Shown: positions 1 through 64,000 of the stretch, one piece after another
How positions within the stretch are numbered: the stretch's first letter is position 1
Layout of the letters: each line of letters opens with the position of its first letter
Assembly (NCBI GenBank): GCA_965112735.1
Contig: OZ218950.1
Coordinates: 186,001-250,000, forward strand
DNA from: Phaeosaccion multiseriatum
Taxonomy: Eukaryota; Protista; Ochrophyta, other classes
Direction: 5' to 3'
DNA: 64,000 nt
Program-made: the position numbers and the translations under genes
The notes under the pieces: model-generated
What the model was told of the DNA's origin: nothing
Databases searched by the model: none
The model's input: only the letters and a program-made list of their open reading frames with translations

Positions 1-808
1 GAGGTCGGCGATGGCCTCGGCCGTGTTGTGGTGGGTCAGTTCCGTCGCGGTGAGGTTTAGGCTTGCGAACTCAGCGCTGATGCGTCGGCTGGCGGATGCT
101 GGCGCTTGTTCGTTGAAGAAGAGGTTCGGGTGTTGCCGTATGGGGGTCGTGGCTGTGAGGTGGGTGTCTTCGTATTCGTCTTGGAGGATGGAGACGATTT
201 GCTCTGTGATCCCGTGTGCGTTTCTGTGAGTTGACGCGTTGGTGGTTTGGGCTGGATCTGAGGCTCGGAAAGTGGCGGTTGGCCTTTCCGGGCTGCGTGC
301 TCGGGGGGTCCTGCTTCGTCCCCTTGGCCTCGTGGTTGGCTGCATGGGTGCTGGGCTGGTCGCTGTGGGGGGTGGTGCTGTTGTAGGGCCTGTTGTCTCG
401 CTGGCGGGCGTGGTAGATCTCCTGGCGGCTGGTGCTGTTTGTTGCCGTGTCGTTGAGATCGGTTGTGGTTGCTGCTGCTGGGGGTGGGCTTCCGCTGCTG
501 TTGCTGTGGGTTCCGTGAGTGCTGGTGGGAGCTGTGGGTCCTGCGGGAGGGTGTTGCGGGGTGCTGCGGCCGCTGGTGGAGCCGTGATGGGGGTGGGCAC
601 GCCTTCCCGTGCTGGTGTTTGGCGAATTGCTGCTGCCGCTGCCCGTCTCTCCCTTCTTTCGAGCCGCTGCTGATCGCGGCTCATAGGTGGCTCCTGCTGG
701 GTTGCTGTGAGGTTTGCTGGTGTCTCCTGGGCTCCGGGGGGCCGCGTGGCCCCCCTGTCGTCCCCTTCCATGGTGGCCCTGTCTTAAGCAGAAAAAAAAG
801 AAGGGTGT
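1..808 (-). mobile_element. 5' portion of non-LTR retrotransposon copy 0 (continues left of window)
   Basis: Essentially identical to 9941-10748. Contains the ATG at 771 (MEGDDRG...) and ends ...cttaagcagaaaaaaaagaagggtgt, followed by host target ggggtgcgagaagca (809-823). Confidence 0.95.
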
Positions 809-1481
809 GGGGTGCGAGAAGCATCGGAAGCAAGGTGGGATGTGCGAGAGGCATGCACGAGTGAAGAGGGAGGGAGCGGAGCAGAAGGAGGAGAATGCCC
901 GTTGTACGCCTGTGCCCAAGCGAGGAGCTGCGGAGGACATCAATGGGAGAGGAAGGAAGAGGGCAAAATGCGCCCCTTCAATGCCTGAGGGAGAGGAGGA
1001 GAGGAAGGAGGAAGGGAAGGAGGCACTGGAGGATGGGAATGGGGTGGGTTTGCTTTCGGGGCTGGGGCTTCATGTCGGGGACGAGGTTCAACTGCCCTGT
1101 GACCTGTGGAGAGGGCTGGAAGATGGCGGGGCTGATGCTGCCACGGCCTTCTGCGGTCGTCGGGACAGGGAGCTATCGAATGGCGTGGTGGTGGCTGTGG
1201 GCCGGAGTAAAGTGTTGCTGCTGCCCCACCTCGCTGTGCGCACAAAGAGGAAGGGGGCGAGCCTGGAGAGCATGATCCGAGGCTTTGCGTCTGCCTACCA
1301 CCGCTATCGCTCAGGAGAAGTAGGGGAGGATGATGATGACGACAAGCTGAAGGAGGAGTGGGCGGTGCTGGAGGAGAGCATGGTGACGGCGAGTGAGAAG
1401 AAGAGGCGCGGACGGAAGGCGCTGCGAGCGTGCGTGCGTGTGGAGGGCTCTGCTGCGGATACCTCGGGACTTGGGATTTAG
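809..1481 (+). pseudogene. 3' half of WRKY19-like zinc-finger repeat gene paralog A, interrupted in its last repeat by element copy 0
   Basis: Reads GCEKHRKQGGMCERHA...GDEVQLPCDLW...DTSGLGI*, near-identical to the C-terminus of intact ORF 27863-29008. Upstream is retroelement sequence instead of further repeats. Confidence 0.85.
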
Positions 1482-3032
1482 TGACCCGATGGCCTTAATC
1501 CGCAGTGAAGCTTGGCACGTGCAATGGGCGAACCGTAGAGTAAGTCAATTGAAGTGAATTGCCCCACCCACTCGCCACACACTGTGCTTCATTTGGGGGG
1601 GGGGGGGGGGGGCGAACGAATGGTTTTAACATTCACAATGGACTTGGCAGCCTACGGGCACGCTGTGTGTGTCACTTGGCGCTGGAGCTGCAGAGATGAC
1701 TTGGCACGACATCGGTTACAGGTATAGAAGGAAGGCTTGATGGTAGATGGATGGCACACAGAATCCGAGGAGGGGGCTTGGAAGTGACTTGAAGACGAGG
1801 CTCGCTGGGGGGATGGGGCACGTAAGCTTACTTGATGATCAGTGTATGGATTGATTGATTGATTGATTGCACTCCCTCTCGTGTCTACTGCAGCCCTGCC
1901 CCGTGTGTGTGTGTGTGTGTGTGTGAAGAGAGGAGTCAAGTCCAGGCATGGCCGCAAAGTCAGGCGTGGACTCGTCTCCTCTCTGCACATCACCCCACTT
2001 TACCCCACTCCTCTCCAACTCACTCAACTCCACCTCTCCCCTGCAATAGAGCCTCCAAGCCTCCACTCCACTGCACGAGCCTAACTAGTCAAGAGGGTGC
2101 ATGCCTCTCCTCTCTTCACACCACACCACTCCACTCCACCACCTCTGGGATCTCTGTTGCCCCCCCTGGCCCCCCTCCCTCAACACCAGTCGGGTGCTCT
2201 TGCCATCCTTGTTCCTGTCCATGCACGCCTTCCCTCTTCTCTCTCTCTCTCTCTCCACTGTGTATTCGTGTATTTATGTCTTTGCTCTCCGCCCTCAAGG
2301 GGTGGCAGTGGATGGGGAGGGGCACACAGGTGGATGGATTGAGAAAGGGGATGGCAGTGGATACAGCAGCAAGAGCATAAGTCGCATTTTGTCTCATGTT
2401 CACCCTTCTTTGGGACTGAAACTCTAACAAATCAAGCTGTCGTGTATGCTCTTACGCCTCCCCTCGGCCCATCCACTGCCATCCCCTTGGTAGGCGGCGG
2501 GCTATGAAGTGTACGACGAGGAGCAGCTGAACGCCATCATCACTCGGTTGTAAGTCAGTGAAGGTGCAAGCAACAGGGACCACGAGAGAGTAGAACATAA
2601 AGGGATGTATCTGTGGATGTAGGCCGACGCCATCCACCCGTCACACCGATGGGCAGCAACAGGGTCGAGTCGGAGAGGAGAGGACAGCCGTGGGCTCAAC
2701 GTAGTAGGAGGGGCGAGCGAGTCAGAGAAAGCGAAGGAAGGGAGAGGGGGGCGTGGAGCGAGCTGAGAAGACGCGTTGGAACGATGTCCGATTAGGCTCC
2801 CGCAGGGGGTCAAGGGGTGAGCATCCTCCGATGGTTGTAGGCAGTCGTCTTCAGGGAAGAAGCTGGAATAGAAGATGAGGGAGGCTGGAGGGTGCAAGGG
2901 GCGGCGAGCGGGGCGACTGAATCCACTGGAGTAGCAGCACGAGCAGCGGTAAGACCAATCGCAGCAGCAGTGAGCGACAACCGCAGACGCAGCAGCAGTA
3001 GCTGGTGGGGGACTAGAAAGCAGCAAGTGCTT
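809..3032. repeat. Segmental duplication of the host gene 3' part plus ~1.55 kb downstream flank (partner ~28348-30622)
   Basis: 1482-3032 aligns with 29009-30622, including the G-run, (GT)n, (CT)n and degenerate exon-like pieces, with scattered substitutions and indels. Confidence 0.9.
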
Positions 3033-4016
3033 TTTTTGGGCGCTTGTCGTCAGCAGCGCGTTGTAGCTGGTGCGGTGCGGCAGGGGGGAGGGGAGGGGCA
3101 TCAGCACCGGTGCTGGCAATGGCAAGCCTTCCATGAGGTGCAGGCTCGTCAGACTGGGCAGATGGAAGGGAGCATCGCAGAGGTAGAGCTTAAGAACTCC
3201 TTGATGGTGATGGGCCTTTCATTTCGATAATTCACTCTTGTCCCTCACTGCTATCGTACGAGCTTTGCACAAACTGTCCCTTCCACTCCCGGTGTCACAG
3301 ACGGGGGGGGAGGTCGGTTTATACATACGAAAAGGGAGAAGTGGCGGCAAGGCTCGGGCCTATAAACGGAAACTGAAACTATATCGCATGTTCCTGGGCT
3401 CCTCCCTTCTTCCCCCCTCCCTGACAAGACTTCAGACGGCGGCGCGGACTTGTTGGAAGCGTTCGAGTTGGCGTAACAAGCATTCGTTTGGTTCTCGAGT
3501 ACCCTGGTGTGTCGTTACCACTTGGGCCAGGCGCTTGGGAACCTCCTTTGTCTTCAGACTGAAGCATTCAATTGTCACTCCTCGTCAGGATTAATAAGAC
3601 CCTATTTCTCAGGTGGATCGAGAGAGACAGTGAAAGAGCAGACGCAGTGGATGGACTCGAAGCCCCTTATGCCCTGAGGTGGATTTGGACCTGTTGAAGA
3701 AACGCAAAGGAGGTGCAAGGAGGATTGTTTGAAGGGCGCGGAGTTGTGAAAATGCGGAAGAAGTGTACTGTGGAGGGGTGTGACAGGCAACGAAGGCAGG
3801 GGGGACTTTGCCAGGGCCATGGGGCTGTGGTGAAGAGGTGTACAGTTGAGGGGTGCGAGAAACATTCGCGACGGGGAGGACTTTGCGTGGCCCACGGGGC
3901 GGTGGTGGTACCGAAGAGGTGTACTGTTGAGGGGTGCGAGAAGCAGTCGCAACAGGGAGGACTTTGCATTGGGCACGGGGCTGTGATGAAGAGGTGTACT
4001 GTTGAGGGGTGCGACA

Positions 4017-7000
4017 TGTATATTAGAGCTTATGGGCTCAGTATTGGAGCGCTCGAGGTAAGTTGTAACCATGTGTAGATGCGTGTATGTGTGGTATTGA
4101 TGGAGCGTGAGGTGGAGGGGAAGAGGATGGTAAGGGTGGTAGAGTAGAGGATAATGGGGAATGGGAAGGGAGTGAAGGGGGGAGGAGGAGATGAAGGGGT
4201 GTGGGAAGGAGTGAGGTGGTGGAGGTGATATGTGAACTAGCCTACTGTGGGTGGTGCGGGTGACAAGGCGTGACTAACTGTGGTTGCTATGCTGTGTGCT
4301 GATGGTCTCGCTGTCTGCTGGCTGGTGTACTCCTGCTCCTCAGGCGGCCGCTCCGTCGATGGCTCCCATGAGCCCCCAGTCGAGGGTTTCTGCTGCTTCG
4401 TGCTGCGTCATGGTGGCTCGAAGGAGGGTGCCATACCTGATCTCCCGCTGTGAGAGGGCGCGTTGAAGGGCGAGGGACAGTTGTTGGCGCAGGAGGCCCT
4501 TGATGGGGCCCGTGGCTGCCGCCGCTGCGGGGCCGAGCCCTCTTGATGCCTTGTGGATGGCCATCGCCTCGATGAGCTCGTCCGTTTGGTGGCCCAGTCT
4601 GCCGTACGTCTCGATTGCAATGCACTTCAGGGTTGAAGTCCCGGGCAGAAAACTGCCCAGGTAGTGGGTGCGCTTGCGTTCTTCGGCGGCGGCTGCTTCG
4701 TGGCCTGGCGTGGTGGAGGCCCGTCCCACGTGAGTGGGGGCGGTGGGGTTGGTGACGGTGATGTCGCAGAGGAGGTTTCTCCGCAGGGGTGCGTCCGCTC
4801 CCGGGAAGCTACCTGCGGGATAGGTCAGGTCCATGCGTAGGTCTCGGCCTGCTCGGGTGCCCGTGGGGCCGTCGAAGCAGGTCTGGTCCTCTACACGTGC
4901 TCCTCCAATGCCCACGCTGTGCATCATCCTCCCGAAGGCCTTGACGAGGAGGTGGTGTGTGTGGTTGTGGAGGCCGGTGCGGGGGCAGATGGTGGCGTGG
5001 GTAGTGCTTGCCGTGCGGGCGCAGCCTGTGCCAAGGCAGGGTGGGGGCGGGTCCGCGTATGGCGTGTTGACACCGAGGTTGCGACGAAGGGCCATGGTCC
5101 ATTCTGCGGGGGCCATGGTGTTGTGGCCGTGGGGGAGCGCTCCGAGGAAGGCCATGGCGCCCCTTCCTCGCTGTGAGTGGAGTCGGGCTGTTGCCATTTC
5201 CTGTGTCTCCTCTCCCCTCTGTGCCTCTGCCGGTGTGACGTCGATGGTGGCGATGCTCTGCGTCAGCTCCTCATGGCGGCGTTTGTGGATGAAGGTGGTG
5301 AGGGCCTTCTGGACGCCGTGGGTCGGTTGACGGCCTGCCTGATGGCTCCTGCGCACGTTGCGTCGCGCTGTGTCCTGGGCTTGGTGGTCAGGCGGCTCGA
5401 GTACGCGTGAGCGGGCCTCGTCGAACTGTGCCTGACCCACTGCTTGGATGAGGGGGGCCTCAGGGACCCCCTCCTCGTGCAGGAGGTTGACGCTGTCGGC
5501 GACGCTCTTGAGGGCTCCGTTGGTGAACAGCTGGTCCGGTAGGGCGCTCTCTTGGGAGCCTTCCCGGCGTGCGGTGCGGCTGAGCAGGGGGGAGGGTGAG
5601 CATCTTGTTGCCAAGGTATGCTGCTGGGGCGATGTCGTGGAGGCTGGTGAGGCCGAGGCCGCCGAAGCGCCGTGCCGTATGCATTTGTAGGCGCTGTGTC
5701 TCCGTCCATGGCTCCTCTTGTGCATCTGCGGCCTGCTCCAGAGGGGGGGCATCGGGGAGTCGCATGATGTGGGCCATTGTCGCTCTGTTGGTGCGGTCTG
5801 CCCTGCTGCCGAGGGCGCGTCGGAAGATGGAGGGGTCAATGGCTCTCGCCAGGTGTGTGAGCCTGGCTGGGAGGCATTGGAGGAGGACGAGGGTGGCCGC
5901 CTGGGTGTTGTCCCACTCGCTGCAGTGTTTGGCGAGTTGGAGGTAGCCCCTGGGGTCTTCTTGGCCGAGGATGTTGCGGAGGTACTCTTCGATGTACTCC
6001 TCCGTGCCGACGGGGATGCCGGCTACCACGGTACCCTCGGTGGCAAGTGTGGCGCCCTGCCGTTGGGCGTGGTCCCTGTCAGCCTGTGTTGGCTGCTTGC
6101 CTTTGCCCATGAGGTAAACCGTTTTCCTCTCGTTGAACTCGAGGCCCAAGCCTCGGAATTGGGCTTGGAGATGGGCATGGCGTGGGGCGTAGGTCTGTAG
6201 GGGTGCGTCGGGTTCCAGCTGGTCCATGAGGTCGTCTGCGTAGGCGGAGATGGTGGGGCGGTTCGCTGCGGTGTCGGCTGTGTTCTGAACTTTCAGCACT
6301 GGGTGGATGGCGGCTGCGAACATGAGAGGCCCTTCTGGTGCTCCTTGGTTGACTCCGGAGCTCTGGTGGATGGTCTGGGTGCCGTCTGGTGTGAGGGCGT
6401 TGTGGGCGGAGGCGTGGGAGAGGCTGGCGATGGCGTAGTTGATGCCTGCTGGGTCGATGGTAGGGAGTGCTCCTGAGGCTAGGACGCCTCTGGCACGCGA
6501 CACGCGGGTGTAGGCCTTGGTGATGTCATGCAGCACGACGGTTTTGCCGGCATCGTGCGCTAGCTGGGCTGCTGCGGCGTGTGTTTCCCCTCCGCCTCTG
6601 ACCGCTACCGCTAGCTGTCCTGCGCTTCTGAGCTCTGGGCCCACCCTGTCCGCGATGAGCTTCATGTGACAGCTCTCCACGAGGCTGCGGTAGAGGTTGG
6701 GGGATGTCACAGGACGCGCTTTCTCGCCGAGGGCTGCGGCGCTGGTGCTGAACCACCGTTTGGCGAGCTGTGGAGGCAGTGGAGTGTCCCCCGTTCGGAG
6801 CAGCTCGTAGGTGTCAGTCAGAGCCTCCACGATTGCGTACTCCTGGGGGCTGTCCGGGGGGTACTTGACGTGGCTCGCCCTGCGCCCGTCTGCTCCTTGG
6901 CCCTTCCAGAAGTTGACCCTCCGGTAGGTCAGCAGCATGGCTGTGCTGATCTCCTCTCTGGTGACGTCGTTGCCATTCTCGGGGTGCTCCTGCACCTGGG

Positions 7001-10000
7001 TTCTGGCGTACTCCCTGGCTGCTGCTGCTGCTGTGTTGATCTCTTCGAGGCTCTCGTCGACGTGCGCTTGCTGGAGGCGTCTAAAGGTCTCGTGTGTGGG
7101 AGGGAGGTGGCCGTCTCTGCTCTTTGTGCTGAGCCTCGCCGCGGCCTTGTGCAGGCCTCCGGGTTTGGTGAGCAGGTGGGCGCAGGTTTCTCTCCGTCGC
7201 TCCTCTGTCTGTGCCTGTGCTGGGGGTGGTGGGCGGCGTGCGTGTGCTGTGGCTATCGCTGCTTGTGCGAGTGGGGCGATGTCGAGGTCGAGGACCATCT
7301 GTATCCGCTGCTGGCGGCTGTAGGCTCCGTCTTTAGAGAAGAGCATGGCAGGGAGGAGGTGGTGGAAGACATCCCATGCCAGAAGGGTGTGGAGGGTGGC
7401 GTCGGTGGGGCCGTTCTTGTGGGCCCTCAGCGCCCTGTTCCAGTTGTTGAGCGCTCTTTGCTGTAAGCTGATAATCGAGCTGACGTGGCGGGGGTTGCAC
7501 TGCGCTACTGTCTCAAACACGAGTGTTGAGAGGATGGTACCCTGCGGGTCCAGGGCCCCTAGGCGGAGGACGTTTGGGTGCTGCATGGGCCATCCTTCCT
7601 CGGGTGTATCGTCGTTGGCTGGCCCTTCTCCGTCCCCTCCGTCCCCGCCGCTACCTCCTTGGCCTCTGCTCCGTCCTCCTCCCCCTCGTCTCGCTGCTGC
7701 TGCTGTGGTTCCTTGCGTGCGTGTGCTATCTCCCCCTGCCCTTTCTCTCTGAGGTCCCCTCTCTGCTGCTGCTCCTTGTCCGTTTCCTTCCCCCCTCCCT
7801 CGTCCTCCTCTTCGTCCTTCTACTCCACTTGGCGCTGCTGCGATTGCTCCTCCTCCTCCTCCTCCTCCTTCCGCGTGCCCTCGCCCTCCTCCTCTGCCCG
7901 TGGGGGTGGTGGGTTGGTACGGGTTGAGCCTGGCCGTTGCTGTCGTGTGCTGGGGCGTTGCCGTACGCGACGGGTCCTCGTTTGGGTCTGGGCCTAGATA
8001 GGCGTTCTCGAGGTCGTTGAGGGGGCCTTGGTAGGCCGATGCTGCGTTGCCTTGGGTGAGGATGGTCCTGAGGGCGGGGATGGCTCGTTGAGCTTGGTAG
8101 CCAGCCATGCAGCCTTGCGCGGGGCAGGGGAGGTTGCCTGGTGGTATGACGGGCTGCTGGTTGGCTCTCCTCAGTGTGGCTTGGTCGTTCAGGTGGTGAA
8201 GGAGGCACGCGGGGTGAACGGTGTGTTGGCAGCGTCGGGTGCGTACTGGCCACTCCGTGGTTGGTGCGATGAAAGGGGGGTCCGCGTCAGACATGCATAT
8301 GCAGCATATCGGGGCTGGGGGGGCGGTAGGTTGGGGTGGGGGTGTGTGTCGGGTGGTGGGGGGTGGCTGGGACTGGCGGCGCCGTCCTTGGCTGGCCTGC
8401 GCGTGCTGCTGATGCGACTCTCTGCGCTCCCTCGCTAGGCGATCCCTTGCGCGGCCCATAGCTCTCCCTCCTTGTGCTGTGATGGCCTGCTCGATCGTGT
8501 GCCGGTAGCAGGGGTTGCGGCAGTAGGGGCAGAGGTGGTCGTTGCGGTTGGGGTACGTGCTCATGACTCCCAATGCGCAGTGGTTGTGCACGTGATGTTC
8601 GTCTTCGTGCATGGCGACTTGTGCTTGGCCAGTGAGCGGTTCCATACACACCGGGCAGTTGGGTAGCTCCTCGTTGTTGGTGGGGTCGCCTCCTCCTTCT
8701 GCTTCGTCACCTCCTCCCTCTGCTTGCCCTTCCCCTCCTTCTGCCGCTGCTTCCCGTGCCAGTGCTGGGCGCTCTCCTCCGCCTCTGCTGTTTTCGCCCT
8801 CTCCCCCCCTGCTACTACTCTTCCGTCGCGGTCTCCTCGTCCCCCTCCCCTGTGTCCCGCTCGCTCTCCTCTCCCTTCTCCCTCCGGGTCGTGCTCCCGT
8901 GTAGTGTCTGTCCCACCTGCTCTTGTCGGTGGGGGCATGCTGCGAGCTCGTGGTGGGATGGTTGACGATGCCGGGAGGTGTGCTGCTTCGTATGCTCGTA
9001 TGCATGTGTGGCATATGGGCTGCCGTAGGCCTGCTTGCGGGAAGCTTCTGAGGAGGGATCTGCCGGAGTTTCTGTGGGCCAGGTTGCCGCATCCACGTAT
9101 ACAGTCACGTAGCTGATACGTTCTGTTCTGTGGTCCGCTCTGTGGGCCGTTGGCGCGGTACCACAGGATTGACGCGGCCTGGGGGTGGTGTTCGCGCATC
9201 CATCGTTCCCACTCTCGGCCGCGGTTGGGGTGGTGGCTCAACTGGTGCCTGTTGAGGCGGTCTCTGGACCTGCCGACCGTGACGAAGGTGTCATTGCACT
9301 GTTCGAAGTTGCAGAGGACTCCCGTGGCGATGTAGTTGTTGTCAATGTTCCTGCGGTACGCTGTGGTGTTGTTGTGGGTGTCGTCCGTCTGTGGCGTGGT
9401 TGTGTCGCTTTGGGTGGGGGGTGTTGGCGGTCCTGGTGCGGTTCCCCGGGGGGCCTGCCTCGTGCGTAAGGCGAGGGCTTGCCCCGGCGCCCACCACGGT
9501 GTGGCCATGGTGTTGGCGAAGGGGGAGGTGGTGGTGTTGTTGGTGTGGTCGCGTAGGGCGTGGCCGTAGCGCTCAACGATGGCTTGGACGTCGGGTAATA
9601 CCGCGATGAGTTCCTCCTGTCGTGAGGCGGTGATGTAGTCGTTGACCAACTCGTTGGAGGTGATCTCTTGGCCTGCGAGCGTGTGGGCATAGGCCTCTAC
9701 GATCTGTTGCCATCCAAGGGGGTAATCTCCTCCCCCATGTGGTCTTCCGGGGGTGGTGGGGGGGCCTCCGCTCCTTAGAGCTTGTCTGAGGAGGGGCATA
9801 TAGAAGTGCGAGTTGGTAGGCGGGAGCGCCGCGTCGCGCTGGTGGCGTATGGTGTTGCTCCATGTCGTTGGTGCGTGTCCATGCGTGTCTGTTTCGAGTG
9901 ATGCTGTCTCTTCCTCGTGCGTCGTGGGGGGTGGTCGTACGAGGTCGGCGATGGCCTCGGCCGTGTTGTGGTGGGTCAGTTCCGTCGCGGTGAGGTTTAG

Positions 10001-10748
10001 GCTTGCGAACTCAGCGCTGATGCGTCGGCTGGCGGATGCTGGCGCTTGTTCGTTGAAGAAGAGGTTCGGGTGTTGCCGTATGGGGGTCGTGGCTGTGAGG
10101 TGGGTGTCTTCGTATTCGTCTTGGAGGATGGAGACGATTTGCTCTGTGATCCCGTGTGCGTTTCTGTGAGTTGACGCGTTGGTGGTTTGGGCTGGATCTG
10201 AGGCTCGGAAAGTGGCGGTTGGCCTTTCCGGGCTGCGTGCTCGGGGGGTCCTGCTTCGTCCCCTTGGCCTCGTGGTTGGCTGCATGGGTGCTGGGCTGGT
10301 CGCTGTGGGGGGTGGTGCTGTTGTAGGGCCTGTTGTCTCGCTGGCGGGCGTGGTAGATCTCCTGGCGGCTGGTGCTGTTTGTTGCCGTGTCGTTGAGATC
10401 GGTTGTGGTTGCTGCTGCTGGGGGTGGGCTTCCGCTGCTGTTGCTGTGGGTTCCGTGAGTGCTGGTGGGAGCTGTGGGTCCTGCGGGAGGGTGTTGCGGG
10501 GTGCTGCGGCCGCTGGTGGAGCCGTGATGGGGGTGGGCACGCCTTCCCGTGCTGGTGTTTGGCGAATTGCTGCTGCCGCTGCCCGTCTCTCCCTTCTTTC
10601 GAGCCGCTGCTGATCGCGGCTCATAGGTGGCTCCTGCTGGGTTGCTGTGAGGTTTGCTGGTGTCTCCTGGGCTCCGGGGGGCCGCGTGGCCCCCCTGTCG
10701 TCCCCTTCCATGGTGGCCCTGTCTTAAGCAGAAAAAAAGAAGGGGTGT
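4017..10748 (-). mobile_element. Full-length CRE-clade-like RLE non-LTR retrotransposon, copy 1 (~6.73 kb)
   Basis: RT and RLE motifs present. Left junction gaggggtgcgaca|tgtatattag, right junction aagaaggggtgt|gggggtgcgagaagca. Near-identical to copies 2 and 3. No LTRs and no poly(A). Confidence 0.95.
4340..10711 (-). CDS. Retroelement polyprotein (C2H2 ZnF - CxxC - 2x RING - RT - CCHC - RLE), probably one ~2120-aa ORF split by homopolymer indels
   Basis: ORF pieces 8561-10711, 5460-9092 and 4340-5839. RT motifs GQGADG, KARPV, QLAVAVRGGGE, DITKAYTRVSR, GVNQGAPEGPLMF, YADD (6231-6242), GLEFNERK and GGLGL. CLGTGC...HATIC knuckle. RLE motif RMDL...CDITVTNP...ERKRTHY...IAIETYGRLG. Both frame breaks can be repaired at G/C runs (~8803-8809, ~5587-5592). 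Confidence 0.85.
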
Positions 10749-10916
10749 GGGGGTGCGAGAAGCAACGGATCCAAGGAGGACTTTGCGTTGGGCATGGGGC
10801 TGTGGTGAAGAGGTGTACTGTTGAGGGGTGTAACAAGCATCGTGTCCGAGGAGGGCTTTGTGTTAGCCACGGAGCTGTGGTGGTACCGAAGAGGTGTACT
10901 GTGGAGGGGTGCGAGA

Positions 10917-11524
10917 TGTATATTAGAGCTTATGGGCTCAGTATTGGAGCGCTCGAGGTAAGTTGGAACCATGTGTAGATGCGTGTATGTGTGGTATTGA
11001 TGGAGCGTGATGTGGAGGGGAAGAGGATGGTAAGGGTGGTAGAGGAGAGGATAATGGGGAGTGGGAAGGAAGTGAAGGGGGGAGGAGGAGATGAAGGGGT
11101 GTGGGAAGGAGTGAGGTGGTGGAGGTGATATGTGAACTATCCTACTGTGGGTGGTGCGGGAGACAAGTCGTGACTAACTGTGGTTGCTATGCTGTGTGCT
11201 GATGGTCTCGCTGTCTGCTGTCTGGTGTACTCCTGCTCCTCAGGCGGCCGCTCCGTCGATGGCTCCCATGAGCCCCCAGTCGAGGGTTTCTGCTGCTTCG
11301 TGCTGCGTCATGGTGGCTCGAAGGAGGGTGCCATACCTGATCTCCCGCTGTGAGAGGGCGCGTTGAAGGGCGAGGGACAGTTGTTGGCGCAGGAGGCCCT
11401 TGATGGGGCCCGTGGCTGCCGCCGCTGCGGGGCCGAGCCCTCTTGATGCCTTGTGGATGGCCATCGCCTCGATGAGCTCGTCCGTTTGGTGGCCCAGTCT
11501 GCCGTACGTCTCGATTGCAATGCA
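10917..11524 (-). mobile_element. 5'-truncated copy (608 bp: 3' UTR plus last ~94 codons)
   Basis: Same 3' junction (gaggggtgcgaga|tgtatattag). Element sequence stops at ...tcgattgcaatgca and resumes as host ggggtgcgataag, a typical TPRT 5' truncation. Confidence 0.93.
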
Positions 11525-11610
11525 GGGGTGCGATAAGAGGGGGGTCCAAGGAGGACTTTGCCTGGCCCACGGAGCTGTGACCAAGAGGTGCACTGTTGAG
11601 GGGTGCGAGA

Positions 11611-14600
11611 TGTATATTAGAGCTTATGGGCTCAGTATTGGAGCGCTCGAGGTAAGTTGTAACCATGTGTAGATGCGTGTATGTGTGGTATTGATGGAGC
11701 GTGAGGTGGAGGGGAAGAGGATGGTAAGGGTGGTAGAGTAGAGGATAATGGGGAATGGGAAGGGAGTGAAGGGGGGAGGAGGAGATGAAGGGGTGTGGGA
11801 AGGAGTGAGGTGGTGGAGGTGATATGTGAACTAGCCTACTGTGGGTGGTGCGGGTGACAAGGCGTGACTAACTGTGGTTGCTATGCTGTGTGCTGATGGT
11901 CTCGCTGTCTGCTGGCTGGTGTACTCCTGCTCCTCAGGCGGCCGCTCCGTCGATGGCTCCCATGAGCCCCCAGTCGAGGGTTTCTGCTGCTTCGTGCTGC
12001 GTCATGGTGGCTCGAAGGAGGGTGCCATACCTGATCTCCCGCTGTGAGAGGGCGCGTTGAAGGGCGAGGGACAGTTGTTGGCGCAGGAGGCCCTTGATGG
12101 GGCCCGTGGCTGCCGCCGCTGCGGGGCCGAGCCCTCTTGATGCCTTGTGGATGGCCATCGCCTCGATGAGCTCGTCCGTTTGGTGGCCCAGTCTGCCGTA
12201 CGTCTCGATTGCAATGCACTTCAGGGTTGAAGTCCCGGGCAGAAAACTGCCCAGGTAGTGGGTGCGCTTGCGTTCTTCGGCGGCGGCTGCTTCGTGGCCT
12301 GGCGTGGTGGAGGCCCGTCCCACGTGAGTGGGGGCGGTGGGGTTGGTGACGGTGATGTCGCAGAGGAGGTTTCTCCGCAGGGGTGCGTCCGCTCCCGGGA
12401 AGCTACCTGCGGGATAGGTCAGGTCCATGCGTAGGTCTCGGCCTGCTCGGGTGCCCGTGGGGCCGTCGAAGCAGGTCTGGTCCTCTACACGTGCTCCTCC
12501 AATGCCCACGCTGTGCATCATCCTCCCGAAGGCCTTGACGAGGAGGTGGTGTGTGTGGTTGTGGAGGCCGGTGCGGGGGCAGATGGTGGCGTGGGTAGTG
12601 CTTGCCGTGCGGGCGCAGCCTGTGCCAAGGCAGGGTGGGGGCGGGTCCGCGTATGGCGTGTTGACACCGAGGTTGCGACGAAGGGCCATGGTCCATTCTG
12701 CGGGGGCCATGGTGTTGTGGCCGTGGGGGAGCGCTCCGAGGAAGGCCATGGCGCCCCTTCCTCGCTGTGAGTGGAGTCGGGCTGTTGCCATTTCCTGTGT
12801 CTCCTCTCCCCTCTGTGCCTCTGCCGGTGTGACGTCGATGGTGGCGATGCTCTGCGTCAGCTCCTCATGGCGGCGTTTGTGGATGAAGGTGGTGAGGGCC
12901 TTCTGGACGCCGTGGGTCGGTTGACGGCCTGCCTGATGGCTCCTGCGCACGTTGCGTCGCGCTGTGTCCTGGGCTTGGTGGTCAGGCGGCTCGAGTACGC
13001 GTGAGCGGGCCTCGTCGAACTGTGCCTGACCCACTGCTTGGATGAGGGGGGCTCAGGGACCCCCTCCTCGTGCAGGAGGTTGACGCTGTCGGCGACGCTC
13101 TTGAGGGCTCCGTTGGTGAACAGCTGGTCCGGTAGGGCGCTCTCTTGGGAGCCTTCCCGGCGTGCGGTGCGGCTGAGCAGGGGGGAGGGTGAGCATCTTG
13201 TTGCCAAGGTATGCTGCTGGGGCGATGTCGTGGAGGCTGGTGAGGCCGAGGCCGCCGAAGCGCCGTGCCGTATGCATTTGTAGGCGCTGTGTCTCCGTCC
13301 ATGGCTCCTCTTGTGCATCTGCGGCCTGCTCCAGAGGGGGGGGCATCGGGGAGTCGCATGATGTGGGCCATTGTCGCTCTGTTGGTGCGGTCTGCCCTGC
13401 TGCCGAGGGCGCGTCGGAAGATGGAGGGGTCAATGGCTCTCGCCAGGTGTGTGAGCCTGGCTGGGAGGCATTGGAGGAGGACGAGGGTGGCCGCCTGGGT
13501 GTTGTCCCACTCGCTGCAGTGTTTGGCGAGTTGGAGGTAGCCCCTGGGGTCTTCTTGGCCGAGGATGTTGCGGAGGTACTCTTCGATGTACTCCTCCGTG
13601 CCGACGGGGATGCCGGCTACCACGGTACCCTCGGTGGCAAGTGTGGCGCCCTGCCGTTGGGCGTGGTCCCTGTCAGCCTGTGTTGGCTGCTTGCCTTTGC
13701 CCATGAGGTAAACCGTTTTCCTCTCGTTGAACTCGAGGCCCAAGCCTCGGAATTGGGCTTGGAGATGGGCATGGCGTGGGGCGTAGGTCTGTAGGGGTGC
13801 GTCGGGTTCCAGCTGGTCCATGAGGTCGTCTGCGTAGGCGGAGATGGTGGGGCGGTTCGCTGCGGTGTCGGCTGTGTTCTGAACTTTCAGCACTGGGTGG
13901 ATGGCGGCTGCGAACATGAGAGGCCCTTCTGGTGCTCCTTGGTTGACTCCGGAGCTCTGGTGGATGGTCTGGGTGCCGTCTGGTGTGAGGGCGTTGTGGG
14001 CGGAGGCGTGGGAGAGGCTGGCGATGGCGTAGTTGATGCCTGCTGGGTCGATGGTAGGGAGTGCTCCTGAGGCTAGGACGCCTCTGGCACGCGACACGCG
14101 GGTGTAGGCCTTGGTGATGTCATGCAGCACGACGGTTTTGCCGGCATCGTGCGCTAGCTGGGCTGCTGCGGCGTGTGTTTCCCCTCCGCCTCTGACCGCT
14201 ACCGCTAGCTGTCCTGCGCTTCTGAGCTCTGGGCCCACCCTGTCCGCGATGAGCTTCATGTGACAGCTCTCCACGAGGCTGCGGTAGAGGTTGGGGGATG
14301 TCACAGGACGCGCTTTCTCGCCGAGGGCTGCGGCGCTGGTGCTGAACCACCGTTTGGCGAGCTGTGGAGGCAGTGGAGTGTCCCCCGTTCGGAGCAGCTC
14401 GTAGGTGTCAGTCAGAGCCTCCACGATTGCGTACTCCTGGGGGCTGTCCGGGGGGTACTTGACGTGGCTCGCCCTGCGCCCGTCTGCTCCTTGGCCCTTC
14501 CAGAAGTTGACCCTCCGGTAGGTCAGCAGCATGGCTGTGCTGATCTCCTCTCTGGTGACGTCGTTGCCATTCTCGGGGTGCTCCTGCACCTGGGTTCTGG

Positions 14601-17600
14601 CGTACTCCCTGGCTGCTGCTGCTGCTGTGTTGATCTCTTCGAGGCTCTCGTCGACGTGCGCTTGCTGGAGGCGTCTAAAGGTCTCGTGTGTGGGAGGGAG
14701 GTGGCCGTCTCTGCTCTTTGTGCTGAGCCTCTCCGCGGCCTTGTGCAGGCCTCCGGGTTTGGTGAGCAGGTGGGCGCAGGTTTCTCTCCGTCGCTCCTCT
14801 GTCTGTGCCTGTGCTGGGGGTGGTGGGCGGCGTGCGTGTGCTGTGGCTATCGCTGCTTGTGCGAGTGGGGCGATGTCGAGGTCGAGGACCATCTGTATCC
14901 GCTGCTGGCGGCTGTAGGCTCCGTCTTTAGAGAAGAGCATGGCAGGGAGGAGGTGGTGGAAGACATCCCATGCCAGAAGGGTGTGGAGGGTGGCGTCGGT
15001 GGGGCCGTTCTTGTGGGCCCTCAGCGCCCTGTTCCAGTTGTTGAGCGCTCTTTGCTGTAAGCTGATAATCGAGCTGACGTGGCGGGGGTTGCACTGCGCT
15101 ACTGTCTCAAACACGAGTGTTGAGAGGATGGTACCCTGCGGGTCCAGGGCCCCTAGGCGGAGGACGTTTGGGTGCTGCATGGGCCATCCTTCCTCGGGTG
15201 TATCGTCGTTGGCTGGCCCTTCTCCGTCCCCTCCGTCCCCGCCGCTACCTCCTTGGCCTCTGCTCCGTCCTCCTCCCCCTCGTCTCGCTGCTGCTGCTGT
15301 GGTTCCTTGCGTGCGTGTGCTATCTCCCCCTGCCCTTTCTCTCTGAGGTCCCCTCTCTGCTGCTGCTCCTTGTCCGTTTCCTTCCCCCTCCCTCGTCCTC
15401 CTCTTCCTCCTTCTACTCCACTTGGCGCTGCTGCGATTGCGCCTCCTCCTCCTCCTCCTCCTTCTTCCGCGTGCCCTCGCCCTCCTCCTCTGCCCGTGGG
15501 GGTGGTGGGTTGGTACGGGTTGAGCCTGGCCGTTGCTGTCGTGTGCTGGGGCGTTGCCGTACGCGACGGGTCCTCGTTTGGGTCTGGGCCTAGATAGGCG
15601 TTCTCGAGGTCGTTGAGGGGGCCTTGGTAGGCCGATGCTGCGTTGCCTTGGGTGAGGATGGTCCTGAGGGCGGGGATGGCTCGTTGAGCTTGGTAGCCAG
15701 CCATGCAGCCTTGCGCGGGGCAGGGGAGGTTGCCTGGTGGTATGACGGGCTGCTGGTTGGCTCTCCTCAGTGTGGCTTGGTCGTTCAGGTGGTGAAGGAG
15801 GCACGCGGGGTGAACGGTGTGTTGGCAGCGTCGGGTGCGTACTGGCCACTCCGTGGTTGGTGCGATGAAAGGGGGGTCCGCGTCTGACATGCATATGCAG
15901 CATATCGGGGCTGGGGGGGCGGTAGGTTGGGGTGGGGGTGTGTGTCGGGTGGTGGGGGGTGGCTGGGACTGGCGGCGTCGCCCTTGGCTGGCCTGCGCGT
16001 GCTGCTGATGCGACTCTCTGCGCTCCCTCGCTAGGCGATCCCTTGCGCGGCCCATAGCTCTCCCTCCTTGTGCTGTGATGGCCTGCTCGATCGTGTGCCG
16101 GTAGCAGGGGTTGCGGCAGTAGGGGCAGAGGTGGTCGTTGCGGTTGGGGTACCTGCTCATGACTCCCAATGCGCAGTGGTTGTGCACGTGATGTTCGCCT
16201 TCGTGCATGGCGACTTGTGCTTGGCCAGTGAGCGGTTCCATACACACCGGGCAGTTGGGTAGCTCCTCGTTGTTGGTGGGGTCGCCTCCTCCTTCTCCTT
16301 CGTCACCTCCTCCCGCTGCTTGCCCTTCCCCTCCTTCTGCCGCTGCTTCCCGTGCCAGTGCTGGGCGCTCTCCTCCGCCTCTGCTGTTTTCGCCCTCTTC
16401 CCCCCTGCTACTACTCTTCCTTCGCGGTCTCCTCGTCCCCCTCCCCTGTGTCCCGCTCGCTCTCCTCTCCCTCCTCCCTCCTGGTCGTGCTCTCGTGTAG
16501 TGTCTGTCCCACCTGCTCTTGTCGGTGGGGGCATGCTTCGAGCTCGTTGGATGGTTGGCGGTGCTGGTAGGCTTGCGGCTTCGTGTGCTCGTATGCAGGC
16601 GTTGCATAGGGGTTGTCGTAGGCCTGATTGCGGGAAGCGGGTAAGGAAGGATCTGCCGGAGTTTCGGTGGGCCAGGTTGCCGCATCCACTTGTGCAGTCC
16701 CGGAGCTGGTACGTATTATTCTGTGGTCCGCTCTGTGGGCCGTTGGCGCGGTACCACAGGATTGACGCGGCCTGGGGGTGGTGTTCGCGCATCCATCGGT
16801 CCCACTCTCTGCCGCGGTTCGGGTGGTGGCTCGACTGGTGCCTGATGAGGCGGTCTCTTGTGTTGCCTACCGTGACGAAGGTGTCGTGGCATTCGCCAAA
16901 GTTGCAGAGGATGCCCCCTTGAATGTTTCCATTGTCGGGGTGTCTTCGGTACACTCGGGCGTTGTTGGGGTTGTCCTCCGGTGTTGGTGGGCTGGGTGTG
17001 GTTGCGTCGCTTTGGGCGGGGGGTGGTGGCGGTCCTGGTGCGGTTCCCCGGGGGGCCTGTCTCGTGCGTAGGGCGAGGGCTTGCCCCGGCGCCCACCACG
17101 GTGTGGCCATGGTGTTGGCGAAGGGGGAGGTGGTGGTGTTGTTGGTGTGGTCGCGTAGGGCGTGGCCGTAGCGCTCAACGATGGCTTGGACGTCGGGTAA
17201 TACCGCGATGAGTTCCTCCTGTCGTGAGGCGGTGATGTAGTCGTTGACCAACTCGTTGGAGGTGATCTCTTGGCCTGCGAGCGTGTGGGCATAGGCCTCC
17301 ACGATCTGTTGCCATCCAAGGGGGTAATCTCCTCCCCCATGTGGTCTTCCGGGGGTGGTGGGGGGGCCTCCGCTCCTTAGAGCTTGTCTGAGGAGGGGCA
17401 TATAGAAGTGCGAGTTGGTAGGCGGGAGCGCCGCGTCGCGCTGGTGGCGTATGGTGTTGCTCCATGTCGTTGGTGCGTGTCCATGCGTGTCTGTTTCGAG
17501 TGATGCTGTCTCTTCCTCGTGCGTCGTGGGGGGTGGTCGTACGAGGTCGGCGATGGCCTCGGCCGTGTTGTGGTGGGTCAGTTCCGTCGCGGTGAGGTTT

Positions 17601-18350
17601 AGGCTTGCGAACTCAGCGCTGATGCGTCGGCTGGCGGATGCTGGCGCTTGTTCGTTGAAGAAGAGGTTCGGGTGTTGCCGTATGGGGGTCGTGGCTGTGA
17701 GGTGGGTGTCTTCGTATTCGTCTTGGAGGATGGAGACGATTTGCTCTGTGATCCCGTGTGCGTTTCTGTGAGTTGACGCGTTGGTGGTTTGGGCTGGATC
17801 TGAGGCTCGGAAAGTGGCGGTTGGCCTTTCCGGGCTGCGTGCTCGGGGGGTCCTGCTTCGTCCCCTTGGCCTCGTGGTTGGCTGCATGGGTGCTGGGCTG
17901 GTCGCTGTGGGGGGTGGTGCTGTTGTAGGGCCTGTTGTCTCGCTGGCGGGCGTGGTAGATCTCCTGGCGGCTGGTGCTGTTTGTTGCCGTGTCGTTGAGA
18001 TCGGTTGTGGTTGCTGCTGCTGGGGGTGGGCTTCCGCTGCTGTTGCTGTGGGTTCCGTGAGTGCTGGTGGGAGCTGTGGGTCCTGCGGGAGGGTGTTGCG
18101 GGGTGCTGCGGCCGCTGGTGGAGCCGTGATGGGGGTGGGCACGCCTTCCCGTGCTGGTGTTTGGCGAATTGCTGCTGCCGCTGCCCGTCTCTCCCTTCTT
18201 TCGAGCCGCTGCTGATCGCGGCTCATAGGTGGCTCCTGCTGGGTTGCTGTGAGGTTTGCTGGTGTCTCCTGGGCTCCGGGGGGCCGCGTGGCCCCCCTGT
18301 CGTCCCCTTCCATGGTGGCCCTGTCTTAAGCAGAAAAAAAAGAAGGGTGT
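11611..18350 (-). mobile_element. Full-length retrotransposon copy 2 (6740 bp; coding span 11934-18313)
   Basis: Junctions gaggggtgcgaga|tgtatattag and agaagggtgt|gcgagaagca. Same domain set as copy 1, with frameshifts at homopolymers. Confidence 0.95.
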
Positions 18351-18431
18351 GCGAGAAGCAGTCCCTACAGGGAGGACTTTGCGTTGGGCACGGGGCTGTG
18401 GTGAAGCGGTGTACTGTTGAGGGGTGCGAGA

Positions 18432-21400
18432 TGTATATTAGAGCTTATGGGCTCAGTATTGGAGCGCTCGAGGTAAGTTGTAACCATGTGTAGATGCGTG
18501 TATGTGTGGTATTGATGGAGCGTGAGGTGGAGGGGAAGAGGATGGTAAGGGTGGTAGAGTAGAGGATAATGGGGAATGGGAAGGGAGTGAAGGGGGGAGG
18601 AGGAGATGAAGGGGTGTGGGAAGGAGTGAGGTGGTGGAGGTGATATGTGAACTAGCCTACTGTGGGTGGTGCGGGTGACAAGGCGTGACTAACTGTGGTT
18701 GCTATGCTGTGTGCTGATGGTCTCGCTGTCTGCTGGCTGGTGTACTCCTGCTCCTCAGGCGGCCGCTCCGTCGATGGCTCCCATGAGCCCCCAGTCGAGG
18801 GTTTCTGCTGCTTCGTGCTGCGTCATGGTGGCTCGAAGGAGGGTGCCATACCTGATCTCCCGCTGTGAGAGGGCGCGTTGAAGGGCGAGGGACAGTTGTT
18901 GGCGCAGGAGGCCCTTGATGGGGCCCGTGGCTGCCGCCGCTGCGGGGCCGAGCCCTCTTGATGCCTTGTGGATGGCCATCGCCTCGATGAGCTCGTCCGT
19001 TTGGTGGCCCAGTCTGCCGTACGTCTCGATTGCAATGCACTTCAGGGTTGAAGTCCCGGGCAGAAAACTGCCCAGGTAGTGGGTGCGCTTGCGTTCTTCG
19101 GCGGCGGCTGCTGCGTGGCCTGGCGTGGTGGAGGCCCGTCCCACGTGAGTGGGGGCGGTGGGGTTGGTGACGGTGATGTCGCAGAGGAGGTTTCTCCGCA
19201 GGGGTGCGTCCGCTCCCGGGAAGCTACCTGCGGGATAGGTCAGGTCCATGCGTAGGTCTCGGCCTGCTCGGGTGCCCGTGGGGCCGTCGAAGCAGGTCTG
19301 GTCCTCTACACGTGCTCCTCCAATGCCCACGCTGTGCATCATCCTCCCGAAGGCCTTGACGAGGAGGTGGTGTGTGTGGTTGTGGAGGCCGGTGCGGGGG
19401 CAGATGGTGGCGTGGGTAGTGCTTGCCGTGCGGGCGCAGCCTGTGCCAAGGCAGGGTGGGGGCGGGTCCGCGTATGGCGTGTTGACACCGAGGTTGCGAC
19501 GAAGGGCCATGGTCCATTCTGCGGGGGCCATGGTGTTGTGGCCGTGGGGGAGCGCTCCGAGGAAGGCCATGGCGCCCCTTCCTCGCTGTGAGTGGAGTCG
19601 GGCTGTTGCCATTTCCTGTGTCTCCTCTCCCCTCTGTGCCTCTGCCGGTGTGACGTCGATGGTGGCGATGCTCTGCGTCAGCTCCTCATGGCGGCGTTTG
19701 TGGATGAAGGTGGTGAGGGCCTTCTGGACGCCGTGGGTCGGTTGACGGCCTGCCTGATGGCTCCTGCGCACGTTGCGTCGCGCTGTGTCCTGGGCTTGGT
19801 GGTCAGGCGGCTCGAGTACGCGTGAGCGGGCCTCGTCGAACTGTGCCTGACCCACTGCTTGGATGAGGGGGGCTCAGGGACCCCCTCCTCGTGCAGGAGG
19901 TTGACGCTGTCGGCGACGCTCTTGAGGGCTCCGTTGGTGAACAGCTGGTCCGGTAGGGCGCTCTCTTGGGAGCCTTCCCGGCGTGCGGTGCGGCTGAGCA
20001 GGGGGGAGGGTGAGCATCTTGTTGCCAAGGTATGCTGCTGGGGCGATGTCGTGGAGGCTGGTGAGGCCGAGGCCGCCGAAGCGCCGTGCCGTATGCATTT
20101 GTAGGCGCTGTGTCTCCGTCCATGGCTCCTCTTGTGCATCTGCGGCCTGCTCCAGAGGGGGGCATCGGGGAGTCGCATGATGTGGGCCATTGTCGCTCTG
20201 TTGGTGCGGTCTGCCCTGCTGCCGAGGGCGCGTCGGAAGATGGAGGGGTCAATGGCTCTCGCCAGGTGTGTGAGCCTGGCTGGGAGGCATTGGAGGAGGA
20301 CGAGGGTGGCCGCCTGGGTGTTGTCCCACTCGCTGCAGTGTTTGGCGAGTTGGAGGTAGCCCCTGGGGTCTTCTTGGCCGAGGATGTTGCGGAGGTACTC
20401 TTCGATGTACTCCTCCGTGCCGACGGGGATGCCGGCTACCACGGTACCCTCGGTGGCAAGTGTGGCGCCCTGCCGTTGGGCGTGGTCCCTGTCAGCCTGT
20501 GTTGGCTGCTTGCCTTTGCCCATGAGGTAAACCGTTTTCCTCTCGTTGAACTCGAGGCCCAAGCCTCGGAATTGGGCTTGGAGATGGGCATGGCGTGGGG
20601 CGTAGGTCTGTAGGGGTGCGTCGGGTTCCAGCTGGTCCATGAGGTCGTCTGCGTAGGCGGAGATGGTGGGGCGGTTCGCTGCGGTGTCGGCTGTGTTCTG
20701 AACTTTCAGCACTGGGTGGATGGCGGCTGCGAACATGAGAGGCCCTTCTGGTGCTCCTTGGTTGACTCCGGAGCTCTGGTGGATGGTCTGGGTGCCGTCT
20801 GGTGTGAGGGCGTTGTGGGCGGAGGCGTGGGAGAGGCTGGCGATGGCGTAGTTGATGCCTGCTGGGTCGATGGTAGGGAGTGCTCCTGAGGCTAGGACGC
20901 CTCTGGCACGCGACACGCGGGTGTAGGCCTTGGTGATGTCATGCAGCACGACGGTTTTGCCGGCATCGTGCGCTAGCTGGGCTGCTGCGGCGTGTGTTTC
21001 CCCTCCGCCTCTGACCGCTACCGCTAGCTGTCCTGCGCTTCTGAGCTCTGGGCCCACCCTGTCCGCGATGAGCTTCATGTGACAGCTCTCCACGAGGCTG
21101 CGGTAGAGGTTGGGGGATGTCACAGGACGCGCTTTCTCGCCGAGGGCTGCGGCGCTGGTGCTGAACCACCGTTTGGCGAGCTGTGGAGGCAGTGGAGTGT
21201 CCCCCGTTCGGAGCAGCTCGTAGGTGTCAGTCAGAGCCTCCACGATTGCGTACTCCTGGGGGCTGTCCGGGGGGTACTTGACGTGGCTCGCCCTGCGCCC
21301 GTCTGCTCCTTGGCCCTTCCAGAAGTTGACCCTCCGGTAGGTCAGCAGCATGGCTGTGCTGATCTCCTCTCTGGTGACGTCGTTGCCATTCTCGGGGTGC

Positions 21401-24400
21401 TCCTGCACCTGGGTTCTGGCGTACTCCCTGGCTGCTGCTGCTGCTGTGTTGATCTCTTCGAGGCTCTCGTCGACGTGCGCTTGCTGGAGGCGTCTAAAGG
21501 TCTCGTGTGTGGGAGGGAGGTGGCCGTCTCTGCTCTTTGTGCTGAGCCTCTCCGCGGCCTTGTGCAGGCCTCCGGGTTTGGTGAGCAGGTGGGCGCAGGT
21601 TTCTCTCCGTCGCTCCTCTGTCTGTGCCTGTGCTGGGGGTGGTGGGCGGCGTGCGTGTGCTGTGGCTATCGCTGCTTGTGCGAGTGGGGCGATGTCGAGG
21701 TCGAGGACCATCTGTATCCGCTGCTGGCGGCTGTAGGCTCCGTCTTTAGAGAAGAGCATGGCAGGGAGGAGGTGGTGGAAGACATCCCATGCCAGAAGGG
21801 TGTGGAGGGTGGCGTCGGTGGGGCCGTTCTTGTGGGCCCTCAGCGCCCTGTTCCAGTTGTTGAGCGCTCTTTGCTGTAAGCTGATAATCGAGCTGACGTG
21901 GCGGGGGTTGCACTGCGCTACTGTCTCAAACACGAGTGTTGAGAGGATGGTACCCTGCGGGTCCAGGGCCCCTAGGCGGAGGACGTTTGGGTGCTGCATG
22001 GGCCATCCTTCCTCGGGTGTATCGTCGTTGGCTGGCCCTTCTCCGTCCCCTCCGTCCCCGCCGCTACCTCCTTGGCCTCTGCTCCGTCCTCCTCCCCCTC
22101 GTCTCGCTGCTGCTGCTGTGGTTCCTTGCGTGCGTGTGCTATCTCCCCCTGCCCTTTCTCTCTGAGGTCCCCTCTCTGCTGCTGCTCCTTGTCCGTTTCC
22201 TTCCCCCTCCCTCGTCCTCCTCTTCCTCCTTCTACTCCACTTGGCGCTGCTGCGATTGCTCCTCCTCCTCCTCCTCCTCCTCCTCCTTCCGCGTGCCCTC
22301 GCCCTCCTCCTCTGCCCGTGGGGGTGGTGGGTTGGTACGGGTTGAGCCTGGCCGTTGCTGTCGTGTGCTGGGGCGTTGCCGTACGCGACGGGTCCTCGTT
22401 TGGGTCTGGGCCTAGATAGGCGTTCTCGAGGTCGTTGAGGGGGCCTTGGTAGGCCGATGCTGCGTTGCCTTGGGTGAGGATGGTCCTGAGGGCGGGGATG
22501 GCTCGTTGAGCTTGGTAGCCAGCCATGCAGCCTTGCGCGGGGCAGGGGAGGTTGCCTGGTGGTATGACGGGCTGCTGGTTGGCTCTCCTCAGTGTGGCTT
22601 GGTCGTTCAGGTGGTGAAGGAGGCACGCGGGGTGAACGGTGTGTTGGCAGCGTCGGGTGCGTACTGGCCACTCCGTGGTTGGTGCGATGAAAGGGGGGTC
22701 CGCGTCTGACATGCATATGCAGCATATCGGGGCTGGGGGGGCGGTAGGTTGGGGTGGGGGTGTGTGTCGGGTGGTGGGGGGTGGCTGGGACTGGCGGCGT
22801 CGCCCTTGGCTGGCCTGCGCGTGCTGCTGATGCGACTCTCTGCGCTCCCTCGCTAGGCGATCCCTTGCGCGGCCCATAGCTCTCCCTCCTTGTGCTGTGA
22901 TGGCCTGCTCGATCATGTGCCGGTAGCAGGGGTTGCGGCAGTAGGGGCAGAGGTGGTCGTTGCGGTTGGGGTACCTGCTCATGACTCCCAATGCGCAGTG
23001 GTTGTGCACGTGATGTTCGCCTTCGTGCATGGCGACTTGTGCTTGGCCAGTGAGCGGTTCCATACACACCGGGCAGTTGGGTAGCTCCTCGTTGTTGGTG
23101 GGGTCGCCTCCTCCTTCTCCTTCGTCACCTCCTCCCGCTGCTTGCCCTTCCCCTCCTTCTGCCGCTGCTTCCCGTGCCAGTGCTGGGCGCTCTCCTCCGC
23201 CTCTGCTGTTTTCGCCCTCTTCCCCCCTGCTACTACTCTTCCTTCGCGGTCTCCTCGTCCCCCTCCCCTGTGTCCCGCTCGCTCTCCTCTCCCTCCTCCC
23301 TCCTGGTCGTGCTCTCGTGTAGTGTCTGTCCCACCTGCTCTTGTCGGTGGGGGCATGCTTCGAGCTCGTTGGATGGTTGGCGGTGCTGGTAGGCTTGCGG
23401 CTTCGTGTGCTCGTATGCAGGCGTTGCATAGGGGTTGTCGTAGGCCTGATTGCGGGAAGCGGGTAAGGAAGGATCTGCCGGAGTTTCGGTGGGCCAGGTT
23501 GCCGCATCCACTTGTGCAGTCCCGGAGCTGGTACGTATTATTCTGTGGTCCGCTCTGTGGGCCGTTGGCGCGGTACCACAGGATTGACGCGGCCTGGGGG
23601 TGGTGTTCGCGCATCCATCGGTCCCACTCTCTGCCGCGGTTCGGGTGGTGGCTCGACTGGTGCCTGATGAGGCGGTCTCTTGTGTTGCCTACCGTGACGA
23701 AGGTGTCGTGGCATTCGCCAAAGTTGCAGAGGATGCCCCCTTGAATGTTTCCATTGTCGGGGTGTCTTCGGTACACTCGGGCGTTGTTGGGGTTGTCCTC
23801 CGGTGTTGGTGGGCTGGGTGTGGTTGCGTCGCTTTGGGCGGGGGGTGGTGGCGGTCCTGGTGCGGTTCCCCGGGGGGCCTGTCTCGTGCGTAGGGCGAGG
23901 GCTTGCCCCGGCGCCCACCACGGTGTGGCCATGGTGTTGGCGAAGGGGGAGGTGGTGGTGTTGTTGGTGTGGTCGCGTAGGGCGTGGCCGTAGCGCTCAA
24001 CGATGGCTTGGACGTCGGGTAATACCGCGATGAGTTCCTCCTGTCGTGAGGCGGTGATGTAGTCGTTGACCAACTCGTTGGAGGTGATCTCTTGGCCTGC
24101 GAGCGTGTGGGCATAGGCCTCCACGATCTGTTGCCATCCAAGGGGGTAATCTCCTCCCCCATGTGGTCTTCCGGGGGTGGTGGGGGGGCCTCCGCTCCTT
24201 AGAGCTTGTCTGAGGAGGGGCATATAGAAGTGCGAGTTGGTAGGCGGGAGCGCCGCGTCGCGCTGGTGGCGTATGGTGTTGCTCCATGTCGTTGGTGCGT
24301 GTCCATGCGTGTCTGTTTCGAGTGATGCTGTCTCTTCCTCGTGCGTCGTGGGGGGTGGTCGTACGAGGTCGGCGATGGCCTCGGCCGTGTTGTGGTGGGT

Positions 24401-25172
24401 CAGTTCCGTCGCGGTGAGGTTTAGGCTTGCGAACTCAGCGCTGATGCGTCGGCTGGCGGATGCTGGCGCTTGTTCGTTGAAGAAGAGGTTCGGGTGTTGC
24501 CGTATGGGGGTCGTGGCTGTGAGGTGGGTGTCTTCGTATTCGTCTTGGAGGATGGAGACGATTTGCTCTGTGATCCCGTGTGCGTTTCTGTGAGTTGACG
24601 CGTTGGTGGTTTGGGCTGGATCTGAGGCTCGGAAAGTGGCGGTTGGCCTTTCCGGGCTGCGTGCTCGGGGGGTCCTGCTTCGTCCCCTTGGCCTCGTGGT
24701 TGGCTGCATGGGTGCTGGGCTGGTCGCTGTGGGGGGTGGTGCTGTTGTAGGGCCTGTTGTCTCGCTGGCGGGCGTGGTAGATCTCCTGGCGGCTGGTGCT
24801 GTTTGTTGCCGTGTCGTTGAGATCGGTTGTGGTTGCTGCTGCTGGGGGTGGGCTTCCGCTGCTGTTGCTGTGGGTTCCGTGAGTGCTGGTGGGAGCTGTG
24901 GGTCCTGCGGGAGGGTGTTGCGGGGTGCTGCGGCCGCTGGTGGAGCCGTGATGGGGGTGGGCACGCCTTCCCGTGCTGGTGTTTGGCGAATTGCTGCTGC
25001 CGCTGCCCGTCTCTCCCTTCTTTCGAGCCGCTGCTGATCGCGGCTCATAGGTGGCTCCTGCTGGGTTGCTGTGAGGTTTGCTGGTGTCTCCTGGGCTCCG
25101 GGGGGCCGCGTGGCCCCCCTGTCGTCCCCTTCCATGGTGGCCCTGTCTTAAGCAGAAAAAAAAGAAGGGTGT
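18432..25172 (-). mobile_element. Full-length retrotransposon copy 3 (~6741 bp; coding span 18755-25135)
   Basis: Left junction ggggtgcgaga|tgtatattag. Almost identical to copy 2. Right end followed by an extra target-like segment to 25199. Confidence 0.95.
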
Positions 25173-26774
25173 GAGAAGCTGTCACAGCAGGGAGGATTAT
25201 AGGGGTGCGAGAAGCAGTCGAAACAGGGAGGACTTTGCGTGGCCCACGGGGCTGTGGTGAAGGGGTGTACTGTTGAGGGGTGCGACAAGCAGTCGAAACA
25301 GGGGGGACTTTGCGTGGCCCACGGGGCTGTGAAGGTACCGAAAAGGTGTACTGTTGAGGGGTGCGACAAACAGTCGCAACAGGGGGGACTTTGCAAGGGC
25401 CATGGAGCTGTGGTGAAGAGGTGTACTGTTGAGGGGTGCGATAAGGTACGGGTCCAAGGAGGACTTTGCCAGGCCCACGGGGCTGTGGTGGTACCGAAGA
25501 GGTGTACTGTTGAGGGGTGCGACAAGCAACCGAAGCAGGGGGGACTTTGCCTTGGGCACGGTGCTGTGGTGAAGAGGTGAACTGTTGAGGGGTGCGACAA
25601 GCAGCGGGTCCAAGGAGGACTTTGCAAGGGCCACGGGGCTGTGGTGGTACGGAAGAGGTGTACTGTTGAGGGGTGCGAGAAGCATCGGCAGCAAGGTGGG
25701 ATGTGCCAGAGGCATGCACGAGTGAAGAGGGAGGGGGCGGAGCAGAAGGAGGAGAATGCCCCGTGTACGCCTGTGCCCAAGCGAGGAGCTGCGGAGGACA
25801 TCAATGGGAGAGGAAGGAAGAGGGCAAAATGCCCTACTTCAATGCCTGGGGGAGAGGAGGAGAGGAAGGAGGCACTGGAGGATGGGAATGGGGTGGGTTT
25901 GCTTGCGGGGCTGGGGCTTCATGTCGGGGACGAGGTTCAACTGCCCTGTGACCTGTGGAGAGGGCTGGAAGATGGCGGGGCTGATGCTGCCACGGCCTTC
26001 TGCGGTCGTCGGGACAGGGAGCTATCGAATGGCGTGGTGGTGGCTGTGGGCCGGAGTAAAGTGTTGCTGCTGCCCCACCTCGCTGTGCGCACAAAGAGGA
26101 AGGGGGCGAGCCTGGAGAGCACGATCCGAGGCTTTGTATCTGCCTACCACCGCTATCGCTCAGGAGGAGCAGGGGAGGATGATGATGACGACAAGCTGAA
26201 GGAGGAGTGGGCGGTGCTGGAGGAGAGCATGGTGACGGCGAGTGAGAAGAAGAGGCGCGGACGGAAGGCGCTGCGAGCGTGCGTGCGTGTGGAGGGCCCT
26301 GCTGCTGATACCTCGGGACTTGGGATTTAGTGACCCGATGGCCTTCCGTCCGCCGTATCGCCTTCGCCGTGGTGAAGCTTGGGGCTTGTTTCGTACAGTG
26401 GGTGTGAAGAGTTGAGTAAGTCAATACACGTGATGGACCTTGATGAAAACAGTCGCCACCCACATCGCTTCACTGCTGTGGAAGGGGCCGAGTAACTGTG
26501 ACTTGGGGGCTTATGAATGTGCTGTGTGTGAATTTTGATGTATTTCTACGTGCAGTGGTGAGTTTCTTTACAAACAAGAGTGTAAATGAGGGCTCAAGGT
26601 TTCGTTCGCGCGAGGCAGGGGCTCACTCCGAGTCAGTACCGCCCAGCACGGGCCCGGCACCAGCATCCTCCTGAGAGTGCGAGGAGCTGCTACTAATCCC
26701 TGAATCATCCATAGACACGCTGTTGCTCATTCGAATCCCTCGCCCGTGTGGGCGTTGCTGAGGGGGGATAGACC

Positions 26775-27720
26775 ATGGACACAGGGGCGGGGGAGGAGGG
26801 GGAGGAGGAGGGGGAGGAGGAGGGGGGGGGGGATGGCAGCGGATGGCCCGCGGGAAGTACGTGCGGGGCCGCGCTGCGCTCCTTCCTGCGAGAGGTATGT
26901 AATCATTCTGTAGCCTACATGTTAGCGCATGTTATGTATCACCAACTACTATGCATATACGATGTATCACCACCTGCTTAGCGCTAAGCCGTCGGCACTT
27001 GTATGATGGAGGGATAGCTCTATCTCTCTCCCTCCATGTCCTTCTCTTCCACCTCGAAGTGTAAGCACTCACTCTCTCTCTCCTTCGCCCCTCCCCCCGC
27101 CCCCCTTTGTTTCCCCTTTGCCCCCCCCCCCCCCCTCCATCCCCATCCACTGCCATCCCATCCTGCCCCAGCTGGTGGCCGGTCTGAGCAACACGTGGCC
27201 GCATGGGGAGGTAATTTGCCTGATGAAGGGACACGTGGACGACGGGAAGGCCGTTATACACCTCCATGATCACAAGGCCGCCCTCGCCAGTGGTGGTGGT
27301 ACAGCAGTTGGTGATACAGCGGCAGTAGCAGCAGATGGGCAGCCGGAAGAGTACAGTAGTTGTGAGGAAGCTCTTGTTCTTGACATAAGGCAAGCGTTGT
27401 ATCGTCCTCAGTCTTTGGGCCTCGTAAAGCCCCAAGAACCGTCGGGAGTGTTTGCTCTGTGGGACTCCGAGCTGGGCTCCTCGTCCAGATCCAATAAGCT
27501 GAAACTGAATCTAAATCGCATGTTCCTGGGCCCCGGCCTTCACGCGTCTTTCTTTCTCTCCCTCCCCTCCCTAAGAAGTGTCTTCCCCTCACATCCCTCT
27601 TTTGATTATTCTCTTTTACAACCTTCTGTCCTCTTCTTGTCCAAGACCGCTTGGACTGGGCGCAAGGGGATCTATCCTCCTTTGTCTTCAGTCGATGGAG
27701 GCCTTCAAGTTGGCACATAA
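26775..27720 (+). other. Possible 5' exons or degenerate gene upstream of paralog C
   Basis: ATG 26775, donor gag|gtatgt ~26895, acceptor cccag ~27171, then open reading to 27720. Short patches resemble 3360-3570 upstream of paralog B (e.g. aaactg...atcgcatgttcctgggc, ctcctttgtcttcag). No recognisable domain. Confidence 0.3.
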
Positions 27721-27862
27721 GCATTCGACTTCTCTCTCTCCTCTTCACCACGACAGACAGTGAAGGAAGAGCCTTCTTGTCCACGGGGGAGGGCTTATAT
27801 ACTTTTGAAGAAACGCAAAGGAGGTGCAAGGAGGATTGTTTGAAGGGCGCGGAGTTGTGAGA

Positions 27863-29008
27863 ATGCGGAAGAGGTGTACTGTTGAGGGGTGCGACAAGCA
27901 GCGGGTCCAAGGAGGACTTTGCCAGGGTCATGGAGCTGTGACCAAAAGGTGTAGTGTGGAGGGGTGCGACAAGCATCGTGTCAGAGGAGGCCTTTGCAAG
28001 GGCCATGGAGCTGTGGTGAAGAGGTGTAGTGTTGAGGGGTGCGACAAGCAGCGGGTCCAAGGAGGACTTTGCCAGGGCCATGGAGCTGTGGTGAAGAGGT
28101 GTACTGTTGAGGGGTGCAATAAGCAGCCGAGGCAGGGAGGACTTTGCCAGGCCCACGGAGCTGTGGTGAAGAGGTGTACTGTTGAGGGGTGCGAGAAGCA
28201 GTCGCAACAGGGAGGACTTTGCCTGGCCCACGGGGCTGTGGTGGTACAGAAGAGGTGTACTGTTGAGGGGTGCGACAAGCATCGGATCCAAGGAGGTCTT
28301 TGCCTGGCCCACGGAGCTGTGAAGGTACGGAAGAGGTGTACTGTTGAGGGGTGTGATAAGTATCGGAAGCAAGGTGGGATGTGCCAGAGGCATGCACGAG
28401 TGAAGAGGGAGGGAGCGGAAGAGAAGGAGGAGAATGCCCGGTGTACGCCTATGCCCAAGCGAGGAGCTGCGGAGGACATCAATGGGAGAGGAAGCAAGAG
28501 GGCAAAATGCGCCCCTTCAATGCCTGGGGGAGAGGAGGAGAGGAAGGAGGCACTGGAGGATGGGAATGGGGTGGGTTTGCTTGCGGGGCTGGGGCTTCAT
28601 GTCGGGGACGAGGTTCAACTGCCCTGTGACCTGTGGAGAGGGCTGGAAGATGGCGGGGCTGATGCTGCCACGGCCTTCTGCGGTCGTCGGGACAGGGAGC
28701 TATCGAATGGCGTGGTGGTGGCTGTGGGCCGGAGTAAAGTGTTGCTGCTGCCCCACCTCGCTGTGCGCACAAAGAGGAAGGGGGCGAGCCTGGAGAGCAC
28801 GATCCGAGGCTTTGTATCTGCCTACCACCGCTATCGCTCAGGAGGAGCAGGGGAGGATGATGATGACGACAAGCTGAAGGAGGAGTGGGCGGTGCTGGAG
28901 GAGAGCATGGTGACGGCGAGAGAGAAGAAGAGGCGCGGACGGAAGGCGCTGCGAGCGTGCGTGCGTGTGGAGGGCCCTGCTGCTGATACCTCGGGACTTG
29001 GGATTTAG
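27863..29008 (+). CDS. Intact WRKY19-like C-x4-C-x9-C-x2-H zinc-finger repeat protein, paralog C (7 repeats plus C-terminal domain)
   Basis: Open frame with seven units CTVEGCxKxxxQGGLCxxHG (75/81-bp DNA repeats), a basic NLS-like stretch and the conserved C-terminus. No insertion. The true 5' end may lie in upstream exons. Confidence 0.8.
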   Translation: MRKRCTVEGCDKQRVQGGLCQGHGAVTKRCSVEGCDKHRVRGGLCKGHGAVVKRCSVEGCDKQRVQGGLCQGHGAVVKRCTVEGCNKQPRQGGLCQAHGAVVKRCTVEGCEKQSQQGGLCLAHGAVVVQKRCTVEGCDKHRIQGGLCLAHGAVKVRKRCTVEGCDKYRKQGGMCQRHARVKREGAEEKEENARCTPMPKRGAAEDINGRGSKRAKCAPSMPGGEEERKEALEDGNGVGLLAGLGLHVGDEVQLPCDLWRGLEDGGADAATAFCGRRDRELSNGVVVAVGRSKVLLLPHLAVRTKRKGASLESTIRGFVSAYHRYRSGGAGEDDDDDKLKEEWAVLEESMVTAREKKRRGRKALRACVRVEGPAADTSGLGI

Positions 29009-29414
29009 TGACCCGATGGCCTTAATCCGCAGTGAAGCTTGGCACGTGCAATGGGCGAACCGTAGAGTAAGTCAATTGAAGTGAATTGCCCCACTCGCCA
29101 CACACTGTGCTTCATTGCGGGGGGGGGGGGGGGGACGAATGGTTTCAACATTCACAATGGACTTGGCAGCCTACGGGCACGCTGTGTGTGTCACTTGGCG
29201 CTGGAGCTGCAGAGATGACTTGGCACGACATCGGTTACAGGTATAGAAGGAAGGCTTGATGGTAGATGGATGGCACACAGAATCCGAGGAGGGGGCTTGG
29301 AAGTGACTTGAAGACGAGGCCGCTGGGGGGATGGGGTACGTAAGCTTACGTGATGATCAGTGTATGGATTGATTGATTGATTGCACTCTCTCTCGTGTCT
29401 ACTGCAGCCCTGCC

Positions 29415-29485
<71 letters not shown>

Positions 29486-29790
29486 AAAAGAGGAGTCAAG
29501 TCCAGGCATGGCCGCAAAGTCAGGCGTGGACTCGTCTCCTCTCTGCTCACCACCCCACTTTACCCCACTCCTCTCCAACTCACTCAACTCCACCTCTCCC
29601 CTGCAATAGAGCCTCCAAGCCTCCACTCCACTGCACGAGCCTAACTAGTCAAGAGGGTGGATGCCTCTCCTCTCTTCACACCACACCACTCCACTCCACC
29701 ACCTCTGGGATCTCTGTTGCCCCCCCTGACCCCCCTCTCTCAACACCAGTCGGGTGCTCTTGCCATCCTTGTTCCTGTCCATGCACGCCT

Positions 29791-29823
<33 letters not shown>

Positions 29824-31104
29824 CACTGTGTATTCGTGTATTCATGTCTTTGCTCTCCGCCCTCAAGGGGTGGCAGTGGATGGGGAGGGACACGCAGGTG
29901 GATGGATTGAGACAGGGGATGGCAGTGGAAACAGCAGCAAGAGAGAAGTTGTATATTGTCTTCCTTTCTTCCGTGTTCCACACTTCTTTGGAACTGGAAC
30001 TCTAAGTAATCACTCTCTCGCGTATCCTCTTCCCCCTCCCCTCGGCCCATCCACTGCCATCCCCTTGGTAGGCGGCGGGCTATAAAGTGTACGACGAGGA
30101 GCAGCAGAAACGCCATCATCACTCGGTTGTAAGTCAGTGAAGGTGCAAGCAACAGGCAGGGACCACGAGAGAGGAGAACATAGAGGGATATGTCTCTATG
30201 GATGTAGGCCGACGCCATCCACCCGTCACACCGATGGGCAGCAAAAGGGTCGAGTCGGAGAGGAGAGGACAGCCGTGGGCTCAGCGTAGTAGGAGGGGCG
30301 AGCGAGTCAGAGAAAGCGAAGGAAGGGAGAGGAGGGCGTGGGCGGAGCGAGCTGAGAAGACGCGTTGGAACGATGTCAGATTAGGCTCCCGCAGGGGGTC
30401 AAGGGGTGAGCATCCTCCGTTGGGTGTAGGCAGTCGTCTTCAGGGAATGAGCTGGAATAGAAGATGAGGGAGGCTGGAGGGTTGAAGGGGCGGCGAGTGG
30501 GGCGACTGAATCCACTGGAGTAGCAGCACGAGCAGCGGTAAGACCAATCGCAGCAGCAGCGAGCAACAACTGCAGATGCAGCAGCAGTAGCTGGTGGGGG
30601 ACTAGAAAGCAGCAAGTGCTTTGCTTTCGGCCTCCTCACAATGGCACTTGTACTGCTACAGCTCTTGCGCTCTTGCCAGCTGTGATGTTACCAACCAACT
30701 ACACCCTCTCCTTGAGCAGTACCACCAACTGCTGAAGCACTTTTACCATCGTAGTACCAAAAAGCGCGGTGCGACGGAGTGAATAGTCCGCAGGGGTAGT
30801 GTGCTTGGGTCCAAAGCAGAGGAGGCCACTTCCCCCACGATGCCTTCCTCCCCTCGTCCAGGCGCAGTGCCGCACTGCCGCAGCACCGCCGATGGCAGCT
30901 CATGGCAGCACGCACCCACGGACACACCCACAGAGGACAGCATGAAGCAGCACCAGCGTCAGCCACCTTCCCTCACTCCTCCCAGGTGCTGCCATGAGCT
31001 GTCGTCTTCCGTATGGAGCAGCAGCTCGTCCACAGATTCTCACAGATGTGTCGTGTGATTCACCAATAGGGTAGGAGGAGGAAGAACGCAGCCTCGAGTA
31101 CCTG

Positions 31105-31256
31105 CTCCACTTTTTGCCTTGATGGCGCTTTCAAAAGGACTGTGCATTGGAACAATGGTCTCGCTCTCCACCTGCGAGACCCTTGCTCCAATGGAGAGCG
31201 AGACCATTGCTCCAATACACAGGGCTTTTGAGATCGCCATCAAGGCAAAAGTGGAG
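31105..31256. repeat. Long imperfect inverted repeat (hairpin, ~65-bp arms, 21-nt loop)
   Basis: Left arm 31105-31170 ctccactttttgccttgatggcg...ggtctcgctctcca is the reverse complement of 31192-31256, with 6 mismatches and 1 indel. Confidence 0.9.
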
Positions 31257-31322
31257 AGGGATAAGGCGGCCACGGCGGCGGTGGCACAAGCGGCGGTGGC
31301 ACAAGCTACGACGGGGGTCTCA

Positions 31323-31979
31323 TGTCCTCACAGATGCGGTGCCGCCCTTGGACTCGGATGTCGTGTCGCACTTGGCATGTAGTGTATACCGGCATCACAC
31401 GCATCACACCGTGAGCCAGCCATCACACCGTTGAGCCAGGCATCACAGCCATCGCGACTCTGCTCTCAATCCATACCAATCGCGAGGGTCGCAACAGCCA
31501 ACCCCAAGGTGACGACATTCCGTCTCCAAGAAGGGGCGCTGTGCCTAAAAGAGGTCCTCCGTCTCTATCTTTGTCTCGCTATCGCCTTCTCTCTCTGCTA
31601 TGCCCAGCGCGCGCTCTCCCTCTCTCTCTCTGTGTGTGTGGGTAGCGCAGGGCAGCTGATCACTGCCCCCACAGGCCAGCTGATCACTGGAAATCGCCCT
31701 GATACCCTGACACCGTGATGTAGCGCTGTCCTCATCCCCCATGCCCTCATTCCCTCTTGCGGTCGTGCAGTGCCCTGATGTGTGAGGAGGTAACGCTGTC
31801 CTCATGCCCTGATGCCCTCGTGTCCTCATTGATGCGGTGCCGCCCTTAGACTCGGATGTCGTGCCGCACTTGGCATGTAGTGTGTACACGCATCACACCG
31901 GAGAGCCAGCCATCACACCGTAGAGTCACTGCTGTCAATCCATAGCAATGGCGAAGGTCGCAACCGCCAATCCCAAGGC
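31323..31979. repeat. Dispersed direct repeat, ~160-190 bp (31323-31510 and 31821-31979)
   Basis: Both copies contain tgtcctca..gatgcggtgccgccctt.gactcggatgtcgtg.cgcacttggcatgtagtgt...catcacaccg...ccaagg. Confidence 0.8.
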
Positions 31980-32227
31980 CCATCCACGTGATTTGTCCGC
32001 AGGGGGGGGCGGGGTATATAACCGTCACGTAACCGTCATGTAACCGTCATGTCGCATCACATCCTTTAGGAAGGGAGGGCTCCAAGCAGCCTTACCGCAA
32101 TCGTAGAGACTCAAGAGTCTTCTTGAGCCACAGAATAAACTGACTGAAGGGAGGGAGGAACCTTCGCCATAACCTCGCCGGAGGAAAGGAGGGAAGGAGG
32201 GCTCTGAGGCACTTCACCTTGGCACGC

Positions 32228-35059
32228 CTAGCCAGAGTCGTAGAGGAGGATGTACCCGGTGTTGGTACCGCCGCCTGACGCCTGCTGCCCACTCACACCG
32301 AAGCACTGCGAGAGAACGCTCTCGTCCACCAGCTCCACCACATCATCGTCGTACAGCAGCCATCTGTGAATAACAGAAAGAGAGAACAACTTGTTTTCGT
32401 AAGCTGTTGGACGATACTCTCACTCTCTCTTTTGGTCGGTCCACCTTCTATGCTCTTCGTTGAGCGCCAGGGTCTTGCAAAGGTTGCTACGGACACATCT
32501 CTCTCTCCTTCTCTCTCCCTCATGGTTTCTCTTCGTTCGCCAGCGCCTCCTCTCTCTCCCTCACCTCCCCTGGCTCTTGACGATGGCCACATAGTGGCCC
32601 TGATTGGGGCCCCTCCCAATGTGCACCACCACAGCGAAGAGGCGATACAACATCTCGTCTGCCGAGGCCATTGCCTCCTGAGAGAGAGAGAGAGAGAATG
32701 AGGGGGGAGGGTGGGGCAGCGAGCGAGGGAGAGGTTGGGAGAGAGAGAGAGGAGGGGGGGAGGAGAGAGAGTAAGAGAGCGAGAGAGGGAGGGAGAGAAA
32801 GACAGAGTCATTCACTCACTCACTCACTCACTCACCGCAGTGACATTGGGTACTTTGAGCTCTAAGGGGAAAACGACGCGGTGGGAGAGCTTTCCGAAGT
32901 TCTGCATCTGTGAGTGTGGGGAGGGGAGAACCAACAGCAGTGGAGGGGCGGGGGTGGGGGGGGCAGGCCAGGCCAGGCAGGACCGGAGGAGTAGGTAGGG
33001 CCCATGGGTTAGAGCCCGTGAGGGCGTGCGTGAGTGTGTGTGCGTGTGCGTGTGTGTATGTGTGTATATGTGTGTTCCACACACAGTACAATGAGTACCG
33101 AGATCGTTGGCAACCCCCTGCCCCTGCCCCAAGCAATCCCCCTGCCCCTGCCCTAAGCAATGCCCTCACCTGCTCGACGTATTTGAACCTCTTGAGGTGC
33201 AGGGTGAGGATGCGCGGGAGGCGCTTCAACTTCATCTGCTTCTCGGCCTCCTGCCAGGGCCACACAGTGGGGAGGCAAGGGAAGGAAAGAGAAGGGGAGG
33301 TTCAAGTAAGTTACGTAAGTGAAGTATAATTTCCTTCCACCATAGGTGTTTTTATGAGAAAAAGAAATCAATGCACTGAGTGCAATGTCGAGTTGAAGTG
33401 ATGAGGTAAGAAATTTAGATTGGACTAAGTCAGCGAAAGGTAAGCTGCAACGACTAAGCAAGTCAAGCGAAAGGTAAGCTGCAACGACTAAGTCAGCGAA
33501 AGATAAGCAAAGGTGCTGCAACTGACCTGTAGGGCGTTGCAGGGCTCGCAGAAGAACTTGTTCTTGAGAGTGAGGGTTTCCGTGGAGCTGAAGTTCCGCA
33601 AACAGGCCGTCAGGGACGAGTGCTGAGTACACAGGGAGAGGATAAGCAGAGGGCAACAGATGGGGCAGGGAACAAGCACGGAACAAGCAGGGAAAGAGCA
33701 GGGAACAAGCAGGGCAGAGGGGGGTCAGCAGGGCAGCAGGGCAGCGAGGCGGAGGGGTACAGCGGGGAGTTTAGGAGAGTTGAGGGGAGATGAGAGGGTT
33801 TCCGGGGGGGGGGGGGGGTGGGGTGGTGAACAAGCTCTCACACAGTCCGGGAATGGTGCAGGAACAGTCGAGTCAGGGTGTCAGGCGCCCCCTCACTGTA
33901 CCGCCTACACACACACAGTTTCAGTTTCCTAGGTGACTCCTAGTAAGCCAAATATAGAGACCGACTGCAAGACACAGGGGGCCAAGGAGGGCCTTCTTGT
34001 CCTTCTTGTCCTTCTTCTCCCCGCTCCCCCCCCCCCCTACCCGTCCATGCCAGTCTTGTTTATCCATGTGTCATTCACAAACGTACATTTGTCACTTTTC
34101 TCTCTTCTGTCACCTCCTCCCCTCTCCCTCCTCATCGACAACTTGGCCCACGTTAAACAATCTGAAAGTCAAACTCTCAACGCACCTCTTCTATGTCAAC
34201 GGAGAGGTCCATAAAGGGCTCGTCCCTGTTGGTCACTGCCTCGCAACACAAGCACCTGGTCTCGTTTGTCAGCACCCCCTCAAAAAGCTCATGCACCCAC
34301 GACTTGGGGGGCGCATTGGTGGGGTCGCAGTCATCGCCATTTGAAAAAGTTGGTGCCCCCCCCCCTCCCATTGAGGCGCTGGTGCTGCTGCTGTTGCTGT
34401 TGAGGTTGTAGTGCTGGGGGTGGGGGTGGGGGACAGTGGCAGAGGATGGGGGGTAGGTCGAGGCCACGGACGAGGACAGGGAGGAAGAGACGGACGGGGA
34501 AAGGCTTGCAGCGCTTGCTGCCGCTGCTGCTGCCCCCCCTCCTGCTCCTGCTGTTGCTTCTGCTGCTGCTGCCGCTGCTTCTTTCTGGGGACCAGGGCAG
34601 TTCGGTGCGGGACAGGTGAGGAGAAGGAGGGACGAGGAGGAGGAGGAGGAGGAGGAGCAGGAGGAGGAGGAGGAGGAGGAGGAGGAGGAGGAGGAGGAGT
34701 GGTCTCAGCGCGGTTGACGGATACGCGTGGGCCTAAGGCCAGCAGCAGCCCCTTACTTCGCTTCCACCTCTCACCCTCCAATCCTCTGTTCCTGCTCCCC
34801 TCCCCCCTGTCCCTCCCCATATGCCTCTCCTGTGCCTCTAACCTTGGCCTCGACGAGCGTGTCCGCCATGTCATTGAGGAGGAAGTTGAGAAACTCGTGC
34901 GCGTCTTGCTGCAAGTTGCCCTGGAATTGCTCGTTGCTGGCCTTGAGGGTTTGCAGCAGCTGGGTGGGGGCCAGAGAGCCTTCTCAACATCACGTTAGAT
35001 GGGGGGAGGGAGGAAGGGAGGGAGAGGGAAAGAGAGAGGGAGGCAGGTGGGTAGGTAAG

Positions 35060-35092
<33 letters not shown>

Positions 35093-36286
35093 ACCAGACA
35101 AGGCAGGCAGGTAGACAGGCAGGCAGGCAGGTAGGCAGAGGGAGGTGGGCAAGATGGCACAGAGGCATCGAGGCAAGGAACACGGGGTGAGTAACAGGTG
35201 GTCGGCGCGGATGAGATTGAGCTAAAGCAAGTCAATCGGCCCGTTGAGCCGCAAGGAGGAGGCGAGGACACTTGTGGCTGCTGCTGATTCCCCACCTGTC
35301 TTCTTCTTCTGGGTGCTGATGTCGGCAAAGAGCAGTCCGAGTTGCCACAGCATGCTTGAGTGGGGAATGGGCCCGCTGCCACTGGCTCCATCACCGCTAC
35401 TGCTGCCGCTGCTGCTACCGTTGTCAAGCGTCTGCACGCTGGAGGATCTCCGCAGTCCCAGGGTGCCTCTGCTTCCCTTCCTGCCGCTGGAGGGCGGAGG
35501 GTGGGCGGCTGAGCCTCTCTCTGCAGCCAAAAGGAGAAGCAGGAGAAGACAGAGACAGGAGAGGGAGCGTAGGGGAAGAGGGGCGCGATGAGCGAGGAGT
35601 GGGGCCTTCTGGAGGATGCCGTGACGGCCTGTCTGAGCCTCTGATGGTACATCATGGCGACGATTCGGATCCCTTGACTCCCTTGCCTCAGCCCCAATTG
35701 GCTGATGATTGCACCACTTTGCGCACCGCGTGGGCCAAAGCCAGGAGGGAGCATCCCCACCCACCTATTTCTCGGAGCAACTGGTCCTTGAGGGGCTGGC
35801 AGAAGAAGAGGGCCTGCAGCACGCTGTTGCAGTAGCAGCTGCGGCGGACGCAAGGGGGGGCGGGAGGAAAAGGGGAAATGGGGATGGGATGAGGGGTGGG
35901 ATCATCTCCCACTCGAGAAGGACGGCGTCCTCCTCCTTCTTCTCCTTTAGCGGGGCACTCCTCGGAAGGGCCTTCGCTACATCATGGCCCACCCGCCTTT
36001 TGTGTCTCACGTGTTACCGAAGTTCTCCAGGCCAAAGTATCGCTCGTCTGAAAGAGAAGCAGGAGTAACAGTAGCAGTAGCAGTGCAGAATCAGAAGCAG
36101 CAGAATCAGCGAAGCAGCACAGGAGGTGCAGCACAGCGAGACAACGACGCCCCCCTTTCCAGCTGATTTTCATCTCCTTGCCCGTTTCCCACCTCGGCCG
36201 CTCTCTCCGGGGAACAGCAGCGGCCCATCCCTGACCAGGTCCTGCTCCAGCTTGGACTCGGCATTGCTGCTCCCTCCGACGCCCAT
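32228..36286 (-). CDS. Ubiquitin-specific protease, USP12/USP46 (plant UBP3/4)-like, multi-exon
   Basis: Exons give MG...[18 protein letters not shown]|[13 protein letters not shown] (Cys box), [44 protein letters not shown] (His box), WLLYDDD and [13 protein letters not shown] introns. Confidence 0.92.
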
Positions 36287-36448
36287 CGTATGGCGGCTCG
36301 ATCTGTCCCCCGACCCGACCCGAGCGCCCAATCGTCGACTCCCTGTCCGTGTTGTGCATCCATTCGTCGCCAGGATTTCTCTTGGCCTCACGTGCACGAC
36401 CCAGCCAGATTCCTCAAAGCCCCTGTGAGGCGGCTGTTTGAAGAAGGG

Positions 36449-36958
36449 ATGAAGAGGGCAATGGCTCCTCCACGCACCAGCTTGGCGGTGGTGCTGAGCT
36501 TTGGGCTCTCGCTGCAATGCTCAGTAGCATGGAGGTTGATGATCCACAGCCCCTCGTCCTTCCGACCATCGCCATCAGCCGAGAGGCGGGGCGGAGGAGG
36601 CTGCGGCGGCAAGAGGAGGAGGGGGGAAGGTGAGAGAGAAAGAAGGAGGGGCAGGCGGGGATGCCATATAAGTTCACTATTGAGGAAACGACAAAAGGAC
36701 GAAACAGTTTCCTTCATCTTCCCCCATCACCTCCCCTCCCCTCTCCTCCTCCCTCCCCTCTGCCCAGTGCGAATGATGGGGTCAGTGCTAGAGCCCGTGC
36801 GGTCGCGTGAGTGCAAGACGCTGCGGGAGGGCATGAAGTACTACAAGCTGGGCTCCAGCGACCTCGTCGTGAGCCAAAGCTGCTTGGGGACCATGACTTT
36901 TGGGTGCGTGCGTGCATGCCAGCAATAGCACCGACTCACGCACGACACACGTGCAGCA

Positions 36959-37037
<79 letters not shown>

Positions 37038-40000
37038 TGTGTGTGAGGGGCAGCCGGGCTGTGTATTCGTTGCGCGTTTCTTTCGGCATCCTGAAATGCC
37101 GCTGCAGTGCGCCCTCTGTGTTCATGTATCGTAGAGATGCTTCATGTGGCTCACTCCCTCTGTGTTCATGGATCGTATCGTAGAGAAGCTTCATGTGGCT
37201 CACTTGCCTCTGCTCCGCTTTTCTGTCCTCTGCTGGACGCCCCTCCGCCCCTCCCTCATAACACTGACTGACTGACTGGCAGGGGGCAACTCACAGAGGA
37301 GCAGGCCACCGAACAGCTGGATGTTGCACTCGACGAGTTCGGCGTCAATTTCATCGACACAGCAGAGGTAAGAGAGCTGAAGAGAGAGAAAGAGAGAGAG
37401 GGATAGGGAAGTAAGAAGGACGTGTGGGTGAAGTAGTCCATCTCCCCTCCGTGCAGCCGACGCACGGAACGCACACTCACCCATGCATGCACCCTCTCCT
37501 TTTGTCGCTCTCTCTCTCTGTGTCTTTTTTGTTGTGTGTGTGTGTGCACCGCCACAGCTATACCCCGCCCCTTTCAGGGCAGAGACTCAGGGGGACAGCG
37601 ACCGAATCGTGGGCAAGTGGCTCAAGACACGTAATAGGGACGAACTTGTCATCGCAGCCAATGTGAGTGAGGACACTTCCCATCCCTACAGGGCCTTCTC
37701 CCTTCCCTCTCCATCTTTCTCTCTTTGTATATATATGCATTCTTTCCTCTCTCCATCTCTCTGTATACATATACATGTATATATATACATGTACATGTAT
37801 ATATGTATATCTTCCCTTCTCCTGTGGCACTAGGCTGCCCCCCCGCACGATTGATTGCCCACGACACGCACTCATCCACCCCCTCCCCTCTCCCTCCCTC
37901 CCTCCCTCCCTCCCTCCCCACCCTCTCTCCCTCCCTCCCCACCCTCTCTCCCTCCCTCCCCACCCTCCCGTCCATTGCCATCCCAACACCACAGGTGGCG
38001 GGGCGAAGCGAGAACCCTTACTTAAGGGCGGATGGGCGGGGAACGCGAGTCGATAAAAAGAACATCCAAGAGAGCGTTGACGCCTCTCTGCAGCGACTCG
38101 GCACGGTGAGGGGGGGGGGGGGGAGTTGCAGCTGCCTTTAGAACTCCTTCTACTGCTCTATTACTTCGAACTATGAAATCTACTACAACTACTGCTGACA
38201 AGCTTGCTCTCCCCTCCCCCATCCACTGCCATCCCCCCCCCAGGATCACATCGACCTTCTGCAGATCCACTGGCCTGAGCGTTACACCCCCGCCCCTGGG
38301 CAGCGCGGTTACGACCCTTCGCTGGAGAGGGACGATGACGTGTCCATCTTCGAGCAGGTATGTAAGGAGACTTGGGGGGTGGGGGAGGAGGGCAGGGTGG
38401 CCCAAGCAGCCCAAGCAGACAGGGCAGAGGGTCGGAAGAGGGTCAGGCGTGATGAGAGGTGTGATCGAAGGGGGCCGGTCTGAAACGTCTGAAACGTCTG
38501 AAACGTCTGAAACGAGGCGCGGCGTGAGGGCGTCCGTTGTGTTGGTGAAGAAGGAAGGACAAAGGTTTACCAACACTTCTGTGCCGCTCTATCACTCGAC
38601 TCTACCGCCTCCCTCTCTCTCCTTACATGTAACATGTACATTATATTATTATATGCGTTCATGTATACATATTATATATATATTATTCAAATAGATCCCC
38701 CTGTCTCCCCTCTCTCTCTACCCAATCCCAACACTCGAACGAACACCCTCCCCCTCCCCCTTGTATACACATATTATATATATTATTCAAATAGATCCCC
38801 CTCTGTCTCCCCTCTCTCTCTACCCAATCCCAACACTCGAACGAACACCCTCCCCCTCCCCCTCCCCCTCCCCCTCCGCGCAGCTGGAGGCCATGGATAG
38901 CGTCATCAAGGCTGGCAAGGTGCGTCACATCGGTGTGGCAAACGAAACGCCCTTCGGCATCTCCAAGTTCATCACCTTTGCGGAGAGGGAGGGCCTGCCC
39001 AGGATACGCAGCGTGCAGGTGAGTGAGTTGGTGATACAGAGGGTGAGAGAGGGGGGGTTGTGCGTGTGAGGGGGTGAGAGAGAGAGCGTGTGGGTGTGTG
39101 TATCTGTGTGTGAGAGAGAGCGTGTGGGTGTGTGTATCTGTGTGTGAGAGAGAGCGTGTGGGTGTGTGTATTTGTTTGTGAGAGAGCGTGTGGGTGTGTG
39201 TATTTGTGAGAGAGAGAGCGTGTGGGTGTGTGTCTCTGTGTGTGTGAGAGAGCGTGTGGGTATGTGTATTTGTGAGAGAGAGAGCGTGTGGGTGTGTGTC
39301 TCTGTGTGTGAGAGAGAGCGTGTGGGTGTGTGTATTTGTTTGTGAGAGAGCGTGTGGGTGTGTGTATGTTTGTGAGAGAGAGAGAGCGTGTGGGTGTGTG
39401 TGAGAGAGAGAGAGCGTGTGGGTGTGTGTATGTGTGTGTGAGAGAGATTGTGTGTGGAGAAGACGCGAACGAAGCTGTGGAAGGGGAGGTACTCAAACAT
39501 AACCCAGCCCCTTCCTTAGTCCCTCCCTGTCATACCCTCCCTCCCTCCCTCCCTCCCTCCTTCCCCTCCTGTCAGAACCCCTACAACCTCCTAAACCGAG
39601 CCGACGTGGAGTACTCAGGCTTGCTCGAGATGTGCTCGCCACTTCACTTCGACATCGCCGTCCTCGGCCACTCCCCCCTGGCCGGCGGCATTCTGTCGGG
39701 CAAGTACCGTCTGCAGCTCACGGAGAACGGAGCGCCTCTCCTGGGACAGAAGATGCCCGTCAAGGGAAGACTACACGTGTTTCCGGTGCGTGTGTGTGTG
39801 CGTGTGTGCGTGTGCGTGTGTGCGTGCGTGGGGAGGGGGCCGACGGTGGGGCGGGCGACTTGTGGGCGAGTGAGCGCCCCACTTGAGAAAGGCTAGAGGC
39901 TGAAGGCTGTTGGCCGAATGCTGCTGGCTGAAGGCTGTTGGCCGAATGCTGCCGCTCGAAGTGGAGGAAGTGGAGAACATGCACTTGATCTCATCCTCTG

Positions 40001-41163
40001 TACACCCCCCCCCCCCCTCCCCTCATTCCCCTTCCCTTCCCTTCTCTTCCCTCTCCCTTCCCGATGTTGTCTTGTTGTATTTGTGCGTGCGTGCGTGCGT
40101 GTGTGCATATACACCCAACCACTGGCGACTGCCTGGACTCACAGGGGGCGATGGAGGCATACCGCAACAGCGACTGCGAGGAGGCCATCAAGCTGTACAT
40201 GGAGGCGGCGGATGTGAACTGCGTGGAGCCCTTCCAGCTGGGCCTCAAATGGGTGTACTCCAGAGACTTCATCACCAGCTGTGTTGTGGGTGCGTGTGCG
40301 ATCGATCGAGCGTTGTGATGAGCGTAGGAGGGGGAGAGGGAGGGGGCTTTTATGGACTTAAAAGAAATGAACCTAAGACTTACGTATGTGCGTGTGCCGG
40401 TGTGGGGAGCGAGAGGGGTGGTACATGTGTTGGTTGGAGGGCTCGTCTCTGCGGCCTTTCTACACCGCATATATGTTTCTCCCCTCCTCCTGTATCCCCC
40501 TTCCAACTGTGATTGTTCCCTTACTGCCAACTGCTGCAGCAAGCCCCCCCCATACTCATTATGTGTCCTCTCCCTCCCCATCAGGCGCCAACGATACGGA
40601 GGACCTCCGGCTGGACATTGAGGCTGTGAACTGCCCCATGCTGCCCAAGGCGGAGGAGCTCATCAAGAAGGCATATCAGAAGTATCCAGACCCCACCAAG
40701 GGAAAGAGGTGAGAAACGAGGTAGAGAGGTGGGGGGAGGTTGGAGAGGCAGATCCACAGAGACAGAGAGATTGAGAGAGAGAGAGGGAGGTGGACAGACA
40801 GAGAGACAGACAGATAGAGAGACACGATAACCCGGTGGTGCTCTTCAAAGAGTTCTGTGATTCACTGCCTTACTAACCGGCTTACGTTTCTCCCCCACCA
40901 GTTTCATGACTATGACGGAGATGCATTACGAGGCATGGCGTCTTCAAGACCGGCTCATCCCAAAGCTTGACGATGACGACTGCCTGCTGGGAGGGTCTGT
41001 GAAGCGTGGGGTGGACGTGAATAGGGAACTCGAGCAGCGGATGGAGAGGGACAAAGACTTGCTGTGGAAGTCGCCGAGGCACTTTGAGGGCCCTCACAGG
41101 CATTGGGATAATGAGAAGATGTGGGGCAGGAAGAGGGTCGAGGAGACCTCACCCTTCGCCTAG
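36449..41163 (+). CDS. Aldo-keto reductase, Tas-like, multi-exon, with N-terminal targeting peptide
   Basis: Exons [28 protein letters not shown]|LYP, SLQRLGT|[31 protein letters not shown] and [12 protein letters not shown]. The exact start and last exon are less certain. Confidence 0.88.
39060..39452. repeat. Intronic compound minisatellite (gagagagcgtgtgggtgtgtgt..., ~26-32 bp units)
   Basis: About a dozen units with a conserved gagcgtgtgggt core inside an AKR intron. Confidence 0.85.
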
Positions 41164-41469
41164 TTTGAGTTTGAGTTTGAGTTTATGGGAGTTGGCGGGG
41201 GGAGGGAGGGGAGGGGAGGGGGAACGGAGGGACGGGGGGGAAAGAGGAGGAGGGGGGAGGGAGGGAGGAAGGGAGGAAAAGTGACGGGGGAGGGAAGCGG
41301 GGGAGGGAGAGAAGGAAGGAGGCAGCAATTAACCACAGAATGAATGAATGAAAGCATTGATGAATGACTGTGTCGAGGAATACTTTTCTTCCGCAGCCAG
41401 ACTTGTCTTGTTCATGCAGTGTTCCTCTCACAGAGCTTTGTCGTTGTCCAGGGTGTGGCATGTGGAGCA

Positions 41470-41587
41470 ATGCCGAGCAATGCTTGCTACTACTACTGCT
41501 ACTACTACTACTCCTCCTCCTCCTCCTACTACTACTACTACTACTACTACTACTAATGCCGAGCAATGCTTGCTGCTACTACTACTG

Positions 41588-41623
<36 letters not shown>

Positions 41624-41635
41624 CTACTACTACTG

Positions 41636-41718
<83 letters not shown>

Positions 41719-41802
41719 GCTACTACTACTCCTCCTCCTCCTCCTACTACTACTACTGCTACTACTACTACTACTACTACTACTAATGCCGAGCAATGCT
41801 TG

Positions 41803-41896
<94 letters not shown>

Positions 41897-41916
41897 ATGC
41901 CGAGCAATGCTTGCTA
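41470..41916. repeat. (CTA)n/(CCT)n microsatellite array punctuated by four copies of aatgccgagcaatgcttgc
   Basis: Motif at ~41470, ~41555, ~41785 and ~41897, separated by CTA tracts of different length. Confidence 0.9.
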
Positions 41917-42423
41917 GTACAGTAGCGCAACATGACAAGGAATGGCAGAGACTCAACCCACGCCATCTTGACGGCTCCGCCCGCTTCACTAGAGCAGTAG
42001 AGTACAAGCAGAACAGGACGAGTAGAATCAAGACAACAACAACAACAACAAAAAGACAAAGACACGCATTTTGCTCTTGCAATGGTAATCGCAGAGAGAG
42101 AGAGAGAGAGTGAGAGAGTCCCAAGGAGCGCCTCCAAGACGTTTGAAACGGCCAAAGCCAAGTGTGAATCAATTGAATGTTGTATTCATGAATCAAGAGG
42201 CGCACCTTGAGTAATAAGGCAATGAAGGGGGGCTGCCAGTGGACGAAGCTCGAGGCTGGCCACCATGCTCACCATGCTCACCATGCTTGCCGAGCTTGCC
42301 GAGGGGCGAGACTTTGCGCTGCTCGAGGTACGTATCCCTGTATCACCAACTGCTCAAAGTCTGTGAATATATGTGTGTGCAGCGGCACACCAACCTCCTG
42401 CTGTGGTACGTAATCATACGTAA

Positions 42424-45400
42424 TTATTTGCCCCCTCCCTCTGCGGCGGCGGCGGTGGCGGCGGCGGAAGAGAGATACTTTTGGTGCGCGTCCTCCTGCC
42501 TCTTGCGCTCCTTTTGAAGCTTTTTGAGGCGGCTCTTCGGCAGTGCCTCCCCCTCCGCGTCGTGCGTGGGCAGGCCCGTCTCTTCGTCCCACTTACTAAA
42601 CAGCCCCACCTGCCCCTCCTGCTTGAACCACTCCTTCGGCGGTATCTTGGCGAGGGCCTCCTTTTTGGCCGCTGCCTCCATCGCTGCTCTCGCCCCCTCC
42701 TCCTTGGCCCGTGCCTTGGCCAACGCCTCTGCCTCCTTGGCCTCCCTCTCCTTGAGAAGTTCCGCAGGGTCCACAAGCTTCCAAACGCTCGAGTCCGGCT
42801 TGTCCTCTAAACGCACTCCGCACGGAGGCAAAAGGTCGTCCCTGACCTCGTCGCTGGCCTTTAACACTCCACTCAAGTCTCCCGTGCGTGCGCAGGTTCG
42901 GACCTTCTCCCGGTATGCGCTCAGGGCGTCAAGCACCGGCGCCAACATCGCTTCCCTGCTGGCCCCTCCTCCGCCTCCTCCGCCTCCTCCACCGTCTCCC
43001 TCTCCTCCTGCACCCTGTCCCGCGTCGAAGCCAATGTCGACTCCTTCCCCCACCAGACCGAAGCACTTGAATATGTGTGTGATGTATCCGGCGGCGTTGC
43101 TGAGGAGAGTACAAACGTACTTCTCCTTGGCCGCCTCCTTCGTGCGAATGTACTAACACCACATACGTCATGAAATGGAATGGTAAGTAATAGTACGTAA
43201 GCAATGGTGAGTTAGGGTGGGTGCCAATGACAAACGAGACGCGCGAGACGAAGCAGAGACAAAGTAGACAGGCAAAGAGACAAAGCGCAAAGCTTTGACT
43301 TTGAGCTTGAGTCTGCTGCCGTCAGTCTCCTGCCGCCAGTCTGCTGTAGTCTCTCATGGCAGGGCCTGTATATCACCAACCCACTCACCATGTTGACGGC
43401 CTTGACGAGGTCCTGCAGGGCGAGGAGCGCTACGGGGGTGTTGAAGTCGTCACACAGAGCGGTGTGCACGCTGTCCTTGGCAAGCTCCACAGCGCTGATC
43501 AAGACTGTCTCCGCCTCGCCGAACTTCAGGCTGGGGAGGGAGGGGGGGGGAGGAAAGAATTGATGAGTGACTAGTTGCAGCTGGCGAGAGAGAGAAAGAG
43601 AGAGAGCGGAGACAAGAGGCAGGGACAAGAGGCAGGGACAAGAGGCAGACACGCACACAGCCACTCACTCCTTATGCATTTACTTACCTGTCCATGGGGT
43701 GAGCGCTGCGCAGGGCAGTCTTGACATTGAGGAAGAACTCCGCAAACACTCTCTCCAAGTCCACGGCACCGTCCATCGTGTTATCCGCGTAGTCCATCTT
43801 GGAGGTGTACTTTTGCTTCAGGAACAGCAGCCGGATCTGTTGGAGGGTGGATCCATCGGGTAAGGGCTAATGAACAGAACTGAAGTGAACAGAACTGAAG
43901 TGAAGTGAAGTGAAGTGAACACACGCAACCCCCCCTACTTGTCCCTACCTGTCCCTACCTGTCCCTACCTGTCCCTACCTGTCCCTACCTGTCCCTACTT
44001 GTCCCTGTCCCTCCCTGTCCCCACCTGTCCCTACCTGTCCCTCCCTGTCCCTACCTGTCCCTACCTGTCCCTACCTGTCCCTACCTGTCCCTCCCTGTCC
44101 CTCCCTGTCCCTACCTGTCCCTACCTGTCCCTACCTGTCCCTACCTGTCCCCACCTGTCCCTACCTGTCCCTACCTGTCCCTCCCTGTCCCTACTTGTCC
44201 CTCCCTGTCCCTCCCTGTCCCCACCTGTCCCTACCTGTCCCTACCTGTCCCCACCTGTCCCTCCCTGTCCCTACCTGTCCCTACCTGCCCCTACCTGTCT
44301 GGCGCTGTTGAGCTCAAGGGCCTCCTTGATGGTGATGAAGTTCTTGAGACTCTTGCTCATCTTACGCCCCTTGATGTCCAAGTGCCCTGACACCAGGTAG
44401 GTAGGTAGGCAAGCAGGTAGGTAGGTAGGCAAGCAGGTAGGTAGGTAGGCAAGTAGATAGGTAGGTAGGTAGGTAGGTAGGTAGGTAGGTAGGTAGGTAG
44501 GTAGGTAGGTAGGTAGGTAGGTAGGTAGGTAGGTAGGTAGGTAGGCAAGTAGATAGGTAGGTAGGTACGTACATAGGTAGGTAGGTAGGTAGGTAGGTAG
44601 GCAAGTAGATAGGTGGGTAGGTAGGTGGGTAGGTAGGTACGTAGGTAGGGAGGTAGGGTGGGGTAGGGTGGGGTAGGGTGAGGTGGGGTGGGGGGACAGG
44701 GTCATACCGCGTGAGACTCACGACACCCCCCCCCCCCCCCAAGTGCCCCTGCTAGCTATTCCATATCACCAACCGCTCCACCTGCTCCTCTCTACCAGTC
44801 TGCCTCTCCACCTGCCTAGCCCCGTACTCTCAACCCATCACCTGTGCATTAAATGTTGGTCTTCTCCTTCCAGTGCTGACCTTCCCTCTGTCTACCTCTG
44901 TGCCCATGTGTGCAGCAAATGTTGACTTGACCTGCTCCTTGTCTACTCCTCCGCCCCTCTGCCTCTCTCTCTGCCCCTCTTCCCTCTCTACCTCTCTCTC
45001 TCTCCCTCTCTTTCTGCCTCTCTTGCCTCTCCTCCCCTCTCTCACTACTTGTACCTCTTTCCCTCTGTCCACCACAGCCCACCACAGCCCACCACACCCT
45101 GTACCTACCTGTGTGCAGGAAGTAATTGACCCACTGCTTGCACTCGTAGCATGCTTCTGCCTGCGCCATCTCGTTGTCATGGTGCGGGAACTGCAGGTCG
45201 ATGCCCCCGCTGTGTATGTCCATGGAGCCGTCGCCAAACTGTTGAAAGGTCCTGCCCGCCATGACGCTGCACTCAATGTGCCACCCCGGCCGGCCTGAAG
45301 GGGAGGAGGAGAGCATGCGAAATTGTGTTCGAGTTTCAGTTCAAGCACCACCGCCACCACCAGCAGTAGCAGCAGTTGGTGATACAGCAGTTGGTGATAC

Positions 45401-47328
45401 AGCAGCATGATGCACACCCACCTTTGCCCCAGGGAGAGTCCCAGTTGGGCTCTCCGGGCTTGCAAGCTTTCCACAGAGCGAAGTCCGCAGCGCTCTGTTT
45501 GTCGCTGGCCCCCAAGCTGTTCAGCACCCCTGCAGATGGCAGCACATGGCACAGCACAGAGAAAAATAGCACGGCAGGGGGGGAGGGGAGGGTGTGTGTG
45601 TGAACAAAGCAAAACCAACGCCTCCTCTGGCACTGCCTCATCCCCCTCTGCTCCCCCCCAGCTCCTCCTCCTCTTCCTCTTCCTCCTCCTCCTCCTCCTC
45701 CTCCTCCTCCTCCTCCTCCTCCTCTCTTGTCTTACCTTCCCCCTCTGCCAGCCCCTCTGCCAGCATTTCTGCGCTCTTGGGGGCCTCAGGCTTGCATTTG
45801 GCATAAGCGTGGCCGTTCTTGCCGTCGTCGAACTTGTCCACGGCGAAGTACACGCTCCCGTTGCTCTCGTAGGCGTAACCGTTGGCGATGATGGTTTGGA
45901 TGTACTCAATAATCTCCGGGATGAACTCGGAAACCTGGCACCGATGGATGGCAGTGGATGTATGGATGGGTAGATGGATAGGTGTCAGGACGGCTGGACA
46001 CCGGGGCAAGGGGGAGAGAGAGTGTCCAAGAGAGTGAGGAGGGACTACTTCCGACAAATGGCCTCACTCACTCACTCACTCACTCCCGCACGCACTACCA
46101 GACTCAGTCACTCACGATCTCACTCGCTTACTGCCCCCCTCTCTCTCCATCTCTCCCTCACCTCCCTCATTCCCTTCCTCCCTCCCTCCCTCCCGCCCTC
46201 CCCCACTCACCCGTGTGATAAAATCGGGTACCTTAACCCCAAGCTTGCCCATGTCCTCCATGAAGTCCGCCTCATTGAACGCCGCCACCTCTCGGAAGTC
46301 CTTGCCCTCCTCCTGAGACTTCTTGATGATCTTGTCGTCGACATCCTGTGAGAGGCATACGGAGCGAGGAGGGGAGGGGGGAAGGGCGTGTGTGTTCCGT
46401 GAAGTGAAGTGGAGAAAGCGAGTAAGCACTCGAGGCAGAGAAAGCCTGAGGTGAAGATCATGCCGTATCGCTTCCCGCCTCTTACCTCCTCACGCACCAC
46501 CTCCTCCTCCTCCTCCTCCTCCTCCTCCTCCTCCTCCTCCTCCTCCTCCTCCTCCGCCTCCTCCTCCTCTCCTCCTCCTCCTCCCCCGCACCGCAACCTA
46601 CCGTGATGTTCATGCACATGAGCACGTTGTAGCCAAAGTACTTGCTCATAATGCGGCGGAGGATGTCAGAACTGAGGTACGTCCGAGCGTGGCCCATGTG
46701 CGAGGCGGCGTACACGGTGGGGCCACACATGTACCACAGCACTCGGCGGTCGTCCTTGGGCACGAAGGGCACCTGTACACCATGTATATCATAAAGGTAG
46801 TGAGTGGAAGGCATGCGTTTGGGGGGGGGAGGTTTGCAGACCGTAATCAACATGCAGCCAATACAATACATGTATGCAGATACGGGGAATACCAAACATG
46901 CAGCGGTGGATGCTGGAATGAAGGCAGCTTGCAGGCTGGGCGAGAAGGCCATGACTGCTTTCACGCCTCCTGCCACCGAGAGAATGGGGATGAGGGTGTG
47001 GGGAACCATTCTCCCCAAAGAAGAGTAGTACCTCCGCTAGCAAGCCATGGACCGAAGCCTATCCCCTACTCGCATACAAGACATGGTTCTCTCATCACTA
47101 TTCCCGACCCTCCTTCTCTACGGCTCCATGCGGCTGCTGCTCTGCTCCTCTCTCGCTTTGACGTCCACGCACCTTGGACCGGGTGAGGGAGTTGGTCAGC
47201 TTGAGTGGGTAGAACTTGGCGTAGAAGTCCTGCATCCCTCCCTCCCCCATGGGTGCGGGAGGCCTCCACAGCGGCATTGCCTGCACCTCCTTTGCCTGCT
47301 GCTGCTGCTGCTGCTGCTGCTGCGCCAT
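42424..47328 (-). CDS. CARS: Cysteinyl-tRNA synthetase (cytosolic type), multi-exon
   Basis: [20 protein letters not shown] (HIGH-type), [56 protein letters not shown] and the eukaryotic C-terminus [14 protein letters not shown]. Confidence 0.95.
43933..44299. repeat. Intronic 10-bp tandem repeat (cctacctgtc)n
   Basis: Direct reading of the sequence; lies in a CysRS intron. Confidence 0.95.
44396..44650. repeat. Intronic (GGTA)n microsatellite
   Basis: Direct reading of the sequence; flanks the KMSKS exon. Confidence 0.95.
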
Positions 47329-47474
47329 GCTTTCACGCCTTTGTGAAAGAAGGTGTTTGCGGTGGCCTGCCTAAAAGTAAGGATGGCACCAAACGTTTCC
47401 GCCTATTCTCTCCTCTTTTATTTTCTCTCGCCCTTTAATGAAGACAAGAGACAGGGGAGGAGGCAAGAGAAGGG

Positions 47475-49523
47475 ATGCCACTAATCCCGAGAGGCTTCGA
47501 GGCCACGGCTCACCCTATATTTATAGAGGAGGACAGGCGCAGGAGGAGAGTAGCTGCGGAGAGGGAGAGGGCTTTGGCTGCCGCTTCCAACGCTGCCGCT
47601 GCCGCTGCCGGTTCATCTCCGGGGGATCCCGCTCTCGACCTGCTGCTTGTGGAGGAAGGAGCTTCGAGCAAGAGAGAGTGGGGAGGAGCTTCCACTTCTG
47701 GTTTTGATGATGGGTCCACTCCGGCAGCTCCGATTTGCCCAATCTGCTTGTCGCAGTTCTCTGCGCCGGTCACCCTTGTGGAGTGCCTTCATAGCTTCTG
47801 CTACCACTGCATTGTTAAGGTCCGTGCACATACAAGAGGCTGGCTGACTGATTGATTCCGCAAGTAGCTGCAGCACCTACCTCTCTTCGATTGGTGCCCC
47901 CCCCTCGATGCCTGGACTTACCATCCTCCTTCTCCCCCCCCCCCCCCCCCTCTCTCTCTCTCCGTCTCACTCTCTCGTGCCTTCCTCTCTCGTGCGATGA
48001 CGCGGGGGCATCGGCAGTGGTTCAAGCACGTCCTTGCCACAGCTCCGTCTTCTTCATCATCAGGACATCAGCATCCCTGTGGGTTACTCCGCTGCCCGCT
48101 ATGTAAAGCTCACACTGGACACTTCGTCCTTTGTGCCGCCGCGGAGGGGGGCGGGGCACAGACAGGAGGGGGAGAAGCGGGAGAGGCGGGAGAGGCGCGA
48201 GAAGCGTCGAAGAAACCAGATGATGATGATGATGAGGTGGACGACAGCGGGGACAGGGAAAGGCCTCACGGAGTGGGGAGCAAGAGCAGCGGCAGTAGCA
48301 GAAGAAGTAGTAGCAGTCGTAGTAACAGTAACAATGGCAGTAGCCACCGGAGTGGAAGCAGCAAGAAGAGGAGCAGGACGTGCTCCGTAGCTCCAACGCC
48401 GACAACGACCTGGTCGGCCTTCCGCTTGCTGACACTCAATGTAGCCGCAGCTGGCTCAGGCTCAGCTGCCTCAGGCTCAGCTGCCTCAGGCTCAGCTGCC
48501 TCAGGCTCAGCCACCGACCCGCGGGGGGGGCGGAGCACCGGTGGTGCGAGGAAGGCATCGTCCTTGGAGCCTTACCCTGACCCTGCTCGAGTGCGCTCGG
48601 CAGTGCGTGTGCAGAGACGCGTGGTGGCAGCGTTGGGCCGGTACCTGCAGGAGCAGCAGTTGGTGATACAGCAGGAGGAAGAGGAACAGGCAGGGGTGGA
48701 GGGCGACACCATCGGAGAACAAGGTCCAAGTGGGAGAGGGGGTGGCCGTCCGGGGCATGGCCATCGCCGGAGGAGGGGGCGGAGACGAGGAGAAGGCCGT
48801 GAGGGAGGGAAGGCAGCAGATGACAGAAAAGGGGAGGGAAGGCAGCAGATGACAGAAAAGGAGATGGGCAAGGAGGGCACGGTTGAGGGCAAGAGCGTGA
48901 TAGGGGAGGTTGGGCGAGTAGGAGGGGGGGCAGGAGCAGCAGCGGAAGGTCCCAGCGGAGAGAGGAGTACGGACAGACGGAGGAGAAGCGGTAGTGGCAG
49001 CCGCGCATGCGACAGCCGCTGGAGCAGTAGCTACAGCAGTAGTAGCAACCGAAGCCACAAACGCAGCCGACTGGCACCGAAGCGCCACTGCGGGGGGGAG
49101 GGGGGGGGGGAGAGGGAGAGGGAGGGGGAGAGGGAGGGGCAGAGGGGAGGCAGCAGACTGGACGGGGGGGAGAGGGAAGGAAGCTCACGAGTGAGGAGTA
49201 AGGCTGACGGGGGCGCGAGGGGCTCTCCTTCGAGAGGAGAAAGAGATCATGATGCCGCCTCCCCCCCCCCTGCTTCTCTGGCCCGCCCTTGTGCATATGG
49301 CCATGGTGGTGGTGGTAGTGGCGGTGGTGGTGGTGGTGGTAATGATGGTGGTGATGGCGTCGAGGACAGCGACTCTACCCCGGCGGCAAGACCCTCTGGA
49401 GTGGCTGGAGTGGGAAGTAGCGCCGCCTCGGTCGAGGAGCAGCAGCTCCGGGAAGCAACGGCCAGGGAGAGAGCCCTGTTGTCTCTCCTTCCATGGAGAA
49501 GGAGGAGGGGCATGCTCTGCTGA
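47475..49523 (+). CDS. C3HC4 RING-finger protein with long disordered C-terminus (2 exons)
   Basis: CPICLSQFSAPVTLVECLHSFCYHCIVK|WFKH...CPLC across an intron at ~47820-48017. Confidence 0.75.
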
Positions 49524-50231
49524 CACCTGGTACTTGAGAGAGAGTGTGTATGGGGCGTACGCTGCTGACACCTGGTACTAACACGACACCACTGCCCAGA
49601 CAAAGCTTCGGAGAATGGGGTGGACTCGTCTGTGCTGGCCAGGAGCGCACGGGGATGGCACCAGACGGTATATGGGCCAATGCCTGCGTCATTATCGGTT
49701 CTCGATACGGTATTGGTCGGAGTCAATATACTAAAACTGAAACTCATCTATTGCTTTACACAGTTGGCGATTGGCGAGAAAGCACATCCGATACGTACAA
49801 CCAATCCTTGCAATTGAGAACCTGACTTTTGATGTTGTGGCCTCATGCCGAGGAGGCGAGCAACCAATGTGTCAAGTCCAGCAGTCAAGAAGACATACAA
49901 ACACCACTCACATGAACCTGTCCACTCACCCTTCAATCTCTCTCTCTCCCTCTGTCTCTGTCTCCCCCCCCCCCCCCACCCCCCCTCTCTCCCACCTTCC
50001 ACTCGCTCTCTCTCTCTTTCGCTCGCCCCCCCCCCTCTCTCTCTCATTCTCTCCCATCTCTCTCTCGCTTTGCTTCCCTCTCCCAGCCGCTCCAAAGCGT
50101 CTTCCATTCATATACATAAAAACAAACACCTTAGCCGCAGCGTGAAAGAGAGAGGGCTTCTCCAATTAACATACCCCCTCGCTCCTTGCTCCTCTCGACT
50201 CGGAAACTGGTCGTGCCCTCAGCACTGGCAC

Positions 50232-53200
50232 TTAGCACTGCACGCCTCGCTTGGAGCGGCGCACCGCCGTGGAAGGGGCACTGGAGCGCGTCCCTCTCCC
50301 CCCCCCAATGGCGAAACTGCCGTAACCGCCGCCCCTGCTGCCACTGCCCGCCCCCCACGGTGCCTTTCCTCCCCCCTCGCCCCCTGCCCCACCACGTGCC
50401 GCCCCACCGCCCACTGCAGCAGTTGGTGATACAGCAGCAGCAGCCGCCGCCGCCGCCGCCTCTCTTGCGTTGGCCTCCACCTGATGCTCATCGCGAATCT
50501 CGCTCATTTCGGGCTCGCGGTGTGTGGCGCAGGCCCGGCCTCTCTTACCCGTGGTGTAACCGAAGCACCAGCGACGACGACAGCCCGGGAACAGGCAATA
50601 CGCCGCCTTAGTGTGCAGCTCCATCCCCGGCAGGCTGTGCTTCAGGCAGCGGGAAGCGGCGGCGCCGGGCCCTGACCCGGGGGGGCGTAGCCCCCCCCCC
50701 CCTCTTCCGACGGCGACCTTATCACCACCTGCCGCACCTGGCTGGCCGTAGTCGGCGTAGTTGGAGCATCCTTCGTGACCGCACGTGCCAGCCCAGTCGT
50801 TGACCACGTCCACCATCCCACTCGTGCTGTGGCGTAGGCAGTGCGAAGGGCGGGGGGGGGCAGGGTCAGCGCCCCTTCCCTCCCCTCTCTCCTCCTTGAC
50901 AGGAGCGTGACCCTCGAGTCTGGCGTGTGTGGCGGGCTTGGAGCAGAGCGGCTGCACACAGCGCCCATCTGTGACTCCACTGCTGCTGCTGCTGCTGCTG
51001 CTGGCAGTGCCCAGAGAAGAGGAGGCGGCGAGAGAGCGAGGGGCCGCCACCGACAGCAGCGCTGCTCCGTCACAGGCAAAGGAAGGCTCAGGCTCCTTCT
51101 TTGCTCCCTTCGCCCCCCGCGGTGCCTTCTTTCCCTTGTTGCCACCGCCGCTTCGAGTGGAACCGCCCTTGCCCTTCTTACATGTGGTCTGTCCTCTGCC
51201 GCGCACCGCCTTCGTATCACCAACTGCTGCAGTAGCTGCTCCTGCCGGTGCCGAGGAGAAGAGCGATGGGATGGTCCGCTGCAGAGTGGAGTTCGAATTC
51301 GCGGCCGAAGTTGGCGACGGCGTGGAGGAAAACAACGAAGGACGACCGAGACTCGCCGTCGTCGTCGTCGTCGGAGGAGGAGGAGAAGGGGCGGTGGTGA
51401 GCCACTCCGCCTGGTGGGGGTGGGAGAGGAGACTGTGCCGAGAGAGGTCCTGCTCCTCCTCCTCCTGCTCCAACTGCTGTATCACCAACTGCTGATGCTT
51501 CTGCTGCTCCTGCTGCTGCTGTCGCCTTGCGCGTTTGTTGACACTCTTAGGAGTCCCCATACTCGCAGAGGCGGAGGCAGAGGCAGCAGCCTCAGCAGCC
51601 GCGTCTGACCCGCACGCGGCCACATCTCCGTTGCTGAACTTGAACTTGATCTTCAAGTTGAAGTTGCCGCCAAATCTCGAAGACCCCTGCTGCGGGGGCG
51701 GCATGAGCAGTCCACAGGGAGGAGCGGTGCCACTCAGCGGTGAAGTCTTCCTCTTCTTCCCCTTGAGCTGCTGCTGCTGCTGCTGCTGCTGCTGGAGGTG
51801 CTGTTGCTGTTGATAGAGCATCTGCTGCTGCTGCTGGTGCTGCACTTCGCGTCGCGTCGAGAAGAGGGTGGAGGAGGGCCCCCGCCCGCCCTTCTTGATC
51901 CATCCCACCGGAGTCCAGCCCCCCGGGGTAGATGAAGATATGTCCAGACGCCGCCCCCCGCTCTGACTCTTTCCGCTCACAATGATGCCGCTACTCGAAT
52001 CACCGGCCTCAAAGTCTCCATCGCTGCTGCTGATGTTGTTGTTGTTGTTGCTGTTGTTGCCACCTGTGAGGGTCTTGAATCTCTTCTTGACAGACTCGCT
52101 CACCCTAGACAGGAGCGCTGCTGCGGCGGAGGGGGTGGGCTGGTGAGAGGGGGGCGCGTCGAAGGTCAAAGCGGGAGACAAGTACACTGAGGAAGGGGAG
52201 GAAGAGAGCCGTGTTGCTTCTTCTCCCTCTTCCACGCCTCCTCTTCCTTTCCCTCCCTCCTCCGCGTCGTTCGCGCCTTCCTCTTCCACTTGCAACAACC
52301 CCCACCCCCCCACCCCCCCCCCTCCTCCTCCTCCTCCTCCTCCTCCTCCTCCTCCCCTTCTCCTTTCTCCTGCTCCCCTCGAAGTCCCCCCGGGGTCCCC
52401 CAACAGCAGCTCATCCGAGAGTTCGAGACCCGCTAGGAGCATTGGTTCTCCACTCCCTCCCCCGTCGTCGCCAAAGTCGTAGTCGTCTCCAAGGGCGAAC
52501 ATGGCGCCTCCTCCTCCGTGGCGAGGGCTACTGAAGTCACTGAAATCGTCGTTCTTGAGCCCTCCTGTGTGCAGGGCGGTGGAGCGAGGAGAGAGAAGCG
52601 ATTGGAGACTGCTCTTTCGACCGAGAGGAGCCCGTTGCTGGTGCGACTGCTGCTTGTGCGGCTGTCGCCGGAGCCCCCTCTTGGATCCTCGAGTCGCACG
52701 TCCGGTGGATGCGCCGTCGACGGCCGAGGTGGTGGTGGTGGTGGTGGTGCTGGTGGTGGGGGTGGGGTGGGATGCACTTTGGTGAGGTACCACCTTTCCC
52801 CCGTTGAGGCTCGCCGCATCTCCGCTCCTCCTCCTCTTGTTGTGGTGCTGCCCCTCCCCCTCCCCCTCCGTCTCCTCCTCCCGCTGCTGCTGCTGCTGCT
52901 GCTGCTGCTGCCGCTGAGCCTTGTCGAAGGCCTGTAGCGCCCTGTGGACATTGGACGTGTTCGCCGCACGCACGCACCATTTGTCGACCTCCGTATTGAA
53001 CCTCGCCACCTCCTCAGTGTAGTACTGTGACTGTTGGGACGAAGCGGCACAGTTGTTGCCCTGACCAGCCTGACTCGACCGACTCGACCGGCAATGCCCC
53101 CCGCCTCGACCCCTGCTCCCAATTGGAGGAGGAGGAGCGATGCCCGACTCCATAAAGCTCACCCGCTCCGCAATGTGCTCCGTCAGAGAGAGGGCTCTGC

Positions 53201-54892
53201 CATCTGTAGACAGTTCACCACTGCCTCGCAAACCCCCCCCCCCCACCGCCCCCACTGCTTGAAACATGGACCACTTCTTCTGCAGGGCGTGGAGTTGTCG
53301 CTGCAGAGCCGTTTCACTCGCCCTCTTAGACGGGTGCGAGGAGGGCTTGCGTTTGGCGGCCGCCGCTGCTGCTGAGGCCGCGGCTGTGGCAGCTGCGGCG
53401 GCGTTCACTGCGGCTGCCACTGCTGCCTCGGCTAAGGCGGCGTTGACCACCACCCCGTCGCCTCCTCCTTCTTCTCCTTCTCCTCCTTCTCTCCCTTCTC
53501 TGCCTCTACCGTCCGCCCCTGTGTGTGTCCCCTTCTCATCTCCTCCTCCTCCCCTGGCCTTGGCCCTTACCCTTGCTCTCGCCGCAGCGGCTCTGGGGCC
53601 ACCATCTCCTCCTCCTCCTCCTCCTCCTCCTCCTCCTCCCCCTGCCCCATGCAATGCCACTCCTGCCGTATCACCAACTGCTCCTCCTGCGCCTGCTGCC
53701 CACCCCGAGTCTGAGCCCCCTCCGCCTCCTTCCTCGACGCCCTCATTGACCGCCGCCGCAGCGACGGCAAGGGCCGCAGTGGCAGCAGCAGCAGCAGACA
53801 CAGCCCTCTCCCTCTCCTTGGCCGCCACTGCAGAGAGTGCCGCAGCGTGGTCGGCCTTGATGGCGCTCATAGAGAGGGCTGTGTTTCCTGTATTTCCCAC
53901 CTCTCTCCCCTTGTCTCTCTTGGCGCTGCTCTTCTTGTTGCTCTTCTTGCCCTTCCCCTTGTGGTCCTTGCCTGCCTTGTTACTGCCTCCCTTACCGCCC
54001 CGGCCGCCACCCTCCCCTCCACTCCCGTCCGATCCCCGCCCCGCCTTGCCGTCATCACCACACCCCTCCTCCCCTTCACAGTCCTCCCGCCATCCACTGC
54101 CATCTCCGGTGCCCCCACCTTTCGCCGCCAGCCCCTTGGCGTCCAACCCTGCTATGAGCAAGTCCGCTGGGGGAGGATCGAAGTAGTCCGCAATGAGGTC
54201 CATATGCAAGCGACTCTCGGCCTCTGGATCGAAGTCAACATTGTTGGCGTTGGCACCGGCCGCCCACGTCTGCGGGTTGTTGGTGAGAATGTCTCCCAAC
54301 ATGCTTCCCAGGTGGCTGCCAGGGCCCTCCACGCGATGAAACGCCAGCTGTGATCGTGGAGTTGGTGCTCCAGTAGGGCCCACCTGCGGGGGGGAGGAGG
54401 ACGAAGAGGAAGAGGAGGGCGCCCCTGATCGACTCGACGGGGTGATCTTTCCACCTCTCGCTCCATCCTCGTCCTCTTCCTCGTCTCGGTCCTGATGATG
54501 GTCTCCAATCACATGCTCGGTGCCCAACCCTCCTCCTTGTATGGCGCCTCTCCCCCCCGGCTTGGAGATGTGGCAGTGCCCACGGGGGCTCTCCTCTGGG
54601 AGCATCACCAGAAGTCTGGGTGTGCTGCCCTTCCGACACAGGGGTGGGGCCCAGGTCGTATTGACCGTCATGGGCGCCTGCTCCTGTATCACCAACGGCT
54701 CCTCCTCCTCCTGCTCTTCCTCCTGCTCCAGCTGCTGCAGCAGCTGCTGCTTGGAGGACGGGGTCGCAGGACGAGGAGCCTTCTTGTACTGCGACAAGGC
54801 GGAAGCCGCTGACGAGCTCGCCTGCAGCGCCTCTTGTTCTTGTTCTTGATCCTGTTGCTCCCGCTGCTGTTGGGGCTGGCGCTGCTCTTGTG

Positions 54893-54927
<35 letters not shown>

Positions 54928-55403
54928 TGTTCTTGGGGCTGCCGTTGTTCTTGTGGTTGTTGTGGCTCCTTCTGGGGACCGGCTTTAAGACCCGGCGCCC
55001 CTCTACCTATGCCTTCCAACTGTGAAGAGACTGCAGCGAGCGCGGCAAGCTTCCCTGACGGAACGTAAGTGAAGGACTCCGCCGCCATGCTTGCGTCTCC
55101 TCCTGCCGCCGTTGCTGCCATCATCGAGAGGGCTGGGGCGTGAAGGAAAGAGGCTGATTGATGAGCGGGGTCAAGCTTCTTCCTCTGCTGCTGCTGCGGC
55201 TGTTGCTGATGCTGCTGCATGGCCCACGACTCCGCTGGACTTCCACCCCCCACCAATCCGTTGTTGGTGGGAAAGCAGGGGCTCGTACATGAAGGAGAAG
55301 GAAACATGCCGGACGCAGGAGCTAACCCTAAGCTGCCGTCGTCCTGATCGGTAGAGACTTTGATACACGGTGGGTACAGATCAGCTTCGCCGTTACTCAA
55401 CAT
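50232..55403 (-). CDS. Large low-complexity protein with three C-terminal EsV-1-7-like cysteine-rich repeats
   Basis: Over 1700 codons open, first ATG at 55403 (upstream exons possible). C-terminal motifs CVQPLC..CLRHSTSGMVDV, CGHEGC..CLKHSLPGM and CLFPGC..CATHREPEM. Confidence 0.75.
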
Positions 55404-56228
55404 AATACCTCGTCCCTTGGTGCTCCTACTGTGCCAGCTCTTTTGCGGTCTCCTCCTCCCCCTCTTCACCGTGCTGGTGCTGCTGCGATGACTGCGAGGT
55501 GTGCTTGCGTACAGCACTTCAGCTCTATTTCCTTCTCATCCCCGCCTCCTCCGTCTTGCTCGTCACTTCCTTCCTACGTCTCTGGTCTTTGATGACGTAT
55601 TCTTCCTTTCCTTTCTTCTTCTTTCGATGCCACCTCCTCCACCTTGCCACCAAGGCTCTGGCTTGGCCCTCACCGACCCAAGGAGGCGTCCATCGCGCTG
55701 CTCAAGGAGGCCTACAGTGATAATTTAGCAGCTGTGATAGAGTAGGAGGAAGATAGAGGACTGCCGTATAACGGGACAAGGAGGCCAGCTGTGTGCTCGC
55801 AGCACAGGGTCAGTTACAGAATTTTTTTGTAACGGCGATTTCATTGACATATTCCGGCCCCCTTTTCCTTCTTCTTTCTGAACTCAGGGCAACGAATTAA
55901 TTTAATTGAAATTAAAATCAACAACAATCGTTCGTCGTCCGCCAACGCCGCGACGCTCGTTCTTGCCTTCGCCTTCCTCAGAGGCCCTCGCCGTGCCGCC
56001 TTCCTTGGTCCTTGGACGCCCCCCCCCGAGCGGGCTGAGAGCTGAGAGGGGTTGCGGGGCAGACGGGAGGTTGCGTGCACGGCCTCTTCCTGCAAGTCCC
56101 TCAGTGCTTGAGAGATCAATGCTCAACCCTATCGCCGGCCCTGTTGTATCACCAACTGCTGCCTGCTGCTGCTGCTGCTGGTGGTGGTGGCCCAAGGCTT
56201 CTCTCCTGCGCGCCTCTAGCCCGTGCCT

Positions 56229-56390
56229 GTACAAACTAGAGGTCTACGTACAAATTAGAGGTCTACGTACAAACTAGAGGTCTGCATGTACAAACTAGAG
56301 GTCTGCACGTACAAACTAGAGGTCTACGTACAAACTAGAGGTCTACACGTGCAAACTAGAGGTCTACACGTACAAACTAGAGGCCTACAC
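56229..56390. repeat. Minisatellite, 8 units of 19/21 bp (gtacaaactagaggtctac[ac])
   Basis: Direct reading of the sequence; units are directly adjacent with no unique spacers. Confidence 0.95.
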
Positions 56391-57012
56391 GGCAGCCCAG
56401 CCTCTGAGCCACTAAGCCGGAAGGTAGGGAAGGGAAGGCTCTTGAAACGGCATGTGCGCACTTGTCACAAAGGAAGGGCCTCCCACACTCCCACGGGCTT
56501 TGAACTCCTCCTCGGGGGCTGCACAAGGAAGGTGCTTGTCTCCAGGGGAGGTCCGGAAGAGCTAACTTGAAGGCGGGCAACATCTCGTCTCGAATATACG
56601 AGAGAGAGAGACTGACTGCCATTCCGTACAATGAAACCCCCATTCCCCCATTCCCCCCGCACCACACCGTCCCGTGGAGCCGGAGGATGGAGTAATCTGT
56701 AGCAAGATTCTGGCGCCAACCGACCGACGGGGAGGAAGCATCCCGAAAGAAGCAAAGATAATGTCGAGCATGTTGCTGCTGCTGCTGCTGCTGCTGGTGG
56801 TGGTGGTGGTCCTTGAGCCACGCGACGGTGCTGCTGTTTCAACTGTTTCAACTGTCCGCTGTCCGTTGCAGCTGCCCCAACGACAGGACAGGCAAGAGGA
56901 AGCACTGCTGCTCCCCCAGACCCGGTGCCTACTGCATGCCGCTTCCCTCTCTCCTTGGTCCTCATCTGTGCTCAGATGTCCCCCCTCTCCTCTCCTTAGT
57001 CCTCATCAGTGA

Positions 57013-58774
57013 TTAGAAGTCCTCCACGCCGTGCTCGACGAACGAGTCAGCAAAGGTGTGGCATGTGTTGAAGGGGACCCTTAGGTGGGTGTCCCATGAG
57101 TCGATGAAGGCGGTGAAGTCGTCCATACTGCAGAAACTCTCTCCACACAGCTTCAAACCTCGTGGCCTGAAGGCAAGTTGAAGGACGCGCAAGTGCGAAG
57201 GGAGGGAGAGAGAGAGAGAGAGAGAGAGAGGAAGAGTGAAGGGGGGGAAGTTGAGGAGAGAAGAGAGGGAGAGGGAGAGTGAGAGTCAAGGGAGTTGAGG
57301 AGAGGGGTGGGGCGGGGTGAGAAGGCATAGGGGCATATGGAAAGCTGGACATTAGGCAGATGGTCGCAGGAGAGGAGCAGCAAGAGGAGGGGGGGGAGGT
57401 GTGTATATGGGGACAGAGAGAGAAGAAGGGGGAGGGCACACAAGACGGTCGGGCAAGGCCGTCCTCCCGCCCTCATGCACGCACGCAAGCACGTACTCCC
57501 TCCCTCCCTCACTCACTCACTCACTCACTCACTCACTCACTCACTCACTCACTCGTTCGCTTACTGACTCACCCACTCGCTCACTGACTCACTCACTCAC
57601 TCAATCACTCACTCACTCACTCACTCGCCTATTGACTCACTCACTGACTCACTCGCTCACTCACTCGCTCACTCACTCGCTTATTGACTGACTCACTCAC
57701 TGACTCACTCGCTCACTCACTCGCTCAGTGACTCACTCATTGACTCACTCACTGACTCACGCCCTCCCTCTCTCCCTCCCTCACTGACTGACTGACTCAC
57801 CGGTATCTCAGAATTCGACAGCGCACCTTCCCCGGCACAGAGCGGAGGGAGGCGAGGCGCCGCGTGGTCTTGGCCGCGAGGGGGTGGACCGGGAGGAAGT
57901 CGAACAGCATGAACTGACTCGACGCAGGCAAGGCAAGGCAAGGCAAGGCATGGCATAGCATAGCATAGCATGGTGAGGCAAAGGGGAGAAGGGGACGAGG
58001 GAGGGGGCACAACAACACAGCAGAGAGAGGCCAGCAAACAGCGAGAGAGAGAGAGAGAAGCGAGCGGATAAGTGAGGCTCGTGATGAAGCAAGTACACAC
58101 ACAAATGAAGAAAGGGGACAGGCTTGGTGGTTCGGTGGTGCGAAAAGAAGAATGACGGCAGCAGTGATGCCGTTGCAGTGAAATACGTCGTGTCCTTTAC
58201 CTGGCTTCGGTTTCAGACTCGCACGGTAGGTCTACTACACCAAAAGTGAAACCGAAGCTCCTCTGCTCACTCACTCCCTCACCTGTCCAAAAACGGCGTC
58301 CTCCTTCTCACCCCTCCTCCTCGTCCTGCCTCCCCCCGCCGCCCCGCTGATCGTTGCACCCACCTGCGTCAGTGAGTGAGTCAGTCAGTGAGTGGGTGAG
58401 GAAGAAATTGACCAAGTGAGTGAGTGAGTGAGTGAGTGAGTGAATGAGTGGGTAAGTGAGTGAGTGGGTGGGTGAGTGAGCCGCGCTGATGCTGCCCCCA
58501 ATCCTTACCTCCATGCCCTTGGTGACGATGGCCTGCATGGAGTCCTCCTGCAGAGCTTCGATCACCACCGACACATGCAGCTGTAGATGAAGAATCCGCA
58601 GGGTTGGGTGACGATGGCAGTTGATAGGGCGTGCGGGGGGGGGGGCAAGGAGGGAGAGAGGGAGGGGAAGAGGGTTGAAGAAAAGGAAAGGTGAGGGGAG
58701 AGAACGAAAGGCGGCGTTATAGCCGCAGGTCAAGGAGAGCACCCGCTGAAGATATCGCACAGCCTAAACCCACT

Positions 58775-58805
<31 letters not shown>

Positions 58806-59658
58806 CTTGCGGAGGGAGAAATGACGTGTCCTGTTACCTTTAGGAATTTGGGACCTCCCACCAGAGGCCCATATGCTTTCCATATCCGAAAGGAAGGGAG
58901 GCTGGGGTCGTAGTCGAGTATGCCGGCCTCGTCAATGTCCATGTCCACGGACTCAGTCTCCATCTCGGAGGAAGAGGTTACCGTAGACACCAGTGCCGAA
59001 GAGGGCCGACATCGATGCCTCCTGCTGCTGGTGCTACCGGTGCTGCTCCTGCTGGTGCTGCTCCCCCATCCCCGCTGTTGAGGATGAGTCTCCCCGTCCT
59101 CGCCCTGCTGCCTTCTCCCGGAATCTGCTGCGACTGCCGGTACTCTCCGAGCTTCTAGGCTCCAGCGATACCGCCGTGCCGAGCGAGACCCAGTAGCGGC
59201 CAGTGAAGGACGAACACTTGCTGCTTCACGAGGCTTCGCGAAGCTGGGAAACCCACTATTACTACTACCACTACTACCACTACTGCTGCTGCTGCTTCTG
59301 CCGCTCCCGCTGCTACTGCTTCTACTACTACTATCTCTACTACTGGTATTCGCGAAGGCTCCTCCTGCAGGGGGGAGAGGGCACAGAGCAAAGCGGGCGT
59401 CAAAGGTCGTTTGAAAATCCCTCACCCTGGAAGGGGACAGCCTGCTATTGCACATACTCAAGCCACTACTTTACCATAAATACTGCAATATTACTGTGAA
59501 GTACCTTGGAAGGCCTGGACGACCCCTCCGTTCATCCCCAGTACGCAGAGCAGACAGAGCGCCACCCCCGCTGCTCCTACCGCTCCTCGGGCGGCAGCTG
59601 CGAGGAGATTCGATGTGCGAGAAGGCCGAGATACAACCGTTCTATTGGTACCTCTCAT
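57013..59658 (-). CDS. Hypothetical protein, probably plastid-targeted, multi-exon
   Basis: Hydrophobic leader ending VQAF. Exons ...GPLVGGPKFLK|LHVSVVIE..., FMLFDFLPVHP...VPGKVRCR and ...WDTHLRVPFNTCHTFADSF...DF*, with GT-AG boundaries. The start is uncertain. Confidence 0.6.
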
Positions 59659-60910
59659 GCTGGCCCTGGCAGGCAGAGAGGATGCGTAGCGGGGCCTGTA
59701 GGACTCCCTTGAAGGCTGGCTGGGGGCCCGGTGCCGTCCAACGGCCGTGTATTCCAAGTCCCTATGGTGCCCCCTGCCTAAAACGCCACCACTCCGCAGT
59801 GAATGCTTCTCCAATATAGCGAGTTTACCAACCCTCGCCCGCAGCTGGCCCCAGTAGAGGGCTGTGCAACGCTGAAGGGAGATGCAAATCAAACGCGCCG
59901 CGGCCACGTGGGTAGCAGTTGGGTCTCGGCCAGGACGATGTGGCGTCCAACTTTCACCGCCGTTTCCCACTGACTTCCTCCCCCTGCTTCTTCTGCTTCT
60001 CCTGCTGTCGCTTCTGCGCTTCGACGCTGCTTTTGCGCTTGCTTCTTGGGGTTTGTTTGTTTTCGAGACTTGCTCAACTTTTCAGGAAATTTTAGAGCAC
60101 CAACTCGCCCACAAAACCCCCTCGGGGTGCCTCACCACCTCCCTGCCTTCTCCAGCGCATTTCCTTCGACCGAGAGTTAACGATGACGACAACAAGACAG
60201 AGGAAGAGCCGAGGCAACTGCAGCAGGCGGTTGCAGCTGGCTGCGGCGGCGCTCCTCGCCACGCTGCCCGCAATGGAGGGGTTCACACTATCAGCAAACG
60301 CGAGGGTGAGGGACGGCTCATGAGGGAGCGAGCGTTCAAGCGGCTGAGAGAGGAACTTGAGGGAGGCAGGGTTCGAGGGACTGAGAGAGTCGCTTTGCAA
60401 GGGTGGTGGCGATCGGAGGTACAATGTCGCGTCCGGATGGTGTGCTAGTCCCTTTTTCCCGTCCTAATCTTGCCCGTCTCCCCCCCACCTGATTTTGTTG
60501 TTGCAATTGCACCCTCTCTTTCGGGCCTCCTTGGCAGTGAGTGACACGGACATGCGTTGCCCAGCTACTTCTAATCTCCAAAACCATACAGCCCGGGTGG
60601 AGGGGAGGAGGGAGTGGGGCGGGGCGACGACGAGGAGGAGGAGGACAAGAGGAGGAGGGTGAGGGGGGGGGGGAAGGAGGAGGAGAGGAGGAGAAGGGGA
60701 AGAGGAGTAGGTATCGGGAATAGGCCCAGCGAGGTAGCGTGTGTCTCCCTCTTCCCTCGATGGGTCTTCCCTTCCTCTATGGGGGGGACCGATCAGCATT
60801 CAGGGCCAATCTGCCGTCAGCCAACCCAACCTTGGGGTAGTACTTGTATTGTACAATTGGGCCCTTGTATCCCAATCGTACATATTGTCTTTCTCCTCAA
60901 ATCCCTGCAG

Positions 60911-62745
60911 GCTTTCGATGAGCGCACAACAGCCGCAGGGAGGCTTGTCGCGCAGAGATGCCATCATCAAGTCCGCAAGTGAGTGCGTTGGCAGGGGATT
61001 GATATGAATACTGAATGACTCTTTGGCTCTCTGTTGCTTCGCATCTACCCACCGGCCTTCGACGCCTGGGTACCCACACCAGCCTACTCACACTCCCCCC
61101 CCCTCCATCCATTTCCTTCCCTCCCACGCACCCCCGCGCCACCCCATCTCGTGTAGACGGCCTCGCGGTAGGGGCAGCTCTGCTGGCAGGGGCCCCCGCC
61201 CCGTCCCTGGCGAGTCTCAGCAGCGTCAATGATAAGCTCAGGGGCTACGGTCTGCCTCCTATAGAAACGCCACCAAAAGGCAAGAAGAAAGATTGTCCGT
61301 TCTTGGAACCTAAGGAACGCTCTGGCAGTGAGCGAGTAGGGGTCTTCTCAAGACCGTTCCGAGAATGGGCGAGGAGTGTTCCACCGGCGCCAGCTGACAC
61401 CTGACGCTGACCTGTTGTGCGAGTGTCACCTGAACAGAATAGCATGATGGGCGGTATGATGGGGGCTCCCTCTCTCTTCACCAACACGAACAAGACATGT
61501 GTTCTTCCCTCTTGTTCTCTCTGCCTCTCTCCCTCCCTCTCACCCTATTTATCCTCCCCTCCCACCCCACCCCCCTTCTCTTTCTATAACAAAACTGTTA
61601 CCTCTCTCACCCACCCACTCACCCACTCACTCACCCACTCACTCACCCACTCACCCACCCACTCACCCACCCACTCACTCACCCACTCACAGGAATGAAC
61701 CCTGTGCTGGAGATTTACGGCAGGGACGAGAACCGCGAGACCATCCTGGTGGGATGGAACTACCCCAGGACGTGGATCGTGGAGAGACCTAACATGGACA
61801 CCAACTACGAGGATGGAACCGTGTCCACGGGCGACTATCAGAAGGGGGACACCGCGGTAAGGAGGAGGGGTGTGTGTGTTGGGGGGGTCGGGGAGGGAGG
61901 GAGGGAGGGAGGGAGGGAGGGAGGGTGGGTTGGGGGGTGGGTGAGTGAGGGAGTGGGTTAGGGAGGAAGGGAGAGGGTGAGCGAATGATGCATGCATTCT
62001 ATGTATGTATGTATGTATGTATGTATGTTCAACATGCTCTCACGCCCGCCGCCCCACTCCCTACTCCGATGCCACGTGACTTCCATCTTGACCGTTACAT
62101 CCGTTACGTTTCATCGCAGTTCCTGTACGTGGGGGAGAAGGAACTGATGGAGAACGACTCTCTGAACAAGGAGAGCGCGGCCAACATCATTCAGAAAGCT
62201 ATCAGTCAAAAGGGAGACAACCAGTACCAGAGCTTCAAGCTCAAGAGCCTCAAGGAGGTTAGTGGGTGTAGGGCACGGCGAGGGCGCGGTCGTGTGGGCC
62301 AGTTGGTAATGCGGACCAGTTGGTTTCCTTCCTACTGATTCCATGTCTTACCCGCGTCCTTCCTCTCGTCCTTGTTGCCTTGTTCGCGTCCTTGCCTCTC
62401 CTCCTTCTCCTCCTTCTCCTCCTCCTCCTCCTCCTCCTCCTCCTCCTCCTCCTCCTCCTCCTCCTCCTCCTCCTCCTCCTCCTCTGGATGCTGCTGCTGC
62501 TTGCTCAGGGAGGAAAGGGCAGGGGATCGCAGAAGTACTTCCTCGCGGCATTCTCCTATGAACTCCTCACCGGCGCCGGATTCACCGTGGACAGAGTAGG
62601 TGAGTCAGTCAGTGAGTCAGGCGGCCAGTCAGTCAAGTCTGGCGTTTTCAGTTTCAGTTTAGGAGACCCACCCCAGCAGTGAGTGCCGATGACCTGATGG
62701 GCAGTTACTCTGTGGGCACCTTTCCTCTCCCACCCTCCCCCCCGT

Positions 62746-62798
<53 letters not shown>

Positions 62799-63000
62799 TT
62801 GCGTGTTTGTGTGTTCGCGTCTTCCCCCACCTTCAGGCAACGCGGCCATCACGCAGCTGGGCGGCAACACGCAGGCCGTTGTGGCGGCGACGACCTCCAA
62901 GCGTTACAAGAAACTGCAGCCAGAGATGGAGGAGATTGCAAGGAGCTTCAGGGTCTATGACGGCATCCCAAAGAGAATGGTGCAGAACCAGAGGAGATAA
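60911..63000 (+). CDS. PsbP-like thylakoid lumen protein (first exon probably ~60424-60595, unresolved)
   Basis: Twin-Arg SRRDA plus hydrophobic LAVGAALLAGAPAPSLA lumen signal, followed by exons YPRTW..., YELLTGAGFTVDR and MEEIARSFRV. Confidence 0.7.
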
Positions 63001-64000
63001 AATGAGGACGGAGGAGGGAATGAATGGGACAGCTTGAAGGGGCAGAGGAGAGGAGGCGAGATGGGCAGAGGAGATGACTAAATGTATTGGAGGTGAAGCA
63101 TAGAACAAAACAAAAGAGGAGAGGAGATGAGAAGGGCCACCGGATACCAAATGGGGTACAACCAACCAACCAACCAACCAACCACCGGATACTGAGGCAT
63201 AGAGCAAGAGGAAGGTTGAGCCATTCCCAGACCCGTATGCCTGCAGAAGAGATGGTGAGATGGTGAGATAGTGAGTAGATGCTCGAGCAGTAGAGGAAGG
63301 GAGAACAGGGGCCACAAGGAGAGGGGCCAGGACCAAGCACGAGAGAGGAGGGAGGGATGGGGTAGAAGCAGTGAGTGGAGGGAGGAGCAAGGAGGGGGGC
63401 AAGGGCGGGCCATTGTGATTGTGTTGGTCCCCTTTTCAATGAAGCGTGAGGGCCGTGTCGTCGTGCCGTTTCGGCGTGTGGGAGAGGGACCAAAGTCCTC
63501 TCCAGTGGTGAAGGGTTGGGAGGACCAAGCTTTTTAGAGGAAGACGAGTAGATTGAAGTAATTCATTGGTTTTCCTTTTTCTAGTTTTTTTCCTTCCTCC
63601 TCCCCCAAAGCGTTTAATCATACCATACAATACGTATTCATTTAAAAAAAAAAACCAAGTGAAAAGTGAAGGAAGAGTGGCACAGCCATCACTGTCCTTG
63701 TCTATTTAGTATAAATGTGCTTTTAATTAAGAAGCGAGGCATGGAGCCTTTTCCCTCGCGTGTTGGTTCTCTACTGTATCACTTGTTACATGGGCCCTTT
63801 GCTAGTGCTCGTGATTGCAGGGAGGTCTGCCTGTTTCAACCGTTTCAAGACCCACGCTCCCTCCCTCCCCCCCCCTGACGCATTCGGACCATTTACCACA
63901 CGTCCCTCACGGCGGGGCAAAAACCATTTAAGCCGACGCAACACCCCCCCACCCCTCTTGATCAAGCAGCTTCCACTTCCTCCCTCCCTCCTCCTCCATT

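Follow-up and report, generated by a model that had tools for sequence, protein, structure and literature searches.

Introduction

The R2 elements, which insert into 28S rDNA, are non-LTR retrotransposons (LINEs) that encode, in a single open reading frame (ORF), a reverse transcriptase (RT) followed by a thumb, a linker, a CCHC motif, and a PD-(D/E)xK endonuclease. They share with the element described here this architecture (Z 15-19, with more than 310 residues aligned), the exact 3' junction without poly(A), 5' ends that are often truncated, and a target that is conserved and multicopy. R2 transcripts keep 28S bases, that is, a target-like sequence at the 5' end of the RNA, to which we liken the 5' end of our element. 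CRE, SLACS, and CZAR are early-branching LINEs of trypanosomatids that carry a restriction-like endonuclease (RLE) and use one site in the tandem, multicopy spliced-leader gene. LINEs of the CRE group have C2H2-type fingers upstream of the RT, as does the present element, whereas their target, a spliced-leader RNA gene, is of a different gene class from a coding repeat. A niche provided by another repeated sequence is also a feature of Tx1L, an APE-type element inserting into Tx1D, and of microsatellite- and telomere-specific LINEs; these use an APE endonuclease and target non-coding or selfish DNA, in contrast to the conserved coding motif reported here. NeSL and Utopia are RLE LINEs specific to the SL1 and U2 snRNA genes, including families from oomycetes, and they resemble our element in their endonuclease type, in a specificity whose strength varies by family, in their occurrence in, among other groups, the SAR supergroup (oomycetes), and in a niche formed by a small family of multicopy genes (PMC4640811). 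Unlike our element, they target small RNA genes; oomycete Utopia has an RNase H before the RT, a domain that Pfam did not find in our element, and the two RING-like fingers of the latter are absent from NeSL and Utopia as described.

Here we analyze a 64-kb stretch of DNA (the window), in which a preliminary description had recognized an RLE-type LINE residing in the coding repeat of a zinc-finger gene family. Our results agree with that reading through the LINE-type RT profile matches, the R2-like C-terminal fold, the fixed insertion point, and the truncations accompanied by target-site duplications, and we consider it very probable that the element is an autonomous, target-specific LINE of the RLE group.

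Results

Element copies and host gene segments

Self-BLAST delimited within the window five minus-strand copies of one non-LTR retrotransposon of about 6.73 kb, which alternate with plus-strand segments of the zinc-finger genes:

1 to 809, minus strand: copy 0, 5' portion of a full-length element, the rest cut off by the window start; ORF start codon at 771-769 (self-BLAST)
810 to 1481, plus strand: paralog A, last zinc-finger unit and C-terminal tail, resuming with GGGTGCGAGAAG right after copy 0
3745 to 4016, plus strand: paralog B, probable start (ATG CGG AAG AAG TGT) and first four units, up to the target GAGGGGTGCGACA
4017 to 10749, minus strand: copy 1, full-length element of 6733 nt, its frame shifted by comparison with intact copies elsewhere (self-BLAST, ORFs)
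10711 to 8561, minus strand: copy 1, frame of 716 aa with the C2H2-like finger
9092 to 5460, minus strand: copy 1, frame of 1210 aa with two RING-like fingers and the RT
6022 to 4340, minus strand: copy 1, frame with the CCHC motif and the endonuclease
9000 to 9430, minus strand: hypervariable module (element nt about 1320-2000), spanning the C2H2-like finger
4343 to 5140, minus strand: CCHC motif and restriction-like endonuclease, with conserved C..C..H..C, E, D (RMD), D (DxTV), and K
10750 to 10916, plus strand: paralog B, two zinc-finger units separating copies 1 and 2
10917 to 11524, minus strand: copy 2, 5'-truncated, final 608 nt of the element, then GGGGTGCGATA
11525 to 11610, plus strand: paralog B, one zinc-finger unit separating copies 2 and 3
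11611 to 18351, minus strand: copy 3, full length, 6741 nt, frameshifted
18352 to 18431, plus strand: paralog B, one zinc-finger unit separating copies 3 and 4
18432 to 25173, minus strand: copy 4, full length, 6742 nt, frameshifted, 99.94% identical to copy 3
25174 to 26330, plus strand: paralog B, rest of the units (about seven) and C-terminal tail
27824 to 29008, plus strand: paralog C, unbroken ORF with seven WRKY19-type fingers and tail, containing five exact empty targets

As the preliminary description held, all five copies are antisense to the host gene, the RT being encoded by the minus strand and the zinc fingers by the plus strand; its statement that four of 14 units of paralog B are occupied needs correction in the total, about 15 units being recognizable. 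The 3' end of copy 0 was mapped by the genome census outside the window, at position 180065 of contig C1. Every copy in the window is frameshifted, none of the copies ends in a poly(A) tail, and no LTR or TIR was found in the self-comparison of the window. Copy 4 departs from copy 3 at 4 of 6733 positions and from copy 1 by 106 differences, of which 85 fall in the hypervariable module.

Encoded protein

Intact copies hold a single ORF of about 2120 aa, arranged as a long N-terminal region with a C2H2-like finger (recognized by eye), two RING-like fingers, the RT, a thumb and linker, the CCHC motif, and the PD-(D/E)xK endonuclease; the open frames of some copies measure 2132-2172 aa. Pfam placed RVT_1 (PF00078) on the minus strand (E 4.6e-7), and an RT family profile reached R2 proteins (1.6e-21) and LINE-1 ORF2p (3e-18), with the RTs of group II introns and retrons ranking behind them, the similarity of a single RT sequence to R2 being marginal (E 0.099). 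The apurinic-like endonuclease domain Exo_endo_phos was absent from all element ORFs (Pfam, E <= 0.01).

A sequence-only profile search of the endonuclease did not reach the R2 endonuclease. The C-terminal region, modeled with a pLDDT of 80.7, had R2 proteins as all of its best seven Foldseek matches, and comparison with R2 structures (8GH6, 9NL2, 9NL3, 9DOU) by VIA-align gave, for the R2 thumb-to-endonuclease region, Z 15.2-18.8 over 314-344 residues, followed by PD-(D/E)xK cap-snatching nucleases with Z 7.7. The CCHC, E, D, D, and K residues are invariant or near-invariant (at least 90%) among 18 relatives. In the model, the CCHC motif and the endonuclease are thus predicted to fold as in R2. 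The element differs from R2 in its two RING-like fingers and its N-terminal region of about 1300 aa; a Myb domain was not matched (Pfam, E <= 0.01, a weak test for divergent Myb), and neither an HDV-like ribozyme in the element nor any known ribozyme or RNA family at either of its ends was found.

The closest database relatives are metagenomic proteins with at most 32% identity. The median identity among element copies is 99.1% over the 3' 1.8 kb, and the element appears from these sequences to be young and is probably still active.

Target site and insertion specificity

The four 3' junctions visible in the window fall at the identical host nucleotide, as first noticed in the preliminary description: the motif GAGGGGTGCGA[C/G]A ends at 4016, 10916, 11610, and 18431, and each junction continues into TGTATATTAGAGC. 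This motif occurs 20 times in the window (0.43 expected). The insertion point lies within the codons E-G-C-[D/E]-K of the zinc-finger unit, in a gene family that has been tandemly duplicated, and the element is always antisense to the gene; neither rRNA nor snRNA was found in the window, the flanks being zinc-finger coding units and not the 28S site.

Genome-wide, the 3'-terminal 25-mer of the element occurs 116 times, and 95 of these ends follow the target 13-mer with no more than two mismatches (62 exactly) and in constant orientation; given about 309 exact empty target sites in the 67-Mb genome, chance is excluded. The flanks, for which the preliminary description had proposed a genome-wide survey, are therefore mostly shared and not unrelated. 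Among 54 distinct 63-nt flanks sampled, about 33 lie within zinc-finger units, which come from contigs C1, C8, C2, and C13 and belong to three or more divergent subfamilies. About 21 of the 116 copies lie off the 13-mer, and since the sampled off-target flanks have only a short G-rich end, ...GA(N)A, in common, recognition is relaxed or partly driven by microhomology. Target specificity is a strong preference, not absolute, about one fifth of the copies following a short GA-rich motif.

These off-target copies, which have only 3-7 nt beside the nick in common, would suit a different account, in our judgment rather unlikely, in which the site is set mainly by base pairing of the nicked DNA end with target-like element RNA (a read-through 3' flank and the target-like 5' end), the endonuclease needing few bases and the fingers reading no long site. 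The same account would accommodate the 10-nt near-copy of the target (GAAGGGTGTG) carried at every full-length 5' end, the microhomology often seen at 5' joins, and one insertion on contig C3 (L047) located at an exact 13-mer without an upstream zinc-finger unit, as from a short 3' transduction. Against it, 82% of the copies have the complete 13-mer, in a 67-Mb genome where short GA-rich ends are vastly more abundant; moreover, R2, the relative of known structure, reads its site with N-terminal fingers, and the element is hypervariable in one module only, its finger region, which is what one would expect if that region determined specificity.

Host zinc-finger gene family

Paralog C matches Zf_WRKY19 (PF24906) in seven stretches (Pfam, E 2.5e-40), and its intact ORF with seven fingers bears out the earlier statement that it is free of insertions. 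The tail of paralog A is 96-98% identical to those of paralogs B and C. Across 40 zinc-finger units, each 75 nt long, codon-position entropy is 0.44, 0.40, and 0.77, third positions being about twice as variable; Cys, His, and Gly are invariant, and a stop codon is present in only one unit. This pattern indicates that the repeat is under coding constraint in a host gene of PF24906 type, and with the Pfam match it upholds the proposal that the haven is an intragenic protein-coding repeat of a multicopy WRKY19-like family.

We consider it very unlikely that the arrays instead form part of another mobile or selfish repeat, comparable to Tx1L in Tx1D. The family is highly multicopy and clustered, and a weak Pfam match to CxC6, a KDZ transposase-associated cysteine cluster, was obtained (E 5.4e-9); the best match is nevertheless the seven-fold WRKY19 zinc-finger domain, the constraint is of coding type, paralogs are alike in the coding region only and differ in intergenic DNA, and no transposase-like domain was found in neighboring ORFs.

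Integration signature and duplication

Besides full-length copies, at least 17 classes of 5' truncation (105 to 6277 nt) end at the identical 3' nucleotide. Target-site duplications measure 4-11 bp, most often 11, in contrast to the near-blunt cut of R2, and where the target is polymorphic the two duplicates agree with each other (T/T at locus L019, C/C at L024, and, at L022, the rare GGGA/GGGA). Elements have also inserted into the duplicated target at the 5' end of another element, and solitary insertions are present on contigs C2 and C13.

Segmental and tandem duplication also raised the copy number, including in the window. A 608-nt copy identical to copy 2 and bounded by a perfect 11-bp duplication lies at position 179371 of contig C1 (L019), so that the arrangement of a 608-nt and a full-length copy is found a second time shortly before the window begins, the 60-nt inner flank being the same in both places. 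Around copies 1 and 2 of the window, the flanks disagree at the polymorphic position of the target (C vs. G and G vs. T). At 680-693 kb of contig C1, a pair of 2982- and 949-nt copies forms a four-fold array whose period is 4.1 kb. The preliminary view of separate retrotransposition rather than simple tandem duplication accordingly holds genome-wide, given 17 truncation classes with real target-site duplications, but only in part for the window, where the repeated arrangement, the mismatched flanks, and the near-identity of copies 3 and 4 argue against five separate events and for a contribution of post-insertion duplication or recombination.

The four-fold array, the recurrent 608-nt arrangement, the 99.94% identity of copies 3 and 4, and the discordant flanks could also be taken to mean that there is no true specificity, a few chance insertions having been multiplied by duplication, unequal crossing-over, and gene conversion in gene arrays. 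This is highly improbable and largely refuted, because new truncation points at one site, here 17 lengths each with the same 3' nucleotide, are beyond the reach of duplication alone; the roughly 33 unit flanks from three diverged subfamilies on four contigs, the agreement of duplications at rare polymorphic bases, the solitary insertions, and the insertions at other elements' 5' ends also oppose it. We give almost no credence to false junctions from collapsed or mis-joined repeats, for although the region is highly repetitive and the short unitigs compared did not span an element, the assembly represents 67 Mb in 22 contigs, the duplications and truncations at 116 junctions are coherent, and the element was found in runs of two samples from two studies.

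Discussion

In the target-specific RLE LINE favored here, the sequences show the first nick to lie on the sense strand of the gene, at GAGGGGTG[C/T]GA[N]A^AG (placed to within 1 nt); cDNA begins exactly at the element 3' end, and the second strand is cut about 11 bp upstream, yielding the 11-bp duplication GGGGTG[C/T]GA[N]A. R2 suggests by analogy that the target may be read by the finger module near the N-terminus and that the protein may bind its own 3' UTR of about 320 nt. Together with the duplication, the 10-nt target-like 5' end recreates a target, which accounts for the head-to-tail tandems. The 5' leader measures no more than about 37 nt, and because the element, unlike R2, is antisense to its target gene, co-transcription with the host is excluded.

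The orientation also touches on a post hoc observation. On the host-sense strand, every copy contains a perfect 5' splice-site consensus (GAG|GTAAGT) 41 nt inward of the 3' end and, 17 nt inward of the 5' end, a pyrimidine-rich stretch that closes with CAG. For a copy that has the 8-A form of the 5' end and a duplication of the modal 11 bp, the predicted residue left in the mRNA after splicing would be 69 nt, or 23 stop-free codons, with the G-C-E-K frame restored; the residue is divisible by three in only three of seven full-length copies examined. That the element is removed from host pre-mRNA as an antisense "intron", and is hence harmless in a coding exon, seems doubtful to us; if true, it would explain the strict antisense orientation.

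On the reading of a target-specific RLE LINE, the gene family, with several hundred target sites conserved by selection, would constitute a renewable niche, in which unequal crossing-over would further multiply or shuffle the inserted units. Use of the element as a site-specific integration tool, raised in the preliminary description, is speculative. We found no description of a protein-coding repeat as the target of R2-like (restriction-endonuclease) LINEs.

Copies of the element and their junctions in the window

The first part of the window (1-26330) consists of plus-strand zinc-finger coding units broken by five minus-strand copies of a single non-LTR retrotransposon (LINE), which were delimited by self-BLAST and end motifs.

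Copies of the element in the window
1-809, minus strand: copy 0, the 5' part of the element, cut by the window start
4017-10749, minus strand: copy 1, full length, 6733 nt
10917-11524, minus strand: copy 2, 5'-truncated, 608 nt
11611-18351, minus strand: copy 3, full length
18432-25173, minus strand: copy 4, full length

Every visible 3' end, which lies on the left on the plus strand, starts with TGTATATTAGAGC and immediately follows GAGGGGTGCGA[C/G]A, and the 3' junction coordinates of the preliminary description, made from the sequence alone, proved exact. The window contains 20 occurrences of the target motif, compared with 0.43 expected. The reverse transcriptase (RT) ORF lies on the minus strand and the host ORF on the plus strand, in agreement with the earlier claim that the copies are antisense to the host gene. 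Likewise, the third paralog is empty, as claimed: its ORF (27824-29008, plus strand) encodes seven WRKY19-type fingers (PF24906, E 2.5e-40) without interruption.

The host target as coding sequence

Among 40 distinct 75-nt units, mean entropy was 0.44 bits at first, 0.40 at second, and 0.77 at third codon positions, Cys, His, and Gly were invariant amid synonymous variation, and a stop codon occurred in one unit. Together with the PF24906 match, the highest entropy at third positions bears out the proposal that the haven is an intragenic coding repeat of a WRKY19-like family. The paralogs are 91-98% alike in the coding region, and the intergenic DNA differs. No transposase-like domain was found in the neighboring ORFs, and neither the host tail nor the intergenic ORFs matched a Pfam domain. 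The 13-mer target spans the codons E-G-C-[D/E]-K, of which the cysteine is a zinc ligand, so that selection at the protein level holds the site constant.

Further along the window, an EsV-1-7 cysteine-rich motif (PF19114, E 2.8e-11) lies close to the C-terminus of a 1761-aa open frame (50232-55517, minus strand); outside this frame, the 30-64 kb region is very rich in microsatellites, such as (CTA)135 at 41487-41896.

Target specificity across the genome

The census covered the 67-Mb assembly (22 contigs, GC content of about 60%), in which the window corresponds to C1:186001-250000. The 3'-terminal 25-mer of the element occurs 116 times with up to two mismatches, compared with no occurrence in the reversed control, and 95 of these 3' ends are preceded by the 13-mer target (33-nt pattern, up to two mismatches), exactly so in 62. 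With 309 exact empty sites (GAGGGGTGYGANAAG) in the genome, about one in six exact sites is occupied, and the chance of a random insertion landing on such a site is of the order of 1e-6. The gene family forms two large arrays, on contigs C1 (0.09-0.78 Mb) and C8 (1.43-1.77 and 2.17-2.26 Mb), and copies are concentrated there; lesser arrays on C2 and C13 hold further copies.

Of the 54 different 63-nt flanks that were readable, about 33 are genuine finger units belonging to at least three diverged subfamilies.

Target subfamilies
Subfamily 1: ...KRCTVEGC[ED], with TGCGA
Subfamily 2: ...KTCTVEGCE, with GTGGAGGGGTGTGA
Subfamily 3: ...KRCSVEGC[DE], with TCGAGGGGTGTGA

Another 8 or so of the 54 are element-to-element joints, and about 12 are unrelated DNA with a short G-rich ...GA(N)A end. 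Given the 95 of 116 ends on the 13-mer and these unrelated flanks, the target specificity of the element is strong but not absolute. A predominance of unrelated flanks genome-wide, which the preliminary description had named as evidence against its reading, was therefore not observed.

In the C8 arrays (retrieved loci L002, at 1419-1440, and L003), some host units read GAGA TGTAT CGGGTCC, compared with GAGA AGCAT CGGATCC in others, and the five bases past the nick site in the former are the first five of the element's 3' end. These may represent a variant unit or the trace left by an insertion that was excised or aborted.

Independent integration and later duplication

Truncation and duplication statistics were drawn from 50 loci and the window. 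In 30 loci of 3.3 kb, 5'-truncated copies of 105, 191, 314, 320, 332, 372, 397, 481, 608, and 827 nt were found, as well as longer ones of 943, 949, 2982, 3217, 5019, 5144, and 6277 nt, besides full-length copies, and the 3' nucleotide was identical across all these lengths. Where host units are present at both ends of a copy, the host sequence resumes within the target, mostly as GGGGTG[C/T]GA[N]A, which amounts to an 11-bp duplication. The polymorphic base is concordant on both sides (T/T in locus L019, C/C in L024, and the rare GGGA/GGGA in L022), and the duplications flanking the copies are true target-site duplications made by staggered nicks.

Duplication after insertion is evident alongside these target-site duplications. 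At C1:680000-693600 (loci L008-L012, L023, L025, and L026), a pair of 2982-nt and 949-nt copies, each with its host unit, is repeated four-fold with a 4.1-kb period, and this array is a tandem amplification that followed insertion. The arrangement of a 608-nt and a full-length copy occurs twice, once at 10917-18351 and once directly upstream of the window. Four differences in 6733 positions separate copy 3 from copy 4, and the flanks of copies 1 and 2 are discordant at the polymorphic base. The earlier reading of the five window copies as five separate retrotransposition events is thus too strong for the window itself, whereas the genome overall, with its range of truncation lengths and matching duplications, demands many independent integrations.

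Structure of the element and its protein

All three full-length copies in the window need frameshifts. The open frame over the RT is 1573-1588 aa in copies elsewhere and 1573-1745 aa in others, and in two copies on contig C8 (1573931-1575769 and 1546345-1548018) it reaches 2172 and 2132 aa, respectively, nearly the whole element, which indicates that the intact element has a single ORF. What copy 1 shows as a 716-aa "ORF1" and a 1210-aa "ORF2" are fragments of this one ORF.

A profile of the RT region built from 28 relatives first matches R2 proteins (1.6e-21) and then LINE-1 ORF2p (3e-18). The C-terminal 491 aa, read uninterrupted from an intact copy (L030:1827-3299, minus strand), were aligned with 17 relatives, and C-C-H-C, E, D (in RMD), D (in DxTV), and K are invariant or nearly so (at least 90%). 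For the AlphaFold model of this region (pLDDT 80.7, pTM 0.80), R2 proteins were the sole Foldseek matches at E < 1e-3, with Z scores of 15.2-18.8 over 314-344 residues of the R2 thumb-linker-zinc knuckle-endonuclease, whereas the next-best fold group, PD-(D/E)xK cap-snatching nucleases and Prp8, reached Z of 7.7 at most. By sequence, the domain matched no solved structure with either a single sequence or a profile, and its likeness to R2 came from fold comparison only. The conserved motifs and the modeled R2 fold establish the element as a LINE with a predicted restriction-like endonuclease, the type with which the preliminary description had compared it.

Apart from RVT_1, Pfam indicated a RING finger below cut-off (zf-RING_2, E 6.7e-5, 23.5 bits against a cut-off of 27.3). 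Two RING-like Cys/His clusters (window ~8100-8660, minus strand) follow the finger region and precede the RT; Pfam did not detect them in seven relatives, and the sequence weakly suggests putative RING fingers. Of the 106 substitutions separating copy 1 from copies 3 and 4, 85 fall inside a 680-nt module (window ~9000-9430, minus strand; element nt 1320-2000) encoding a C2H2-like finger (CX4CX16HX3-4H) and the region around it, with about 99.9% identity over the remainder of the element. This mosaic divergence looks as if it came from recombination between subfamilies differing in a putative specificity module. The 3' 1.8 kb of 30 copies has a median identity of 99.1%, which points to a young family.

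The element ends without a poly(A) tail, and has a 3' UTR of about 320 nt and a 5' leader of about 37 nt terminating in GCCACCATGG; neither the window nor the two ends of the element matched a ribozyme or any other RNA family in Rfam. The element is present in sequencing runs of two samples from two studies; among their short unitigs, none crosses a junction or contains a clean empty-site joint. Contigs from run X5, which comes from the same organism but another study, and from run X7 (organism C) lack 286 nt of the 3' UTR (window 10955-11242) and represent a length variant of it; the missing region holds 40-nt G-rich tandem repeats (11035-11125). A low-depth X7 contig (organism C, same study), aligned at window 11604-11639, has ...CAGCAC GCGAGA before the element's 3' end and no finger unit. 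The Phaeosaccion multiseriatum genome may not be the only one to carry the element or a close relative.

Possible splicing of the element

On the host-sense strand, GAG|GTAAGT stands 41 nt in from the 3' end of every copy (4055-4063, 10955-10963, 11649-11657, and 18470-18478, plus strand), and a pyrimidine-rich tract ending in CTTAAGCAG stands 17-18 nt in from every 5' end (783-791, 10723-10731, 18325-18333, and 25147-25155). Judged by these donor-like and acceptor-like sequences, the host could splice the whole element out of its pre-mRNA like an intron. The putative splice residue would be 62-70 nt and in frame in three of the seven full-length copies examined, which does not support frame-preserving residues. 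On the element strand, the CTTAAG region also resembles an acceptor (T-rich tract and AG) directly before the start codon.

Proposed integration mechanism

By analogy with R2, integration would proceed by target-primed reverse transcription, in which the N-terminal finger module may read the target DNA and the protein may bind the element's 3' UTR. The plus-strand polarity of the cDNA implies priming by the 3' OH of the host sense strand at ...GCGAGA^, a point ambiguous by 1 nt because all flanks end in A. The second nick, on the other strand, lies about 11 bp upstream, as placed by the 11-bp duplication. The plus-strand end of all full-length copies consists of A7-12 followed by GAAGGGTGTG, a C8-type target copy with one mismatch; its presence even at C1-type sites shows that this target-like end is carried in the element RNA. 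Joins to the host at this end use microhomology, and the target-like end and the duplication together rebuild a target site, which accounts for head-to-tail elements about 13 nt apart (loci L001 and L029). Being antisense, the element is not co-transcribed with the host gene.

Relationship to known site-specific LINEs

Word-indexed protein searches gave only one or two matches, without names, and an exhaustive search of 1.8 billion representatives gave 433, none of them named, the best being metagenomic proteins of at most 32% identity; cluster look-up of the relatives found no named member. Atlas hits in Fornicata, diatoms, Porifera, and Preaxostyla serve as leads rather than tests, and the flanks of three relatives' contigs (L051-L053) contained no zinc-finger units.

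In its way of working, the element is similar to site-specific LINEs of the R2, CRE, and NeSL types. However, R2 targets rDNA and has a Myb domain, whereas the element occupies coding units and has no detectable Myb; CRE targets the spliced leader; and NeSL/Utopia targets snRNA and has RNase H, neither of which applies here. By target and domains, the element thus lacks defining features of each named clade compared. The targets listed by specialists comprise rRNA, tRNA, and snRNA genes, microsatellites, telomeres, and other transposons (PMC5035012), and recent reviews add no protein-coding target for such LINEs. A literature search on WRKY19 and retrotransposons returned nothing relevant. Judged against the published literature, we therefore rate the mechanism as familiar, and the target class, antisense orientation, and unusual domain set as new.

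Significance

Sequence-specific LINEs are thought to persist by means of multicopy, non-protein-coding "safe havens". Here, the haven is a codon-constrained E-G-C-[D/E]-K motif in several hundred repeats within a tandem gene family, and the safe-haven concept thus comes to include protein-coding repeats: a transposon target can be preserved by purifying selection on a protein motif just as by rRNA function. The hypervariable finger module, the element subfamilies, three diverged target subfamilies, and graded off-target sites make this a natural test bed for how restriction-like-endonuclease LINEs gain new specificities, in a lineage very remote from all named ones (32% identity at most). Biochemical work is feasible, since intact copies exist; a role as an integration tool is a matter of speculation. 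With about one sixth of exact sites filled, and one host gene in the window bearing four insertions, the mobile element shapes the size and integrity of the zinc-finger family.
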